Shown here: positions 1 to 54,393 of the stretch, piece after piece
Layout: the number at the start of each line of letters is the position of its first letter
Numbering within the stretch: position 1 is the first letter of the stretch
Position numbers and translations under genes: made by a program
The notes under the pieces: generated by a model
Told to the model about the DNA's origin: nothing
What the model saw: only the letters and a program-made list of their open reading frames with translations
Database searches by the model: none
Virus record (IMG/VR): IMGVR_UViG_3300028840_006732
Origin: a virus
Taxonomy: Duplodnaviria > Heunggongvirae > Uroviricota > Caudoviricetes
Length of the DNA stretch: 54,393 bases
Direction: 5' to 3' (one strand)

Positions 1-1364
1 TCGAAGACCGCGAGCTGCCCTTGGGAGCCGATCCCGACGACGATCTGGTGATCGTCGAGATGGGCGACTCCGCCGGTGAGGCCTTGATGTCCCTGCTGGC
101 CGTCCGCAAGGATAGCTTCGAGGGCGACGAGACGGCCAACCCGGCCCTACCGTTCTTCTACGGCGACCCGTGCGGTCACTACGACGAGGAGACTTGCATC
201 CTCAGCGGCGGGCTGTTCTTCACCATCTGGTGTCCGAAGAACTTCCGCCAGTTCAGGCCCAAGACCAAGCATCACTCCTGGGACGGGAAGTACGGTGACT
301 TCCCGACGTACGAGTGCCTGGTTTCCCGGAAGTACCGCCACGAGGGCCAGGTCTACACGCCCGACCGCAACGAGGCCGGCACGGAGCAGATCTTCTCCAA
401 GTGGCAGTTCTGGTATCCCGACATCGACGACGAGGAGGCCAGCGAGGGCCTGCTCCACATCCCGAGCGTCGAGGAGCAGTGTACGCTCATCGCCAGGGCG
501 TTCAAGGCGGCTCCCAAGCTGCTGATGTTTGCCTGGGCGGACAACTGGGACGAGTATGGCACGGAAGAGGTCCGTGCCATCCTGGCCGACCGCGCCCAGG
601 GCGTCGTTCCCGGCGGCGAGGACGAGTACCAGGACGGTGAGCCTGCCGAGGACGAAGACGAGGACGAGGATGAGTTCGCCGGCGAGTCCAGCGGCAAGAA
701 GAAGGGTGCCCGGCGCGGCAAGGACGTGACGGCCCCGGACGAGGAGGACGAGTTTGCCGAGGGCGACGACGAGGAGGAGGGTGACGAGGACGCCGAAGAG
801 CCCGAGGACGAAGAGGGCGACGAGGAGTTCGAGGAACCCGAAGGCGAGGACGAAGAGTTCGACGAGCCCGAGGATGAAGACGAGGGCGGCGAGGACGACG
901 AGTTCGAGGACTCCGACGAGGAAGAGCCCGAGGAAGAGGGCGGGGACGAGGAGCCGGAAGGGGAAGACGACTACGGCTTCGACGAACCCGAGGAGGACGA
1001 GGACGAGGGTGAAGGCGGCGACGAGTTCGAGGAGGACTCCGAGGATTCGGCCGAGTTCGACCCCGATGAGGAGGCTTCCGACAAGGAGGCCGAGATGAGC
1101 AAGTCCATGGCCAAAGCCGATGCGGCCGGGAAGAAGGCGGCTAGCCGCTCGTCCCAGCGCACCAGCAAGGCCACGTCCCCGCCGAAGAAGAAGACTTCCA
1201 CCAAGAAGTCGACGAAGAAGGCCCCGGCCAAGAAGACGACGAAGAAGGCCCCGGCCAAGAAGACGACCGCATCGTCGGCGCCCAAGAAGAAGACTTCCAC
1301 CAAGAAGTCGACCAAGGGCACCGCGACGAAGAAGAAGACTTCTACCAAGAAGTCGTCCAAGTAG
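1..1364 (+). CDS. 5'-truncated protein with globular N-terminal part, long D/E-rich tract and Lys-rich histone-H1-like tail (possible ssDNA/nucleoid-binding protein)
   Basis: Frame is open upstream of the TTG at 21, so the true start lies outside the window. About 160 aa acidic tract followed by KKAPAKKTT/KKKTSTKKS repeats. Sits directly upstream of recA. Function is inference only. Confidence 0.75.
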   Translation, partial: EDRELPLGADPDDDLVIVEMGDSAGEALMSLLAVRKDSFEGDETANPALPFFYGDPCGHYDEETCILSGGLFFTIWCPKNFRQFRPKTKHHSWDGKYGDFPTYECLVSRKYRHEGQVYTPDRNEAGTEQIFSKWQFWYPDIDDEEASEGLLHIPSVEEQCTLIARAFKAAPKLLMFAWADNWDEYGTEEVRAILADRAQGVVPGGEDEYQDGEPAEDEDEDEDEFAGESSGKKKGARRGKDVTAPDEEDEFAEGDDEEEGDEDAEEPEDEEGDEEFEEPEGEDEEFDEPEDEDEGGEDDEFEDSDEEEPEEEGGDEEPEGEDDYGFDEPEEDEDEGEGGDEFEEDSEDSAEFDPDEEASDKEAEMSKSMAKADAAGKKAASRSSQRTSKATSPPKKKTSTKKSTKKAPAKKTTKKAPAKKTTASSAPKKKTSTKKSTKGTATKKKTSTKKSSK

Positions 1365-1426
1365 GAGGGTAGGAGACCTGGGGGTCGGCCGCGTATCGGC
1401 CGGCCCCCTCCCTCCCTGGAGAGCTT

Positions 1427-2974
1427 ATGGCTAAGAAACGAAGCAATCGGACTTTCAAGCGGAAGTCAGATGTCACCTCGATCGGTGACGACTCGGTAAC
1501 CGAGTTCGATACCAGTGCGCCGGCTGGCAAGGCTGCTACGCCCCGCAAGAAGACCGCCAAGAAGAAGCCGCAGGGTCGCAGGAAGACGCCCCAGGACGAG
1601 GTAATCATGGATGAGGCACACGATCAGCCGGAGGTTGTCCGCCGCAAGAAGGCCAAGCGTAGGGTGCACGACTACGACGCCCTGGAGCCCGGCCAGAAGA
1701 AGAGGCGGCTGACCAAGAAGGCCAAGAAGACCCTGGAGGAGTGGAAAGGCGCTCAGCGGGGCAAAAAGCGGGACGCCTACTTCCGCAGCCTCGCCGAGGA
1801 GGGAAAGAAGGAGTTCGGCCACAGCGCCGTACTGGCCGGTAACGAGTCGAATCGGCTGGTGATTGGTATCCCCTTTCCCTCTCTAGCCCTGGAATGGCTG
1901 ACGCTCCAAGATGTCTGGCCTCTCTCGCTGGTAGCTGTGCTCTGCGGGCGATGGGGCACTTGTAAGTCCGCCTTCCTGTACGAGATCTTTCGTTGGTTTG
2001 CCAAGTTCAACGGCGGCGCCATCTTGCAAGAGGTGGAGACGCGGTTCTCTCCTGATTTGTGCTCGTCCATCATGGGTTACACCATGGATGAGTGCCCGAT
2101 CATCTTGAATCGTTGCACGTCTTTGGACGACTGGCAGGAGAAGCTGAGTTTCTTCCTGGATCTCCAGAAGAGGCGGATGATCGGTACCCAGGAGGAACCT
2201 GGCCCGGGTCGCACCATTCCAGTTTGTTTCGGCGTCGACTCCATCATGGCGAAGGCTGCCTTGGAGAAGATGGAGAAGATCGCCAAGGCCGGCTCGGCTG
2301 GTCGCGACTTCCCCATCGAGGCCTTGCTCAACACGGAATACTTCCGTGCCACGGCTGGCAAGATCGACAACTGGCCGTTCTCCCTGGTCCTGGTCAACCA
2401 TCTCAAGGAAGGCATCGACCGGGAGACCCAGCAAACAAAGAAGCGGAAGCCGGGCGGGGACTTCGTCAACTTCCAGGAGTCCTTCGAGCTTGAAATGGGC
2501 GTCTGGAAGAGTAAGATCAGCACGGCAGATTTTGACGGCCGCGGCATCCGTATTACCTGCGTGAAGAACTCCTTCGGCGAAACAGGCCGGGACATCTTCA
2601 CGCGGATGCTGTGGTGGGACGAGGAGACCGGAGACCCGGACGAGCCCTACCGGCAGAAGACTGTCTGGGACTGGGACTGGTCAACGATCACCACGCTGAT
2701 CAACCTGCCTGGCAAGTTCAAGGATCGTCTCAAGGAAGCCGGCTTCCAACTGAAGGTCAGATCGCCTAAGGCTGACGTGGAGTGTATGGCACAGTGCCGC
2801 AACGTCGGGATGGGTAAGGATGACTGGGAGGAGTTCCATACCGTTGGCGCCATGATCCGCGAGGATCACGAGCTGGTGGAGACGCTGCGAACGGCGCTGG
2901 GCATTAAGCGTCGAGCCATGATGAAGGGAGACTTCCTCGAACAGCTCGACGGGTTGCGAGACGAGCTAGTATGA
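1427..2974 (+). CDS. recA: RecA/UvsX-family recombinase with basic N-terminal extension
   Basis: Walker A variant GRWGTCKS, Walker B FGVDS, LVLVNHLKE (cf. FINQIR), KPGGDFVNFQES (cf. TGGNALKFYAS), ITCVKN (cf. KVVKNK), all in RecA order. Confidence 0.8.
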   Translation: MAKKRSNRTFKRKSDVTSIGDDSVTEFDTSAPAGKAATPRKKTAKKKPQGRRKTPQDEVIMDEAHDQPEVVRRKKAKRRVHDYDALEPGQKKRRLTKKAKKTLEEWKGAQRGKKRDAYFRSLAEEGKKEFGHSAVLAGNESNRLVIGIPFPSLALEWLTLQDVWPLSLVAVLCGRWGTCKSAFLYEIFRWFAKFNGGAILQEVETRFSPDLCSSIMGYTMDECPIILNRCTSLDDWQEKLSFFLDLQKRRMIGTQEEPGPGRTIPVCFGVDSIMAKAALEKMEKIAKAGSAGRDFPIEALLNTEYFRATAGKIDNWPFSLVLVNHLKEGIDRETQQTKKRKPGGDFVNFQESFELEMGVWKSKISTADFDGRGIRITCVKNSFGETGRDIFTRMLWWDEETGDPDEPYRQKTVWDWDWSTITTLINLPGKFKDRLKEAGFQLKVRSPKADVECMAQCRNVGMGKDDWEEFHTVGAMIREDHELVETLRTALGIKRRAMMKGDFLEQLDGLRDELV

Positions 2975-3549
2975 ACAAGCGAAACCCCTTCAGTATCCTA
3001 AACGAGGGCAGCATCGACGCTGTCCGCGAACGCGAGGCTCAAGAGTGGGAAAGCCGCCTGGTTCTGTTCACGATGACACGGGCGGGGCTGGGGGATCGGA
3101 AGCGGGATTTCGTCCGCGAACATCGCGATCGTACCAGCCAGCCCTTCGTGTCGTTCCGGGCCTTCAACGAGGAGTTCTCGACGTTTCCTGTGTGGCTGGG
3201 GGGTGACAAGCTACAAGGCATCCCCCCGCTGCACCAGTACAACAAGGCCGTCTTCCCCGTGTGGCTGAAGACATTCCTCCGCCTGCCGTTCATTCCGGCA
3301 TACGAGGAGCTGCATGCCTCCCTGGGCAAGCTGGCCAATGTCAAACCGGTGGCCCTGGTGTTCCCCCGCAAGGGATTTCGCCAGGGCCTCGTCGTCCACA
3401 ACGGCGATTTTCACACTTTCGTGCCTCCACAATCGAGCTGCCACGTGTATCATGGTGGGGGCCGAAAGCCAGTAGACCTCATTGTTCAGCCGTATGCCGG
3501 CTTCGTCGACCACATCTATCGACGCGGCCACGGCTGGAAACTGGACTAG
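2971..3549 (+). CDS. hypothetical protein
   Basis: 192 aa ORF, ATGA overlap with recA, genome-typical codon usage. Confidence 0.7.
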   Translation: MNKRNPFSILNEGSIDAVREREAQEWESRLVLFTMTRAGLGDRKRDFVREHRDRTSQPFVSFRAFNEEFSTFPVWLGGDKLQGIPPLHQYNKAVFPVWLKTFLRLPFIPAYEELHASLGKLANVKPVALVFPRKGFRQGLVVHNGDFHTFVPPQSSCHVYHGGGRKPVDLIVQPYAGFVDHIYRRGHGWKLD

Positions 3550-3551
3550 AC

Positions 3552-3569
3552 CTCAAAACCGCTTTTGAG
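3552..3569. repeat. 18-bp palindrome CTCAAAACCGCTTTTGAG, copy 1 (intergenic)
   Basis: Read directly; 7-bp arms with 4-bp spacer; three further copies in the window. Confidence 0.95.
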
Positions 3570-3600
3570 ATCTGTCCCCAGACAGAAGGAGTAGTTTTCG

Positions 3601-4527
3601 ATGGCGAATGAACCCGTTCCTCAAGTAGCAAAGCGCGAGGGACTGCTCAAGGCGATGACCCCCGAGCTTCAGAAGGTCGCCAAGAGTGTTGAGAAGAAGC
3701 TGGCCACGGGCCGGCAGGGTTTGGTGCTGATTGCTTACGACATCGGTGCCATGGTCAAACGAGTGATCGACGACGAGCCCACCTACGGGGCCAAGGCCGT
3801 CGAGCAGTTGGCCGACTACCTCCAGAACAACGGCGGCACGACGGCACTGTACGCCCTCCGCGGTTTTGCCACCGAGTTCACCCGGGAATCGGTCAAGGCC
3901 GAGGTCGTCAAGCTGCGGGAAGACGGCCAGGCCCTGGAGACCGGCCACTTCCTGGCGATCTGCAAGGTGAAGTCGAAGAAAGAGCAGCGGAAGCTCTTCA
4001 ACCGTGTCCGCAACGAGTGCCTCTCGTCCAAGCAGTTGGAAGCCGAGATCAAGGCGTGTGTCGAGACCCGCAACACCCGCAGCAGCGGGCGCAAGCCGCA
4101 GCAGCCGAAGACCCCGGCTGCCGGTCTCCAGAAGCTCTACGGACAGGCCCAGCAGTTGGGCAACTACTTGTCGATCGTCAACGACAGCGTCTTCGAGCCG
4201 TTGCTGGAGGTCGCTCCCGACCAGGTCAACGTCAAGCTGGTCGGCAAGTTCCAGGAGGCTCGTGAACAGCTCACCCGGGTAGTCAAAGACGGCCAGGGTA
4301 CGTTGCTGCTGATGGGGCCGGTGGCCGAGCGTCTCAACAAGATCCTCGGGGGCGGCGACGGCGAGGCCGAAGCTGAGCCGGCAGGGCAGACTCCGCCCCG
4401 TAAGACGGCCAAGAAGAAGACCACGGCCAAAAAGGGTACCGGTCGTAAAACGGCCGCGACCAAAAAAGGCACCAAGAAGGTTGCGAGTAAGCCGGCCAAG
4501 AAGAAGAAGCGGCCGTCCCGGGTCTAA
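3601..4527 (+). CDS. DUF1016 (YhcG) N-terminal-like DNA-binding protein with Lys-rich C-terminal tail
   Basis: LIAYDIGAMVKRVIDDEPTYGAKAVEQLADYL resembles the YW.IG..I...YG...V..LA..L pattern of DUF1016_N. No nuclease domain follows. KKTAKKKTTAKK tail. Confidence 0.55.
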   Translation: MANEPVPQVAKREGLLKAMTPELQKVAKSVEKKLATGRQGLVLIAYDIGAMVKRVIDDEPTYGAKAVEQLADYLQNNGGTTALYALRGFATEFTRESVKAEVVKLREDGQALETGHFLAICKVKSKKEQRKLFNRVRNECLSSKQLEAEIKACVETRNTRSSGRKPQQPKTPAAGLQKLYGQAQQLGNYLSIVNDSVFEPLLEVAPDQVNVKLVGKFQEAREQLTRVVKDGQGTLLLMGPVAERLNKILGGGDGEAEAEPAGQTPPRKTAKKKTTAKKGTGRKTAATKKGTKKVASKPAKKKKRPSRV

Positions 4528-4550
4528 GCTAGGTCCCCGTGTCATGGAGG

Positions 4551-5366
4551 ATGGCCGTGATCTCGGTCAACGTGCTTCTCTATGGCGACTTCCCGAAGTT
4601 CGCCAAGCGGGTGCTCAGCTCCATCCGGGGCTACAAGCCCGGCGTGGTGCAGGACATCCGAGTAGGGATCAACAAGGTGTGCTCGGAGACGCGCGACTGG
4701 CTCTTTGAGTCCTTCGCGCCCGGGCAGCCTGTGCCCTGCTATGTCTATGAGCCGTCGCACAACGTGGGGAAGTATCCTCTCATGCGGCGGATGTTCTACG
4801 AGGAGCGCACTCTGGCTCCGCTGACGATGTGGCTGGATGACGACTCCTGGCTGGACAAGTTCATCGCCCAGGACTGGTGGGAGGAAGTGCAGCGGTCCAT
4901 GGTCACGGCGACGATGACCGGTGCGATCCACATCATCCGTCAACGAGGACGGCAGTTCGAGGGCGTCATGGCCCAGCCCTGGTACAACCAGGAGCCTGTC
5001 GGGCCGAAGCATACCTTCCGTTTCGCCACTGGAGCCTGGTGGGTGGCCAAGTCGGACTTCCTCACCGAGCACGACTATCCTTTCCCGGACATCTACCACA
5101 ACGGGGGAGACTCCATGCTGGGAGAGCTGCTCCGCCAGCAGCATGGCATCCTCAAGCCGTTCAGCCGCTGCTTCTGCCACTGCGAGTCTTGCAGTCGGAA
5201 GAAGCGGCCGGACCCGGCGGGCGTCGTCCACATCAACGAGGGTGGCCGGAAAGGAAGACGAGGGATAGGGGTAGTCGGCGAGCACTACGTGTGGCAGAAT
5301 GGCCCACCAGAGCATCCCGATCTGTCCAGGCACAACTTTTCGTGCCAGATTCACAGGTTCGAGTGA
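4551..5366 (+). CDS. GT-A fold (family 2-like) glycosyltransferase
   Basis: N-terminal beta strand VISVNVLLY, WLDDD (DxD) motif, later GGD motif. Confidence 0.65.
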   Translation: MAVISVNVLLYGDFPKFAKRVLSSIRGYKPGVVQDIRVGINKVCSETRDWLFESFAPGQPVPCYVYEPSHNVGKYPLMRRMFYEERTLAPLTMWLDDDSWLDKFIAQDWWEEVQRSMVTATMTGAIHIIRQRGRQFEGVMAQPWYNQEPVGPKHTFRFATGAWWVAKSDFLTEHDYPFPDIYHNGGDSMLGELLRQQHGILKPFSRCFCHCESCSRKKRPDPAGVVHINEGGRKGRRGIGVVGEHYVWQNGPPEHPDLSRHNFSCQIHRFE

Positions 5367-5375
5367 GGACCAGCC

Positions 5376-5813
5376 GTGCAGTACCGACCCCAGTTCATCG
5401 ACGTCAACGACCACCTGGAACGGCAAGAGCAGCCCGTGTTCCTTCTGGAACGGCCGCTGCTGCATGGCGACAAGCCCAAGGGAGGCTTGTTCAATGCTTC
5501 GGAGGTCGCCCGCAAGGGTACCTTTTGGACGCCCACCACGTCCCTGCTTGAGGGCAACATCGAGTGGTCCCTGGTTGACAAGGACCAGTACGTGCGGGTT
5601 CCGATCTTCGCGTACCGGACCGCCAGCAAGGCGGCTTCTCATATTGTCGGCCTGGCGTTCCAGTGCGGGATGCTAGTCCAGCAGGCGTTTAAGCTACATC
5701 GGCAACTGGACAAGATCCTGATTTGCCATCTCATCATCGGCCATGAGATCCACGAGCTGGAGGACGACGCCTTCCGGTTCTATCTCGGCCTGACCCTCCA
5801 GACGAAGGAGTAA
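5376..5813 (+). CDS. hypothetical protein
   Basis: 145 aa ORF (GTG start, GAGG upstream) filling the gap between neighbours. Confidence 0.65.
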   Translation: MQYRPQFIDVNDHLERQEQPVFLLERPLLHGDKPKGGLFNASEVARKGTFWTPTTSLLEGNIEWSLVDKDQYVRVPIFAYRTASKAASHIVGLAFQCGMLVQQAFKLHRQLDKILICHLIIGHEIHELEDDAFRFYLGLTLQTKE

Positions 5814-5815
5814 CC

Positions 5816-6301
5816 ATGAGCACCGGAACACCGCCCACGCCCCCGAAGAAGAAGCCTCGCGACGTCATCGACTTCTTCGACGTCATCGAGGACGAGCATC
5901 ATATCGGCAAGCGAGCAGCAGCCGGTTACCACCATTTGACCACAGCCCTCGGGCAATCGCAGGGCACAATGAAGAAGGTCCGGCGGAAGATTGGCATGCC
6001 GATCCTTCGCTACAGCGCCTCTGGCGGCAGCAAGGCCGTCGAGGTCGAGGCGGATCTGCGCAAGGTCCCGCCCGAGTACCTGTCGTATATTGTCTCTCCC
6101 CTGTGCAACCTCCACGCCGGGGAGATGCGAGAAGCTCTCGTTCGTATCCAGACTGCCGCTGCCACGGCCATCCAGCTCGTCGATCAGGCGATGCAGGCCC
6201 AGGCCGACGCCCAGCAGGGCCAGGAAGACTACGAGGAAGAGCAGGATTTCGAGGAAGACGACGAGGACGAGCTGGAGGAGGAAGAAGACGACGAGGAATA
6301 G
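5816..6301 (+). CDS. hypothetical protein with basic N-terminus (PPKKKPR) and acidic C-terminus
   Basis: 161 aa ORF with SD (AAGGAG) upstream. Confidence 0.7.
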   Translation: MSTGTPPTPPKKKPRDVIDFFDVIEDEHHIGKRAAAGYHHLTTALGQSQGTMKKVRRKIGMPILRYSASGGSKAVEVEADLRKVPPEYLSYIVSPLCNLHAGEMREALVRIQTAAATAIQLVDQAMQAQADAQQGQEDYEEEQDFEEDDEDELEEEEDDEE

Positions 6302-6303
6302 CC

Positions 6304-6933
6304 ATGTGCTCGAAGTCTGAAGTATTTGACTTCGATCAGTTAGACCCGGACGACGGGTTCACCGTGTTCCTCCACGAGCTGGGCCAGATCGAGGCAAGCA
6401 TTTGGCTTGGCTGGCGGGAACGGGGCCATCTCAAATATGGCGGCCCCGAGGAAAGTAAAGCCGTCGAGATCTGGCGGGCGGACCACCCGACCGCCGCGGA
6501 TCTCGGACGCCGAAGCCGGGCCCGCGTGCTTGCCGAGGCTGTCTGCCGCTACTTCACGGCCGGCGGAAACTGGGACGAGCTGCGGGCTCTTATCGACGAG
6601 ATGGCACGCCTCATCCCCGGGGGACTTGTCTTCCCCGGCTATCATCTCTTCGACACCTACACGGACGCAAAGGGACATGTCGTCTACGTCTACGTCCGGA
6701 CGGGCACGAACGAGGTGGTGCGGTGGGTTGCGCCGACAGGTGACGAGGCCGGTTTCATCGACCATATCACCCTGGAAGACTTGCAAAGAGAGGCGGAGGA
6801 AGGCGATGCCGCCGGATGCGAAGGCGACTTATCGTGTAGCCCTGCGCTACTCGGTTCCGACGATCTACAAGCTGCGGAGCCGCCTGATGACGACCCTCCG
6901 AGGTTTCCGGGGCCAGAGGGTCAAAGGGAATGA
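6304..6933 (+). CDS. hypothetical protein
   Basis: ATG at 6304 directly after the previous stop; C-terminus overlaps the next gene by 128 nt. Confidence 0.55.
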   Translation: MCSKSEVFDFDQLDPDDGFTVFLHELGQIEASIWLGWRERGHLKYGGPEESKAVEIWRADHPTAADLGRRSRARVLAEAVCRYFTAGGNWDELRALIDEMARLIPGGLVFPGYHLFDTYTDAKGHVVYVYVRTGTNEVVRWVAPTGDEAGFIDHITLEDLQREAEEGDAAGCEGDLSCSPALLGSDDLQAAEPPDDDPPRFPGPEGQRE

Positions 6934-7741
6934 GTTCGAGCGACTGGTCGACCTCGTCCACCACGACTTGCCTGGCAAGATGGACCGGGAGCCTGTCTAC
7001 GAGAGCCTGACTTCCCTGGCGGGGAATCTGCTCACCGTGGGCGTGCTCTGGGAAGTGGCTTGTCGTCTGGCCGGCAACGTGGAGCGGCTTCGCAGCCATG
7101 TCGTGCCGGTCTGGCGGAAACAGCATTTCGACGAGTGGGTTCCAGCTCAGGTCTCCTGGGTGCGGCTCAAGAAGGGCGGCAAGAAGGGCCGCGAGGTGGG
7201 TCACGATTTGGCCTTCGAGATCCTCGCAGGCACGCCAGCCGGCCACACCGCCAGGCAGTGGTGGTCCAAGCGGAAAAGCTACTACCTGGCCTACCATCGG
7301 GACAAGCAGGGCAACGGCTTCGCTTTCACCAGGCCCACACGGGCCGTGATTGGCGCTACTCCGTCCGCCTCGCCGTTCGAGGACCCCAAGCTCTTCACGA
7401 CGCTCCGCTGCCTGGTTCTCGTGGAGAAGGAGCGGAGCATCGAGGAGCCCGACTTTCGTGAGGTGGCCTTCTCGTCGGCGATGACCACCCACAATCGTCT
7501 CCAGCACAAGCGACGTGCGAGGCAGAAGAACATCTTCGAGTGCCCTGAAGGGTACGACGAGGACTATCCCTGCTTGGACTGTTGGGTGGGCTACGAGAAC
7601 TGCCCGGCAGCCGTCCACCCTTACGACTACCAGCGGCGGGAATGTCCCGGCTGCAAGAAAGAAACCTGGCACAATCCGGCGGCCCCGGGAAAGCTCTGCG
7701 TGGCCTGCACGGACGCCCTAGCTTTGAAGGATGACACATGA
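6806..7741 (+). CDS. hypothetical protein with Cys-rich, probably Zn-binding C-terminus
   Basis: ATG at 6806 behind GGAGGAAGG; C-terminal C..CxxC..C..CxxC..CxxC cluster. Confidence 0.65.
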   Translation: MPPDAKATYRVALRYSVPTIYKLRSRLMTTLRGFRGQRVKGNEFERLVDLVHHDLPGKMDREPVYESLTSLAGNLLTVGVLWEVACRLAGNVERLRSHVVPVWRKQHFDEWVPAQVSWVRLKKGGKKGREVGHDLAFEILAGTPAGHTARQWWSKRKSYYLAYHRDKQGNGFAFTRPTRAVIGATPSASPFEDPKLFTTLRCLVLVEKERSIEEPDFREVAFSSAMTTHNRLQHKRRARQKNIFECPEGYDEDYPCLDCWVGYENCPAAVHPYDYQRRECPGCKKETWHNPAAPGKLCVACTDALALKDDT

Positions 7742-8772
7742 AAAGAGAACGCTTCGTCACACCCAAGACCTACTTCTTCGGGTATCCTGAGCTGAACGAG
7801 TCCGAGGTGCGGCGCTACCTGGCTGACACCCAGAACGAGGATTTCCTCAAGAGTATGACGGCGGCCCGCGAAGCCGGCTTGTCGTCGGCGGAGATCCTCT
7901 GCTCGATCTTCGCCAAGCTCTGCTACAAGGCCCTTACGTTGGGTCAGAACGCCAACGTCACCCGAACCAGGGACATCGCCGACAACCTGGCCAACTGCTT
8001 CGACACCGGCCACGGCTCGATCTTCGAGCATGTGATGTTCAACTTCGTGGTCTCCGACTGCTCGCGGGTCTTCACCCACGAGCTGGTGAGGCACAGGGTG
8101 GGTGTGGCCTTCTCGCAGACCTCCGGCCGCTACTGCCGTCTGGATCACATCCCCATCATCTGGGACCCGATCCTCGATCCCGTCAAGGATATGTGGGACC
8201 ACCACTTGCAGAAGACCGAGGACCTGGTGTACCTCACCGAGTGCGCCCTCGGTCTCCGCGTGCCTACGCAGGAGCAGGAGGAGCGGGCCTACGCCCCCGA
8301 CTACTGGGTCAACTGTCGAGCGCATGCGGCTCCCGGCTGCGAGGACGACTCCAAGTGGGTCCCCAACGACAAGATGCCCTTTGCCCAGAAGAAGAAGCTC
8401 ACGTCGGCGATTAGACGGATTGCTCCCAACGGGCAGGCCAACGAGATCGCCGTGTCGCTGAACCTGAGGGCGCTGCGGCATACGATCCTCATGCGGACCA
8501 ACCGCGTGGCGGAGTGGGAGATCCGGTTGGTCTTCAACCAGATCTACCAGATGCTCAAGCCGCACTACCCGACCATCTTCCACGGGGCCAAGGAGACGAT
8601 GGTCGAGGGTCTCCTGGAGATCTCCGGGATGAAGTGTCAGCCGTACGAGAAGGCGGCCGACATGGTCCTCGACGAGATGTCCGATGACGAGCTGACGCTC
8701 TACATTCGGACGCGACCCAAGACCTGGAACAAGATTGCCGCGGAAGGTCAGTTTGTAGATGGAGTTATTTGA
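7738..8772 (+). CDS. thyX: FAD-dependent thymidylate synthase ThyX
   Basis: GHGSIFEH and THELVRHRVGVAFSQTSGRY (ThyX RHRx7S signature); later AEWEIR motif. Confidence 0.92.
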   Translation: MKRERFVTPKTYFFGYPELNESEVRRYLADTQNEDFLKSMTAAREAGLSSAEILCSIFAKLCYKALTLGQNANVTRTRDIADNLANCFDTGHGSIFEHVMFNFVVSDCSRVFTHELVRHRVGVAFSQTSGRYCRLDHIPIIWDPILDPVKDMWDHHLQKTEDLVYLTECALGLRVPTQEQEERAYAPDYWVNCRAHAAPGCEDDSKWVPNDKMPFAQKKKLTSAIRRIAPNGQANEIAVSLNLRALRHTILMRTNRVAEWEIRLVFNQIYQMLKPHYPTIFHGAKETMVEGLLEISGMKCQPYEKAADMVLDEMSDDELTLYIRTRPKTWNKIAAEGQFVDGVI

Positions 8773-9407
8773 TGAACAAAGATGAGTTGCGCCGATTACG
8801 AGAGATGGTGAACCGGCGGCATCCAAAACAGCAGTTCGGCTACACTTATACCAGTGGGACATTCTCCACGGAAGACGAAGCAAAGGCAGAGTTTCTGCGA
8901 AGGATGGGCGCCACCGACGCCTTTCACGTGTACGACGTCGACGCTGGGGAGGTATTAGGCTATCTCGCTCATCGCATGCCGGGCTGTTTGGGCGTCTATG
9001 CAAAAGTTGACTACATTGTCCGACCGCTCAGGTCGGCGATAGACGCTGGGTGGACAGCCGGGCCTTTTGGGGTCGAGGTGAAGCAGTCAGGCGTAAAGAT
9101 TGCGCCCGTAACCTCTCAGATGACGGACTATCGTCGGACGGTATGGCGTGTCAAGCGCACTGGTGAACAGTTGTGGTTGGACCAGATCTTTCTCTGGCCC
9201 TCGGGTCGGCTGAAAGGTGACATCGAGAGCATCTTCATGCAGAACCGGCTCGGCTACGCGAGTAGCAGCAGCTCCGGCGGCATCACGTTTTTGTTTGGAG
9301 GTTGCTGCCCGCTTCGTATCGAGCCTGACGGAGGCATTGTTTGCCGCGTGAGTGATGTTTTTCTCAAGGCCGGGCGGAAGTCCGGTAACAGGGGAGAAAA
9401 GAAGTAG
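8772..9407 (+). CDS. hypothetical protein
   Basis: About 211 aa ORF translationally coupled to thyX. Confidence 0.6.
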   Translation: MNKDELRRLREMVNRRHPKQQFGYTYTSGTFSTEDEAKAEFLRRMGATDAFHVYDVDAGEVLGYLAHRMPGCLGVYAKVDYIVRPLRSAIDAGWTAGPFGVEVKQSGVKIAPVTSQMTDYRRTVWRVKRTGEQLWLDQIFLWPSGRLKGDIESIFMQNRLGYASSSSSGGITFLFGGCCPLRIEPDGGIVCRVSDVFLKAGRKSGNRGEKK

Positions 9408-9414
9408 GAGGCCC

Positions 9415-10221
9415 ATGTCCTTACGACTGTCCGGTTTCGACGGGGTCATGGTCAACACGAGTGGAGGGAAGGACTCGCAAACCTCCCTCCGCTTCGTCGT
9501 TGAGCAGGCCCGTGGCGAGGGCTATCCTCTCGACAGAATCACCGTGGCCCATGCCGATCTCGGCTTTGCCGAGTGGCCTGGAGCCAAGGAACTAGCCCAG
9601 GAGCAAGCGGAGCTTCACAGCGTCCGTTTCTGCTGGGAACAGTATCGCAACAAGCATGGACAGCACCCGACGCTGTTGGACTACGTCCGTGCCCGGAAGA
9701 AGTGGCCCAGCTCCACGACTCGCTACTGCACGAGTGAGTTCAAGCGAAGCCCTTGTGGTCGCATCCTCACGAAGATCCACCGGGAGATCGGCGGGAAGAC
9801 GAAGATCCTCAACATCTTCGGGTTCCGCGCCGAGGAGTCACCGGCCCGAGCCAAGCGGAAGCAGCTCGCCCAGAACAAGCGGTTCTCTACCAAGAGCCGA
9901 GAGGTCTGGGACTGGCTGCCGATCCACGAGTGGCCCGAGCAGGAGGTGTGGGACGACATCCACGGCAGTGGTGTTCCCCATCATCCGGCCTACGACCTCG
10001 GCATGCCCCGGCTGTCCTGTCGGTTCTGCGTGTTCGCCCCCAAGGCGGCACTGCTGATCGCCGGCAAGGCCCACCCGGAGCTGCTGCAAATCTACGTGGA
10101 CCTGGAGAAGGAGATCGGTCACGATTTCCAGAACAAGAAGCCCATTAGGGCGATCAAAGAGGCCCTCGATGCCGGCGAGGAGGTCGACACCTCCGACCTG
10201 GACGGGGCCTGGAACATGTGA
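9415..10221 (+). CDS. PAPS-reductase-family (PP-loop) protein
   Basis: SGGKDS PP-loop, RYCTSEFK, GFRAEESPAR, PIHEW, HPAY..G..RLSCRFC. SD AGGAGG before ATG 9415. Confidence 0.85.
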   Translation: MSLRLSGFDGVMVNTSGGKDSQTSLRFVVEQARGEGYPLDRITVAHADLGFAEWPGAKELAQEQAELHSVRFCWEQYRNKHGQHPTLLDYVRARKKWPSSTTRYCTSEFKRSPCGRILTKIHREIGGKTKILNIFGFRAEESPARAKRKQLAQNKRFSTKSREVWDWLPIHEWPEQEVWDDIHGSGVPHHPAYDLGMPRLSCRFCVFAPKAALLIAGKAHPELLQIYVDLEKEIGHDFQNKKPIRAIKEALDAGEEVDTSDLDGAWNM

Positions 10222-10229
10222 GGATTGAG

Positions 10230-10913
10230 ATGGGAGAGCTTATTAAAGGCGTCTGGCGGCCAACGAGGGCCGATCATCCTTTGTACCGGAAGCCCAACAA
10301 CTGGGCGCAGGAAGTGCCCGACAACTGGTGGCACGCGCTGACCTACATCCGAACGTACGGGATCAGCACGAAGTTCGAGACCTATCAGGCCGATTGGGAG
10401 CCGGAGCCCGGTCCCCCGGAGGCGGTGTTGCCTAAGGAGGATCACATGTCGATCGCTGCCAGGGTGTATGCGTTTGCCATGTGGGCTTCGCAGGAAGGTT
10501 CCGCTTTCAAGTGGCAAAATCCGAAGACGGAGCAGGTCCAGTGGTTTCCGTTTTCCGGGGGCATCAGCATCGTAGATGTCCGCCGGCGTTGGGAGGACTA
10601 CGGCACCACGTATGCTCCTCGGGTGAGCGAGTTGCACAAGGCTGGGATGTTCAAAGTGGTCGACGAGGTCGAGGACCCGATCACCGGTAACACGACCGAG
10701 ATCCTGTCTCCCACTCAGAGACTTGTTCCTCTTCCGAAGGCTCCGTCGTTCAAGCGGTATGCCAGGAAGGCCTTGCTGCGCTGCCGCAAGCTAGTCGATG
10801 AGTTGGACCCGGACGACGAGTGGACCCAGCAGATGCGGGAGGTACTCTATCAGCCGGCATTGGAGTATCTTCTCGACAGCAAGATTGGGGGTGTGCCCCT
10901 TTCGCAGCTCTAG
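10230..10913 (+). CDS. hypothetical protein
   Basis: ORF 10218/10230-10913, coupled to the previous gene. Confidence 0.6.
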   Translation: MGELIKGVWRPTRADHPLYRKPNNWAQEVPDNWWHALTYIRTYGISTKFETYQADWEPEPGPPEAVLPKEDHMSIAARVYAFAMWASQEGSAFKWQNPKTEQVQWFPFSGGISIVDVRRRWEDYGTTYAPRVSELHKAGMFKVVDEVEDPITGNTTEILSPTQRLVPLPKAPSFKRYARKALLRCRKLVDELDPDDEWTQQMREVLYQPALEYLLDSKIGGVPLSQL

Positions 10914-10921
10914 GAGCATCC

Positions 10922-11158
10922 ATGAAGTTCGAGGTACAGAGCAAATGCGGCCGTGGCTGGACACAGCACGGCGACGTCGAGGCCGAGGACTCCATTGAGG
11001 CGGCCCGGAAGATCTTGCGAACGCATGGTCGTCGCATCCTCCGGGTTCGTCCTGCCTACTCTTTGGCCAAGTTTTTCGTCTACCGTTTTCCCAAGGCAGC
11101 GAAACCCCATGATATGTGTAAGGAGAACAAACGTGAGTATCCTTTTCAGCGTCAATAA
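10922..11158 (+). CDS. small hypothetical protein
   Basis: ATG 10922 with AGGAG SD; 78 aa. Confidence 0.55.
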   Translation: MKFEVQSKCGRGWTQHGDVEAEDSIEAARKILRTHGRRILRVRPAYSLAKFFVYRFPKAAKPHDMCKENKREYPFQRQ

Positions 11159-11639
11159 CCACCAGTGTGAGGACTCGGGTCCTCCGCCCGAACTGCCGGC
11201 CGATTTCGATTCGCCGAGATACTGGAAGAGCTACTTCGAGAACAAGTACGGAGAGCAGTGGCTCTGCTACTACGATCGCGACGAGAAGCAGCTCGTTGTC
11301 CGGGGCGGCGATTGCGGGTGGGAAAAGGTCTTGGAACCGTTCCGGATCTCCGTGGACACGCTTTGCAATTCGACTGCGGACGGGCTGGAACAGCAGTTCT
11401 TGTTGGCCGGGAAAGCCTTGGTTCCCCAGCTTATCGCGGGAGAACCTAAGGGGCTCATTACCGTCTGGATCGACAAGGAGCGCGGTACCGGGATCACGCT
11501 GAACTCCGGTGAGAACATCTGGCTCGATGCCTGCCTCGACGCCTGCGGATTCGACGTTCCGATGAAGAACGCAAAGGAGTTTGAGGAATACCTGGACAAG
11601 TGCCGGGCAATCGTCGGAGAAGAAGACGACGAGGACTAA
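11133..11639 (+). CDS. hypothetical protein (YFENxYGEQW motif)
   Basis: GTG 11133 behind AGGAG; 168 aa. Confidence 0.6.
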   Translation: MSILFSVNNHQCEDSGPPPELPADFDSPRYWKSYFENKYGEQWLCYYDRDEKQLVVRGGDCGWEKVLEPFRISVDTLCNSTADGLEQQFLLAGKALVPQLIAGEPKGLITVWIDKERGTGITLNSGENIWLDACLDACGFDVPMKNAKEFEEYLDKCRAIVGEEDDED

Positions 11640-11649
11640 GGAGCAGTCA

Positions 11650-12684
11650 ATGCAACAACCTATCGTCGTGGCTCACGGTGTCGGCCGAGACTCCACGGCG
11701 ATGCTGATTCGGATGTGGAAGCTCGGGCAACGGCCGGATGCCATCTTATTCGCGAACGTCGGCTCCGAGAAGCGGCAGACCTACGAGTTCATTCCCGTCT
11801 TCCGGGAGTGGCTCAAGAGCGTCGACTTTCCCCCGCTGACGATCGTGCAGTACGCGCCCAAGCTGGCGCCGTACTTCAGCCTCGAAGGCAACATGGTGCT
11901 CAACGCCACGTTACCCGGGGCGACCTTCAACCGCGGCTCCTGCACCCTGAAGTTCAAGGTGGAGCCGCAGAACAAGTGGACCAGGCACTGGGTTCCTGCT
12001 CAGCGTGCCTGGGAAGCGGGCCTCAAGGTCCGCAAGCTGATCGGTTTCGATTGCGACGAGGAATACCGGCAGTCCCGGGCGGCCGACAAGGCCCATAAGG
12101 GAGCCGGCTCCAAGGACGCCGAGCGATACGAATACGACCATCCGCTCATCGAGTGGGGCATGGGCCTGGAAGACTGCAAGGAGGAGATCGCCTCCGTAGG
12201 TCTGCCTGTGCCTTGCAAATCGGCCTGCTATTTCTGCCCCAACCAGAAGGAGCACGAGGTCGACGAACTGGACCCGGAAGACCGGTCCAGGATCATTCTG
12301 ATCGAGCTGGTCGCTGAGCCTTACAACCAGAAGGTTCACGGTTTGTGGCGGAGGCCGCGAAAGCGGGACAACCGCCCCGGGTCGATCACTCAATACATCT
12401 TGGAGCGCGAGCTTCCCTTCGTGCCTCTGCACGAGATCTGCTCCAAGGTGGTGCTCAACGAGCACTGCAAGAAGGTCAAGGTGGACGGCGAGTACACCTT
12501 CGATCCTCCGCATCAACCCGACACGCTTCGCAAGCTGCTGGAGTATCATGGCCACCGGCCCCCGGAGGTCGTGCTCCCCGGCAGCAACGGCGTGGACGTG
12601 CCTGGGATCTATCTCGAAGATGCTCGTAAGGCCCCTCAAGACGACGAGGATGAGCTGCACGAATACTTCGAGGGTGCACTGTAA
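11650..12684 (+). CDS. second adenine-nucleotide alpha-hydrolase / PAPS-reductase-like protein
   Basis: AHGVGRDSTAML (PP-loop variant), CTLKFK, GFDCDE, KSACYFCP. Confidence 0.75.
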   Translation: MQQPIVVAHGVGRDSTAMLIRMWKLGQRPDAILFANVGSEKRQTYEFIPVFREWLKSVDFPPLTIVQYAPKLAPYFSLEGNMVLNATLPGATFNRGSCTLKFKVEPQNKWTRHWVPAQRAWEAGLKVRKLIGFDCDEEYRQSRAADKAHKGAGSKDAERYEYDHPLIEWGMGLEDCKEEIASVGLPVPCKSACYFCPNQKEHEVDELDPEDRSRIILIELVAEPYNQKVHGLWRRPRKRDNRPGSITQYILERELPFVPLHEICSKVVLNEHCKKVKVDGEYTFDPPHQPDTLRKLLEYHGHRPPEVVLPGSNGVDVPGIYLEDARKAPQDDEDELHEYFEGAL

Positions 12685-12717
12685 GGTTCATGCAACGGAC
12701 ACAAAGGAGCGCTAGAA

Positions 12718-13002
12718 ATGCGCATAAACAGAGCCCGCGATCTTGCGGCAGCGGAGGTGGGCAGCCTCAATTTTGCCCATCGGGAACAGGTAGGACATGG
12801 TGTGACACACGAAGATGCCGCGATCGCGCTTGCGATGTATCGTTGCATCCGAGCCGCGCAGGAGCGGAACAAGCATCCCTTTGGCCCGTCTTTCTATCTC
12901 CTGGAGCTGCTCAAGAAAGCACCCAAGGATGCCGCCGAGGAGAGGACAGCTCTTGTGGCTGCCGACAAGAAGCGACTGAAAGGAGCCCAACTGTCACCAT
13001 GA
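12718..13002 (+). CDS. small hypothetical protein
   Basis: 94 aa, AAGGAG SD upstream. Confidence 0.55.
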   Translation: MRINRARDLAAAEVGSLNFAHREQVGHGVTHEDAAIALAMYRCIRAAQERNKHPFGPSFYLLELLKKAPKDAAEERTALVAADKKRLKGAQLSP

Positions 13003-13574
13003 TTCCTCCTTGGGAACTTCCCCAGTCCAGCCATTACGAGCTGGAGATCGAAGTCTTTGCCGTCACGGGTGGGGACTTCGTGTCCTGCCACAAGCGCTCT
13101 TACCCCCTCACCTTCAACCACAACGTCATCATGACGGGCCCCGGCATGCGCCCCGGCCTGTCCTGGTCGAGCGGCCAGACGGAGAAGGACCTAGACATCT
13201 TCCTCGGCGACAACGCCTTTGGCGAGTGCGTCTTCCAGGCCATCAACGAGTCCTCGACGTACAAGGACGTGCGTTTCTACAACGTCGGGGACTGCAAGGC
13301 CGTGAATCCGCTAGTGATCGTCTGGGAGGTCAAGAGGTACCATCGTGGCGAGGTCCGCGACCTCGGCAGCGTGATGCGGATGGACACCTACATCGGTCGT
13401 ACCGTCTACCGGGCTAAGGGCAGTTGGTTTGCCCTTGCGTCCGCCCCGACGATGCAGCCCAAGTTGTTCGGGCCATACGAGCATGCCGCGGATGCCGAGC
13501 AAGGCCTCCAGGAGTGGCTCGACAGAGCCTTTCCAAACCCGAAGCACATGCTTCCAAAGCGTGGTCCGCTCTGA
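12999..13574 (+). CDS. hypothetical protein
   Basis: ATG 12999 in ATGA overlap, AGGAG SD; 191 aa. Confidence 0.6.
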   Translation: MIPPWELPQSSHYELEIEVFAVTGGDFVSCHKRSYPLTFNHNVIMTGPGMRPGLSWSSGQTEKDLDIFLGDNAFGECVFQAINESSTYKDVRFYNVGDCKAVNPLVIVWEVKRYHRGEVRDLGSVMRMDTYIGRTVYRAKGSWFALASAPTMQPKLFGPYEHAADAEQGLQEWLDRAFPNPKHMLPKRGPL

Positions 13575-13576
13575 AC

Positions 13577-13594
13577 CTCAAAAGCGGTTTTGAG
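13577..13594. repeat. 18-bp palindrome CTCAAAAGCGGTTTTGAG, copy 2 (abuts the ATG at 13595)
   Basis: Read directly; exact reverse complement of copy 1. Confidence 0.95.
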
Positions 13595-14584
13595 ATGCCC
13601 AAGTTTCGTTACGAGCACAAGAGGATCGGCCCAGATCGGATGGAGATCATCGACCTGGCCAACGAGATCCTGGAAGAGTATGCCGCTCAGGGTTACGAGT
13701 TGACCTTGAGGCAGGTGTACTACCAATTCATCGCCCGCGACTGGTTCCCCCAGTCCTGGTTCGACGAGGACGCCAACACCAAGAATACGGAGAAGAACTA
13801 CAATCGGCTGGGCGCCACCCTCGTGACGGGTCGCCTGGCCGGCTTGATCGACTGGAAGCACCTGGTCGATCGCACCCGTAATCTTCAGAGCCTCACCCAC
13901 TGGGACGGCCCGGCCGACATCATCGAGACGGCCTCCAGGTGGTTCAATCTCGATCTGTGGGCTCGCCAGGACGTGCGGGTCCAGGTGTGGATCGAGAAAG
14001 ACGCCCTCCTGGGCGTCATCGAGGATGTCTGCACCAAAAACGACGTTCCGTACTTCTCCTGCCGCGGCTACACCTCCATGTCGGAGATGTGGGCCGCTGC
14101 CCAGCGGATCGTCAGCCACGTCAAGGACGGGAACGGGCAGGGAACGGTCATCCTCCACCTCGGCGATCACGACCCCTCCGGGGTCAACATGACCGAGGAC
14201 ATCGGCAAGCGGCTGAAGAAGCTGGTGGAGCCCCATGTGGGTGGCGCCAGGGTCTTCGTCGTCCACCGGATCGCGCTCACCTACGAGCAGGTCCAGCAGT
14301 ATAATCCGCCACCCCAGCCTGCCAAGAAGTCGGACAGCCGCTTCAAGCAGTACCAGGCGCAGACCGGTCTCGACGAGAGCTGGGAACTGGACGCCTTGGA
14401 GCCGGACGTACTCAATACTCTGATCCAGGACAACATCGACCACTTCCGCGACGAGAAGAAGTGGAAGAAGGGTCTGGAGGAAGAGAGGCATTATCGCGAT
14501 CAGCTTCTCCGGGCCTCCCTACACTGGGACAAGCTCAGCAAGAAGCTGAAGGTCAAAAAACCCGACGAGGAAGACGATGACTAG
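13595..14584 (+). CDS. Topoisomerase VI subunit A / Spo11-like protein (winged-helix Tyr + TOPRIM)
   Basis: TLRQVYY (Top6A T.R.lYY catalytic-Tyr motif), WIEKDA (TOPRIM Glu), LHLGDHDPSG (DxD). Confidence 0.75.
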   Translation: MPKFRYEHKRIGPDRMEIIDLANEILEEYAAQGYELTLRQVYYQFIARDWFPQSWFDEDANTKNTEKNYNRLGATLVTGRLAGLIDWKHLVDRTRNLQSLTHWDGPADIIETASRWFNLDLWARQDVRVQVWIEKDALLGVIEDVCTKNDVPYFSCRGYTSMSEMWAAAQRIVSHVKDGNGQGTVILHLGDHDPSGVNMTEDIGKRLKKLVEPHVGGARVFVVHRIALTYEQVQQYNPPPQPAKKSDSRFKQYQAQTGLDESWELDALEPDVLNTLIQDNIDHFRDEKKWKKGLEEERHYRDQLLRASLHWDKLSKKLKVKKPDEEDDD

Positions 14585-15479
14585 GAAACGAGGCTTAGAC
14601 CCGTTGAACTGGTGGAAGGGTCAGCATCCCGAGTACCGGGCCATCCCGGACACCGGCTCCACGATCTCGATCAACTTCCCGCTAAGGGACGGCCAGAGCC
14701 AGGCCACCATCCATGCCGGCGACTGGATTATCTTTCGTACGCTCCTCGACAACGGCCCCGGCAGAGACAAGACCGAGATCACCTGCCCGCCGGCCCGGGC
14801 TCTCTGCCTGGTGGCCACGGATGGCACGGGAGAGCGTTTCAAGGCTCTCCATTTTGTCGTGGCGGCTATCGGCATGGGCAGAGATCTTGTGTTTCTCCGC
14901 TTCGTGGACCCCAAGGACATCGCGGCTGTCGTGCCCCAGGATGACGAGCTGGTGAGGTGGTTCTCCGGGGCCCCCTTCGGGGCCGAGGTGCCGACGATCC
15001 TCCAGATGTTGTCGGATTACTCCCTCAATAGCCGGCAGATCAGCAAGCGGCTGGACCGGACCAGGGAGGGTTTGTCTCTCCGTCGACTCCGCTGGCCCCG
15101 GGACAACCGCTCTCACCCGTCGAGGTTCTTGAGGGATGAGGACCGGCCTCGGGCCATCAACCAGGTCGAGATGGAGTTCGAGGAGATGCTCTGGGAGCGG
15201 GACTACCGTCCCCGGCCTCCGGTACGGACCCGCTCGGACTGCGTCAAGTTCACCACGAGCTGCAACATCTGCCAGAAGCGCATCGAGACCGGGCAGCGGT
15301 TCCATACCGTGGCCAACCATGACTACCACGAAAGCTGCTTCCAAGCGATATTCCCCTCGACGCACGCCGCCACCATGGTAGACTTATTCCTGGATACCGT
15401 ACCGGTGCTCAGGAAGGAGATCTCGTGGGTCGAGGCCCACGCCAGTCGTATTGGAGGTGTCATTCGATGTGTCCAGTAG
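14577..15479 (+). CDS. hypothetical protein
   Basis: 300 aa ORF overlapping both neighbours by a few nt; Cys/His cluster near the C-terminus (CNIC...H..C). Confidence 0.6.
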   Translation: MTRKRGLDPLNWWKGQHPEYRAIPDTGSTISINFPLRDGQSQATIHAGDWIIFRTLLDNGPGRDKTEITCPPARALCLVATDGTGERFKALHFVVAAIGMGRDLVFLRFVDPKDIAAVVPQDDELVRWFSGAPFGAEVPTILQMLSDYSLNSRQISKRLDRTREGLSLRRLRWPRDNRSHPSRFLRDEDRPRAINQVEMEFEEMLWERDYRPRPPVRTRSDCVKFTTSCNICQKRIETGQRFHTVANHDYHESCFQAIFPSTHAATMVDLFLDTVPVLRKEISWVEAHASRIGGVIRCVQ

Positions 15480-15700
15480 GTTTCATCGGGATGCCCGGAC
15501 CCGTGGAGCTGATCATCATCGGGTTCATTGCCGTGTTGCTGTTTGGCAACCGGCTCCCCGGGGTGGCTCGCTCTGTCGGCTCCTCGTTCGTGCAGTTCAA
15601 GAAGGGCCTCAAGGAGGTCGAGGACGCCACGGACGAGATCACCGAGCCCATCAAGGAGACCGCTGAGCAGGCCGAAAGGCTTGCACGGAAGAAATTGTAA
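15467..15700 (+). CDS. tatA: twin-arginine translocase TatA subunit
   Basis: GPVELIIIGFIAVLLFG (TM helix plus FG hinge), NRLPGVARSVGSSFVQFKKG (amphipathic helix with conserved F-K), charged tail; GGAGG SD. Confidence 0.88.
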   Translation: MCPVGFIGMPGPVELIIIGFIAVLLFGNRLPGVARSVGSSFVQFKKGLKEVEDATDEITEPIKETAEQAERLARKKL

Positions 15701-15709
15701 GGAAGAACC

Positions 15710-16273
15710 GTGGATCAACCTCTCGTTCCCCGCGACCCGTCGTTGCCCCAAAGTCCGCCTTCGCTTCAAGCCAGAATGAGTGAGAACGACCCCCGGCTGT
15801 ACAATGTCAACCGGGACGTGGCTCACAACTTCGAGCAGGTGGCGAAGCTCGTCTTCAATCGCCTCCAGAACCGGCTCTGGCCGGAACTGGAAGAGGTTAT
15901 CAGCTCGGCCGAGCTGACGGACGAGGAGATGGGGCAGGCCGTGGAGGCCTTCGCTCTCTTCCTGGCCAGCGCCAAGGACGAGATGCGAACCGACATGGCC
16001 GAGGCCCTGGAGAAGGCGGGGTGGTTCCGTTGCAAGCCTGCTGCCCAAGTTGCCATCATGGCGACCCTGGGCACGGTGACGCTCGGTTTCCATTTCGCGG
16101 GGATTCGAGAGGCGACCCTGGCTGGCAGTGGCCCGGCATTGACGCTGACGGGCCTAGCTCAACAGGGAAAACAGTGCGCCGCGTTCTTGGCTAAGCCACG
16201 TTGGAGACGGCGGCTATCATGTTGGCGGCGGCGCATCCGGAGCGCGCTGCGATCTCTCTTAGGCCATGATTGA
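15710..16273 (+). CDS. hypothetical protein with Arg-rich C-terminus
   Basis: 187 aa ORF; start could be GTG 15710 or ATG 15776. Confidence 0.6.
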   Translation: MDQPLVPRDPSLPQSPPSLQARMSENDPRLYNVNRDVAHNFEQVAKLVFNRLQNRLWPELEEVISSAELTDEEMGQAVEAFALFLASAKDEMRTDMAEALEKAGWFRCKPAAQVAIMATLGTVTLGFHFAGIREATLAGSGPALTLTGLAQQGKQCAAFLAKPRWRRRLSCWRRRIRSALRSLLGHD

Positions 16274-17207
16274 AGCAACTCGTATGGTCATCAACCACTG
16301 GTCCGCCGACTTCACAAGACGATTCGGTCACATCTTCCCGGAAAGCTATCTCGCCTTCGACTGCGAGTACACCGGGAGAAACGCCGAGAAAGACCTCATC
16401 CTGGAGATCGGCCACGTCCTGGTCGAGAACCGGATGATGGTCGATCGCTTGGGGCTCGTGCTGGATTGGACCAACCATCCCATTGTCCCGGACCACTGGT
16501 TGCGTGCAGCCCTCCGCCGTTCCGAGAAGCGGGCCGCTGCGGCCGGCTATCACCACCGCATCACCTACGAGGTGATGAAGGAGGAGGGCGTGCGTCCACC
16601 GGAGAAGGTCCTCCAGTTCTATCTGGACCTTTTCCACCGTATCAAACATGGTGTGGGCTTCTTCGCCGCCCATAACGGCTACAACGCCGACGTGCCCATG
16701 CTGAGAGGAGCGTTCGAGGGTTTCCTGAACAAGGACTTCGACTTCGGCTCCAACAACCTCTTCGACACCGGCGGCCTGGAGAAGGCCAGCCAGTGCCTCA
16801 TCAGCGAGGACCGCCAGATCCGTGAACGTCACGACACCTGGCTGCCCCGCACCGGCGACACGCTGGCGACCTACTTCCGTCGTGTGACGAACTCGCCGGC
16901 GAAAGGTATCTTTTGGCGGCTCGATCTGTGCGTGGAGAAATACGGGCTCGTCGAGAAGTACGATCTCGACATGAGCCAGCACCATACGGCCGACTTCGAC
17001 GCCTACGTGGTGTACCTCCTGATGGAGGAGCTTCGGAAGCTCATTAGGCACGACAACTCGGGAGAGGACCCCACGGCAAGCCCCGAGGCCCTGGGACGGA
17101 TGGTCGAGCAGGAGCTGGCCAAATCACGACATCGCCAGGCCAAGGAGGAGCGGCGGAACGCCGGTGTCCTTGCGAGGCGAAGGAAACGAGGACAACGGGT
17201 ACTCTGA
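16266..17207 (+). CDS. DEDDh 3'-5' exonuclease (DnaQ-like)
   Basis: ExoI AFDCEYTG, ExoII AHNGYNADVPML, ExoIII HHTADFD. Confidence 0.85.
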   Translation: MIEATRMVINHWSADFTRRFGHIFPESYLAFDCEYTGRNAEKDLILEIGHVLVENRMMVDRLGLVLDWTNHPIVPDHWLRAALRRSEKRAAAAGYHHRITYEVMKEEGVRPPEKVLQFYLDLFHRIKHGVGFFAAHNGYNADVPMLRGAFEGFLNKDFDFGSNNLFDTGGLEKASQCLISEDRQIRERHDTWLPRTGDTLATYFRRVTNSPAKGIFWRLDLCVEKYGLVEKYDLDMSQHHTADFDAYVVYLLMEELRKLIRHDNSGEDPTASPEALGRMVEQELAKSRHRQAKEERRNAGVLARRRKRGQRVL

Positions 17208-17875
17208 TGGCTAAGAAAAAGCGGCAGACCAAGGCCAAGGCGGAGAAGGAAGCTCCAGAGCAGAAGCCGATCACCATCTCCGAGGCCGACATCGCCGACG
17301 CTTTCACCAGGACCCAGTGGTTCCTGGATACGCTGGAGGAGATCCGCCACTGGCGCGAGCCGCTCTACGTCGGCATCGACCCGGGGATGGACGGCGCCAT
17401 CGCCTTTCTGCACCCCAAGGACAACAACGAGTCGACCGTGGTGGACATCCCCACGGTCACGGTGGAGACGAGCAAGAAGACTCCCAAGGGCAACAAGGCC
17501 AAGCGGACCAAGTTCGACATCGGCGGTTGCAAGCGGATCTTCGACATGCTCTGCTCGGCCTGGTCGCCCTCCCAGATCGTCGTGGCCCTGGAGCAGGGCC
17601 AGGCGAGGGCCAGCGACAGCGGACTCACCGGCTTCTCCGTGGGCAAGGGCTACTTCATGTGGCCCTTGTTCCTGTTGGAGAAGGGGATCGAGTGCGAGGA
17701 ACTGCTTCCGGCGGTTTGGAAGCGGAAAATGAATCTACTGAAGAAGGACAAGGAGTGGTCGAGACTAACCGCTCAACGACTGTTCCCGCGGGCACCCTTG
17801 TTCCGCGTGGGGGACCACAACCGGGCCGAGGCGATGTTGATCGCCGAAGCCCTCAAGAGAACCAGGAGCCAATGA
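17207..17875 (+). CDS. ruvC: phage-type RuvC-like Holliday junction resolvase
   Basis: VGIDPG..GAIA, VALEQ, WKRKM.L, DHNRAEAMLIA. Confidence 0.8.
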   Translation: MAKKKRQTKAKAEKEAPEQKPITISEADIADAFTRTQWFLDTLEEIRHWREPLYVGIDPGMDGAIAFLHPKDNNESTVVDIPTVTVETSKKTPKGNKAKRTKFDIGGCKRIFDMLCSAWSPSQIVVALEQGQARASDSGLTGFSVGKGYFMWPLFLLEKGIECEELLPAVWKRKMNLLKKDKEWSRLTAQRLFPRAPLFRVGDHNRAEAMLIAEALKRTRSQ

Positions 17876-18537
17876 ATATGCTCGCCAGTGCCAATGTGCA
17901 GAGACGGATCTTTCGCACGGTACGCCAGAAAGTCCAGCGCTACGCGGCCGGGGAGGAGCGCCGCTGCCTGTACTGGGCCTACTTCGGACTGATCGAGCTA
18001 ATCAAGCAGGGTTTCCAGGCCTGCCTCCAGGCGGGCAGCGTCTCCTGGCTCCGCGTCACCAGGGAGGAATACGACGCTGGCTGCCAGACATCGCATTTCT
18101 CCATGGTATGGAGCCCCGAGGGGGCGCTCAGCAAGGCCGCCGAGGCTATGGGAGCTTTGCCGGAGATGCACGTCTGGTTGGGACTGCTGGGCACGCGGAA
18201 GCGCGGCCCCGTGGAGCCGGCCGACACCGAGCTGGTCGACTTCTCGACCGGCCATCTCAAACAGATGTGTCAGGAGACGGGGATGCCGTGGACGGCGCCA
18301 GATCCTCCTCGGTTCCTCTGGACACGATTCGAGAACATGCCAGAGCTGGTTTCGTACGAGCCGATTCGCGAAGCGACGATGTATGCGGATCGGACGATCA
18401 AGCAGCTCGTTGACGAAGGAAAGGTTCCGGATGCCAAGACGCTCGCCGGAGGCGGCAACATGCCGTATCTTCAAGGGAGACTGCCTGGGGGTAATTCCCA
18501 AAAGGGTTCCCGACGACGTCGCCGCCGTGGTCGTTGA
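17872..18537 (+). CDS. hypothetical protein
   Basis: ATG in ATGA overlap with ruvC behind AGGAG; tail overlaps the methyltransferase by 107 nt. Confidence 0.6.
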   Translation: MNMLASANVQRRIFRTVRQKVQRYAAGEERRCLYWAYFGLIELIKQGFQACLQAGSVSWLRVTREEYDAGCQTSHFSMVWSPEGALSKAAEAMGALPEMHVWLGLLGTRKRGPVEPADTELVDFSTGHLKQMCQETGMPWTAPDPPRFLWTRFENMPELVSYEPIREATMYADRTIKQLVDEGKVPDAKTLAGGGNMPYLQGRLPGGNSQKGSRRRRRRGR

Positions 18538-19249
18538 CCCCCCGTACAACATGGGGAAGGACTACGAGGCTTACCACGACAAGAAGAAGGTCCATGAGTA
18601 CCTGGCCTGGTTCGAGAACCGGGTCAAGCTCGCCCAGGAGACGTTGAGGGCGGGCGGTGCCCTGTGGGTCTTCATCAACGACGGCCTCGTCTCCGAGGTC
18701 GACACGATGATCAAGGGACTGTGGGGCTTCCACAAGCGGTCCCACGTGATCTGGTACTACACGTTCGGCCAGAATCACGCAAAGAACTTCACGCCGTCCC
18801 ACACGCACGTCCTCTACTACGTCGACACGGAGGAGCCGTTCGTTTGGAACCCGGCGCCGATCCGTCACCCCTCGGCCCGTCAGGTGAAGTACAAGGACAA
18901 GCGGGCCAACCCCAAAGGACGGCTGCCCGACAACACCTGGGCCATCTTTCCCGAGCTGATGCCAGAGGGCTTCGACCCGGCCGGCGATACCTGGTTGGCG
19001 AGCCGGGTCTGCGGTACGTTCAACGAGCGCGAGAAGCACTCGCCCAATCAGATCCCGGTTCCCATCATGGAGCGGATCATCCTGGCCACCACCAATCCCG
19101 GAGACTTGGTGCTCGATCCCATGTGCGGTACGGGTTCGACGGGTGTGGCCTGCAAGAAACACGGTCGACGCTTTATCGGCATTGACATCAGCAAGAGCTG
19201 CGTCGACAAGTCTCGGAGGAGAATCAGTGCCACCAAGCCCGAAGTTTAG
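18431..19249 (+). CDS. beta-class N6-adenine/N4-cytosine DNA methyltransferase (orphan)
   Basis: GDCL, motif IV DPPY near the N-terminus, motif I DPMCGTGSTG near the C-terminus; no restriction nuclease adjacent. Confidence 0.9.
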   Translation: MPRRSPEAATCRIFKGDCLGVIPKRVPDDVAAVVVDPPYNMGKDYEAYHDKKKVHEYLAWFENRVKLAQETLRAGGALWVFINDGLVSEVDTMIKGLWGFHKRSHVIWYYTFGQNHAKNFTPSHTHVLYYVDTEEPFVWNPAPIRHPSARQVKYKDKRANPKGRLPDNTWAIFPELMPEGFDPAGDTWLASRVCGTFNEREKHSPNQIPVPIMERIILATTNPGDLVLDPMCGTGSTGVACKKHGRRFIGIDISKSCVDKSRRRISATKPEV

Positions 19250-19553
19250 CGTAGGAGATCGAAGAGTGTTGCGGCGGCCCAGGCTAAGCCTGAGTCGTCG
19301 GAAGCTGCTGGCAGGGACACTCCTGGAGGTCATCAGCAGTGAGGCCGCCGAGACTCCCCAGGGACCGACTTTTGTCTACCAACTGCGGGAGGTCGACGGT
19401 GAGGAGGTCTTGCAGATGGGCCAGCGGATGGTCCAAGTCGATACACGGGAGGTACCATGTGCTATCTCGCCATCGGGGCCATCGACGTCGTCGTCGCCGA
19501 GCCCAACGGCTCCCACACCAACGAGCGGAGGATCTGGACGGGTGGAGACCTGA
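19227..19553 (+). CDS. small hypothetical protein
   Basis: GTG 19227 behind GGAGGA; KFSVGDRRV... sequence; overlaps the next ORF. Confidence 0.4.
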   Translation: MPPSPKFSVGDRRVLRRPRLSLSRRKLLAGTLLEVISSEAAETPQGPTFVYQLREVDGEEVLQMGQRMVQVDTREVPCAISPSGPSTSSSPSPTAPTPTSGGSGRVET

Positions 19554-19834
19554 TCCGGGCCCTCCGCTTCGCCATCGGGCATACCCAACGCACGACACAT
19601 TCAACGTACGTCGTGGAGGGCGTACGACAACCTTACTCATGGAAAATTGAGCATGAGTGTTACCCTCGACCCAAGGAAGAAGAGCGACATCCTGAACTTC
19701 GACCGGACGACTGCCCAGTTGCAGGCGTTCATGCTTTTCGGCATCCTCGCAGCCAACAAGCGGGCTGCGACTGCGGCCAGCTCCCTAGAGCGGTTGCTGC
19801 GGGAGTGCCGGGGAGAAGGGTGGCCGCCGTTTAG
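19457..19834 (+). CDS. small hypothetical protein
   Basis: ATG 19457 behind GGAGGT; overlaps the glycosylase gene by 182 nt. Confidence 0.45.
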   Translation: MCYLAIGAIDVVVAEPNGSHTNERRIWTGGDLIRALRFAIGHTQRTTHSTYVVEGVRQPYSWKIEHECYPRPKEEERHPELRPDDCPVAGVHAFRHPRSQQAGCDCGQLPRAVAAGVPGRRVAAV

Positions 19835-20306
19835 AAGGCTGCGCGAGCAGCTCGACGACCTCTACAGGAACCCATTGACCCCAACCTTCCGCAACTTCGT
19901 CAAGAGTTGCGGGATCGGCAATCACGACCTCAAGAGCCGGGCCATCAAGGAGCTGGTGAGACGAGACCCCGACTTGCGGACCTGCACGCGGGAGGAGATG
20001 GTGGAGTGGACAGGGGTTGGCTGGAAGACGGCCAGTTTCTTCCTCATGTTCACTCGGGAGGATTCCCGAGTCGCCTCGCTCGACACCCACGTGCTGGGCT
20101 GGATGCGGGACCATGCCGGCGATTTCAATCTCCGCGTGAAGGACGGATTTATCCCCAAGCAAACTCCGGGTTCGCCCAAGCGGTATCTGACCATCGAGGC
20201 GTTGTTCCTCGACATGGCCGATGTTGCGGGGTGGCACCCGGCGGAACTAGACTACGAGATCTGGTCGGCCCGCGAGGCGGGTTACGATCTCGTCTTCGAG
20301 GAGTAG
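19653..20306 (+). CDS. HhH-GPD DNA glycosylase, OGG2 (8-oxoguanine glycosylase)-like
   Basis: HhH hairpin TGVGWKTASFFL with catalytic-position Lys, LDTHVL (Asp-x-His), C-terminal AELDYEIW. Confidence 0.75.
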   Translation: MSVTLDPRKKSDILNFDRTTAQLQAFMLFGILAANKRAATAASSLERLLRECRGEGWPPFRRLREQLDDLYRNPLTPTFRNFVKSCGIGNHDLKSRAIKELVRRDPDLRTCTREEMVEWTGVGWKTASFFLMFTREDSRVASLDTHVLGWMRDHAGDFNLRVKDGFIPKQTPGSPKRYLTIEALFLDMADVAGWHPAELDYEIWSAREAGYDLVFEE

Positions 20307-20307
20307 C

Positions 20308-22014
20308 ATGACAAGGAGCGACGACGAAGTAGCCCTGGCCGAACGGCACGGGTTCACCCACGAGCCCGACGAGAACCGCGGCAAGGGTTGGTACAAGTTC
20401 AGGAAAGAGGAGGTGTGCGTCTGGCAGTGCATGCACCAGGGACGTCCCTGTTTCGCACGGGCCCGGTTGCAGGACGAGCGCTGGAGCGAGCATACCTACC
20501 ACGATACGCTGGAGGAGGCGTTCATGGCTGAAGAAAAGCCCCCCGAAGAGAAGCCCGAGGAGGAGACGCAGTCTGCCGAGGAGGTGGTAGCAGAGGCCAA
20601 GGCCCGGGTGGCTGCGGACGATGAAGCCGCCGAGCAGGCCCGAGCCGGCCCGATGGCCGAAGTGCCTCCCACGATCCGCGAGGTCTGCGGGGCGATTGCC
20701 AGGATGCTTGTTGACCCTGAGAAGGGCTCCAAGGCGCTGGCGAAGGTCGTCGGTACGCTCGTAGCTGCCCGTCACCTCTACGCCATGGCGGTCCACGACC
20801 TGGAGATCCGTCTTCAGGGGCTTACTGACAAGCAGAAGCGGCAGTTCTTCAAGAGGGCTGTCGACTCGATCGTCAACGGCGAGCTGCTGGAAGTGCGGAT
20901 GGGCCGCTGGTTCCCCGACACGGAGAACGGCACGGAGGAGGAGCGCCGCGAGAAGGCCCACGTGCTGGAACACGAGCGGGAGACTTACGAGGCCACGGCC
21001 GAGTTGATGTTCGCCCCCGGTGACGACGAAGAGGACACCGAGGTGGTCGAGCAGGCCGAGGAGAACGCCCGCCGTTTCCTCAAGACGTGCCTGAAGGACG
21101 AGTTCGCCGACGCGGATGCCGAGGTGGCCTGGTCCCTGATGCAGGAGGTCGTGCTCCAGGCGGCGCTCTATCAGGCCTCCAAGCCTTTCAACGAGGCCAT
21201 GCTTCTCGCGGGGATGGAGCAGACTGTCATCCCTTGGATGAAGGAGGCGGCCGAGGAGCACAACAAGCTCGACGCCGAGAACCGGAGGCAGGAGATCGAG
21301 GAGTGGGAGAAGGCTCGTCGCGAGCGTCCCGTGCCTCTCGGGATTCGTGTCTTCGAGCAGGCCGAGCATCCCGAGGTGCCTCGCAACAAGCCGCTGGTCT
21401 TCGCCGGCTGGGCGCCTGCCGTGCGAGCCGTGCTCGACAAGATCATGACCACGGCGATGACGTCCAAGGACGCCGGTCAGCTTTTCTGCATCATCCGCCT
21501 GCTCACCCACATCGACGACGACGATCCCAACTACCGGGTTCGTCAGCGGCGCCTGCTGTGGTTGGGCGGCAAGACCTGGGAGGACTGCACGAAAACCAAC
21601 AAGTCCTGGCCGGAGCTGTTCCAGAGGAAGATCCTCACGGGACTCTCTGAACCCCCGGACATCCTCATGTGCGACGACCTGGCCCTGGCCGGCAAGAGTC
21701 ACGGCCTGGTCGGGGGCACGGCGGCCCGCAAGGCCGGGCATGCCCAGAAGAAGTTCATGGACTGGTGCAAGAAGGCCGGCTGCCTCCTGGTGGGCGGCGT
21801 AGGCTTCGTCGACCGCCAGCCCAATGAGCTGGAGACTCTTCATAGCGGCGCGGAGTGGCAACAGCTCCGCGACTTCGCCATCTTGAGGGCGATCACCGTC
21901 CACGACAAGGGTGACGAGTATCGCCTGGAAATCGGCAAGGGGCTCGACTCGCTTACCATGCCAAAAGAGAAACTCGATGAGGGGGCCCCGAGCCGCATCA
22001 TCATTCCCACGTAG
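20308..22014 (+). CDS. large hypothetical protein (possible internal start at 20524)
   Basis: 568 aa ORF, acidic helical middle; strong GGAGGAGG SD before an in-frame ATG at 20524. Confidence 0.7.
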   Translation: MTRSDDEVALAERHGFTHEPDENRGKGWYKFRKEEVCVWQCMHQGRPCFARARLQDERWSEHTYHDTLEEAFMAEEKPPEEKPEEETQSAEEVVAEAKARVAADDEAAEQARAGPMAEVPPTIREVCGAIARMLVDPEKGSKALAKVVGTLVAARHLYAMAVHDLEIRLQGLTDKQKRQFFKRAVDSIVNGELLEVRMGRWFPDTENGTEEERREKAHVLEHERETYEATAELMFAPGDDEEDTEVVEQAEENARRFLKTCLKDEFADADAEVAWSLMQEVVLQAALYQASKPFNEAMLLAGMEQTVIPWMKEAAEEHNKLDAENRRQEIEEWEKARRERPVPLGIRVFEQAEHPEVPRNKPLVFAGWAPAVRAVLDKIMTTAMTSKDAGQLFCIIRLLTHIDDDDPNYRVRQRRLLWLGGKTWEDCTKTNKSWPELFQRKILTGLSEPPDILMCDDLALAGKSHGLVGGTAARKAGHAQKKFMDWCKKAGCLLVGGVGFVDRQPNELETLHSGAEWQQLRDFAILRAITVHDKGDEYRLEIGKGLDSLTMPKEKLDEGAPSRIIIPT

Positions 22015-22020
22015 GAACCC

Positions 22021-22683
22021 ATGACGAAGAAACTTATCGTTGGCTACCGTACGGATCGCCGCACGAAACCCGAGCGGATCTCCGTTCCGGACTTCGAGGC
22101 TATGTGCCCCAAGTCATTCACTGGCGACAAGCGCGCAGCGCGGATCGCCGAGGACAAAGCCAAGTGGGAGGCTGCGCTTTCCAACCAGCCTTACACGGGT
22201 CATTTGGTGGAGGTCCATCTGATCGACCCCTCCAATAAGAAGGCCGAGACGTTCGCTCCCAAGCCCAAGGTCTCGGTGACCCACCAGGTCTGCGACTACC
22301 TGAAGGAGCATTATCCGAAGGCGTGGCCGGCAGACATCCTGGAAAAGTACGTCCCCGAGGTCGCCGTTCTCGGCTTCAACCCCAGGCACTTCCTCAAGAT
22401 GCTGGGGTTGACCGCCAGCCTGCCGGCCGTGGGTTGTTCCCTGCCGCCTGCGGCCTGGTTCGGCAACGCGGACCATCGGGACATCGAAGCGGCGCTCATG
22501 CCCTCGGACTACTCGTTCCTGGATTGGGAGCTGGTGATCGAGGCTCGACGTATCGGCCTGTCCAAGCAGGACGCGGCCCATTACGATGACGTCCTGGAGG
22601 ACTGGACGGGACCCGGGACCACTACAGCCCAGCAGGACGCCGAGGTGGCCGCCATCTTCGCCGGACAGTTGAAGTTCATCTAG
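22021..22683 (+). CDS. hypothetical protein, possibly a degenerate PolB-proofreading-like exonuclease
   Basis: ALSNQPYTGHLVEV, VLGFN and late QDAEV resemble ExoI-adjacent/ExoII/ExoIII segments, but the acidic residues are incomplete. Confidence 0.5.
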   Translation: MTKKLIVGYRTDRRTKPERISVPDFEAMCPKSFTGDKRAARIAEDKAKWEAALSNQPYTGHLVEVHLIDPSNKKAETFAPKPKVSVTHQVCDYLKEHYPKAWPADILEKYVPEVAVLGFNPRHFLKMLGLTASLPAVGCSLPPAAWFGNADHRDIEAALMPSDYSFLDWELVIEARRIGLSKQDAAHYDDVLEDWTGPGTTTAQQDAEVAAIFAGQLKFI

Positions 22684-22697
22684 CACGGACGCTCGCC

Positions 22698-23465
22698 ATG
22701 GACGGCGTTCCCACAGATTGGTCGCTTAGAACCGTGGAGATCCCCCGGGAACGGGTGGAGAAACCGGAAATGCGGTTCTCTCCGGCAGCCGATCGGTTGT
22801 TCCAGTTCCAGGATCGGTTCGTGTTCTTCACGATCGCCATTCCGTATCTGTGGGGAGGCTTCCGCGAGCGTGTGCTGATCGACTTCATCGCGTCACAGCA
22901 GCAGCCGGTCGGCTTCTATCACAAGAAGTTCGACCGGCCGCTGTTTCGCGGCCTCAACGCCCCGAACGGCGATACCGACTGGAACCATGTCTTGTGGGCC
23001 ACGGAGATCGAGAACTGGGAGGCCTTCGAGGCCCACATCTGCTCGACGGTGCTCTCGTCCAGAGAGCAGCAGACGGTGGTCAAGTATCCGGCGCAGGAGC
23101 TGGTGATGCTCGATCCTCTGTTTGCCGAGCGACATCCCGTGTTGCCTTCCCAACTCCCAGTCGTCACAATTCAAGCGTTCGCCGCCAAGACGAACACCCA
23201 TACTGTGGCGTTCGAGAATGATCGCCCCGCAGTGCTCCAGCCGCCGGCCGTCTACACCTATGACCCCGACGAGGAGCTGCTGCGTTACGCCCATGCCCTG
23301 TTTACGGAAGAAGATCCGCGGTTCCTGTCCGGAGATCCCGATGACGAAACACCCCCTCCCTTCTATCAGCGAGCGGTTGCTGCCCGAGACGCTCGTCGAC
23401 GTGCAGGCCTTCCAGGCCCGGAGCCTCGAAGAGCTGCACGCGACGATCGACAAGTGGGTCCGTGA
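22698..23465 (+). CDS. hypothetical protein
   Basis: 255 aa ORF following the previous stop. Confidence 0.6.
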   Translation: MDGVPTDWSLRTVEIPRERVEKPEMRFSPAADRLFQFQDRFVFFTIAIPYLWGGFRERVLIDFIASQQQPVGFYHKKFDRPLFRGLNAPNGDTDWNHVLWATEIENWEAFEAHICSTVLSSREQQTVVKYPAQELVMLDPLFAERHPVLPSQLPVVTIQAFAAKTNTHTVAFENDRPAVLQPPAVYTYDPDEELLRYAHALFTEEDPRFLSGDPDDETPPPFYQRAVAARDARRRAGLPGPEPRRAARDDRQVGP

Positions 23466-23817
23466 TACGGGCAACTTGATCGTGATGCCCAGCGCCCCCA
23501 ACTACTTTCCCGATGGGGGTGGGATGTACACACTCGCCGTGACGTATGTCAAAGCCCAGGAGACAGTCGATGGCCAAGAAGAAAGCCGGGGGCAAGTCCA
23601 AGTCCAAAACGCCGCCCCAGGCGGCAACGCCCCCACCACCGCCGCCGCCTCCTCCGCAACCCGTCCCGCAGCCGAAGCCCAAGAAGAAGGCTCCGCCTCC
23701 GGAAGACCCGTTCGAGAAATTGCTCCGCCGTCTCCCCCGACAGACGAGGAAAACGCTCGAAGGATCAGCGACGGAAGCGGGAGGGGCCGGTCGCTCCGCG
23801 TACCGGAGCTTCCTTGA
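23341..23817 (+). CDS. small hypothetical protein (overlaps both neighbours)
   Basis: VQAFQARSLEELHATIDKWV...YTLAVTY looks like a folded alpha/beta unit; start uncertain. Confidence 0.4.
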   Translation: MTKHPLPSISERLLPETLVDVQAFQARSLEELHATIDKWVRDTGNLIVMPSAPNYFPDGGGMYTLAVTYVKAQETVDGQEESRGQVQVQNAAPGGNAPTTAAASSATRPAAEAQEEGSASGRPVREIAPPSPPTDEENARRISDGSGRGRSLRVPELP

Positions 23818-24337
23818 GCGAGTTCCCGCGGACGTGCGGACCCAGGCTATGATGCTCGCGGGTAAGGAGCCGATTCCGACTCCCACCCTCGAAGCGCCCG
23901 GGGTCTGTCTCTGCGAGTTCCCGGACGGCGACTGGCCGAAGATGCTTCTGTTCAAGGATCTTGCCGGCCTGCTCGGGCGGCTGAAGAATCTGGAGGGGGA
24001 CGAGTACACCGTGTGGCCCTTCATCGGTGTCCCCATGCGGTTCTCGAAACCCGACGCCCACGGCCATCGCTATCTCTTCCTCCCCGGCGAGGAAGAGGCC
24101 CTCCGTTTCGACGATCCGACCACCAAAGTCCCCGTGAAGTTGTTGGACCACGTGGAGTTCCAGGAGGATTGCTGGCTTGGCCATCCTTCACTGGCCGAGC
24201 CTGTGCTGGGGACCTACTTGCGTCCCGGAGGTGATCCGCCTCCGTCCAAGAAGAAGCCCGTCGACACGGTCGACGACGACGATGACGACGAGGAGAATCA
24301 ACTGGGCGACGGGGTTCCCAACGACCCTAGTGAATAA
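23570..24337 (+). CDS. hypothetical protein with Lys/Pro-rich N-terminus and acidic C-terminus
   Basis: ATG 23570 behind AGGAGA; MAKKKAGG...PPPPPPPPPQ. Confidence 0.7.
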   Translation: MAKKKAGGKSKSKTPPQAATPPPPPPPPPQPVPQPKPKKKAPPPEDPFEKLLRRLPRQTRKTLEGSATEAGGAGRSAYRSFLERVPADVRTQAMMLAGKEPIPTPTLEAPGVCLCEFPDGDWPKMLLFKDLAGLLGRLKNLEGDEYTVWPFIGVPMRFSKPDAHGHRYLFLPGEEEALRFDDPTTKVPVKLLDHVEFQEDCWLGHPSLAEPVLGTYLRPGGDPPPSKKKPVDTVDDDDDDEENQLGDGVPNDPSE

Positions 24338-24445
24338 CCCTCCTCGATGCGTCAAGTATCTTGAAGGATCTTAGTTTGTGGGCGAGCTAAGATTCCTGCC
24401 GTCCGAGTATCGCCCTTTTCTCCCTCTACCTTCTTCCCAGGAGTC

Positions 24446-25837
24446 ATGCTTATGACTACCAAGACCCAACCTCCGCGCGCTCGGAAGCGTAAGCGCGGAC
24501 GGAAACCCCTGCCCCCCGGAGTGATCCGCAACTTCCGGGAGCTGGCGGCGCCGCCCCACCAGCGGTGGCGCGCTGCAATCGCGGACACGGAGATGGTGGC
24601 CATGAAGGACATCTGGCCCGGCTGCGTCGGCCTGGCAATGGCCTTCTCATTGGACCACATGCACCCCTGGGGAGATCGAAGCTGGCTCCCCAACTCGATG
24701 CTGGACTGGACTGTGATGTTCTCAGTTCCCCCGGGGCACTTCGCCGGCTACGAGCGTCGTGAAGTCCGATGGACTGCAAGCATGCAGGCCTGTTTGCGCT
24801 ACGGCGCACCCCAGGTCAACGCGAACGATGCGTTCCTGACCTACGACTTCCGCCGCATCCCCTTCGGCAAGCGCGTCGAGCGTGGGGGGATCGTCGAGGC
24901 CGGTGACTGGCGAGAGCCCACCACGCTCAACTCGGAGACCCACCCGCGGGCTTTCGAGATCTCCACCCGCATCGTGGAGACGATGAACGCCTACGGCTGG
25001 CGACATCGACGAAGCTGGGGCGGCAAGGACGGCAGCAAGTACCGATACGGGATTGGGACCCACGACAAGCTGCCGCCGCCGCGTAGCTGGATGCCAGTCC
25101 CGTACCTGGCTGTTCCGTGGGAGTATCCCACCGAGGCGTTGAGGACCGAGTTCGAGGACGGCATCTACTCCCTGCCGTTGCGTTCGGCGTTCGTCGCCGG
25201 CGCGGTAGATGGGCTGCGAGTGTACGCTCCCTGCGACGGGACGTACGTCGGCCCGCAGACCCTGGTCGACAGCGACACGGACGACGCCTGGACCCGCGAG
25301 CACGTTATGTCGCATCAGTTCGACTGCAACGGCGAGATGGTGGAGATCTGGCTGCACAAAGATGTGCGGCTCCACCGCCACGTCGGCGAACCGGTGCGGT
25401 TCATGGAAGAAATCGGATTCGCCGCCCCGGAGATGGAACGGTGGTGGCGGCGGCTGGGACCGCTTGAAAAGTGGTTCCGTCTCGGCAAGGCCGGGATGGG
25501 ACGACGCCGCGTGGAGTTCGAGATGGAGTGGTTCGTGCAGCGTTCCTCCATAAACGTGGATGGCAAGGTCTGCATGCCGTTCGACCTGGTTTCGAGATTT
25601 GCTACGACCCACCCCGACCAGGTGGAATTGGTAGGCTGGCTGTTTCCCAATCTGGAGGCGTTGAACGATCTCTACGACCCGGAGATCGAAGCGGCGATCT
25701 GTCCGCCGATCCCGCTGCGGAAATGGAACCAGGTTCATCACCACCTACCTGGCGGCGTCCAGCTCGTGGCCGCCGGAGACGACCCCAGGCTGCAACTTCG
25801 AGGGGCCGGGAAGAAGAAGAGGCGAAGGCATCGCTGA
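24446..25837 (+). CDS. hypothetical protein
   Basis: 463 aa ORF behind AGGAG, preceded by the longest AT-enriched intergenic gap in this block. Confidence 0.7.
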   Translation: MLMTTKTQPPRARKRKRGRKPLPPGVIRNFRELAAPPHQRWRAAIADTEMVAMKDIWPGCVGLAMAFSLDHMHPWGDRSWLPNSMLDWTVMFSVPPGHFAGYERREVRWTASMQACLRYGAPQVNANDAFLTYDFRRIPFGKRVERGGIVEAGDWREPTTLNSETHPRAFEISTRIVETMNAYGWRHRRSWGGKDGSKYRYGIGTHDKLPPPRSWMPVPYLAVPWEYPTEALRTEFEDGIYSLPLRSAFVAGAVDGLRVYAPCDGTYVGPQTLVDSDTDDAWTREHVMSHQFDCNGEMVEIWLHKDVRLHRHVGEPVRFMEEIGFAAPEMERWWRRLGPLEKWFRLGKAGMGRRRVEFEMEWFVQRSSINVDGKVCMPFDLVSRFATTHPDQVELVGWLFPNLEALNDLYDPEIEAAICPPIPLRKWNQVHHHLPGGVQLVAAGDDPRLQLRGAGKKKRRRHR

Positions 25838-25870
25838 TCAACCGCGCGGCGGTTGGCGGTGAAGCTGCGA

Positions 25871-25909
25871 AAGGGAGGGGACTTCGCCGAAGTCCCCTTC
25901 CTTTTCTTT
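25871..25909 (+). terminator. intrinsic terminator
   Basis: GGGGACTTC-GCC-GAAGTCCCC stem followed by TTCCTTTTCTTT; flanking AAGGGA can extend the stem. Confidence 0.8.
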
Positions 25910-25967
25910 AGCCCATAGACAAAACTATTGGGGAAGGATTTCTCAAACCGCGAGAAGGAACTCGGTG

Positions 25968-27449
25968 ATGACCCAAGCCTCAGCGGCACCTTGGTGGGAC
26001 AATCCCGGGACCGACGACACTCCCGTCATCGCTCATACGCCCGACGAGACGCAATACTGGCATCCCGACGATCGCCAGATGGAGCGGATGCGAGGCGGTA
26101 TCACTTCGGGTGTCGTGATCCCCCGGGCCAACAACGACGGCACCTCGAAAGGCTTCTACGGACCCATGGCCGGAGTCGTCCACGTCGATCCCGACGCCCC
26201 GGACGGTGGGGCAGTGGTTGATCTATCCCAGGTCAATGACGGCCAGCTCTTCGATGCCTTCTCGCAGTCCGTCTACCCGCACCAGGTCTACTACAATCTT
26301 ACAAAGGAGGCCGGCGCCAGTCCGCCGGTCCCCGCGCAGGCCCCGGCTCCCGCGGAACGTCCGCGAGTCAACCCGCTGGTGCCTGATGGTTCCTATGTCG
26401 TGCCGGCGGCTCGTGACGACGGCACGCAGACTCTATTGCAAGGATCTCAACAGGTTCAGGAGGGACCCACCATGCCCATGCAACCCGTTCCCCCGCTTCC
26501 CGGCCAGCCGCAGGCCCCGGTGGCCCAGGCTTCGCCGCAGCAAGCTCCTCCGCAGCAGGCACCGCCCCAGCAGGCACCGCCCCAGCAGGCACCGCCCCAG
26601 CAGGCACCGCCCCAGCAGGCACCGCCCCAGCCGGTTCAGCCTGTGGCCCCGGCCCCGGCTCCCCAGCCGGCTCCCCAGCCGGCCGCCTGGCCCATGCAGC
26701 AGGTCCAGCAGCAGCCTCCCGTGGCGCCGCTGCCTCCCGCTCCCGACAACAACCAGCAGGTGCTGGCCGGGCTGAATCAGCTCACCAATGTGGTGGGCCA
26801 GCTTGTCAACACGATGGCCGGACAGCAGCCCCAGCCGGCCGTCCCGCCGGTAACGCACACCCAGCCGACGACGGCCAGCCCCACGCCGTTGCAGTCCCGG
26901 AGGGGCGACCCCAGGGCCACGCAAGCGATGCGTCCGGCTATGCAGCCTACTTCCCCCATGCCTGCTCCGCAGCCCATGCAGCGGGAAGACGACGAGGAGG
27001 ATTTCGAGCCCGCTCAAACGCTCCGGGAGATGGAAGTCGCCGCTCACCAGGAGACCCAGCACGGGGTGATTGTCGGCTTCGAGACGCTGGAGATGCCCTT
27101 CATTACGGGCCCTTTGCCTAAGAAGGCCAAGAAATCGGTTTTGTTCGAGATCCCCGGCAGTGGTACAATGTCAGCTCGATACCATGCCGTGTCGGATGGC
27201 GCAGATTGCCTTGCGCTGGTCTACGACACCCGGTACGAGGATGGAAACCAGTACCTCCCGCCCGACCTCGGCGACAAGCCGCTCGTGGTGACGTTGCCCA
27301 GGAGGGGGAAAGGCAAGCAGACTGCTCGCTACCTTTGCTCCTCGATGGGCCTGCACTTCACCGTGGGCGTTTTGGACATCGTGGTGCTCGTGAAGCATCA
27401 CGACCAGGAGGTCAACATCGAGGACGAGGACGAAGACGACGAGGATTAA
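25968..27449 (+). CDS. Pro/Gln-rich protein with folded N- and C-terminal parts
   Basis: About 493 aa; central low-complexity P/Q/A linker; acidic C-terminus. Confidence 0.75.
26526..26630 (+). repeat. 15-bp tandem repeat CAGGCACCGCCCCAG (QAPPQ): 5 perfect plus 2 degenerate copies
   Basis: Perfect units 26556-26630, degenerate units 26526-26555; in-frame coding. Confidence 0.95.
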
Positions 27450-27452
27450 GCC

Positions 27453-27638
27453 ATGCCCATGGAAAAACGAGGCGACGTACATGCGGGCACGCCCGACGTT
27501 TTGCCCGAGGAGGCGGAGGCTTGCCGCCAGGAAGACGGCCAGCCTCTTACCAAGCAAGCGGCCGATCGGATGCAGCAGCATCCCGTCAACGAAGCCATCG
27601 ACGCGGTCGCCCGGCGGACGCGGGAGAACCGTGGCTAG
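27453..27638 (+). CDS. small protein upstream of portal
   Basis: 61 aa ORF filling the gap; contains LTKQAA. Confidence 0.55.
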   Translation: MPMEKRGDVHAGTPDVLPEEAEACRQEDGQPLTKQAADRMQQHPVNEAIDAVARRTRENRG

Positions 27639-27672
27639 TTAGTTCTCTCGCTCCGGTCAAGGAGGACACGCG

Positions 27673-29631
27673 ATGGCGCTTCAGGGAATCCGCTCCCCGT
27701 ATGGGAACTTCAGCGGCGTAGGGGGGCTCAGCTCCGAGGCCTTCCCGAATCCGTTCGACGACGTCGCCTCGCTGGCGATGCCGGACCAGTTTCGCAACGT
27801 CTTGCACTGGTGTGAGTATATCTACAGCGTGTTCGGGACGTACCGGATGGCCATGGAGCGGGTCATCTCCTACTTTCTCACGGAGATCGAGATCTCCGGG
27901 GACGTCAGCGACGAGGAGAAGGAGAAGTTCCAGGACTTCCTCCGCGACACCGTCGACGGTCTGACAACGATCCAGAACCTGCTGCGCGACCGGATGTGCT
28001 ACGGCAATGCGTTCGCCAGTGTCCTGGTGCCCTTCAAGCGGTTCCTCCGTGCTCCCGACAGCGGCGACATGTATCCGCTCCGGGAGGTCTATCGGAACTC
28101 CAAGTTCAGGTTCGAGTGGAGCAACTTCCAGTTCATCGCCACCAACCCCAAGACGGGCTGGCGCGGGCCCTGGAAGGTCGTCGACAAGCCGGACGACGAG
28201 GAGAAGAAGATCCGCATCAAGCGGTGGAACCCGCACGAGATCGAGGTCCTCCACGACCCCTATACCGACGAGACGGCCTACCTGTGGCGCATCCCCGAGG
28301 ATTACAAGAAGCTCATCAAGGACGGCAACCTGTTCCACCTGGAACGGGCCGGCGAGCAGGTCCTCAAGGCCATCAAGTACGACCGGATGTTCCGGTTCAA
28401 CCCGGAAGTCATCTACCACATGAAGGAGCCCACCCTGGGCGGCATGAAGGTTCGGGGTTGGGGCTTGCCTCGTATCCTCTCGAACTTCCGGCAGATCTAC
28501 TACGTCCAGGTGCTCCGCCGCTACAACGAAGCGATCGCCCTGGACTACGTGATCCCCTTCCGGCTGATCACGCCTATGCCTCGCCCCGGTGCCGGCGGCG
28601 GTGGTGGTGGCGGCGCCATGCCCAACCAGGACCTGTTGCAGTCGTTCCACGGCGGCGACTTTGCGGCCCAGGTGAAGAGCATGCTGCGGAAGCGGCGGCG
28701 GGACCCGGCCACCTGGCAGGTCTTGCCGTTCCCCGTCCAGTACCAGATGCTCGGAGGCGATGCCAACCAGCTTGCGCCTCGCGACCTGCTCGACCAGGGC
28801 ATGGAGACGCTGCTCAACGACGCCGGCACGCCGATCGAGCTGTACAAGGGCTCCTTGCAGCTCCAAACTGCGCCGGTGGCCTTGCGTTTGTTCGAGGCTA
28901 CGTGGCATCATCTTGTGCATGACGTGAACAAGTTCCTCCAGTGGCTCGTCGATCAGGTCAGCCAGATCATGAGCTGGGAGGTGGTAGAGGCCAAGCTGAA
29001 GAAGGTCACCATCGCCGACGACATGGAAAAGCAGATGGCTGCTCTCCAGTTGATGATGGGCCAGCAGCTTTCCGGCCACAGCGGACTCAAGGCCATCGGC
29101 TTCGATTGGGAGGCCGAGCAGAAACTCCTGGCGGAAGAGGCCCGGAAGCAGCAAGAGATCCAGTCTCGGATGCAGGAGGAGATGGAGCAGGCCGGTTTTG
29201 CCCAGGAGATCGCCAAGGGACAGATGGGGCCTGGTGGGGCGCCTGCTGCTGGAGGCGGAGCGGCTGCCCCGATGGGCGGCGCTGTCGGCGCTGGTGGCGC
29301 TCCTGCCGGTGGTGGCGCTCCTGGCCCCGACGCTGCTTCCGCGATGGGTGCTGGAGGCACGCCGGTTACGACCTACCTCCAGACGATGGGGCCAAACGTC
29401 CCGGTCACGCCAGAGGACTTGATGACCACGGCCGACCAGCTCGCCAACGAGCTGTTGGGCTTGCCCGAGGGCATCAAGGACTCGGAACTCCGGCGGCTGA
29501 AGCAGTACAACGAACCGCTTCACTCGCTGGTGAAGGAGAAGATGAACGCCATGCGTCAACAGATGCGGACGCAGGGCGGCGCGATGCTACAACAACAACA
29601 GTTCGGCGGTGGTGGAATGGCTGCCGCGTAG
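27673..29631 (+). CDS. phage portal-like protein
   Basis: 652 aa; RDRMCYGNAF, IYHMKE...GWGLPRI and mid-protein RLITP segments follow the portal pattern; Gly/Ala/Gln-rich C-terminal tail; AAGGAGG SD. Confidence 0.7.
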   Translation: MALQGIRSPYGNFSGVGGLSSEAFPNPFDDVASLAMPDQFRNVLHWCEYIYSVFGTYRMAMERVISYFLTEIEISGDVSDEEKEKFQDFLRDTVDGLTTIQNLLRDRMCYGNAFASVLVPFKRFLRAPDSGDMYPLREVYRNSKFRFEWSNFQFIATNPKTGWRGPWKVVDKPDDEEKKIRIKRWNPHEIEVLHDPYTDETAYLWRIPEDYKKLIKDGNLFHLERAGEQVLKAIKYDRMFRFNPEVIYHMKEPTLGGMKVRGWGLPRILSNFRQIYYVQVLRRYNEAIALDYVIPFRLITPMPRPGAGGGGGGGAMPNQDLLQSFHGGDFAAQVKSMLRKRRRDPATWQVLPFPVQYQMLGGDANQLAPRDLLDQGMETLLNDAGTPIELYKGSLQLQTAPVALRLFEATWHHLVHDVNKFLQWLVDQVSQIMSWEVVEAKLKKVTIADDMEKQMAALQLMMGQQLSGHSGLKAIGFDWEAEQKLLAEEARKQQEIQSRMQEEMEQAGFAQEIAKGQMGPGGAPAAGGGAAAPMGGAVGAGGAPAGGGAPGPDAASAMGAGGTPVTTYLQTMGPNVPVTPEDLMTTADQLANELLGLPEGIKDSELRRLKQYNEPLHSLVKEKMNAMRQQMRTQGGAMLQQQQFGGGGMAAA

Positions 29632-29650
29632 ACCCGAAACAGGTGGCCCC

Positions 29651-30448
29651 ATGGCCGTGCGGATTGCCTTCGTCTGTCCCACGTACAAGGAGACAGAACT
29701 CCACGCTTACACGATGGCTTGCCTTCACTCTTTCTTCCAGCACACGAAAGACGGGCTGGCGATCGTGGTCGATGATGCCAGTACCGGCTGGACACAGGCA
29801 CTAGCCAAGAAGCTGGCCGACACCCCGATGTTCCCAGGTCAGCAGTGCGAGGTGCTTCGCTTCAAGAACTGGGGCGGCCTGACTCGCTCCTGGAATCTGG
29901 GGTTGAAGAAGGCCAGCGAGCTGAAGGCCGACTACGCAATCGCCGGCAACAACGACGTGCTCTTCACGCCCCGGTGGTACGAAGGGTTGATGCTGGCCTT
30001 GGAGCACGGCTACCACTTGGCGGGTCCGGTCTCCAACGCCCCGGGAATTACGGCCCAGGGGCTTGCCGAGGTCTGGCGGTACCATCCAAGCTACGAGGTC
30101 AAGGACGACCCCAACTATCTGAAGCAGGTGGCGGAGTACCTGCGAGGAGAACACGCGGGGACGTTGATCGAGGCCAAAGTCAATGGCTTCTTCCAGTTCG
30201 CGAGGATGCGAACCTGGGAGGCCGGCAAGTTCGACGCCGATCACTACTATCGGCCCCGCAACGACTTCAACAGCAAAGGGAAGCGCAATCCCACGCCGTT
30301 GATGACGCTCAACGAGGACGAGTTGCAGGGTCGGTGGCACAGGAAGGGCTGGAAGAGCGTAGTCGTTCCTTCCTCCTTCATCTTCCACTACCGGGCCGTG
30401 ACTCGCGGGAAGAAACATACCCAGGGTCGCTGGTTCCGGAAGAAATGA
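29651..30448 (+). CDS. family 2 glycosyltransferase
   Basis: IAFVCPTYK, IVVDDASTG, GLTRSWNLG, NNDVLF. Confidence 0.85.
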   Translation: MAVRIAFVCPTYKETELHAYTMACLHSFFQHTKDGLAIVVDDASTGWTQALAKKLADTPMFPGQQCEVLRFKNWGGLTRSWNLGLKKASELKADYAIAGNNDVLFTPRWYEGLMLALEHGYHLAGPVSNAPGITAQGLAEVWRYHPSYEVKDDPNYLKQVAEYLRGEHAGTLIEAKVNGFFQFARMRTWEAGKFDADHYYRPRNDFNSKGKRNPTPLMTLNEDELQGRWHRKGWKSVVVPSSFIFHYRAVTRGKKHTQGRWFRKK

Positions 30449-31152
30449 TCACCGTCTACACCTGCGTCACGGGCCGCTACGACGACCTCGTCTGGCCGCT
30501 CGAAGCCCAAGCCGTCAACGATCCGCAGGTGCGGTACATCTTCTTCGTGGACAACGTCCCCGAGGGCCACATCTGGGAGATGGCCAAGGCCAGAGGCTGG
30601 CAGTTCCAGGAGCTGGCGTGGAAGCATGAAGATCCCACCCGCAGCGCCCGCTTCCACAAGATCAACCCCGATCTGGTCCTGCCCGAGGATACGGAGATCT
30701 CCATCTGGATCGACGGCTCGCAACAGTTCAAGGACACTATTCATCCGCGGCGGTTGGCCACCAAGGCAACCGAGAAGGTCTCCATCGCCACCTTCCGCCA
30801 CCCCCTGCGGAGGTGCGTCTACGAGGAGGCCAAGGCCTGCGTGCAGCGGGAGAAGGACGATCCCGAAGTTATTCGCAGCCAGATGGCCCGCTATCGGGAG
30901 CAACTGTATCCTAGAAACAACGGGATGGTGGAAACGGCGTGTGTCATCCGCCGCCATGACAAGCTGGCGACGAGGTTCTGCGAGGCGTGGTGGCACGAGA
31001 TCAGCACGGGCAGTCGACGGGACCAACTGAGCTTCAACTTTGTACACTGGAGACTGGGCATCCCCTACGGGACCATTCCCGGCCACAGGGAGGATTCCCC
31101 GTTCTTCAACTTCCAGCACCACAGGCACATGCGTCGAAATGTCAAGCGTTAG
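30445..31152 (+). CDS. DUF616 (TOD1/MUCI70-like) glycosyltransferase
   Basis: VYTCVTGRYDDL, SIWIDGS, FRHPLRRCVYEE, GSRRDQLSFNF. Confidence 0.85.
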   Translation: MITVYTCVTGRYDDLVWPLEAQAVNDPQVRYIFFVDNVPEGHIWEMAKARGWQFQELAWKHEDPTRSARFHKINPDLVLPEDTEISIWIDGSQQFKDTIHPRRLATKATEKVSIATFRHPLRRCVYEEAKACVQREKDDPEVIRSQMARYREQLYPRNNGMVETACVIRRHDKLATRFCEAWWHEISTGSRRDQLSFNFVHWRLGIPYGTIPGHREDSPFFNFQHHRHMRRNVKR

Positions 31153-32152
31153 CATCTTCACACCGTACCGGCGGGGCGAGATCACGGCCGCAGCGCTGCG
31201 GCTGGCCGATTTCTGCCTTGCAAGGGGCCTGGATCTCAAGCTCAATGCTCTCGGGCCGGTCGAGAAGGACGTCCATCCCTTCTGGGACGACCGCGTCCGG
31301 GCCAAGGCGGACTCGGACTCCTCGACCTACGCCGTGTCGTTTTCCCGTGACACCCCTCAGTACAAGGCCACGAAACACTTGCTGGCGATCCCGCCGCATC
31401 GCCTGGTTCCCTTGACGGAGGCCGTGCGGGCTGCCGGTCTGTTCGATACTGTCGTGCTTCCTTCCCGGCAGTCGATGGACGCCCTGGTGGCGACCTCCCC
31501 GGAACTGGCGCCTGGATTGGCCTGGTGTAGCTGGGATGCCGGCGTAGAGCCTGTCTGCCGCTCCGGAACGGTCGAGGAGGACCGCATCAAGTTCTACGTG
31601 CCGATGGGTCCTGACGCGATCAACGCCGGCGGTCTGTTCATTCTCAACGTGCTCAAGGAGCTGCTCATGCGGCGCTCCGACGTTGACGTGATGATCGACT
31701 CGGATCGGTTGTGGGACAAGCGTGGCCGCAAGATGATCGTGGACATGGCTCGTAACTGGCCCAAACGATTCATCTCGATCATCCGTTCGCCGTTGACGGT
31801 TCAGCTCCAGTGGCTTCATCGCCACGATTGGACTTTCGTCACGGACGTGAGAGCGGGGTTCGGGCTCATGCTGGGACGCTCCCTGGCCTGCGGAGCCCCG
31901 GTGATCGCCTACGACGTGCCACCGTGGTCCGACCTGGTCTGCCCGGGTCACCACGGGATGCTGATCCCTTGCGAGCACAGCATCTCGGTACCTTGGTCCC
32001 CCGTTGCGATCCCCACGTTGGGTCCGACCGTCGATGCCTTGTTGCGGGCTACCCGCGAGCAACTGGCTCTCTGCCGCACGAAGCAGTGGGGGTTGGAGCT
32101 GCGGAAAGCAGCCTTCGAGCGGTTCTGGGCGGGGCAATTTGAGGTCGACTGA
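31139..32152 (+). CDS. GT-B fold (family 4-like) glycosyltransferase, divergent
   Basis: AGFGLMLGRSLACGAPVIAYDVP matches the E.FGL...EA.A.G.PVIA.D motif but lacks the glutamates. Confidence 0.65.
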   Translation: MSSVSIFTPYRRGEITAAALRLADFCLARGLDLKLNALGPVEKDVHPFWDDRVRAKADSDSSTYAVSFSRDTPQYKATKHLLAIPPHRLVPLTEAVRAAGLFDTVVLPSRQSMDALVATSPELAPGLAWCSWDAGVEPVCRSGTVEEDRIKFYVPMGPDAINAGGLFILNVLKELLMRRSDVDVMIDSDRLWDKRGRKMIVDMARNWPKRFISIIRSPLTVQLQWLHRHDWTFVTDVRAGFGLMLGRSLACGAPVIAYDVPPWSDLVCPGHHGMLIPCEHSISVPWSPVAIPTLGPTVDALLRATREQLALCRTKQWGLELRKAAFERFWAGQFEVD

Positions 32153-32204
32153 GAACTCAGGCGTTGCTACCATTGAGCTTACGATTTTCGACAAGGAGGT
32201 CGAC

Positions 32205-32414
32205 ATGATCAACAAGGACAGGATCACGGAGATGGCGATCAAGGCGGCGGCGTATCGCTCGCCGGTCTTGGTTCCCCCTAAGCGAACCACGTCCCACTCT
32301 CGCACCATCAAGGTGCGGAAGAAGAAGAAGGACGAGAAAGAATCCCAGGAGGAGTTGCGGCGCTCCACCGGGAATGTTCAACCGCCGCATCGCTACGGAA
32401 GGAAAGTCCGATGA
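32205..32414 (+). CDS. small basic protein
   Basis: 69 aa, AAGGAGGT SD, KVRKKKK patch; ATGA-coupled to the tubulin gene. Confidence 0.65.
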   Translation: MINKDRITEMAIKAAAYRSPVLVPPKRTTSHSRTIKVRKKKKDEKESQEELRRSTGNVQPPHRYGRKVR

Positions 32415-33781
32415 GTTCCGTCCCTGGCTCCTCCGGCGAGTTCGGACCCAAGCCTAGACAGAAACCCAAGAAGCCCGCGCCCGATGCCGCCATGAAGAAG
32501 TCGTTGGCCGCAGCCAGCAAACCCATGGCACCGGTCCCGCCGATCGCTCCCGAGCCGCCCAAGCCTCCGAAGCCGCCCAAGCCGGCGGAGCCTCCGGCGA
32601 AGAAAGCGGATGACCCCGGAGACGTCGCGTCTCGCTGGGTGCCGGCGGCCCGCCGCCAGGCCTCCAAGACCATCCCGTACGTTGAGGACGACTTCGACTA
32701 CGACGTGGCGTTCGGTCTCTCCTTCGTTGGAGTCGGCCAGGGCGGCGGCCGGATGTCCAACAGCTTCTACGAGCTGGGCTACCGCCGGACGGCTGCCCTC
32801 AACACTACTGAGGCCGACTTCGACGGCCTGCCCGACGCCATGCAGAAGCACAGCTTCGACGTGGGCGGCGCCCGCAAGGACGCCCGTTTCGCTGCCGAGC
32901 AGGTGGACGGCCGCGAGGAGGAGATCTGGGAGCTGCTGACCCGGGCCTGGGGCAACACCTTCGACTACGGCCTGGTCTGCATCGGACTGGGCGGCGGCTC
33001 GGGCTCCGGCATGGGGCCGCAGGTCGTGCAGATCGCCCGCCAGTATATGGAGGACAAGGGATTGCCTCCTCGGGTAGGAGCCATCATCTCCCTGCCCACG
33101 ATGGCCGAGGGACAGCAGGTGGCCCGCAACGCCGTGCAGGCCTTCCAGGCTTTGCTGAAGATGGGCACTAGCCCCTTGATCGTGATCGACAACGCTCGCA
33201 TCCAGAGCGTCTACCGGCCGCCCATGGCCAAGCTCTACGGCACGGCCAATGACATGGTGAGCCAGTATCTCCACCTCTTCAACCGCCTCTGCGAAGCGCG
33301 GCAGGCCCAGATGACCTTCGATCGCTCCGAGTTCGCTCAGATCCTCGACAGCGGCATCGTGGTGATGGGGGCGGCCCCGGTGGGCACGGTCGATTCGATC
33401 GACAGCCCGGCCGACATCGCTCAGGCGATTCGTGAAGAGCTTACCAACAACGTGTTGGCGGAGGTCGACTTGCGGACGGGGCACGTGGGTGCCTGTCTGT
33501 TCGTGGCCAACGATGCCGCCCTGAACACGTTTGACTTGGAGTATTTCAACGCGGGGTTCTCGCAGCTCCGTCGTACCCTGGGCACCAAGAGCAAGGAGGA
33601 CCCCGTCCTGCACCGCGGCCTCTACGAAGGCAGCGGCGACGGCATTTCGGTCTACTCCATGATTGGTGGCCTTCAGCCCCCGGTGAAACGCTTGACGGCC
33701 CTGGCTCGCGAGGCCGGCCTCAACAAGCACGATTCCCCGTCCAAGATGGCCAGCTTCCTGGGCATCGACGACGCGGTTTAG
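32411..33781 (+). CDS. tubulin/FtsZ-family GTPase (PhuZ/TubZ-like) with Pro/Lys-rich N-terminal extension
   Basis: VGVGQGGGRM, LNTTEAD, GGARKD, GLGGGSGSG (tubulin signature), VIDN, ANDMV, T7-like FDRSEF. Confidence 0.9.
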   Translation: MSSVPGSSGEFGPKPRQKPKKPAPDAAMKKSLAAASKPMAPVPPIAPEPPKPPKPPKPAEPPAKKADDPGDVASRWVPAARRQASKTIPYVEDDFDYDVAFGLSFVGVGQGGGRMSNSFYELGYRRTAALNTTEADFDGLPDAMQKHSFDVGGARKDARFAAEQVDGREEEIWELLTRAWGNTFDYGLVCIGLGGGSGSGMGPQVVQIARQYMEDKGLPPRVGAIISLPTMAEGQQVARNAVQAFQALLKMGTSPLIVIDNARIQSVYRPPMAKLYGTANDMVSQYLHLFNRLCEARQAQMTFDRSEFAQILDSGIVVMGAAPVGTVDSIDSPADIAQAIREELTNNVLAEVDLRTGHVGACLFVANDAALNTFDLEYFNAGFSQLRRTLGTKSKEDPVLHRGLYEGSGDGISVYSMIGGLQPPVKRLTALAREAGLNKHDSPSKMASFLGIDDAV

Positions 33782-33791
33782 AAAGACGCAT

Positions 33792-34322
33792 GTGAAGGTT
33801 CCGGTCAATTTCAACTGGGAAGGCATCCAACGCTACCTGATCCAGCGTTTGACCGAGCCTACGACGAAGAAGAAGGTCTTGATCGTCGACGAGGAGATCT
33901 ACGGCCCCATCGAGCTGCCCATTTCCATGGCGCTCGGCCGGGGCCAGTTGCTCCGCTTCCCCGGTTACGGCCAGGTTCAGGTCCTGGAAGCCACGCTCGA
34001 CACCCTGCGTTGCTCCCAGACCGTTGACAAGGAGCTTCACGATGAGTACCGAAGGAACCCCCCGCCGCCCGATCCCGCCCCTAAGTTCCACAAGCCAACA
34101 GCAGCCGAACTTCTCGGGGCTGCAAGGCGAGGCCGGGGGAGATCCGCTGTTCAACCCGGAGACTCACAGCCAGGGCGGGATGCCGAACCTGCTTCAGTTC
34201 CTGGTTGCCGAGTACCTAGCGTACATGGGGCAGGCCAACAAGGACCGGGCGGAACAGGGGCAGGAGCCCCTCGATGCCCAGAAGACCGTCCAGAAAGCGA
34301 AACCCCTGCTCGCTTTCTTTGA
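33792..34322 (+). CDS. hypothetical protein
   Basis: GTG 33792 just after the tubulin stop; C-terminal part overlaps the next gene by 281 nt. Confidence 0.5.
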   Translation: MKVPVNFNWEGIQRYLIQRLTEPTTKKKVLIVDEEIYGPIELPISMALGRGQLLRFPGYGQVQVLEATLDTLRCSQTVDKELHDEYRRNPPPPDPAPKFHKPTAAELLGAARRGRGRSAVQPGDSQPGRDAEPASVPGCRVPSVHGAGQQGPGGTGAGAPRCPEDRPESETPARFL

Positions 34323-34539
34323 GGCCTACCTGAGAACCAACCGCCCCGTGAATGTCTTCCCCATCGACATGAACTACGGGGTGCAGCTCTCCAACCACAA
34401 GCGGTTCGCCGTCTCCCCGGGTGTGGTTGAAGACTTCCGCGGCTCGATGCAGAACAGCGGCGCCGTGGAGGTGACGCACGGTCGCTCGCAGCCCGGGATC
34501 AGCGGCGTCACGGACGGAGGTGGAATAGAGATGCACTGA
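34042..34539 (+). CDS. hypothetical protein
   Basis: ATG 34042 behind AAGGAG. Confidence 0.6.
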   Translation: MSTEGTPRRPIPPLSSTSQQQPNFSGLQGEAGGDPLFNPETHSQGGMPNLLQFLVAEYLAYMGQANKDRAEQGQEPLDAQKTVQKAKPLLAFFEAYLRTNRPVNVFPIDMNYGVQLSNHKRFAVSPGVVEDFRGSMQNSGAVEVTHGRSQPGISGVTDGGGIEMH

Positions 34540-34829
34540 TGGATTGGGTCCTCGGCATAATCACGATCATTGCCCTCGAACTCACCCTGCGAAAGCGATG
34601 GGAGGGCTGGCTGCTGACCTTGTTCAATCAGTGTTTCTGGTTGTACTACATCTTCGTGACCATGCAGTGGGGCTTCCTACTAATCAATGCTGCCATGTGG
34701 GTGCAGAGCGTACGTGGGATCATCAAGTGGCGGAAGGACGACTGGGATGCACTTCCCGACGATCAGAAGGAGGTTCACCTGGCCGCGGCCCGGATTCGAG
34801 CGAAGCATCGGGGGACAGGTCGACGATGA
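34539..34829 (+). CDS. small multi-pass membrane protein, PnuC-like
   Basis: Three hydrophobic segments; W.GW....NQ.FW.YY...GF...N...W....G...W pattern. Confidence 0.55.
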   Translation: MDWVLGIITIIALELTLRKRWEGWLLTLFNQCFWLYYIFVTMQWGFLLINAAMWVQSVRGIIKWRKDDWDALPDDQKEVHLAAARIRAKHRGTGRR

Positions 34830-35026
34830 CAAAAGAGCCGGTTATTCTCCGCGATCCCATGACAGGCGAGCTGTTCGGCGCCGTAATGGACCCCGAGCGG
34901 CCCGACGAGATCCTGGGAGCCAACCGGATTACGCCTGATCCGTTCGCGAAACTCAGACAAGTCTTGATTCCCGGGGCGCTCAAGCATATCGCGGATAAGA
35001 TGGCGGAGAAGACGAAGAATGGTTGA
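34826..35026 (+). CDS. small hypothetical protein
   Basis: ATG 34826 in ATGA overlap; 66 aa. Confidence 0.5.
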   Translation: MTKEPVILRDPMTGELFGAVMDPERPDEILGANRITPDPFAKLRQVLIPGALKHIADKMAEKTKNG

Positions 35027-35381
35027 AGACTTCAAAACCGCTTTTGAGGTTCAACGGTTCCTCTACGACCAGGTCGGCTTCCGCAACTGCGGTCGTCCCG
35101 AGCTGGCCTTGGATGGGCTTCGTGAGCTGTTGCAGCTCGTGCTCAAGCGACAGGAGGCCCAGGGAGAGCGTGACCAGTGGGCGATGCTCACCTGTGACAT
35201 TGACGAGAAGCTCGGAGGCTACGACAATCCCTGGTACTGGTGGGTCTGGCACTGGCTGGGCCACGTCAACCTCGTGGGGCACGGTGGAAGTGTCAGCGGG
35301 TCATGGCTGACCAGCGAAGGTAAACGACTGCTGAGGGGCTTGGAGGCGTTTAGCAGCCGGGAGATTCTCGACGCACGATGA
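35019..35381 (+). CDS. hypothetical protein (HGGSV.G.WLT..G winged-helix-like ending)
   Basis: 120 aa; carries palindrome copy 3 in its first codons. Confidence 0.65.
   Translation: MVEDFKTAFEVQRFLYDQVGFRNCGRPELALDGLRELLQLVLKRQEAQGERDQWAMLTCDIDEKLGGYDNPWYWWVWHWLGHVNLVGHGGSVSGSWLTSEGKRLLRGLEAFSSREILDAR
35031..35048. repeat. palindrome copy 3, TTCAAAACCGCTTTTGAG (17/18 match, inside CDS)
   Basis: Read directly; encodes FKTAFE. Confidence 0.9.
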
Positions 35382-36082
35382 CCGACGAACGAAACGACGT
35401 GTGGGTTCCTGACACACTACAGCCCGAGGAGGCGATCAAGGTCAACGACCTGACCGCGGCTACGGCCCTGGTCGACTACTGGTGGGCTTGGTGCCACGTC
35501 AAGCGGCAGGAGGTCGAGCTGGTCTACGACTTTGGCTGCGACAGCGGCTACGGTAGTCGGATTCTCATCGAGGACACCAAGGCTTTCGTGCAGGGCTTCG
35601 ACGGGGACACGGCCGCCCTGGCCTATGCCCGAGGTGAATACCACCAGCCTTCCCGGAACAGCTTCAAACGTGTCGATTTCGACATGGGGTGGGCCGAGAT
35701 CCTCCACAACATGGCTCCTCAACTGATCATCGCCTTCGACCTGCTGGAGAAGCTCAAGCACCGCGAGCTGTTCCTCGAACAGGTCACGGAGGCCCTCGAC
35801 AAGGGGGGCTGGTTTTTCCTGTCGAGTTGGAATCTCCGCCCCGTCACTGGGCATCGCGGCAAGAAGCCGTACCGCGTCGGCTACAGCCGGAGCGATCTCA
35901 AGCATCTGTTGATGCGCTATTTCAAGGAAGTCTTCACGCTCCAGGACGAGGGTTTCCCCGAGGCCCACTACCTGGAGAAGATGGACGAAGTCGTTGCCGC
36001 ACAGGAGGAGTTCGCCCACAAGAACCAGGGCTTCACCTTCGGCACTCACCTTTTCGCTTGCCACTTACCGATCAAGTTCTAG
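35378..36082 (+). CDS. class I SAM-dependent methyltransferase
   Basis: YDFGCDSGYGSRIL (motif I), GFDGD, IIAFDLLEKL, LDKGGWFFLS. Confidence 0.8.
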   Translation: MTDERNDVWVPDTLQPEEAIKVNDLTAATALVDYWWAWCHVKRQEVELVYDFGCDSGYGSRILIEDTKAFVQGFDGDTAALAYARGEYHQPSRNSFKRVDFDMGWAEILHNMAPQLIIAFDLLEKLKHRELFLEQVTEALDKGGWFFLSSWNLRPVTGHRGKKPYRVGYSRSDLKHLLMRYFKEVFTLQDEGFPEAHYLEKMDEVVAAQEEFAHKNQGFTFGTHLFACHLPIKF

Positions 36083-36084
36083 CC

Positions 36085-36900
36085 ATGCCTCCCGATCCCA
36101 ATACCGATCCTGTAATCCGCCAGACGGAGCAGATGCTCATTCTCTGCGGACATTTCTTCAACGTCTTCTGCGAGCAGAACGACGTCTCGCTGGACGACAG
36201 AGCCAAGGTGCCTATCCAAGACTTCGTGATGTGGCTCCAGCAGATGCTGACCACCATGGGGCTGGAGGGCGAGCTGGCCCACTGCGAGATGGCCGGCGTC
36301 GACCACGACGAGACCTGGAACTTCTTCTACGACAAGATCCACCAGCAGGACGGCATCAACCAGCTTGCCGGCGTCTGGTACCAGATCTGCCTGAAGCATC
36401 GTGGCGAGCCGGCGCACGAGCTAGACTCGATTCATCTGGCCGTGATCCTGAAGTACAAGGACGGCCAGGTCTGTCCCCTCTCCTCGTTCGTGCCTTCGGA
36501 GCTGTCAAGCATGGGCGGCAAGTTCACGGACGGTACGGCCTGCACGCTGGTGCAGAGCAACGCCCACGGGCTGATGGAGATGATCCGCGACATGGGCCTC
36601 GACGGGCTCTACCACCAGTCGACCTCGGCGCCCGACCAGGCCTACGAGGAGCTGATGGGGTTGATCGTGATGATCCTCAACGGGGCGGCGATCATCCCGC
36701 CCGGCAAGGAAATCAAGCACGAGAACCACGTGAAGCTCAACGAGGCTTCCCGGGACCCGTGCCTCAACGTGCAGCGGCTCTTGCAGGGTTTGTTCCGGCC
36801 GATCATCCCGCCCCAGGTGAAGGAGATGATCGCCAACCGGCGGGCCCGGTTGGAGCAGCAGGAGGGTGACCCCGGCAAGCCTTCCGGCGGCTGGGATTGA
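36085..36900 (+). CDS. hypothetical protein
   Basis: 271 aa, strong GC3 codon bias. Confidence 0.7.
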   Translation: MPPDPNTDPVIRQTEQMLILCGHFFNVFCEQNDVSLDDRAKVPIQDFVMWLQQMLTTMGLEGELAHCEMAGVDHDETWNFFYDKIHQQDGINQLAGVWYQICLKHRGEPAHELDSIHLAVILKYKDGQVCPLSSFVPSELSSMGGKFTDGTACTLVQSNAHGLMEMIRDMGLDGLYHQSTSAPDQAYEELMGLIVMILNGAAIIPPGKEIKHENHVKLNEASRDPCLNVQRLLQGLFRPIIPPQVKEMIANRRARLEQQEGDPGKPSGGWD

Positions 36901-36959
36901 CCGTCGTCTCCGGGCGGCGGCACAATGCGCTTGGACATTGGAGCACAAGGAGGTGAGCC

Positions 36960-37505
36960 ATGTCGACCAAGCTGCTACCTACGAACTTCCTTTCACGCCG
37001 TGAGACTCAGCAGTTGGCCGAACGCCTGGTCAGCTTGCACAGCCAGCTCTCGGACGATCCAGATCTCCGCTGCCTGATCCGGGGCCTCGTATCCCGGCTC
37101 AGCGCGATTGACGGGATCTTGGCCGAACGGGCCACGGAGTATGCCGACAAGCCAGCTTACGAGCGGCTCTTCGAGACCGGCGAGGCAAAGCACGAGTGGA
37201 TGGAGGCCAAGCACTGCATCCATACTGCAAATGGATTGTTCTTCCTCGCGATCGGCCAAGAGGTTATGATAATCCCTGGGTCGGGTGGTGCCCGGTTGGG
37301 TTCCGGGAGATTCCGCCTGACACTGGGCAGCCCCAACGCCAAGCCCATCTACGCTACGGAGCTTAGGCACTTGCGGGGCTACGCGGAGGAGTACATGGCC
37401 CGCTACAAGGATGTCATGCCGGGCGACACCAAGTACCTTCTCGAACGAGTGTTCGGCGAGGAGGATCTTCCCCAGGTCGGCACGGAGGCCGCTCATGCCC
37501 TTTGA
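36960..37505 (+). CDS. hypothetical protein
   Basis: 181 aa, AAGGAGGT SD. Confidence 0.7.
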   Translation: MSTKLLPTNFLSRRETQQLAERLVSLHSQLSDDPDLRCLIRGLVSRLSAIDGILAERATEYADKPAYERLFETGEAKHEWMEAKHCIHTANGLFFLAIGQEVMIIPGSGGARLGSGRFRLTLGSPNAKPIYATELRHLRGYAEEYMARYKDVMPGDTKYLLERVFGEEDLPQVGTEAAHAL

Positions 37506-39111
37506 ATCCAAAGCTCAGCAGAGGAAATGTTACGCCCTGAAAGCTCGGGGAGAGGCCGGTAGTTGGGACTGCACGGAATGGTCCCACGCCACGGACTTCG
37601 ACGAGATCCCCGACAAGAAGAAAAAGCGCAAGGAGGCGAAAGCCATGGACGCGATTGCAGGATTGGCCAAGGAAGCCGCCGCCGGGGCAATGATCCCCAA
37701 AGCTACCAGTGCGCTGGCCGGACGAGCCAGCAGGGCCTTGGTTCCCCAGGCGGCAGCGACGGCCAAGAAGGGATTGCCTTGGGGCAAGATCGGCCTCGGG
37801 GCCGGAGCCTTGGGAGCCGGACTTGGCGGTGCAGCCGCGCTCAGCGGCAACCAGGACGCCAGTCGCGGCACGACCTCCAAGCCTCCCACGGGGCAAGGCA
37901 TCACGGCCAAGCCCGCAGCACCCGCTCAGGCGGCTCCTGCGCCTGCTGCCAAGCCGGCGGGCGGCGGCGGAGGCGTACTCCAGTGGATCATGGCCAACCC
38001 GGGCAAGGCGTCGTTGCTGGGCCTGGCAGGCGGTGGCATCGGCTACGGACTCTATCGGCTGTTGCGTGGCCGGCGGGGCCGGGACGAGGAGAAGGAAGGC
38101 AAGGACCACCTGCTCAAGCGGGCGTCCGACATCAAGCAGCACAACGCCGCCGTGATTCTCGATCGCCACCTCATCAAGATGGCCGACGACGCCAGCCCGG
38201 CTCTGGCCAAGAGCTTCAACGCGGTCCGCTCCCGCCTGGCCGCCGGAGAGTCGATCTCCACGGCGATGCACCGGGCGTTCCCCAAGATGGCTGCCGAGCG
38301 GCGAACCATCCTGTCCGGGCGCCTGTGTAAGCAGGCCATGGCCCATTTCGTCAAGGAGGCGTTCAAGGATCTCACGCCCACCGACGTGGCGGCTACCGGG
38401 GCGGCGGGCTACGGTGGCGCCCGGCTCGGAGAAGGGCTCGGTAAGCAGGTCGGAGCTTCAACGGCGAAGAGTGAGGCCTCGGGTGGTTTCCGAGAGATGC
38501 TCAAAAAGGTCCGGGGCGCCAAGGAGAAGTCGGTTGGCGAGTTCTCCAAAGCCACGGGTCCGTGGTGGAACACGCAGCGGGCGTTCGGGAACACCAGGGT
38601 CCAGCCCGGCGAAGGGAACTACCACCCGTTCGCCCGCGGCACCGGTGAGACATACCAGGGGGTAAGTCGGAGTCCCCACCGCGTGATGCCTGGCGGCTCC
38701 AGGACGAAGAATCTTGCCGAGGAGTTCGTGCAAAACCGTAGAGCGGTTGGCAAGAACACGGTCAAGTCGCTCAGAGCAAAGCGGCTGGCCGCCGGCCTGC
38801 AAGGTGGACGTATTGGCGGCAAGTGGGGCAAGGGCATCGGTGCCGCGCTCGGCATCCTCCTGCCGTTGATCCTCGGCAAGCATCGCTCGGCGACGATGAA
38901 GAAACAGCCTCAGGCTGCCACGCAGGCCAAGGCGGCCTGTGATCGCTACTTCGCTCTCTGCCAGCGGGCGGGCATCCCGAGAGCCCAGATCAAGCAGGCA
39001 GTCGACCAGTTCGTCAAGCAGGCGACCTGGCCGAGCTGCAAGCACAACAAGAAGAAGTCTTTCAGTGGAAAACCCAAGGAGGCCACTAACTGGATGAAGC
39101 AAAACTCCTGA
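37495..39111 (+). CDS. Gly/Ala/Lys-rich putative virion (internal head) protein
   Basis: Starts MPFESKAQQRK..W..T....P.KK; hydrophobic GxxxG segments; repeated K-x-A motifs. Confidence 0.6.
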   Translation: MPFESKAQQRKCYALKARGEAGSWDCTEWSHATDFDEIPDKKKKRKEAKAMDAIAGLAKEAAAGAMIPKATSALAGRASRALVPQAAATAKKGLPWGKIGLGAGALGAGLGGAAALSGNQDASRGTTSKPPTGQGITAKPAAPAQAAPAPAAKPAGGGGGVLQWIMANPGKASLLGLAGGGIGYGLYRLLRGRRGRDEEKEGKDHLLKRASDIKQHNAAVILDRHLIKMADDASPALAKSFNAVRSRLAAGESISTAMHRAFPKMAAERRTILSGRLCKQAMAHFVKEAFKDLTPTDVAATGAAGYGGARLGEGLGKQVGASTAKSEASGGFREMLKKVRGAKEKSVGEFSKATGPWWNTQRAFGNTRVQPGEGNYHPFARGTGETYQGVSRSPHRVMPGGSRTKNLAEEFVQNRRAVGKNTVKSLRAKRLAAGLQGGRIGGKWGKGIGAALGILLPLILGKHRSATMKKQPQAATQAKAACDRYFALCQRAGIPRAQIKQAVDQFVKQATWPSCKHNKKKSFSGKPKEATNWMKQNS

Positions 39112-39208
39112 GTTTCATCCGGCTCAGGTCCTTACATCGTGGTGAGGCCCTCCGCCGGACCGGCCGGCGAGGGGCTTAGCTTCGCCCCGGTATGGCAAGG
39201 GAGTGCCG

Positions 39209-40243
39209 ATGAAATCCGTCCGAGTCACCGTACCTACGGTCTACAGATCAATCTTCATTGGAGACATCCACGTACCCTTTCACGACCACGTCGCCGTCAA
39301 GCTGCTGGTGGAGTTTCTCAAATGGTTCCAGCCGCAGCGGATCTACCTGATCGGCGACGTCGTCGACTTCTATCCTCTCTCGCGGTTCGACCGCGATCCG
39401 GCACGCATCGGAACGCTCCAGATCGAGCTGGACGAGTGCGTCGACCTGTTCACGGAGATCCGTGACATCTGTCCTCACGCGGAGATGTTCTTCCGCGAGG
39501 GCAACCACGAGAAACGGCTCACCCGCTACCTCTGGCAGCACGACGAGATCGAGTCGCTCCGCTGCCTGGACATCAAGGAGCTGCTCAACCTCGAAGAGCT
39601 GCACATCGAGCATATCGAGTACAACGGGCATCTCGACCACTACCGCAGCTTCCTCGTGGAGCACGGCGATCTCTGCCGCAAGCACAGCGGCTACACGGCC
39701 AGGGCCATGATGGAGAAGCGGCAGCTCTCCGGCATCTGCGGCCACACGCACCGGCTGGGCGCTCACTACCAGACCGATCACGCCGGGCAGAAGGTCTGGT
39801 ACGAGAACGGCTGCCTCTGCCGGCTCGACCCCGAGTACATCGTGGGCAAGCCGAACTGGCAGCAGGGCTTCACGATCGCTCACAACTGGGAGAACCGCTT
39901 CCAGGTGGAGCAGGTGCCCGTGATGCGCGGCAGGATCTTCTGCCACGGCCGGCTCTGGGAGGCCGTCGAGGAGGCCAAGCCGGAGAAGCAACCCCTGAAA
40001 CTCGTTGTTCCTGATCTTGACCCCGTTCCCAAGGCAAGTTCTACTCCACAGGAGAGTTCTACTGTTCAGAAGAAACCGGCGGGCCGCGTTCCGCCTCGTC
40101 GGTCCAGACAGAAGGGGAACAACAATGCCCTCAAACCCGACCCGCCGCAGCTTCCTCCAGACGGCGATGGGGAGCCTGGCAGCCGCCCTGGTCCCCTGGA
40201 CGGCCGAGGCGACGGAGACGACGACTTCCTCTCCGCCGATTGA
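39209..40243 (+). CDS. calcineurin-like metallophosphoesterase
   Basis: GDIH, GDVVD, GNHE, HGD and GHTHR motifs in order. Confidence 0.9.
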   Translation: MKSVRVTVPTVYRSIFIGDIHVPFHDHVAVKLLVEFLKWFQPQRIYLIGDVVDFYPLSRFDRDPARIGTLQIELDECVDLFTEIRDICPHAEMFFREGNHEKRLTRYLWQHDEIESLRCLDIKELLNLEELHIEHIEYNGHLDHYRSFLVEHGDLCRKHSGYTARAMMEKRQLSGICGHTHRLGAHYQTDHAGQKVWYENGCLCRLDPEYIVGKPNWQQGFTIAHNWENRFQVEQVPVMRGRIFCHGRLWEAVEEAKPEKQPLKLVVPDLDPVPKASSTPQESSTVQKKPAGRVPPRRSRQKGNNNALKPDPPQLPPDGDGEPGSRPGPLDGRGDGDDDFLSAD

Positions 40244-41126
40244 TCTCGACACGATCGAGGCGGAGCTGAAGAACCTCGACAAGCTCACGGCGATCCAGCA
40301 GGAGATGGTTTCCTACTGCACGTTCAACGTGCCCCGGAACATCGCCTTGGGAATCGTCGGCAGCAGCAACCTCTTGCTCTGCGAGGGGCTGTCGATGCGC
40401 TTTCCCATCAGCCCTGCGCAACTTCATCAGATGCCGCTGGAGATCTCGATCGCTCGTGTCGTGGGCACCGCGTCCAACGCGCACAAGTTCTACGAGACCT
40501 TCGGGAACATCACGCACACCGAGAAGATGATCATGGGGATCTCCTACCACGACGTCCCCTCGGTCAACCAGGTCCACGACGCCGGGCTGCGTCACAGCCT
40601 GGCGCATCTTCCCATGAAGAAGACGATGGCTTTCGTCCTGGACCGGCCCATCCTCACGCAGATCGGCATCCAGGCGGAGACCCCGGCGTGCAGGATCGAC
40701 TCCTTCGGAGACAACGACGGCAAGGACGTCGAGGTCCCGGAGTCGGCGAGGATGGCGATCGCCGAGAACGTCCACATGATGTGTCATCGGCCCCCGGTGT
40801 GGACGAACGACTACGACCCCGACAACATCCACCAGTTCTTCCGTACGATCCCCAGTGGGTTCGTCTACGACAACCTGGTCCGCCAGGCCAGGAATCGGCG
40901 GCTCTACCAGGACCACCGGGAGAGAGCCGCGGAAGAGGCCAGGGTCAAGGCCTACGCCGACAACAACAAGGACCTCTCCGCCTGGGAAGAGGCCAAGGTG
41001 GATCTCGACGATCCCAGCACCTATCCCGTGCCGGAAACAAGGAGGCACTTCGGCGATAACCCCGAGCCGCTGGCACCGAGGCCCAGCGACCCGCCCAAGA
41101 TCGGACCGAAGCCTCATCTCCTGTAA
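40125..41126 (+). CDS. exported protein with twin-arginine signal peptide
   Basis: MPSNPTRRSFLQTAMGSLAAALVPWTAEA: T-R-R-x-F-L, h-region, A-x-A site; AAGGGGA SD before ATG 40125. Confidence 0.75.
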   Translation: MPSNPTRRSFLQTAMGSLAAALVPWTAEATETTTSSPPIDLDTIEAELKNLDKLTAIQQEMVSYCTFNVPRNIALGIVGSSNLLLCEGLSMRFPISPAQLHQMPLEISIARVVGTASNAHKFYETFGNITHTEKMIMGISYHDVPSVNQVHDAGLRHSLAHLPMKKTMAFVLDRPILTQIGIQAETPACRIDSFGDNDGKDVEVPESARMAIAENVHMMCHRPPVWTNDYDPDNIHQFFRTIPSGFVYDNLVRQARNRRLYQDHRERAAEEARVKAYADNNKDLSAWEEAKVDLDDPSTYPVPETRRHFGDNPEPLAPRPSDPPKIGPKPHLL

Positions 41127-41551
41127 TGATTATCCGCATTACGAAAGACAGCCGGGGAATAGTGGCTGACTCCGACCTCCCCGGCTGTCCTCCGGTTGGA
41201 ATCGGCTATACTCCACACGAGGCGATCGGCATGTTGATCGCCCTGTTGGCCAGCGAGAACAAATGCTGGGCTGCTCACGGCGCCGACTTCATCATCGAGG
41301 ACAAGCGCGGCCAAATCTGCGAGTTCTGCGGCAAGAGCTTCCGCACCAAGAAGCAGCTAGGAGGGCATCTAAATTTCCAGCATCGCACGGTGGATTACAC
41401 CCGCCACGACATCTTTAGGGCGCTGGGGTACCGCCATGCGTCCAAGATGTCTCCCCGGCATAAACGAGATTTGTTCATCCTCTCCGGTATCTCGCGAACT
41501 GACGCCGAGAAGATGGCGGGGCTCAACAGCAAAGACTACCCGAAACAGTAG
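41126..41551 (+). CDS. HicB-like N-terminal domain fused to a classical C2H2 zinc finger
   Basis: IVADSDLPGC..GIGYTPHEA (HicB pattern); CEFCGKSFRTKKQLGGHLNFQH = C-x2-C-x3-F-x5-L-x2-H-x4-H. Confidence 0.65.
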   Translation: MIIRITKDSRGIVADSDLPGCPPVGIGYTPHEAIGMLIALLASENKCWAAHGADFIIEDKRGQICEFCGKSFRTKKQLGGHLNFQHRTVDYTRHDIFRALGYRHASKMSPRHKRDLFILSGISRTDAEKMAGLNSKDYPKQ

Positions 41552-41573
41552 GTCACTACCGAGGAGAACAGTC

Positions 41574-41864
41574 ATGAGTTGTGGAATACCGTGCAGCGGC
41601 TGCGGGGCGATGACGGACGAGGCCGACCTCGAATACTACACCGTGCACTGCGCCTGCCAGGCGGAGTCGCAGCTCCCCTGCGAGCACGGCTACTGCGAGG
41701 CCTGCATGAAGGAAGAGGAGCCCGACTTCAAGTCCCAGGTGATCGAGACCCTGGGCGAGTGCGTGGGCTTGCTCCCGGCCGGAGAGACGTGGGCGGCTAC
41801 GGAGGACGGGGTGCTGATGTACCTCAGGGACATCGTCAACCACGTCAATGCGAGCGAAGCATGA
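41574..41864 (+). CDS. small Cys-rich protein (partial RING-like)
   Basis: CSGC..., CAC, PCEHGYCEAC; GAGGAG SD. Confidence 0.6.
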   Translation: MSCGIPCSGCGAMTDEADLEYYTVHCACQAESQLPCEHGYCEACMKEEEPDFKSQVIETLGECVGLLPAGETWAATEDGVLMYLRDIVNHVNASEA

Positions 41865-42031
41865 GCACGGGATTCCCCGGACATAACCGCAAGCGCACGG
41901 CACAGAAGCGCCAAGATCCCAAGTGCGAGACGTGCAAGACCAGGCCCGCCTATCGCTGGTTCACCTGGTGCGGCTATATCTGCAAACCCTGCCTGGAAGA
42001 TCGCTTGCCCCGGAAGGCCCCGGCCGGGTAG
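41861..42031 (+). CDS. small CxxC-CxxC zinc-binding protein
   Basis: CETC...CKPC; ATGA overlap. Confidence 0.5.
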   Translation: MSTGFPGHNRKRTAQKRQDPKCETCKTRPAYRWFTWCGYICKPCLEDRLPRKAPAG

Positions 42032-42212
42032 GATAAAGCCACGGCTGATGACTAAAAGAAAGCACATGCGCAACCGCGCATAACACCTCTTCCGGTCATC
42101 TCGTAACATCCCGGCTGCACGGTAACATCCGCGGTGTTGTCGTGCGTCAGGAACGTGCACAGAACCAGGTCCCCCGGTACTGTGCAACGTCGTGGACATC
42201 AAGGAGGATGCT

Positions 42213-45200
42213 ATGACTCAGGGAATGGGTCTTGGGCTCGGAGGGATGCCCCCTTGGGGTCGGATGTTTCAGAACGCCGGCAGCTTCAGCGGCCGGTTCC
42301 CCATGGGAGGGTTTAGCTGGGGAGCTGTCCCCGGCATGGCACCAGGTAAGGCTCCTCCTAATCCTGCCGCTCAGGTCGCCCCACAGGGCCCTGTGAAGGC
42401 AGACGCGCAGGGTGTCCAGCAAGCCTTTGCCAAGCTGGGCGGCTGCGAGAAGCAGGCACAGGGCGTCTCAGAGGAAAATAGAGGCAGTCACACGTCGGGC
42501 CCGTCGAGACCGGTCTCTCCCAGCGCCGTTCTCACCGGAAGGCCTGGCCCCGGGCGTAGTGGAGCACCAGTTGGCTCGTCCACTACACTACCCCGGGGCC
42601 GGGCTGACGGGTCTAGTCTTCCTGGCTTGCCCAAGTTCGCGTCTGACGCGGAGATCCTTGCCGCTCTCCCCCGTCTGGGCGGCTTCCCCCTCTCTGGAAC
42701 CCGCACGGCCGCGGGCAAGGAGCACGAAAAACTAGCAGCGCAGGACAACACGGCTGCTCCCCCCTCGCTAGACCCGAAGGGGATAGCTGCGCTGACGGCA
42801 ATGAACGTCGGCGGGGGCGCGTTGGCCGGCAACAAAGTGGGCACGATGCTCGCCGAAAAACACACCCAACGCTGGCGGAATCTGGCGAATAGGGCCGCGA
42901 ACACTAGCTACGATCGTGGCCGGCACCAGGAGAGTCGCCTGCTGAATAACTTCACCCGCAACGGCAAGCTGCGGCAGATGTTCAAGCGTCTGCCGCGTCG
43001 GGGTCGTTGGATTGGTGGGGGCATCGGCGGCGGGCTTTCGTTGGCGTTGACGCTGTTGTTGCAGAAGCTCTCCGGCGGCAAGCCGACTGCCGACGCGGGG
43101 ACGACCAAGCCTACTGTTGACGCCCAAGGAAAGCCGATCACCAAGTCAGCGGCACAGGACAACACGGCTCCCCGGCTCTCCGCGACGGGGGATTCGAGCG
43201 GCCTGACGTTCGCCCACAAGAGCGATGACTACGCCCAGGGCCAGGACGCCTGGGGCTCGTTGCACAAGTATTTCAAGGGCGGCAGCAAGCTGCGTTCGCA
43301 GCCCTCGCCGCTGACCGGCAAGCACCGGGGAGAGGAGAAGGCCGTGCGCCAGATGAAGGCCGACTCCTTCCTCAAGGACGCATCGAACGGAGGCAAGGAG
43401 ATGGAGAAGGACGCCATCGCTTTCGAGGCCCTGCCGCCTGATTTCCAGGCCAGGTACCAGCGGAATTTTGCCTCTGGGCGGACGCAGATGTCGCCCCGGG
43501 AGGCGGCTGCCTACTACGCCAAGAACTACGAGACGCCGCAGCAGCGGGCGACTCGGTTTTCCTCCGAGCGTGCGCAGCAGTTGCGCACTACTCCGCAGCA
43601 GAAGTACGAGGCTGCGTTGGCCCGGGGAGACACGGGCATGGCCGACTACTACCGCTCCAAGATGAGTGGTGGCGGCCAGCAGTTTCTCGACCAGGCGAGG
43701 CAGCAGGCCAGCCAGGCTGCCGCCCGGATCGGCAAGCCGGCACAGCTTCCCAGCATGGGAGGTTTCTCCCGCAATCTCGACGCGGGTCCGCCCGCGATCA
43801 TCGGCTCCCAGGCCCCCGGTGGACAGAGGCCGCCTAAGCCGCCGTCCGTGGGTGGATTTCGTCCCCGGCGTCCGCCGGCCACTATGGGCCAGGCTCGCGG
43901 CATCCCCGGGATGCCCAAGCTGGGAGAGGATCTCTCGCCTTTCGCTCGCGGCTTCTTCGGCTGTTGCCTGGCCAAGGGCATGGACGAGGGCCAGGTCAAG
44001 CAGGCCATGGACGCAGCCATCGAGAGGTTCGGCAAGCTCGTGGAGGAGGATCTCAAAAGCGGTTTTGAGAAGTGTGCCTTCTTCGGGAAGGCCCGCGGTC
44101 TGCTCAACCGGGGGCTCCAGTGGGGCGCCCGCAAGCTCGCTCCCAAGGCGATGCAGGAGGGAGCCAGGCAGGCCGGGAAGGCCGCTCCGCAGGCGGCCAA
44201 GGTCGTTACCACGAAGGTCACTCCCTACTCCGCCTCGCGGGCCATGGTGCCCTACAGCGCCGAGTTCGCCGCCCGGCAGGCTGCTCGCCAGGGTGCGCGC
44301 AGGGGCACGCAGATGGCCACCAGGGCCGGCTTGCCCGCCGCCACCCAGGGAGGCAAGCTCGCTCTTCCCCGAGCCGTCAAGGGGCAGATCGGCAGCCGGC
44401 TGGGCCACGGCACGGCGACGGGAGTAGCCCAGGGTTTTGCCGAGCCTGCTTTGCTCAATCAACGCGATCCTGTCACCGGCGAGCCCACGATCTTCAGTTG
44501 GGGAGGCGCGGCTCGGGGCTTCGGTCTCGGTGCCCTTCTCGGCAAGAACCGGGCCGTCAGGAGCTGGTACGGTCGTCCCGTCACCCGTGCCGGTATCGCC
44601 TCGATCGGCGGTGAAGTTGCCGACACGGGGCTCGGCGCCATGGGCATCGACACCGGCGGCCGACTTCGCCAGGCTGCGGCCTGGGGAGCCGGCGGCCTGA
44701 GCACGCCGTGGGGTCGTCGCATGATGGGAACGGCCGCTCCCAAAGTCCTCAGCGGCATCGACGACTTCGCTATCCCCAGGCTCCTGCCGCAGGGCGCTCA
44801 GGGTGCTTGGGGCCGTGGGGCACGCGGTCTGGGTCGTGGCATGAGCAATCTCACCGGTGGCCGCATGGGCAAGGGCCTGATGCGTCACGGGGAGCGGATG
44901 ATACGTCCCGAGAGCGCTGCCTCGAAGTGGGGCCGGCGTACGTTGGGCGGCTCCATGGCCCTGGCCGGTGGAACGGCCTTTGCCGGAGCCACGATGGACA
45001 ATCTCCGTGCCCAGATCGGCGACGAGATGACCATGCAGTTCCAGCAGCAAGCCCCCGCCATGATCAAGCAGCTCACCGGGAAGACGCCCGAGGAGCTGCA
45101 AGCGATCCTCGCCCAGGCCGACTCGATGGGGCAGATCGGCAACGTCCTCGGCGGCATGGAGGGGATCTTCGACAAGATCCTCGGCTTCTTCAATGCCGAC

Positions 45201-45587
45201 CCCAGCTCGATGAACCTGATGCAGAAGGCCTTGCTGGTTCTCGGCGGAGGTGCGCTGCTCGGCGGTGCCCTGACTGGCTCCGGCACGATGGCGGGCGTGG
45301 GCGGTCTGGCGATGGCCGGCGGCCTGCTGCCTATGATGGGAGGCTTCGGCGGCCAGGGTGCTCCGGCAGGTCAAGGTGCTCCCCCGCCTCCCGCCGATCC
45401 CGCGGCAGCGGCACAACCTCAAGCCCAGGCGGCGATGCCCAGCCCCGAGCAGCAGACGGCCAGTATGCTCCGGACGGGACCCGACGAGCTTCAGCGGATG
45501 CTGGAGCGCACGGGACAGGTTCGGCCTCACAACATCAACCCGAACGCCACGGCGGCTCTCCAGGACGAACTGGCGGGAGTGGCGTAA
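42213..45587 (+). CDS. large Gly/Ala-rich putative virion protein (internal/ejection or tape-measure-like)
   Basis: 1124 aa, AAGGAGG SD, several GxxxG hydrophobic segments, duplicated AAQDNTA, repeated K-x-A/G motifs. Confidence 0.65.
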   Translation: MTQGMGLGLGGMPPWGRMFQNAGSFSGRFPMGGFSWGAVPGMAPGKAPPNPAAQVAPQGPVKADAQGVQQAFAKLGGCEKQAQGVSEENRGSHTSGPSRPVSPSAVLTGRPGPGRSGAPVGSSTTLPRGRADGSSLPGLPKFASDAEILAALPRLGGFPLSGTRTAAGKEHEKLAAQDNTAAPPSLDPKGIAALTAMNVGGGALAGNKVGTMLAEKHTQRWRNLANRAANTSYDRGRHQESRLLNNFTRNGKLRQMFKRLPRRGRWIGGGIGGGLSLALTLLLQKLSGGKPTADAGTTKPTVDAQGKPITKSAAQDNTAPRLSATGDSSGLTFAHKSDDYAQGQDAWGSLHKYFKGGSKLRSQPSPLTGKHRGEEKAVRQMKADSFLKDASNGGKEMEKDAIAFEALPPDFQARYQRNFASGRTQMSPREAAAYYAKNYETPQQRATRFSSERAQQLRTTPQQKYEAALARGDTGMADYYRSKMSGGGQQFLDQARQQASQAAARIGKPAQLPSMGGFSRNLDAGPPAIIGSQAPGGQRPPKPPSVGGFRPRRPPATMGQARGIPGMPKLGEDLSPFARGFFGCCLAKGMDEGQVKQAMDAAIERFGKLVEEDLKSGFEKCAFFGKARGLLNRGLQWGARKLAPKAMQEGARQAGKAAPQAAKVVTTKVTPYSASRAMVPYSAEFAARQAARQGARRGTQMATRAGLPAATQGGKLALPRAVKGQIGSRLGHGTATGVAQGFAEPALLNQRDPVTGEPTIFSWGGAARGFGLGALLGKNRAVRSWYGRPVTRAGIASIGGEVADTGLGAMGIDTGGRLRQAAAWGAGGLSTPWGRRMMGTAAPKVLSGIDDFAIPRLLPQGAQGAWGRGARGLGRGMSNLTGGRMGKGLMRHGERMIRPESAASKWGRRTLGGSMALAGGTAFAGATMDNLRAQIGDEMTMQFQQQAPAMIKQLTGKTPEELQAILAQADSMGQIGNVLGGMEGIFDKILGFFNADPSSMNLMQKALLVLGGGALLGGALTGSGTMAGVGGLAMAGGLLPMMGGFGGQGAPAGQGAPPPPADPAAAAQPQAQAAMPSPEQQTASMLRTGPDELQRMLERTGQVRPHNINPNATAALQDELAGVA
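44052..44069. repeat. palindrome copy 4, CTCAAAAGCGGTTTTGAG (inside CDS; arms extend to 8 bp)
   Basis: Read directly; encodes LKSGFE using AAA/GGT/TTT codons. Confidence 0.95.
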
Positions 45588-45730
45588 CGAGGTAGCTCGG
45601 GCGGCATTTCCTTGGTAGTATGATGCTGCGCCGCTCGGGCAGGTCGCTATCTGGGGACGGTTGGAACCAACCGTCCTGAAGCGAGTTGAACTCTCGCCTT
45701 GCGGGTGCTCTTTAACGTCCGGAGAAACCC

Positions 45731-46006
45731 GTGCACTGGATCTTCACCGCCATCCTGTGGATCGTCTGCGTCTGCGTCGGCCTCTTCGGGCTGGCGATGC
45801 TGGCGGCGCTCGCCATCATCATCCTCAAAGCCGTCTGGCGGAAGGTCGTCATCCCGCTCTACTGCCGCGTGGCCATCTTCCTGCAATACTGGGTGCTGTA
45901 TCGCATGCTCAAGCGCTGCCCCATGTGCTGGCACAGGATGCGTGACACTGGGATTCGCTTCGACGACGGTCCGTGGTACAAGTGTGGAAACTGTGAGGGC
46001 CACTGA
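45731..46006 (+). CDS. small membrane protein with C-terminal CxxC...CxxC
   Basis: Long hydrophobic N-terminal helix; CPMC and CGNC. Confidence 0.55.
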   Translation: MHWIFTAILWIVCVCVGLFGLAMLAALAIIILKAVWRKVVIPLYCRVAIFLQYWVLYRMLKRCPMCWHRMRDTGIRFDDGPWYKCGNCEGH

Positions 46007-46034
46007 AAGTCGTAGCTCCAAGGAGGGCAGTACG

Positions 46035-46379
46035 ATGATGGCAGCGCTGTTCAAGTGGTTGGCGCAGTGGGCCTTGAAGGCCGGGGCCAACTGGCTGGCC
46101 GGCTTTCTCCTGTACTACTATCGCAAGTGGATGCGGGAGCTGGCCAAGGAGCGGAAGGAGATCCGCCGGGCGCTGATGCGGCGGATGACCAGGCAGGAAG
46201 TCCACGACTGGAACGCGAGGGCGATCATCGAGTCGGCAGGCTGGGTCGGAGGCAGCTACACGGAGCGGGACATCCGTGAGACGGCGCTGAACGCCCACGC
46301 CGACCAGTTCCGCGAACCCCAGATCGCTTTCATGAAGCAGCGGATCGAGGAGACGGCCGACGACGAGTTCACGTTGTGA
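46035..46379 (+). CDS. small protein with N-terminal amphipathic/TM helix and charged coiled region
   Basis: ATG 46035 behind AGGAGG. Confidence 0.6.
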   Translation: MMAALFKWLAQWALKAGANWLAGFLLYYYRKWMRELAKERKEIRRALMRRMTRQEVHDWNARAIIESAGWVGGSYTERDIRETALNAHADQFREPQIAFMKQRIEETADDEFTL

Positions 46380-46387
46380 GGAAGCTA

Positions 46388-47020
46388 ATGAAGGTATTCT
46401 GCGTTGGAGCCGGCCGCACGGGCAGCTTGTCCCTCTCGCTGGCCTTGAAGCGGCTGGGCTACAACGTGGCCGGCCAGGCCAAACGCTACGCCCTCATCCA
46501 AGACTGGGCCGTGCGGCGCTGGGGTCCGCTGCTGGAGCACTGCCGCACGGCCGAGGCCTTTCACGACGCCCCTTTCAGCCACCCCTTCACCTATGTGGTG
46601 TTGGACCAGGCGTTCCCATCGAGTAAGTTCATTCTCACGGTAAGGGACTGCTCCGCGCAGTGGTACAAGTCGCTGGTGGGCTTCCACTCCGTCCTCACTG
46701 CGGACGGCAAACGAACGCCCACGGCGGACGACTTGAAGGCTTTTGCCGGTGGCTGGTTGTACCGCACGGTGAAGATTCTCCGGGACGTACCGGACGACGA
46801 TCTCTACAACCGGGAGACGTGCATCCGCTACTATGAGCGCCACTGCGAGAGCGTCCGGGAGTATTTTCGTTTTCGCGAGGACCTGCTGGTGCTGAACGTG
46901 AGCGAGGAGGATGCCTTCCCCCGGCTCTGCCGGTTCCTGGACAAACCCGTCATCGAGGAGCCGTTCCCTCACACAAACTCCACCGCCGCTTGGCGAGATC
47001 ATATACAGGGGAAGCAATGA
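46388..47020 (+). CDS. sulfotransferase (Sulfotransfer_4-like, P-loop fold)
   Basis: KVFCVGAGRTGSLSL..AL..LG, DAPF, KFILTVRD...WY.S, LC.FL...PFPH.N. Confidence 0.85.
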   Translation: MKVFCVGAGRTGSLSLSLALKRLGYNVAGQAKRYALIQDWAVRRWGPLLEHCRTAEAFHDAPFSHPFTYVVLDQAFPSSKFILTVRDCSAQWYKSLVGFHSVLTADGKRTPTADDLKAFAGGWLYRTVKILRDVPDDDLYNRETCIRYYERHCESVREYFRFREDLLVLNVSEEDAFPRLCRFLDKPVIEEPFPHTNSTAAWRDHIQGKQ

Positions 47021-48597
47021 GCGCCGACGTCGACATCGTCATCATCTCCTGCGGCAAGCTGCCGCATCTCCGCAAGTTCACGCAGGGCGCCATCGCGAGC
47101 TGCCGAAAGTCGTCCGACAAGCTCATCTTCAACATCACCGTGGTCGAGACCCACGAGGACGGGGAGAAGGAGTACGAGGGAGCCGACCGCACGGTCTTCT
47201 GGGTGCCTTCGGACGGGCAGTTCAACTACAACCGCGTGCTGAACTTCGGCACCCACTTCGGCGATGCACCCTACGTGGTGCACGCCAACAACGACCTGCG
47301 ATTCCACCCGCACTGGGCGGAACGGCTGATCCAGACAATGCAGAAGTACAAGATCCGCAGCGTCTCTCCCCGCTGTCCCCGGCACGCCGAGCAGAAGAAG
47401 TTCCGCGGCCAGAAGGAGCCGGCCTACGGCTATGCGATCCGCCAGGAGATGTCCGGCTGGTGCGTGATGATGGAGAGGTCGCTCTGGCGTGAGCTGGGCG
47501 GTTTGTGGGAAGATGTGCCCTACTGGTACTCGGACGTGATGTACGTCGACCAGCTCCAGGCGGCCGACGTGAAGCATGCCCTGGTGCCGCTGAGCCTGGT
47601 GACGCACTGGGCCAACCGCACGACGCGGAAACTGCCCAAGGAGCCTCGCCGGGAGATGACCCAGGGCGCCAAGCCCCACTACCAGAAGGCCAAGAGAATC
47701 CGAGCCGCCACGATGACCAGCCCCTATGCCAACCTCGGCTTCGCCAAGGAGAACGTCCCCGGCAAGGAGCTGAGCACGCTGAAGATCGGCGGCCCCCTGC
47801 GTCATGTCCTCCGCCCCAACAACCTGGAGTCGCTGAAGAAGGCCTGCTTGCGGGCCGACGACCGCGACGACCCCGTCCTCATGCTGGGCGGCGGCAGCAA
47901 CATCCTCTTCCCCGACGAAGGCTGGCCCGGGCTGGTGATCCTCACCAAGGATCTCAGCCACTTCCACATGGAAAACAAGCTCGCCGTGGCCTGGCCGGGG
48001 CTGATGTACGCCAGCTTCCTCCGCCAGGCGGCCCTGCGCAACCTGGCCGGCGTGTTCCAGATCGCCCACGTGCCGGGGACGATGGGTGGCAGCGTGGTGA
48101 TGAACGCCGGTTTCGGCCCCACGGAGGGCAAGGACATCGCCAAGTACCTGGTCCGCGTGGAGGTCTTCAACCGCGAGAAAGCCAAGACGGTAACGCTCAC
48201 CAAGGAGCAGTGCCAGTTCGGCTACCGCACGAGCATCTTCCGCGGCCGTCCCGACCTGCTGGTGCTGCGGAGCTACTTCACCTTGCCGGCGATGGACCGC
48301 AAGGCTGCTGAGTCGACGATCGTCTCCTCCCAGAAGAGCGCTGCCAAGTTCATCCGGGCCTGCGGCCAGGGCTGTCCCAACGCCGGCAGCGTGTTCATTC
48401 ACACGAGCTACGACCCTCCCAAGGGCGTCAAGGGGATGAACCGGGGCGGCGCCTGCTGGTCGGAGACCAACCCCAACTGGATCAACAATCTCGGAGGAGC
48501 GACGGCCGCCGACGTCAAGTGGCTGATCGACGAGGCCAAGCGTCTCTGCAAGGAGCAAGGAAAACCGGAACCCGAATTGGAACTGATCGTGGTATGA
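47017..48597 (+). CDS. murB: fusion: family 2 glycosyltransferase + MurB-like FAD-dependent enolpyruvyl reductase
   Basis: N-half: VDIVIIS, FNYNRVLN, ANNDLRF, SGWC, WYSD. C-half (from about 47725): STLKIGG, LGGGSNILF, PGTMGGSVVMNAG, FGYRTSIF, PNAGSVF, NNLGGATAAD, ELELIVV. The symbol refers to the C-terminal domain only. Confidence 0.85.
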   Translation: MSADVDIVIISCGKLPHLRKFTQGAIASCRKSSDKLIFNITVVETHEDGEKEYEGADRTVFWVPSDGQFNYNRVLNFGTHFGDAPYVVHANNDLRFHPHWAERLIQTMQKYKIRSVSPRCPRHAEQKKFRGQKEPAYGYAIRQEMSGWCVMMERSLWRELGGLWEDVPYWYSDVMYVDQLQAADVKHALVPLSLVTHWANRTTRKLPKEPRREMTQGAKPHYQKAKRIRAATMTSPYANLGFAKENVPGKELSTLKIGGPLRHVLRPNNLESLKKACLRADDRDDPVLMLGGGSNILFPDEGWPGLVILTKDLSHFHMENKLAVAWPGLMYASFLRQAALRNLAGVFQIAHVPGTMGGSVVMNAGFGPTEGKDIAKYLVRVEVFNREKAKTVTLTKEQCQFGYRTSIFRGRPDLLVLRSYFTLPAMDRKAAESTIVSSQKSAAKFIRACGQGCPNAGSVFIHTSYDPPKGVKGMNRGGACWSETNPNWINNLGGATAADVKWLIDEAKRLCKEQGKPEPELELIVV

Positions 48598-49502
48598 AGA
48601 AGACTAAGCGTTGCGTCGAACTCTTGACCGTTGGCCTGTGGCACGACTCGGTGGGCGACATCGCCCTGATGCAGGCCACGGCCCAGCAGCTTTCCATCCG
48701 CGGCGTCCCCGTAATGTGCCGCAGCATCTCCACTGGAAGCCGGCCCTGCGTGGTGGGAGGCGGCTACCTGCTGTCGAACATCACCAGCGGCATGTGGAGC
48801 CACGTCCTAAGGCCCTTCCAGGTCCGCGGCGGCCACTTCCTCAACGCCGTGGGCGTGGGCGGCAGGGGAGACTACGGCTTCGTCGGGGACTGGAAGTATG
48901 TCTCCGTGCGTGACCATGTCAGCCGCGACTTCCTCGCCCCCTCGCTGCCCAAGGACAAGGAGATCCACCTCGTTCCCTGCCCGGCCGTGTTGTTGGAGGT
49001 GCCCAACGTCACCTACCTGCGGCGCTGTCCCGGCGGCGAGGTGATGAAGGATCTGCCGCTCCAGGGCTTCGTGGTCGTGGACTGCGAAGCGGAGTGGGCC
49101 CACGGCAAGATCAAGGAGCCGCTCTTGCCCCTGGACACGCGGCCCTGGATGAAGAAGGGCTGGCTGGGCAAGCCGCTGCGCAACCAGACGCGGTCCCCGG
49201 AGATGATGATGGGGATCATGAAGTGCGCCAAGGCGGTGATCACCGAGAGCCTTCACATGTCCATCATGGCGATGGCCGTTGGGGTGCCCTTCGTCGTCTC
49301 CGCCAGGGGAGGCACGGCTGCCAAGCCGGCCGCCTATTTCAAGCGGGCCGGCATCCCGGAGATCGTCGTCAAGCCCAACGCCAACATCGTCAACCAGGCT
49401 TTGGAGCTGCACACCAAGATGCTGGCGGTCCGCAAGCTGGAGCAGGATCGGGCCCGCAAGCATCTCGATGCCATGGTGGAGCTGATGGATGAGCCCGTTT
49501 GA
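48594..49502 (+). CDS. polysaccharide pyruvyl transferase family protein
   Basis: GLWHDSVGD.A, VVGGG, AVGVG, VSVRD..S, CPAVLL, ESLHMSIMA...GVP; ATGA-coupled to the GT2-MurB gene. Confidence 0.82.
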   Translation: MKKTKRCVELLTVGLWHDSVGDIALMQATAQQLSIRGVPVMCRSISTGSRPCVVGGGYLLSNITSGMWSHVLRPFQVRGGHFLNAVGVGGRGDYGFVGDWKYVSVRDHVSRDFLAPSLPKDKEIHLVPCPAVLLEVPNVTYLRRCPGGEVMKDLPLQGFVVVDCEAEWAHGKIKEPLLPLDTRPWMKKGWLGKPLRNQTRSPEMMMGIMKCAKAVITESLHMSIMAMAVGVPFVVSARGGTAAKPAAYFKRAGIPEIVVKPNANIVNQALELHTKMLAVRKLEQDRARKHLDAMVELMDEPV

Positions 49503-50004
49503 TGGCCGTACGATCGACGAAGAGGAGTTTGGGATCATCGCCAGGCTCGTCCGCGAGCTGGCGATCGAGTCCGTCGTGGAGTTCGGGATGGGTGTGTCGA
49601 CGCATCTGTTCCGGACGCTGAAGTTCTATGCCGGCTTGGAGACGCACGAGCCCACGATCGCCTGCTTCCCCGAGCTGGATAGGGCCGGCAAGGTCTACCG
49701 CGTGGATCTCTATAGGGAGGTCAAGCTGCTTCCGGTAAAGATGACCGTCGACCTGGTCTTCGTCGACGCCCCCGAGGCCTGGGACGAGACGATGCTGCAC
49801 GAAAGTTGCGCCCGCTTCTTCCCTGTGCAGGCGGCTGCGGAGATCGCCGAGATGATCATCATGCACGACACCAAGCGGGAGGGAGAGCGGGCCACGATCT
49901 CTCGCTTGCTGGGTGATTGGACGGAGAAGCGGTTCGATACTGCACGCGGTCTATCGTTGTTCAACAGAAAGAGGAAGAAGTCATGTGGCTCTGTACCCGA
50001 GTAG
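49489..50004 (+). CDS. small SAM-dependent methyltransferase-like protein
   Basis: VVEFGMGVST (motif I), DLVFVDAP, IIMHD. Confidence 0.7.
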   Translation: MSPFDGRTIDEEEFGIIARLVRELAIESVVEFGMGVSTHLFRTLKFYAGLETHEPTIACFPELDRAGKVYRVDLYREVKLLPVKMTVDLVFVDAPEAWDETMLHESCARFFPVQAAAEIAEMIIMHDTKREGERATISRLLGDWTEKRFDTARGLSLFNRKRKKSCGSVPE

Positions 50005-50312
50005 GGATGTGGGAGCAGCCTCCCGGCACCATCTACCAGACCTTCGAGCCTATGATCCTCGGTCCCTTGATGATCAAAGGGGAGAACGTCGGGGACAACG
50101 ACTGGTTTGAGATGCCGTTGGGCCTCCAGATGCAGGAATCACCGGACGACGGGCGCTGGCAGGCCGTGCTCGATTGCTCAACCTGCCGCGAGGCCACCTT
50201 CGATCCCGAGCTGCGGTACCTGGTCTACGACTCCCGGGATGTCGAGTCGTTGATCGCCAAGCTGAAAGGCGAGATGCACGAGGTGATGGACGTCAACTAT
50301 CCGGTGGAATGA
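49983..50312 (+). CDS. small hypothetical protein
   Basis: ATG 49983 behind GAGGAAG; 109 aa. Confidence 0.5.
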   Translation: MWLCTRVGMWEQPPGTIYQTFEPMILGPLMIKGENVGDNDWFEMPLGLQMQESPDDGRWQAVLDCSTCREATFDPELRYLVYDSRDVESLIAKLKGEMHEVMDVNYPVE

Positions 50313-50313
50313 C

Positions 50314-50964
50314 ATGTTCTTCTCCTACGCCCACAAGCTGCTGTTCGTCCATCCGCCCAAGTGCGGCGGCTCCTCGATCGCGCAGATCCTGGCCCGGGCC
50401 ACGGGGGCCAGGGAGAACGCCCTGGACATGGAGCCGGAGCTGCCCAAGCTCTGCTCCGTGAGGCTAAAGCACCTGCCCGCCAAGGCCATCAAGGAGCTGC
50501 TGCGCAACGACCCGCTCTGGGATGAGCTGTACATCTTCACCACGGCCCGCAACTCCTGGGCTCGCTTCGTCTCGCTCTACTTCCACCTGCGGGAGAAGGT
50601 GCCCAAGAACTTCGGCGGCACGCCGTTCCACCGGCAGTTCGTGGCGGACGCCCAGCGTTACGGTTTTCGTCACTGGCTGGACAAGTACCTGGGCGGCCCC
50701 TACTGCGAGTCATTGGCCTTCTACGTGATCGGGGAAGGGCGTAAGCTGTTGGTCGATCGGATCTTCCCCGAGCCTTGGAACGACGACGTCCGTAACGCTC
50801 TCAGGAGTCTGGGATTGAATACCCCGGCGCAGATGCCCGTGCTCAACCGGAGAAGGAAGAGCCGCAAGCACTACAGCGACTACTACAACACTCCACTTCG
50901 CCGCAAGGTCCGCAAGGCGTGTGCCTGGGAGATCGAGCGGTTTGGCTTCACTTTCGACGAGTGA
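50314..50964 (+). CDS. sulfotransferase (Sulfotransfer_2 / carbohydrate sulfotransferase-like)
   Basis: LFVHPPKCGGSSI (5'-PSB), FTTARNSWARFVSLY (3'-PB). Confidence 0.85.
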   Translation: MFFSYAHKLLFVHPPKCGGSSIAQILARATGARENALDMEPELPKLCSVRLKHLPAKAIKELLRNDPLWDELYIFTTARNSWARFVSLYFHLREKVPKNFGGTPFHRQFVADAQRYGFRHWLDKYLGGPYCESLAFYVIGEGRKLLVDRIFPEPWNDDVRNALRSLGLNTPAQMPVLNRRRKSRKHYSDYYNTPLRRKVRKACAWEIERFGFTFDE

Positions 50965-50982
50965 TTACGGGAGAAAGACGCC

Positions 50983-51432
50983 ATGTACGTGAAAAACGTG
51001 CTTGTAGCTTTGTTGTTTGCGATAATCGTGCTCGCCGGACAGGCTCCCTGCCCGGCGAACGAACCTCTTGCCTACTACTCCAGGCCTCACAGGGCGTTGG
51101 ACCGCCTGGCCGAGGGCTATGCTCGGTGGATGGCGATTCATCGGACTCAGGGTGGTCATCACGGGTGGAGCGAGGGCCGGTGGCAGGCAGCATTGAGAGC
51201 GACGGGAGGAAGCAGGGCAGCCGAGATTACCGCCGAGACGTGGCCGAACCAGCCGAACCTCTCTTGGGAGGAGCAGTGGGCGGAGTATGCCAAGGACTGG
51301 TCTCGATCCAGGGGGCAAGGAGGTGGCGCCAATCATTGGGGCGTAGCCGGCAGGAGACATCGCTGGATCGGAACCGGTTCAGCTCGTGGGCGTAACGGCA
51401 CCTGGTATGGGTGCTTGATCGCCGTAGATTAG
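50983..51432 (+). CDS. Sec-exported CAP/SCP-like protein
   Basis: Signal peptide MYVKNVLVALLFAIIVLA; AEITA, W..S.G...H, IGTGSARG..G.WYGC. Confidence 0.55.
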   Translation: MYVKNVLVALLFAIIVLAGQAPCPANEPLAYYSRPHRALDRLAEGYARWMAIHRTQGGHHGWSEGRWQAALRATGGSRAAEITAETWPNQPNLSWEEQWAEYAKDWSRSRGQGGGANHWGVAGRRHRWIGTGSARGRNGTWYGCLIAVD

Positions 51433-51441
51433 GAGGAACTC

Positions 51442-52068
51442 ATGAACAGACGTGACTTCATCATCAAGACGGCCGGTGCCGGTGCTTTGGCTGCGACCGG
51501 TCTCGGTTTCACCGGCAAGTCCGAGGCAAAGGAGGCTTCGCCGGCAGCTTCTTGCGTGGCCAAAGATGAGAGGCTGTACCCGTTCTCCGATGAGAGGCTG
51601 TACCTGCTCTCCAAGGCCGTCCTCCCGGAGGATATTAGCGTCCTGAAATCCCTCGGGTTGGACTTGACTTGGCAGGAGTGCAGGGCCTTGTGCCAGATGC
51701 TGCCAGACCCGCACGCCTTCTTCGCTGGCTCGCGGAAGTGTGTGGATTACCTCCGGAGCTGCCAGCATGCCGAGGCGCGTCATCTCGGGTGCCGTACGCT
51801 TCGTGAGCGTCGGAGCGATACTGAACTGTCGCCTACGGTTTCCCAGGACGTCCTCGGGATCTCCGTGCAGGATGACATCGACGCCGTCCTGGCTCTCGGC
51901 CCGTCCGCGGGCTTCGCGAGGATGCTCGTCCCGCTGGCGAAGTCGTTGGCGGCCCACATCCACGAGAACAAGAGGATCGTGGCGCTTGTGCGCCCCCAGC
52001 TCTATTTCGCGCGGGAGGCTTTCTTGGTGACTGTCGCTTGCTACCAGGTGGTCGCTTACGATGAGTAA
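51442..52068 (+). CDS. exported protein with twin-arginine signal peptide
   Basis: MNRRDFIIKTAGAGALAATGLGFTGKSEA; AGGAGG SD. Confidence 0.75.
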   Translation: MNRRDFIIKTAGAGALAATGLGFTGKSEAKEASPAASCVAKDERLYPFSDERLYLLSKAVLPEDISVLKSLGLDLTWQECRALCQMLPDPHAFFAGSRKCVDYLRSCQHAEARHLGCRTLRERRSDTELSPTVSQDVLGISVQDDIDAVLALGPSAGFARMLVPLAKSLAAHIHENKRIVALVRPQLYFAREAFLVTVACYQVVAYDE

Positions 52069-52639
52069 GGACCGAGAGATCCAGAAACGCCTGGCCCTGC
52101 ACGCCCAGAAGCTGCCCAGCCAGGCCAAGCTGCTGATGGGCGAGGGGAGCTACGGCTCTCCGGCCCTGCGGGGCCGACTGAGCACGGTGCGGATCGGCAA
52201 ATACTGCTCGATCGCCGACAACGTGACCTTCGATGCCGGGGAGAACCACAACACCGGCAACATCAGCACCTATCCCTTCAACATCCTCTTTCCCGCGGAG
52301 TGCGGGCACATCAAGACCCACCCGGTGACCAAGGGCGACATCACCGTGGGCCACGACGTCTGGATCGCCGCCGGGGCCTACATCCTGGGCGGCGTGGTCG
52401 TCGGCCACGGGGCGGTGATTGGAGGCCGTGCCGTGGTCTCCCGCAACGTGGAGCCCTACGCCGTGGCCGTGGGCAATCCGGCCCGCACGGTCGGCTACCG
52501 CTTCAGCCCCGAGGACATCGAGAAGCTCCTCATGCTCAAGTGGTGGGACTGGCCCCGAGCCAAGATCCTCAAGCATGTCGAGCTGCTGATGTCCGGCAAC
52601 GTGGACGCCCTGATCCGTGCCTCACGAAAGAAGAAGTGA
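52061..52639 (+). CDS. left-handed beta-helix O-acetyltransferase (CatB/Vat-related)
   Basis: IGKYCSIA, ISTYPF, KGDITVGHDVWI, GNPAR, LKWWDWP. Confidence 0.88.
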   Translation: MSKDREIQKRLALHAQKLPSQAKLLMGEGSYGSPALRGRLSTVRIGKYCSIADNVTFDAGENHNTGNISTYPFNILFPAECGHIKTHPVTKGDITVGHDVWIAAGAYILGGVVVGHGAVIGGRAVVSRNVEPYAVAVGNPARTVGYRFSPEDIEKLLMLKWWDWPRAKILKHVELLMSGNVDALIRASRKKK

Positions 52640-53181
52640 TGAGTTTTTCCTACAGCCTCCGCAAGGAGCACATCGCAGAAATCCTCGGGCTGACGGACGA
52701 AGCCGGCGGCGACGAGACGGTGGTCAACACCGTCAACGTCCGCCTGGAGCAGATGTTCCGCCAGGAGATCGACGCCACGCCCGAGCTGGTGATGCTGCAT
52801 GGGGAGGACCTGGAGAAGCTCGCCAACTGGTCCCCGGCATGGCGAGGCCGGGGCAAGCGGATCGAGACCCAAGAGTTTCCCGTCAAGCGGGCGGACGGCC
52901 TCACTCGCAGGCTGATGACCAACCTCAACGCCGCGCCGGGTATGCTGGCCGAGCAGCTCCGGCAGACGGGCCGTTTCATCTTCTGCCACTCTCCGATCCT
53001 CGACGTGAATCGCGAGGCCGGCTACCCTATTCTGAAGATCTGGATGCGCGTGATCTTCGCCCCCGAAGAACTGGACCCGGAGCCCGACAATGAAGATCCT
53101 GGTGGTGCTGCCGGCGAGGAAGGGCAGCAAGAGCGTTCTCGACAAGAACGTGATGATGTTGAATGGGAGAAGGGTCTTTGA
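52639..53181 (+). CDS. hypothetical protein
   Basis: 180 aa, coupled to the acetyltransferase stop. Confidence 0.6.
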   Translation: MSFSYSLRKEHIAEILGLTDEAGGDETVVNTVNVRLEQMFRQEIDATPELVMLHGEDLEKLANWSPAWRGRGKRIETQEFPVKRADGLTRRLMTNLNAAPGMLAEQLRQTGRFIFCHSPILDVNREAGYPILKIWMRVIFAPEELDPEPDNEDPGGAAGEEGQQERSRQERDDVEWEKGL

Positions 53182-53842
53182 GTACGTGCTCGACGACCTC
53201 GATCTCAGCGTGTACCGCGGCAAGATGACGATCGTGGCCAGCACGGACAGTGGGGCGTATCGCGAGCTGTTCATGAAGGCTGGCGTGGAGACGATTGGCC
53301 GTCCCGCAGCGCTGGCCACCGACACGGCGCCGACGCTGCCTGTGCTGTGGAACGTCCTGCCCCGGATGGAGAAGCGCTGCGGCCACCGGTTCGACGCTGT
53401 GATGGACATCTATCCGTGCTGCCCTATTCGTCCTCGGGGCTTCATCGACAAGGTGATCGACCTCTGGAAGAAGGAGCCGCGCTACAGCATCATGCCGGTG
53501 CTGCCCTGCCCGCAGAGGTTTCATCCCACCCTGGCCGTGCCCATCGACGACAACGGCCAGCTTCACTACGTCATACCTTACGGCGATCAGGCGAAGCAGG
53601 CGTATCGCCTGTCTGTCTACCTGGCCGGTGGCGCCGGCTTCCTCATCCCCAGGCAGAATTTCGACATCTACCCCAACCCTTCACCGCCCGGGGATGCCCA
53701 CCTGGGTTTCGGGGAGCGGAAGGGGATCGTAGTCGATCCCTCCCGCTTTGTGGACATCGACAGCCCGGAGGACGTGCGTCGAGCGATTGCGCTGCTCCTA
53801 AGAGGGAAGGCCCTGGGAGTCTGCGATGCGCCTACCGACTAG
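53090..53842 (+). CDS. CMP-nonulosonic-acid synthetase (NeuA/PseF/LegF-type cytidylyltransferase)
   Basis: LPARKGSKSVLDKN, VASTD, RPAALATD, VDIDSPED. Confidence 0.85.
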   Translation: MKILVVLPARKGSKSVLDKNVMMLNGRRVFEYVLDDLDLSVYRGKMTIVASTDSGAYRELFMKAGVETIGRPAALATDTAPTLPVLWNVLPRMEKRCGHRFDAVMDIYPCCPIRPRGFIDKVIDLWKKEPRYSIMPVLPCPQRFHPTLAVPIDDNGQLHYVIPYGDQAKQAYRLSVYLAGGAGFLIPRQNFDIYPNPSPPGDAHLGFGERKGIVVDPSRFVDIDSPEDVRRAIALLLRGKALGVCDAPTD

Positions 53843-54393
53843 AACACTTCCGGCGGAACTCGACGAGAGTACCGTCGTCGCCCTCTCGGACGGTCCGTCC
53901 TCCGACGACTACGACATACACGAGTTGTTCGCTCGCGGCGCCACGATGTTCGGTTACGGTCGGGCCTGGCAGCGTGGTCGGCTGCACTACTACGTGGCCT
54001 ACCACGACAGCCTACTGGAGCAGCTTCTGGAGAGCATCGGCTACGGGTTGAACATCTTCGTGCCCACCGTCCAGATCCCTCTCTTCCAAAAGCGTGGTTT
54101 CTTCCGCCACACGGAGCACAACTTCATCGAGCTTCCCGAGGGGGAGTGCCATCATGTGGCTCCGGCGTTGTCGTGGGCTGAGAGTCATGCTCGCTCCAGG
54201 AAGCTGTTCATCCTGGGCGAGGACGGCTGGCACCGACTCACCGGGCAGCTCTACACCCCGGAGACTTGTCACTCGAAGGCTGTTGCCTACCGGGCCCAGG
54301 ATCAGCCGGACGTGTTCAAGCGGATGCTGGAGGGAAACACGAAGTTCCTGGCCGGCACGCAGAATCGTTTTGCTATCGCCTGGAACATCCGAG
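53826..54393 (+). CDS. 3'-truncated Maf/DUF115- or sialyltransferase-like protein
   Basis: Not in the ORF track because it runs off the window. Manual translation from ATG 53826 gives VVALSDGPS (cf. G.GPS) and KLFILGEDG (cf. I.L.G.D). Confidence 0.55.
   Translation, partial: MRLPTRTLPAELDESTVVALSDGPSSDDYDIHELFARGATMFGYGRAWQRGRLHYYVAYHDSLLEQLLESIGYGLNIFVPTVQIPLFQKRGFFRHTEHNFIELPEGECHHVAPALSWAESHARSRKLFILGEDGWHRLTGQLYTPETCHSKAVAYRAQDQPDVFKRMLEGNTKFLAGTQNRFAIAWNIR

Follow-up and report, generated by a model that had tools for sequence, protein, structure and literature searches.

A dispersed palindrome and its probable ParB/Noc-type reader in a jumbo phage genome, a candidate counterpart of the operator and centromere boxes of plasmids and bacteria

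KorB is a ParB-family global regulator and the centromere-binding protein of the IncP plasmid RK2, which carries 12 OB operators (TTTAGCSGCTAAA). These operators are short palindromes with a degenerate central base that are dispersed over the whole replicon every few kb, some at promoters and some far off, and a single KorB protein serves both regulation and DNA handling. In the ParB/Spo0J/KorB/Noc family, the ParB/Srx CTPase domain makes a sliding clamp. Noc of Bacillus subtilis, which reads the NBS (ATTTCCCGGGAAAT), and ParB/Spo0J, which reads parS, use 14–16-bp palindromes with A/T-rich arms and a CG-rich centre that are dispersed and tolerated inside genes. The linear plasmid-prophage N15 has four SopB-binding inverted repeats scattered over its genome and the SopA ATPase. 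In Streptomyces phage phiC31 (CIRs) and mycobacteriophage L5 (stoperators), many copies of one short operator occupy short intergenic gaps by stop and start codons and a single phage regulator reads them, its own gene being one of those it targets. To our knowledge, hardly any annotation exists for jumbo phages of uncultured lineages. By analogy with the systems above, the motif described here and its candidate reader are most likely a phage version of such dispersed operator/centromere boxes.

The window, a stretch of 54,393 nucleotides of phage DNA, carries four copies of an 18-bp palindrome at the places originally predicted (no strand assigned): 3552–3569 (CTCAAAACCGCTTTTGAG), 13577–13594 (CTCAAAAGCGGTTTTGAG), 35031–35048 (TTCAAAACCGCTTTTGAG, with T at position 1) and 44052–44069 (CTCAAAAGCGGTTTTGAG again). 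Their centres read CCGC, GCGG, CCGC and GCGG in order, which agrees with the claim of two orientations. Dinucleotide shuffles gave an expectation of 0.01 copies, and none of 100 shuffles reached four. The half-site TTTTGAG occurs four times in the window, always within the motif, and CTCAAAA occurs four times, three of them within it. The first copy lies 2 nt past the TAG of the gene at 2971–3549 and 31 nt before the ATG of a ParB-HTH-like gene. The second lies 2 nt past a TGA and touches the ATG of a Top6A-like gene (13595–14584), with no Shine-Dalgarno sequence before that ATG. The copy at 44052 is in frame (L K S G F E) in a 1131-aa ORF (42192–45587), for which a search for homologues found none. 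The prediction of two intergenic copies and two inside coding sequences holds for those at 3552, 13577 and 44052 and needs correction for the one at 35031. This copy begins 4 nt past the TGA of the upstream gene (34544–35026) and is coding only if ATG 35019 is the true start, in which case it would span codons 5–10 (F K T A F E) of the ORF at 35019–35381. Because it stands directly past a TGA, three of the four window copies are at gene junctions. A shortened variant had also been pointed out at 25942–25954. It is plausibly a decayed copy, CTCAAACCGCGAG with the flank AAGGAAC (25942–25961, no strand assigned), since this flank is identical to the downstream flank of the full copy L119:3373; it is placed between a canonical terminator hairpin (about 25876–25910) and a ribosome-binding site, with GTG at 25965.

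Further copies were found beyond the window. The 236-kb contig was covered over 139 kb, which hold 11 copies, seven of them outside the window; this extrapolates to roughly 18–20 per genome. The palindrome is the most repeated 12-mer in 120 kb. Its centre is CCGC (five copies) or GCGG (six) in all 11 copies and never CCGG or GCGC, and both orientations occur though almost all genes lie on one strand. Binding by a homodimer leaves this constant asymmetry unexplained. In both single-base variants the coding strand has T in place of C1, so that a U.G pair is kept in RNA. A purine follows the box in all 11 copies, and the form with flanks extends to 22 bp (A-Y-CTCAAAA-SCGS-TTTTGAG-R-W). Intergenic DNA makes up 4% of the sequence, yet eight of the 11 sites fill tiny intergenic gaps from a stop codon to the next start; the distance from the preceding stop codon is 1–7 nt in eight copies (3 nt at L212). 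Four copies are followed at 0–2 nt by an ATG that has no Shine-Dalgarno sequence. The intergenic sites, with four abutting such starts, could point to an RNA-level role in expression. Three copies are in frame inside genes, where they bring in rare codons; as had been claimed, the codons concerned are avoided (shares among synonymous codons: 14% for AAA in Lys, 16% for TTT in Phe, 15% for GCT in Ala and 16% for GGT in Gly). Spacing ranges from 6.6 to 21.5 kb and is over-dispersed (CV 0.40; p 0.002 for the CV and p 0.0009 for the smallest gap).

The motif is phage-specific. No enrichment was found in any of 185,579 bacterial genomes, and no Planctomycetota host with enrichment of the 18-mer appeared among the bacterial genomes searched. 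In 596 Gb of bacterial genomes the exact 18-mer turned up in no more than 55 stretches, nearly always as a single copy, and metagenome matches were single copies too. Related phages, by contrast, each have their own version of the motif; they are uncultured jumbo phages whose large terminase subunit (TerL) is 53–64% identical. In the relative G003 (98% complete; TerL 59% and PolA about 48% identical), CTAAAAAACGTTTTTTAG is present in 23 copies over 219 kb. The G003 motif is CTAAAAAA-CG-TTTTTTAG, compared with CTCAAAAC-CG-CTTTTGAG in the present phage, and the difference is symmetric (positions 3 and 16, C:G to A:T), so that both arms have changed. The sites of G003 have the same stop/start anatomy, a purine after the box in 23 of 23 and over-dispersed spacing (p 0.0003 and 0.0002). 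Three site positions are common to the two phages: the junction of g192 and the candidate reader gene, a place just upstream of an SbcD/Mre11-like gene, and one linker of the InPase gene, where the reading frame is shared too (LKTAFE in the present phage and LKNVFE in G003). The rare codons at the coding copies, together with a conserved intragenic site that carries the relative's own motif, support selection on the DNA rather than on the protein, as the original prediction held. Its preference for a protein site over a simple hairpin is supported by the relative G002, whose motif AAAATCCGGAATTT cannot form a stable hairpin (internal A.A mismatch). The notion that the asymmetric centre marks a recombination core gained no support: the orientation of the sites is identical in all five assemblies, and the relatives have symmetric centres. 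G001 carries a different palindrome in 54 copies. The site after the DUF1360 gene is missing from most relatives, so sites have been gained and lost.

The original prediction had named two proteins as possible binders. The Top6A-like protein (13595) was rejected as reader of the sites, as the nearly complete G003 genome has no homologue of it and yet carries 23 sites. The best candidate is the DUF1016-like protein of 308 aa encoded at 3601–4527 (+ strand), which combines a probable DUF1016_N/ParB-type HTH with long helices for dimerisation, an arm bearing a near-invariant GGRKP and a Lys-rich tail that ends in RPSRV. Its Pfam matches to DUF1016_N (30 bits, cut-off 32.8) and HTH_ParB (17.4 bits, cut-off 22.6) are both below the curated cut-offs; among 68 family members, DUF1016_N matches 55 and HTH_ParB 18 (best E 3.4e-6). 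The AlphaFold model has a pLDDT of 87.6. All of the best 20 Foldseek matches are ParB/Noc/Spo0J/SopB DNA-binding domains (probability 0.69–1.0, TM by target at most 0.71, E-values 0.02–0.35), including Noc/ParB 6y93, 6s6h, 7bnk and 4umk and SopB 3mkw and 3mkz. A symmetric homodimer was predicted with a score of 0.73, against 0.00 for the best of three controls, at least 83% of contacts are shared between the runs, and the partner pLDDT is at least 81. Among proteins of solved structure, 20 of 30 one-chain pairs and 1 of 23 single chains attained this mark, counts that are only rough because an own alignment was used; ParB-family dimers have already been solved, so part of the pass may reflect likeness to known structures. 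The modelled interface consists of the N-terminal long helices and a C-terminal coiled coil. Residues of the HTH region form two groups that match the two motif types, a correspondence confounded with phylogeny. The C-terminal tip RP(A/S)xV is conserved and resembles a docking peptide.

In DUF1016/YhcG-like PD-(D/E)xK nucleases, a helical DUF1016_N domain precedes a PDDEXK nuclease domain at the C-terminus. The 308-aa protein has the first of these but gave no match to the second, and its C-terminal half is a coiled coil with a disordered Lys-rich tail. Pfam (E<=0.01) gave no ParBc match for the N-terminal CTPase domain (GERR box) in this protein or in 68 relatives, and neither a spreading domain nor a membrane-targeting helix was detected in it. 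No ParA-like partner was found among the genes by the reader (2971–3549, 4566–5366, 5376–5813, 5816–6301 and two more), which have no Pfam matches.

A palindrome of about 16 bp beside or within its own operon is expected of a member of the ParB/Spo0J/KorB/Noc family, and the box at 3552 is such a site. In 13 of 15 phages the orthologue of the 308-aa gene has a palindrome of 14–24 bp no more than about 110 nt upstream. This palindrome is the genome's dispersed motif in the present phage, G003 and G004 and a degenerate copy of it in G002; it is the only perfect motif copy in G007 and essentially the only copy in G009 and G014. G001 has a homologue of the 308-aa protein with no palindrome upstream of its gene. 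The gene at 2971–3549 (+ strand), which encodes 192 aa, comes before the site and the reader gene, and this order is conserved: its orthologues are directly upstream of the reader orthologue in G002 and G003 (tblastn), and the g192/reader junction carries the local motif in L234, G003, G002 (degenerate) and G005. The recurrent upstream palindrome, the likely ParB/Noc-type HTH fold and the predicted homodimer together point to the 308-aa protein as the probable binder.

Set beside the described systems, the phage pair resembles KorB and OB in its predicted ParB-type HTH dimer, short palindrome and dispersed sites. KorB differs by its N-terminal ParB CTPase domain and by its partners, KorA and IncC; neither domain nor partners are detectable for the phage protein, and the replicon here is a phage genome of about 236 kb whose sites are packed between stop and start codons or inside genes. 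Likeness to Noc–NBS and ParB/Spo0J–parS lies in the site architecture and in their DNA-binding domains being the best structural matches, and the G002 motif resembles the NBS. In contrast, the present protein is phage-encoded, has marginal sequence similarity and a different dimer interface in the model, and lacks detectable clamp-forming and membrane-targeting elements. N15 also has a few identical palindromes far apart in a phage genome that are read by a ParB-family protein, SopB, itself among the fold matches; however, there are at least 11 sites here against four, and no ParA is seen beside the phage reader gene as a counterpart of SopA. The phiC31 and L5 operators are similar in their location and in the regulator that targets its own gene, but they belong to repressor systems of temperate phages with unrelated repressor folds, and the L5 stoperators are asymmetric and in a single orientation, unlike the palindrome described here.

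Together with these data, it can be proposed that the palindrome is probably the double-stranded DNA recognition box of a phage homodimeric ParB/Noc-type HTH protein, serving both self-regulation and a genome-wide array. The predicted dimer would read the 18-bp palindrome (22 bp with flanks). The box upstream of the reader gene would be the ancestral position, most likely used for self-regulation; in this lineage it may have spread to about one site per 10–13 kb, either wedged into a stop-to-start gap or lying in frame within a gene. Dimers on these boxes would serve as spaced marks along the genome, and their Lys-rich tails and conserved peptide at the C-terminus suggest non-specific contacts with DNA and a partner for docking. 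The array might provide KorB-like roadblocks or operators between transcription units, or Noc/ParB-like anchoring and compaction points. From the observed sites and their association with the gene, and from the predicted fold and dimer, we infer both the binding and the action of the array. A further version, which is doubtful, is that a CTPase-less ParB-fold adaptor every ~10 kb tethers or compacts DNA against a partner (phage tubulin or a replication/packaging compartment) via the Lys-rich linker and RPxxV, as a dispersed centromere array of a jumbo phage and a new chromosome-organising system. A centromere that couples the genome specifically to the phage tubulin (32411–33781), with the 308-aa protein or a 69-aa basic protein at 32205 as adaptor, is very improbable. 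ParB-type folds do bind centromeres, the tubulin is conserved in G002 and G003 (53–55% identity) and the reader has its linker and docking-like tip, but the tubulin gene is 29 kb from the reader gene and adjoins no site, and known TubZRC systems use clustered iterons beside tubR rather than dispersed palindromes.

A transcribed hairpin that punctuates polycistronic mRNA, by processing, stabilisation or stop-to-start coupling, would suit the position of the copies just past stop codons, the starts without Shine-Dalgarno sequences in both phages, the retained U.G pair on the mRNA strand and folding at -6.3 to -8.5 kcal/mol. The core hairpin is nevertheless weak (z-score -1.0 at 13577), its loop varies while the other bases of the 18 are otherwise invariant, the G002 version would not fold, and four one-mismatch G001 variants break the outer pair on the coding strand. 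Since it also leaves the conserved intragenic sites and the near-universal link to the HTH gene unexplained, this reading is unlikely. An intrinsic (rho-independent) terminator was rejected: the stem has only two G-C pairs in seven, no T run follows and a terminator scan omits the sites. At N4-type promoters, the virion RNA polymerase reads a template-strand hairpin and transcription starts about 11 nt away from the centre of its loop. In four copies the box centre lies 9.5–11.5 nt before the ATG, a geometry compatible with such promoters. A promoter of a phage-encoded RNA polymerase, possibly an extruded hairpin as in the early promoters of phage N4, with leaderless or short-leader mRNAs starting right after the box, would also fit the purine and start codons that follow it, the 3–20 kb spacing, and the location of the window's decayed copy and two G001 sites just past canonical terminators; sigma-70-type promoters and intrinsic terminators are not enriched (terminator-like matches are at chance level). 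It is still quite improbable, as a one-way promoter needs neither the dyad symmetry conserved across the clade nor both centre orientations on a one-strand genome, and three copies are inside genes, one at a conserved position. The essentially single copy by the HTH gene in G009 and G014 means that an operator fits better than a promoter class. REP/REPIN elements are short extragenic palindromes, often in doublets, with a RAYT gene in the genome. Slimmest is the chance that the box is a selfish palindrome of this kind, dispersed by a transposase, or else a crossover point at which modules are exchanged, with no function for the phage. In favour of this reading, the copies are identical stand-alone units placed between genes in both orientations, and most relatives lack the site after the DUF1360 gene. 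The phage sites differ in being single and evenly spaced, with over-dispersion in two genomes, and three positions are kept at about 48–59% core-protein identity with the motif updated to each genome's version; their orientation is constant among assemblies, and no transposase turned up in the parts examined.

Recognition of the box by the ParB/Noc-type protein thus remains the preferred reading, and it pairs a DNA signal with its probable reader from sequence alone. The pair is conserved across a clade of ~200-kb phages, and because each has its own box sequence, these phages form a natural series for co-change of the ParB fold and its site specificity. Through the pair, it also becomes possible to test how phages of this kind control or physically arrange a quarter-megabase genome that lacks host-type promoters. 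Should the array turn out to be structural rather than regulatory, it would represent a new type of centromere or nucleoid system in phages.

The box, an 18-bp palindrome of the form CTCAAAA-SSSS-TTTTGAG, is present in the window at 3552, 13577, 35031 (one mismatch) and 44052, whereas dinucleotide-preserving shuffles yielded 0.01 matches. This confirms the four copies at the positions named in the original prediction. The heptamer half-sites of the box are almost restricted to the motif in the window, where all plausible genes lie on the + strand and G+C is 59–67%. Copy 1 (3552) is located 2 nt past a TAG and 31 nt ahead of the ATG at 3601, and copy 2 (13577) is located 2 nt past a TGA and adjoins the ATG at 13595. 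Copy 3 (35031) follows a TGA by 4 nt and constitutes codons 5–10 of the next ORF if the ATG at 35019 is used, and copy 4 (44052) lies in frame within a 1131-aa ORF (42192–45587). Two copies had been placed inside coding sequences; this held for copy 4, and copy 3 is coding only with the ATG at 35019. The coding copies do use the rare codons AAA, TTT and GCT/GGT, as had been noted, each making up 14–16% of its codon family.

The window belongs to an ENA metagenome contig of 236,137 bp, and the same phage was assembled from four other samples; its source samples include ERZ27256798, ERZ27256783 and SRR6963591. The contig was walked by exact-protein look-ups, and the merged stretch of 139.4 kb contains 11 copies of the box; no other 12-mer there is repeated as often. 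The 11 copies agree at 16 of the 18 positions, and the only variants are two that carry T at position 1. The centre is asymmetric in every copy, with CCGC in five and GCGG in six. The dyad is extended by the flanks: 10 of the 11 copies have A at −2, and every copy has a pyrimidine at −1 and a purine at +1. Flip-flop inversion of the box was rejected because the orientation is the same in all assemblies. Compared with ENA contig ERZ27256798 k141_2288034, the window has a 27-nt indel (a 638-aa versus a 647-aa gene upstream of window position 1427) and a further difference of about 72 nt further on; therefore, strain-level variants of the phage exist. At about 26526–26600, within the ORF 25965–27449, there are five tandem repeats of a 15-nt unit, GCAGGCACCGCCCCA.

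In 120 kb merged from the window and flanking loci, 29 of the 64 six-base palindromes are wholly absent, including CTCGAG (0 observed, 70 expected), GAGCTC (0/65), CAGCTG (0/61), GGATCC (0/42), ATCGAT (0/34), CTGCAG (0/33) and AAGCTT (0/29). GAATGC/GCATTC is likewise absent, and GCCGGC, CGGCCG and ACCGGT occur at expectation. The absent hexamers represent very strong restriction-site avoidance. Such avoidance was rejected as the cause of the asymmetric centre, since the hexamers that a symmetric centre would create, ACCGGT (32 copies) and AGCGCT (25 copies), are not avoided.

Eight of the 11 copies are intergenic, although only 4% of the sequence lies between genes (p 1e-9). At these sites the motif fills most or all of the spacer, in the order stop codon, 1–7 nt (3 nt at locus L212) and box. 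In four of them the start codon follows 0–2 nt past the box without a Shine-Dalgarno sequence; in the others a Shine-Dalgarno sequence comes after the box and the start codon 11–31 nt later. The three copies inside genes are all read in the same frame, as (L/F)-K-(T/S)-(A/G)-F-E. At L212:17671–17692 (minus strand), a perfect 16-bp palindrome, ATTCCCGATCGGGAAT, lies right after one box, between it and the next start codon. The first seven intergenic sites combine GCGG with an ATG 0–2 nt away and CCGC with a Shine-Dalgarno sequence of its own. A link between orientation and start-codon distance was rejected, as it was perfect at these seven sites and broken by the eighth (one-sided p ~0.07, a hand Mann-Whitney estimate). 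Neighbouring copies alternate in orientation in nine of 10 pairs (p 0.011, post hoc), and such alternation is absent in the related phage G002. Gaps between boxes range from 6.6 to 21.5 kb and are more even than random (CV 0.40, p 0.002; smallest gap p 0.0009). A fixed period of 10 kb in which some sites are missing was rejected, because the boxes at the SbcD gene and the 308-aa gene lie about 19 kb apart in the related phage G003 and 19.8 kb apart here; box positions therefore look inherited and not set by a ruler. The spacing claim is thus limited to over-dispersion, with no ruler-like period.

The box is not a common metagenomic repeat. A metagenome scan with CTCAAAASCGSTTTTGAG returned at least 104 stretches; those among the matches listed each contain a single copy surrounded by unrelated DNA, their centre types occur at chance proportions, and no relatives are among them. 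An IMG/VR scan with the exact 18-mer gave two chance matches. A host-derived repeat was rejected, as the exact 18-mer occurs in 55 stretches, nearly all single, of 185,579 genomes, with no enriched Planctomycetota host. Paenarthrobacter sp. Z7-10 (L162, L164, L174) carries four exact 18-mers on three scaffolds, and the other genomes carry single copies. No nucleotide match was found in cultured phages, where the best large terminase subunit (TerL) match is 28% identical.

TerL relatives at 60–79% identity are numerous; IMG/VR supplied 28 loci, with whole records searchable. Several TerL relatives (P0143, P0185, P0197, P0206 and P0220) measure 800–1130 aa and contain intein/LAGLIDADG domains (PF14528, PF14890). 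A dispersed palindrome of their own occurs in several related phages. G003 (219 kb, 98% complete, TerL 59%) has 23 copies of CTAAAAAACGTTTTTTAG, extended as ATTC...GAAT, with a mean gap of 9.6 kb and over-dispersion (p 0.0003). About nine copies of YAAAATCCGGAATTTR, in both orientations, are present in G002 (78 kb, TerL 62%), 10 of CTAAAAAGTACTTTTTAG in G007 (202 kb, TerL 53%) and seven of TAAATAGTRCTATTTA in G004 (116 kb, TerL 63%). G001 (IMGVR_UViG_3300047585_000208, L149–L155; 138 kb, TerL 44%) has 54 copies of TGAGTAAYGCRTTACTCA, nearly all of them immediately 5' to a ribosome-binding site, with two directly past canonical terminators; their centre is TGCA, TGCG or CGCA and never CGCG. The pattern AAAANCGNTTTT was found little in ten relatives, whose boxes are differently spaced.

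The G003 box has the same layout as the box here (stop, 3 nt, box, 2 nt, ATG) and is alike at 14 of 18 positions, differing at the symmetric positions 3 and 16 (C:G here, A:T in G003) and at 8 and 11; judged on this alignment, the two boxes are plainly homologous. The two phages are collinear, and three box positions are common to both. One separates the 192-aa gene from the 308-aa gene; another immediately precedes an SbcD/Mre11-like gene, with the ATG 2 nt past the box in both; and the third lies inside an InPase-domain gene, at the corresponding variable linker and with the same frame. The linker reads CTC AAA ACC GCT TTT GAG (LKTAFE) here and CTA AAA AAC GTT TTT GAA (LKNVFE) in G003. Conservation of the coding copies had been proposed as a check; at the InPase site each genome keeps its own box and not one unchanging string of nucleotides. 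For a synonymous-site test, homologues of the 1131-aa protein were sought, and none were found. Other sites are not conserved; for example, the box after the DUF1360 gene has a remnant in L120 only and none in other relatives. The shared positions with genome-specific boxes show that these sites are old, kept in place and rewritten when the box of the genome changes. They thereby behave as targets of a co-evolving reader would.

The candidate reader is the 308-aa protein encoded at 3601–4527, a member of a family of about 600 proteins. In an alignment of 68 members, DUF1016_N is matched by 55 and a ParB HTH by 18. Its AlphaFold model (pLDDT 87.6) retrieved only the DNA-binding domains of ParB, Noc, Spo0J and SopB as top matches in a PDB search. 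Modeled as a homodimer, it passed its controls, scoring 0.73 versus 0.00 for the best of three. Of proteins solved as one-chain pairs, 20 of 30 reached the mark, as did one of 23 solved as single chains; these counts are rough because the author's own alignment was used. At least 83% of contacts agree between runs, and the partner pLDDT is at least 81. The HTH is followed by a GGRKP arm that is nearly invariant, then by a coiled coil and a disordered Lys-rich tail whose RP(A/S)xV end is conserved. A homologue was present in all 10 further relatives searched. In 13 of 15 phages, a palindrome with arms of 7–12 bp lies within ~110 nt upstream of the homologue; at L234, whose protein is 50% identical, it is CTCAAAACCACTTTTGAG. 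This phage, G003 and G004 have their dispersed box as the upstream palindrome, G002 has a degenerate copy of its dispersed box there, and in G007 the upstream palindrome is also the only perfect copy. In G009 and G014, both complete genomes, it is essentially the sole copy. HTH-region residues fall into two groups matching two box types (CTNAAAA... and AAATTC...), a match that is confounded with phylogeny.

Among other readers considered, the Top6A-like protein (13595–14584), once suggested as a binder, was discarded because it has no homologue in G003. Alpha-CTD-like and GerE-like proteins were rejected because their genes are not consistently beside the sites. The former is a stand-alone protein resembling the RNA polymerase alpha-CTD (L119:8120–8464; PF03118, 36.5 bits) and is conserved in relatives; the latter is a 76-aa GerE/sigma-70 region 4 protein (L118:17636–17866).

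Taken together, the box is probably recognized as duplex DNA by the predicted 308-aa dimer. This reading does not account for the constant asymmetry of the centre, for the alternating orientation in nine of 10 neighbouring pairs or for the U·G pair that both T-at-position-1 variants retain on the mRNA strand. An action as an RNA hairpin or as a promoter is unlikely. An intrinsic terminator was rejected: the stem is A/U-rich and has no U tract, and terminator-like matches, like sigma-70-like ones, occur only at chance level. A canonical terminator (GGGGACTTCGCCGAAGTCCCC then a T-rich run), among the few clear ones noticed in the region, lies at about 25876–25910, just upstream of a decayed copy, the probable box remnant near 25942–25961.

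Recognition by the 308-aa dimer would resemble KorB-OB, Noc-NBS, ParB-parS and the dispersed SopB sites of N15, and as a dispersed phage operator the box resembles the phiC31 CIRs and the L5 stoperators. The system is not a canonical ParB system: a test for a CTPase domain in the candidate reader was negative, and its gene has no ParA partner as a neighbour. In the simplest history, the 308-aa protein would regulate itself via an operator upstream of its own gene, and this operator would have multiplied along the genome in some lineages. By analogy, the array may serve as KorB-like operators or roadblocks at transcription-unit boundaries, a role consistent with the boxes found at gene junctions and with the decayed copy that follows a terminator. 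A Noc- or ParB-like organizing role may likewise be considered; it would suit the evenness of the spacing, the intragenic sites that are conserved, and a polycationic tail whose tip looks suited to docking.

Follow-up and report, generated by a model that had tools for sequence, protein, structure and literature searches.

A MurB-like reductase fused to a glycosyltransferase and coupled to a pyruvyl transferase in a jumbo phage: a candidate unit for lactyl-ether glycans

Lactyl (1-carboxyethyl) ethers have been known for decades in O antigens, capsules and cyanobacterial slimes, and to our knowledge the enzymes that form them have never been demonstrated in vitro. In the MurA/MurB pathway, UDP-GlcNAc is converted to enolpyruvyl-UDP-GlcNAc and then to UDP-MurNAc. 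The enterobacterial genes for glycolactilic acid in O antigens were reportedly described by Senchenkova et al. 2006 (BBRC 349:289). The O antigens of bacteria are well known to contain lactyl-ether sugars, which have been linked genetically to dedicated genes such as wfeP (PMC7685785); in Campylobacter, the occurrence of glucolactilic acid goes together with that of a pyruvyl-transferase gene (bioRxiv 10.64898/2026.05.23.727390). The characterised enzymes of the pyruvyl transferase family PF04230 all form ketals (PMC6801904, PMC10435577); in two of them, CsaB and Pvg1p, a His binds PEP (PMC10435577). For phages, glycosylation of mycobacteriophage virions is credited to Freeman et al. 2023 at the point where PMC12619734 cites that work.

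The window analysed here is a stretch of 54,393 nucleotides of phage DNA; its source is a jumbo phage with a genome of roughly 236 kb. An ORF at 47017-48597 (+), 526 codons without a stop, encodes a GT-A glycosyltransferase and a MurB-fold flavoreductase in one protein, and it lies among genes for sulfate, pyruvyl and acetyl transfer:

46388..47020, + strand: PAPS-type sulfotransferase (Sulfotransfer_4; PF17784, E 1.2e-28; gene call in L001 and L002)
47017..47712, + strand: GT-A glycosyltransferase domain, fusion residues 1-232, with the NND metal/donor motif and the invariant His197
47713..48597, + strand: MurB-like FAD reductase domain, fusion residues 233-526, assigned from Pfam/NCBIfam matches, fold and clade membership
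48594..49502, + strand: polysaccharide pyruvyl transferase P0002 (PF04230, 59.4 bits against a cutoff of 25.3, E 6.8e-16)
49489..50312, + strand: two small co-directional ORFs of 171 aa and 109 aa (gene calls in L001 and L002)
50314..50964, + strand: second sulfotransferase-like gene (phrog_3347, galactose-3-O-sulfotransferase, E 7.8e-7; Sulfotransfer_2 weak, 0.003)
52061..52639, + strand: hexapeptide-repeat O-acetyltransferase (PF00132, E 2.4e-11)
53153..53842, + strand: possible nonulosonic-acid cytidylyltransferase, weak (TIGR03584, PseF, E 4.8e-6, 26 bits against a cutoff of 206)

The 171-aa and 109-aa ORFs had no Pfam, PHROG or NCBIfam match, and the ORF at 53153..53842 had no Pfam match at 0.05. 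The NCBIfam matches of the O-acetyltransferase, Vat/CatB-like and WcaF-like, were all below cutoff. The stop codon of the Sulfotransfer_4 gene overlaps the ATG of the fusion gene (ATGA), and the stop codon of the fusion gene overlaps the start of P0002 in the same way. An earlier note, made from the letters of the window, had described an ATGA-coupled pyruvyl transferase as the next gene, and both the overlap at 48594 and the PF04230 score bear this out. Its statement that the window holds no MurA also stands for the large ORFs scanned, among which neither a MurA/EPSP-synthase-type protein nor any other mur gene was found.

Is the fusion real, and is it peculiar to this phage? Residues 1-~232 matched the phage glycosyltransferase family phrog_22332 (E 6.5e-33) and, weakly, PF00535 (15.9 bits, below the gathering cutoff of 23.3). 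Residues ~240-526 matched the Pfam families FAD_binding_4 (4.2e-11) and MurB_C (7.1e-6). With domain matches in both halves and 526 open codons, the single uninterrupted ORF claimed earlier is confirmed. Three contigs, of 236 kb (JGI), 174 kb (ENA) and 30 kb (Logan), encode the identical 526-aa protein, and a fourth, of 42 kb, encodes a variant that differs at one residue. Because the protein occurs in four independent assemblies from different samples, an assembly artefact, which had been a worry, is excluded. The GC3 values were 0.91 in the GT half, 0.91 in the MurB-like half and 0.90 in the downstream PF04230 gene. The domain-architecture search proposed in the note found the GT-MurB fusion in this phage protein only, with no counterpart in searches of 1.84 to 5.8 billion proteins. 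When longer proteins related to the MurB-like clade described below were sought, the only fusions found were MurC-MurB, Ddl-MurB and YfhO-MurB, all scoring as canonical, and neither a GT-MurB nor a PF04230-MurB was among them. The internal Met233 aligns with the start of free-standing MurB-like relatives, and an out-of-frame TGA overlaps its codon (ATGA). The alternative frame at the junction is open for 18 codons only, and the TGA as a relic of a gene boundary therefore remains anecdotal.

The two domains were folded separately with AF2, and the predictions cover each domain on its own. In these models the linker would be very short, with the GT helix running to ~residue 234 and the MurB fold beginning at ~238. 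The GT domain was predicted with a pLDDT of 94.8, and its top Foldseek matches were ppGalNAc-T2 and SpsA, at 1e-10 to 1e-9. The family invariants N76, D93, W148 and H197 are kept, and N91-N92-D93 forms the donor/metal motif. The domain is 34-38% identical to actinophage glycosyltransferases, and its relatives are often fused to other modules that build or tailor glycans (GT2, GT25, TylF, Methyltransf_24).

For the MurB-like domain, the structure prediction suggested in the note gave a confident fold (pLDDT 95.4), shared with the type II MurB structures 4PYT (TM 0.86), 1HSK (TM 0.83) and 3TX1 (TM 0.80-0.86 over the three). All of the FAD-binding and catalytic motifs named in the note were located in the fusion: GGGSN at 291-295, the PG..GG...MNAG motif (PGTMGGSVVMNAG) at 353-365, YRTS at 403-406, AGSVF at 456-460 and the C-terminal Glu522. 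Nineteen columns are conserved to at least 90% in canonical as well as in MurB-like proteins, and the phage domain keeps every one of them, including GGGSN, the PG..GG...NAG motif, Arg404, Ser406, Gly457-Ser458, Phe460 and Glu522. In the PDB alignment, Ser458 aligns with Ser238 of the S. aureus enzyme. The substrate side is different. Six canonical hallmarks are absent, among them His485, Pro450, Gly351, Leu519 and Phe488. The His485 of KHANF is present in 100% of 90 type II canonical sequences and is Asn485 in the phage; Pro450 of the QP motif (90% of canonical sequences) is Gly450, and Phe488 of HANF (88%) is Trp488, so that NPNW at 485-488 replaces HANF. The loop after GSVF has 12 residues in the phage and a median of 11 in the clade; canonical loops are at least 17 residues long, with a median of 18. 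The segment after NAG has 9 residues in the phage and a clade median of 9, as compared with a canonical median of 6, equivalent to a three-residue insert. The NPNW motif and the short loop noticed earlier are thus present, but they are signatures of the whole clade rather than alterations specific to the phage. The best NCBIfam matches of the domain were murB equivalog models, both below cutoff (NF010480, 145.4 bits for the fusion against 259; TIGR00179, 129.5 bits against 144.5). Judged by its sequence, the phage domain is not a housekeeping MurB.

In the maximum-likelihood tree, the phage domain and 27 MurB-like proteins formed one clade (UFboot 100/SH-aLRT 99) nested within type II MurB, and a quick tree recovered the same clade with a support of 97. 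The phage domain is basal, as sister to the other 27 members (98/85), and on its long branch it is the most divergent member. It carries both clade indels and 6 of the 13 signature residues (PNAGS, ..NW, P519 and others among the signatures). At most of the remaining signature positions its residue is neither of the clade type nor canonical; position 485, for example, is Asn in the phage and Thr in the clade. The Arg, Ser/Thr and Glu at the catalytic positions are invariant in the clade, with many members having Thr in place of the catalytic Ser. One Omnitrophota genome (G001) encodes both a canonical murB (167 bits) and a paralogue of this kind (358 bits).

A two-motif DNA pattern was among the means used to find clade loci in genome contigs. 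A PF04230 gene adjoined the MurB-like gene in all 12 distinct loci inspected, which span at least seven bacterial phyla and the phage. These loci comprise the phage, three Omnitrophota, two metagenome contigs and six MAGs or genomes labelled Alcaligenaceae, Thermodesulfobacteriota, Bryobacteraceae, Verrucomicrobiales, Nostocales LEGE 11386 and Planctomycetaceae ih15. At canonical-scoring murB loci, a PF04230 neighbour was found in 0 of about 60. The stop and start codons of the pair often overlap, and both gene orders occur; together with the strict adjacency, this argues for a shared substrate. The other neighbours at clade loci are polysaccharide genes, namely NDP-sugar epimerases, glycosyltransferases and methyltransferases, and at one locus (L072) a sulfotransferase lies on either flank of the pair, mirroring the phage. 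The reductase/pyruvyl transferase module is therefore widespread, and the GT fusion is the only unique element. Among viruses, a profile scan of IMG/VR returned canonical-scoring MurB genes only, none with a pyruvyl transferase neighbour, and neither the clade motif pattern nor the pyruvyl transferase profile had a match there; at the stringency used, neither the phage nor a module-bearing relative came up in that collection. When 24 kb of the window was compared by megablast with 50,697 phage records, nothing matched. As a separate observation, the tail upstream at locus L051 bears a vague likeness to the MurB-like C-terminus, which was not significant. The contig that carries P0125 (L003) is short and yields no gene neighbourhood.

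P0002 is 36% identical over its full length (2e-49) to the pyruvyl transferase encoded 3' of the MurB-like gene in an Omnitrophota MAG, where the gene order and the 4-nt overlap match those of the phage pair. Its SLH(M/L)SI motif contains His221, which is invariant in eight relatives. Not all near relatives are coupled to a MurB: P0276 comes after the gene for a GT2 protein of 650 aa, and the 1.5 kb downstream of P0273 and of P0274 contains no MurB-like gene. A complex prediction of the MurB-like domain with P0002 scored 0.00 in a run without controls and is evidence neither way.

What, then, might this gene set do? We favour the reading, at a probability of roughly 60%, that the MurB-like/PF04230 pair and the glycosyltransferase make up a lactyl-ether-forming, glycan-building and tailoring unit of the jumbo phage. 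The GT-A domain would transfer a sugar onto a growing acceptor; by analogy with the related actinophage glycosyltransferases, this acceptor would probably be a glycan carried by a surface protein of the phage or the host. The PF04230 enzyme would then attach the enolpyruvyl (carboxyvinyl) moiety of PEP at one of the hydroxyls of the transferred sugar, and the fused MurB-like domain, with its FAD reduced by NADPH, would turn this vinyl ether into a 1-carboxyethyl (lactyl) ether before any ketal closes. The translational coupling to the MurB-like reductase suggests such an interception of the enol ether. The flanking sulfotransferases and the acetyltransferase may add further decoration to the same glycan. 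Since the pair recurs in bacterial sugar-polymer clusters, the target is most likely a phage-made glycan and not a cell-wall precursor. The earlier note had proposed that the pair may add a PEP-derived group to a glycan and then reduce it, and the adjacency in 12 of 12 clade loci against 0 of about 60 canonical ones strongly supports this proposal. Counting against the favoured reading are the ketal-forming activity of all characterised PF04230 enzymes, the divergence of the phage domain from the rest of its clade, the Thr that replaces the catalytic Ser in many clade members, and the near relatives of P0002 that are not coupled to a MurB-like gene. Directly observed are the arrangement and folds of the domains, the retention of FAD-binding and catalytic residues, the membership of a paralogous clade and the PF04230 adjacency; from these we infer the chemistry of enolpyruvyl transfer and reduction, the order in which the steps occur, the acceptor and the lactyl-ether product.

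The order of steps could be reversed, with the pyruvyl transferase and the MurB-like domain making a nucleotide-activated lactyl sugar that the fused GT then transfers in finished form, the fusion channelling the product. The MurA/MurB substrate is a UDP-sugar, consecutive steps are often joined by fusions, the linker between the two domains appears very short, and a review of E. coli O antigens lists 'synthesis of UDP-D-GlcpLA' for wfeP (PMC7685785). At the cellular loci, however, the pair occurs without the GT family of the phage fusion. The clade has also lost or shortened the canonical segments around R...KQP, FKNP and the AG.LI loop, which we take to contact the UDP moiety. Furthermore, characterised PF04230 enzymes use lipid- or glycan-linked sugars and not nucleotide sugars (PMC10435577, PMC6801904), and we regard the reversed order as rather unlikely. 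The two activities could instead be chemically unlinked, P0002 forming an ordinary ketal and the MurB-like domain carrying out some other flavin redox step, either on the glycan or on a precursor sugar, with an unsaturated acid or another kind of enol ether as a conceivable substrate. That every assayed PF04230 enzyme forms ketals (PMC6801904), that the clade departs from MurB in its substrate-side residues and that close relatives of P0002 lack a MurB-like neighbour would all fit. The constant adjacency with frequent codon overlap in both gene orders, and the invariance in the clade of the Arg, Ser/Thr and Glu responsible in MurB for polarising and protonating the enolpyruvyl carboxylate, make this improbable.

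We consider it highly improbable that the C-terminal domain is a true UDP-N-acetylenolpyruvoylglucosamine reductase that boosts the host wall precursor during infection, the alternative raised in the earlier note. It has the MurB fold with the catalytic Arg, Ser and Glu in place, its top NCBIfam matches are murB equivalogs, and in sequence identity it is no further from canonical MurB (32-38%) than from the clade members. Yet it scores under both relevant equivalog cutoffs, lacks the His, Pro and other hallmarks of canonical type II MurB, is placed at 100/99 in the PF04230-associated clade, is fused to a glycosyltransferase amid sulfotransferase genes and has no mur gene among the scanned ORFs around it. 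An accidental joining of two genes by loss of a stop codon, leaving one half decayed or inert, is equally hard to credit. The uniqueness of the fusion in databases, and Met233 lying exactly at the free-standing start with the TGA overlapping it, are what such an accident would leave. Both halves, however, keep all family-invariant residues, are predicted at a pLDDT of ~95, share the same high GC3 and recur with at most one changed residue in four assemblies.

On the lactyl-ether reading, the MurB paralogue strictly coupled to PF04230 offers a concrete candidate pair for lactyl-ether enzymology. In the literature searched, no paper assigns a MurB homologue to lactyl-ether synthesis or reports an assay of any enzyme of the clade or of its partner pyruvyl transferases. 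The whole clade, annotated as 'UDP-N-acetylmuramate dehydrogenase', is probably mis-annotated, which matters when peptidoglycan synthesis is inferred from genomes. If the reading is true, some PF04230 'ketal' transferases actually release enol ethers. That two sulfotransferases, an acetyltransferase, glycosyl transfer and predicted lactyl-ether formation come together in one phage operon suggests that infection yields elaborate anionic glycans, which could influence adsorption, evasion of immunity or defence, or remodelling of the host surface. As a more tentative idea, the clade might be the long-missing lactyl-ether reductase of many bacterial polysaccharides, working with an enolpyruvyl-transferring subset of PF04230, and the phage might have fused a GT to it to coat its own or the host surface with a sulfated, lactylated, muramic-acid-like glycan, a type so far undescribed in viruses. 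The earlier note had called both the chemistry and the domain fusion unfamiliar. The fusion is indeed unique, but the pairing is widespread in bacteria and lactyl-ether sugars are long known (PMC7685785).

How does the phage unit compare with the described systems? With canonical MurB it shares the FAD motifs and the catalytic Arg, Ser and Glu, whereas the KHANF His, the QP motif and a loop stretch of ~7 residues are missing from the clade, which has the three-residue insert after NAG instead. The canonical relatives P0129 and P0132 follow murC; the phage domain lies between a sulfotransferase gene and a pyruvyl transferase gene. The proposed route would follow the logic of MurA/MurB, from a PEP-derived enol ether through a flavin hydride to a lactyl ether. 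The donor enzyme there has the MurA/EPSP-synthase fold, whereas the proposed phage donor enzyme is a PF04230 protein, and the dcw/mur gene context gives way to polysaccharide genes in the clade, to which the phage adds the GT fusion. CsaB, Pvg1p, WcaK and GumL belong to the same PF04230 family as P0002, which keeps the invariant His of the SLH motif. Their adduct is closed to a 4,6- or similar ketal with no reductase partner, whereas the phage has a coupled MurB-like reductase. Mycobacteriophage LittleE and Gordonia phage Keelan (gp122) encode glycosyltransferases homologous to the GT domain, in LittleE within the gp15-gp21 region, where a block of four GT genes has the major capsid gene on one side and head-tail connector genes on the other. 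Unlike the present phage, these phages have neither a MurB-like domain nor a PF04230 partner. The predicted product class is that of E. coli O124/O164, Shigella dysenteriae 3 and S. boydii 17, where the glycolactilic-acid genes, wfeP and a partner gene (PMC7685785), are dedicated to a lactic-acid ether on a surface-polysaccharide sugar. To such a pair the phage adds the GT fusion and the sulfotransferases.

An earlier note on this DNA had described a glycosyltransferase (GT) joined to a MurB domain in one uninterrupted ORF and followed by a polysaccharide pyruvyl transferase gene, and had proposed that the pair installs and then reduces a pyruvyl group on a glycan. Comparative genomics supports this proposal. 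The 526 codons of the fusion ORF are open, and all of the motifs listed in the note were found in it. The possibility that the fusion is an assembly artefact is ruled out by the identical protein in three assemblies, on contigs of 236 kb (JGI), 174 kb (ENA) and 30 kb (Logan). A one-residue variant is encoded on a fourth contig of 42 kb. Two of these loci were 99.8-99.97% identical to the window across 17.4 kb. The GC3 is 0.91 in each half of the fusion gene and 0.90 in the next gene.

The fusion gene is part of a glycan operon with the following members.

Glycan operon genes in the window
46388-47020, +, Sulfotransfer_4 protein gene, its stop overlapping the fusion ATG
47017-48597, +, GT-MurB-like fusion ORF, 526 open codons
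48594-49502, +, PF04230 polysaccharide pyruvyl transferase (P0002), its start inside ATGA
Downstream of P0002, +, two small unknown ORFs in the same direction as the fusion
Downstream of P0002, +, second sulfotransferase-like gene (phrog_3347)
51442-52068, +, Tat-signal protein of 208 aa (TIGR01409, 20.2 bits; cutoff 16.7)
Downstream of P0002, +, hexapeptide O-acetyltransferase (domain match)
53153-53842, +, weak PseF-like cytidylyltransferase (E 4.8e-6)

The glycan gene block is not broken by any promoter-like site or by a convincing terminator-like one. Based on the Tat-signal protein, part of the operon products may be exported. An RmlC-like dTDP-sugar-isomerase gene lies just outside the window (L001:21377-21581, in a locus carrying the same phage protein); together with the weak PseF-like cytidylyltransferase, it suggests that the phage may also produce its own activated sugars. 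The window has a GC content of 59-67%, its genes are nearly all co-directional, and phage-type genes within it encode a UvsX-like recombinase, a thymidylate synthase and a topoisomerase. Three other genes were observed in the window. A PAPS-reductase-like gene (11581-12684, +; phrog_424, 6.6e-20) accompanies the two sulfotransferases in this phage and may have to do with the handling of PAPS or sulfur during infection. A 435-aa protein (29845-31152, +) contains a TOD1/MUCI70 glycosyltransferase-like domain (PF04765, 3.6e-18), a family known mostly from plants and other eukaryotes. A 141-aa protein (41126-41551, +) has a classical C2H2 zinc-finger match, unusual in a phage, to PF13894 and PF00096 at 1e-4 to 1e-3, below cutoff.

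Residues 1 to ~232 of the fusion protein match the phage glycosyltransferase family phrog_22332 (E 6.5e-33), with a weak match to PF00535, and residues ~240-526 match FAD_binding_4 and MurB_C, as well as several NCBIfam murB equivalogs, all under cutoff. The GT part is predicted as a GT-A domain (pLDDT 94.8), the best structural matches of which are polypeptide GalNAc-transferases and SpsA, and it retains the family-invariant N76, D93, W148 and H197. The predicted fold of the MurB part (pLDDT 95.4) superposes on type II MurB structures 4PYT, 1HSK and 3TX1 with TM scores of 0.80-0.86. By sequence and predicted fold, both halves are intact enzymes. In the predicted structures, the C-terminal helix of the GT ends near residue 234 and the MurB fold begins near residue 238, leaving almost no linker between the domains. 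In the alignment, free-standing relatives have their start Met at the position of Met233, which fits a lost former gene boundary; an out-of-frame TGA at this position is anecdotal.

No counterpart of the GT-MurB fusion turned up among 5.8 billion clusters searched with a word index, nor among 1.84 billion representatives searched exhaustively with phmmer, where a protein matching both halves would stand directly behind the query; the matches covered one half or the other. No phage record covered 80% or more of the fusion protein. GT-domain relatives are frequently fused to other modules, namely a second GT2, GT25, GT47, TylF and Methyltransf_24. A search of longer proteins with the profile of the MurB-like clade described below found no GT-MurB or PF04230-MurB fusion; it found MurC-MurB, Ddl-MurB and YfhO-MurB fusions, all with canonical scores. 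In several metagenomes, proteins of 1121-1166 aa (P0279-P0284) join a YfhO-type membrane glycosylation protein (PF09586) to a complete MurB domain, to our knowledge not a recognised architecture.

The nearest free-standing relatives of the MurB part fall into two groups in the alignment. The canonical group has the motifs R...KQP, PSAGS.FKNP, a long AG.LI...GLKG loop and KHANF, and its genes with known context (P0129 and P0132) follow murC in cell-wall clusters. The other group, hereafter the clade, has PNAG(S/T), lacks QP, has a loop about 7 residues shorter and (K/R)T.NW in place of KHANF, and carries a 3-residue insert following NAG and a P.P.LE tail. When signatures were compared formally between 27 sequences of the clade and 90 of the canonical type II group, the phage domain kept 19 of the 19 columns conserved in both groups (FAD binding, catalytic Arg, Ser and Glu). 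With the clade it shares both indels and 6 of the 13 signature residues, and it lacks the canonical His485 (100% conserved), Pro450, Gly351, Leu519, Phe488 and Ser455. SH-aLRT support for the grouping of the query with the clade was 97 in a quick tree; a careful tree gave the grouping 100/99 and makes the phage domain a long-branched sister to the other 27 (98/85). The trees agree in placing the MurB part in a separate MurB-like clade. Scores in a sample of 401 Omnitrophota genomes are clearly bimodal, three exceeding 330 bits and the rest not exceeding 242 bits, and one genome (G001) encodes both a canonical murB and a clade paralogue.

A PF04230 gene stands beside the clade member in 12 of the 12 loci with readable context, the phage included.

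Other loci with a PF04230 gene adjoining the clade gene
Omnitrophota MAG JBDRAN01, MurB-like gene then pyruvyl transferase as in the phage, 4-nt overlap
Two metagenome contigs, pyruvyl transferase preceding MurB-like gene, in loci with NDP-sugar epimerases, GT47, GT64 and methyltransferases
Two further Omnitrophota genomes
Alcaligenaceae-labelled MAG or genome
Thermodesulfobacteriota-labelled MAG JAXHVD010000030 (L072:2050-6502), in the order sulfotransferase, PF04230, MurB-like, sulfotransferase
Bryobacteraceae-labelled MAG or genome
Verrucomicrobiales-labelled MAG or genome, divergent orientation
Nostocales cyanobacterium LEGE 11386 (contig JADEXK010000005), a culturable carrier of the pair
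Planctomycetaceae ih15 (L080), pair on the chromosome

Among canonical-scoring murB genes, no pyruvyl transferase was found near 27 Omnitrophota loci, 21 loci matched by the same DNA pattern as the clade loci (0/21) or 10 IMG/VR loci (0/10), nor near two murB genes in dcw context. The sulfotransferase on either side of the Thermodesulfobacteriota pair mirrors the phage operon, a gene order suggesting that the pairing of sulfation with lactylation on glycans recurs.

Along its whole length, P0002 shares 36% identity with the pyruvyl transferase of the Omnitrophota pair. The partners of other clade members are beyond BLAST reach, which indicates that the reductase is paired with several PF04230 lineages. 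The association does not run in the other direction: several of the nearest P0002 relatives have no MurB-like neighbour, which is to be expected if ketal formation is the rule among PF04230 enzymes. On a 61-kb Logan contig (SRR19514074), a locus of at least 14 co-directional genes, encoding glycosyltransferases, methyltransferases and epimerases, lacks a MurB-like gene. Within it, a pyruvyl transferase with 37% identity to P0002 overlaps the final part of a 650-aa GT2 protein, and this may represent a ketal-forming equivalent of the module in the phage.

What, then, does the pair make? The phage domain retains the residues with which MurB binds FAD and with which it polarises and protonates the carboxylate of the enolpyruvyl group. 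The changes fall in the segment conserved in canonical MurB alone, which in MurB structures contacts the UDP-GlcNAc part of the substrate. Since the MurB-type reductase is always accompanied in polysaccharide loci by a pyruvyl transferase that depends on PEP, it most simply reduces an enolpyruvyl ether made by the transferase, which would yield a 1-carboxyethyl (lactyl) ether. The GT domain would transfer a sugar, enolpyruvylation and then reduction would take place on the nascent glycan, and neighbouring genes would provide sulfation and acetylation; the acceptor may be a virion protein, the host envelope or another structure. Alternatively, a nucleotide-activated lactyl sugar could be made first and then transferred. 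The isolated-phage relatives of the GT domain are actinophage glycosyltransferases (34-38% identity), the closest homologue being contained in gp17 of mycobacteriophage LittleE. In the LittleE block (L086, NC_042322.1:10667-15064), the major capsid gene is separated from the head-tail connector genes by four GT genes and one gene with a Ser/Thr-kinase domain. According to Freeman et al. 2023 as cited in PMC12619734, glycosylation occurs on the capsid and tail-tube proteins of mycobacteriophages. This kinship, the LittleE context and the glycosylated virion proteins together favour the order in which the sugar is transferred first.

Lactyl ethers are established in the antigens of E. coli O58, O69, O124, O146 and O150 and of Shigella, and genetic evidence connects them with dedicated genes, wfeP among them (PMC7685785). 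For Campylobacter, glucolactilic acid is the proposed identity of a 234-Da sugar whose occurrence follows that of a pyruvyl-transferase gene in the pgl locus (bioRxiv 10.64898/2026.05.23.727390). Our literature search found no paper giving a MurB homologue a lactyl-ether role. The strict association of the clade with PF04230 provides a directly testable candidate for this missing lactyl-ether enzymology. The reductase/pyruvyl-transferase module is widespread in bacteria and not categorically new; what is new here is its fusion to a GT and its sulfation context.
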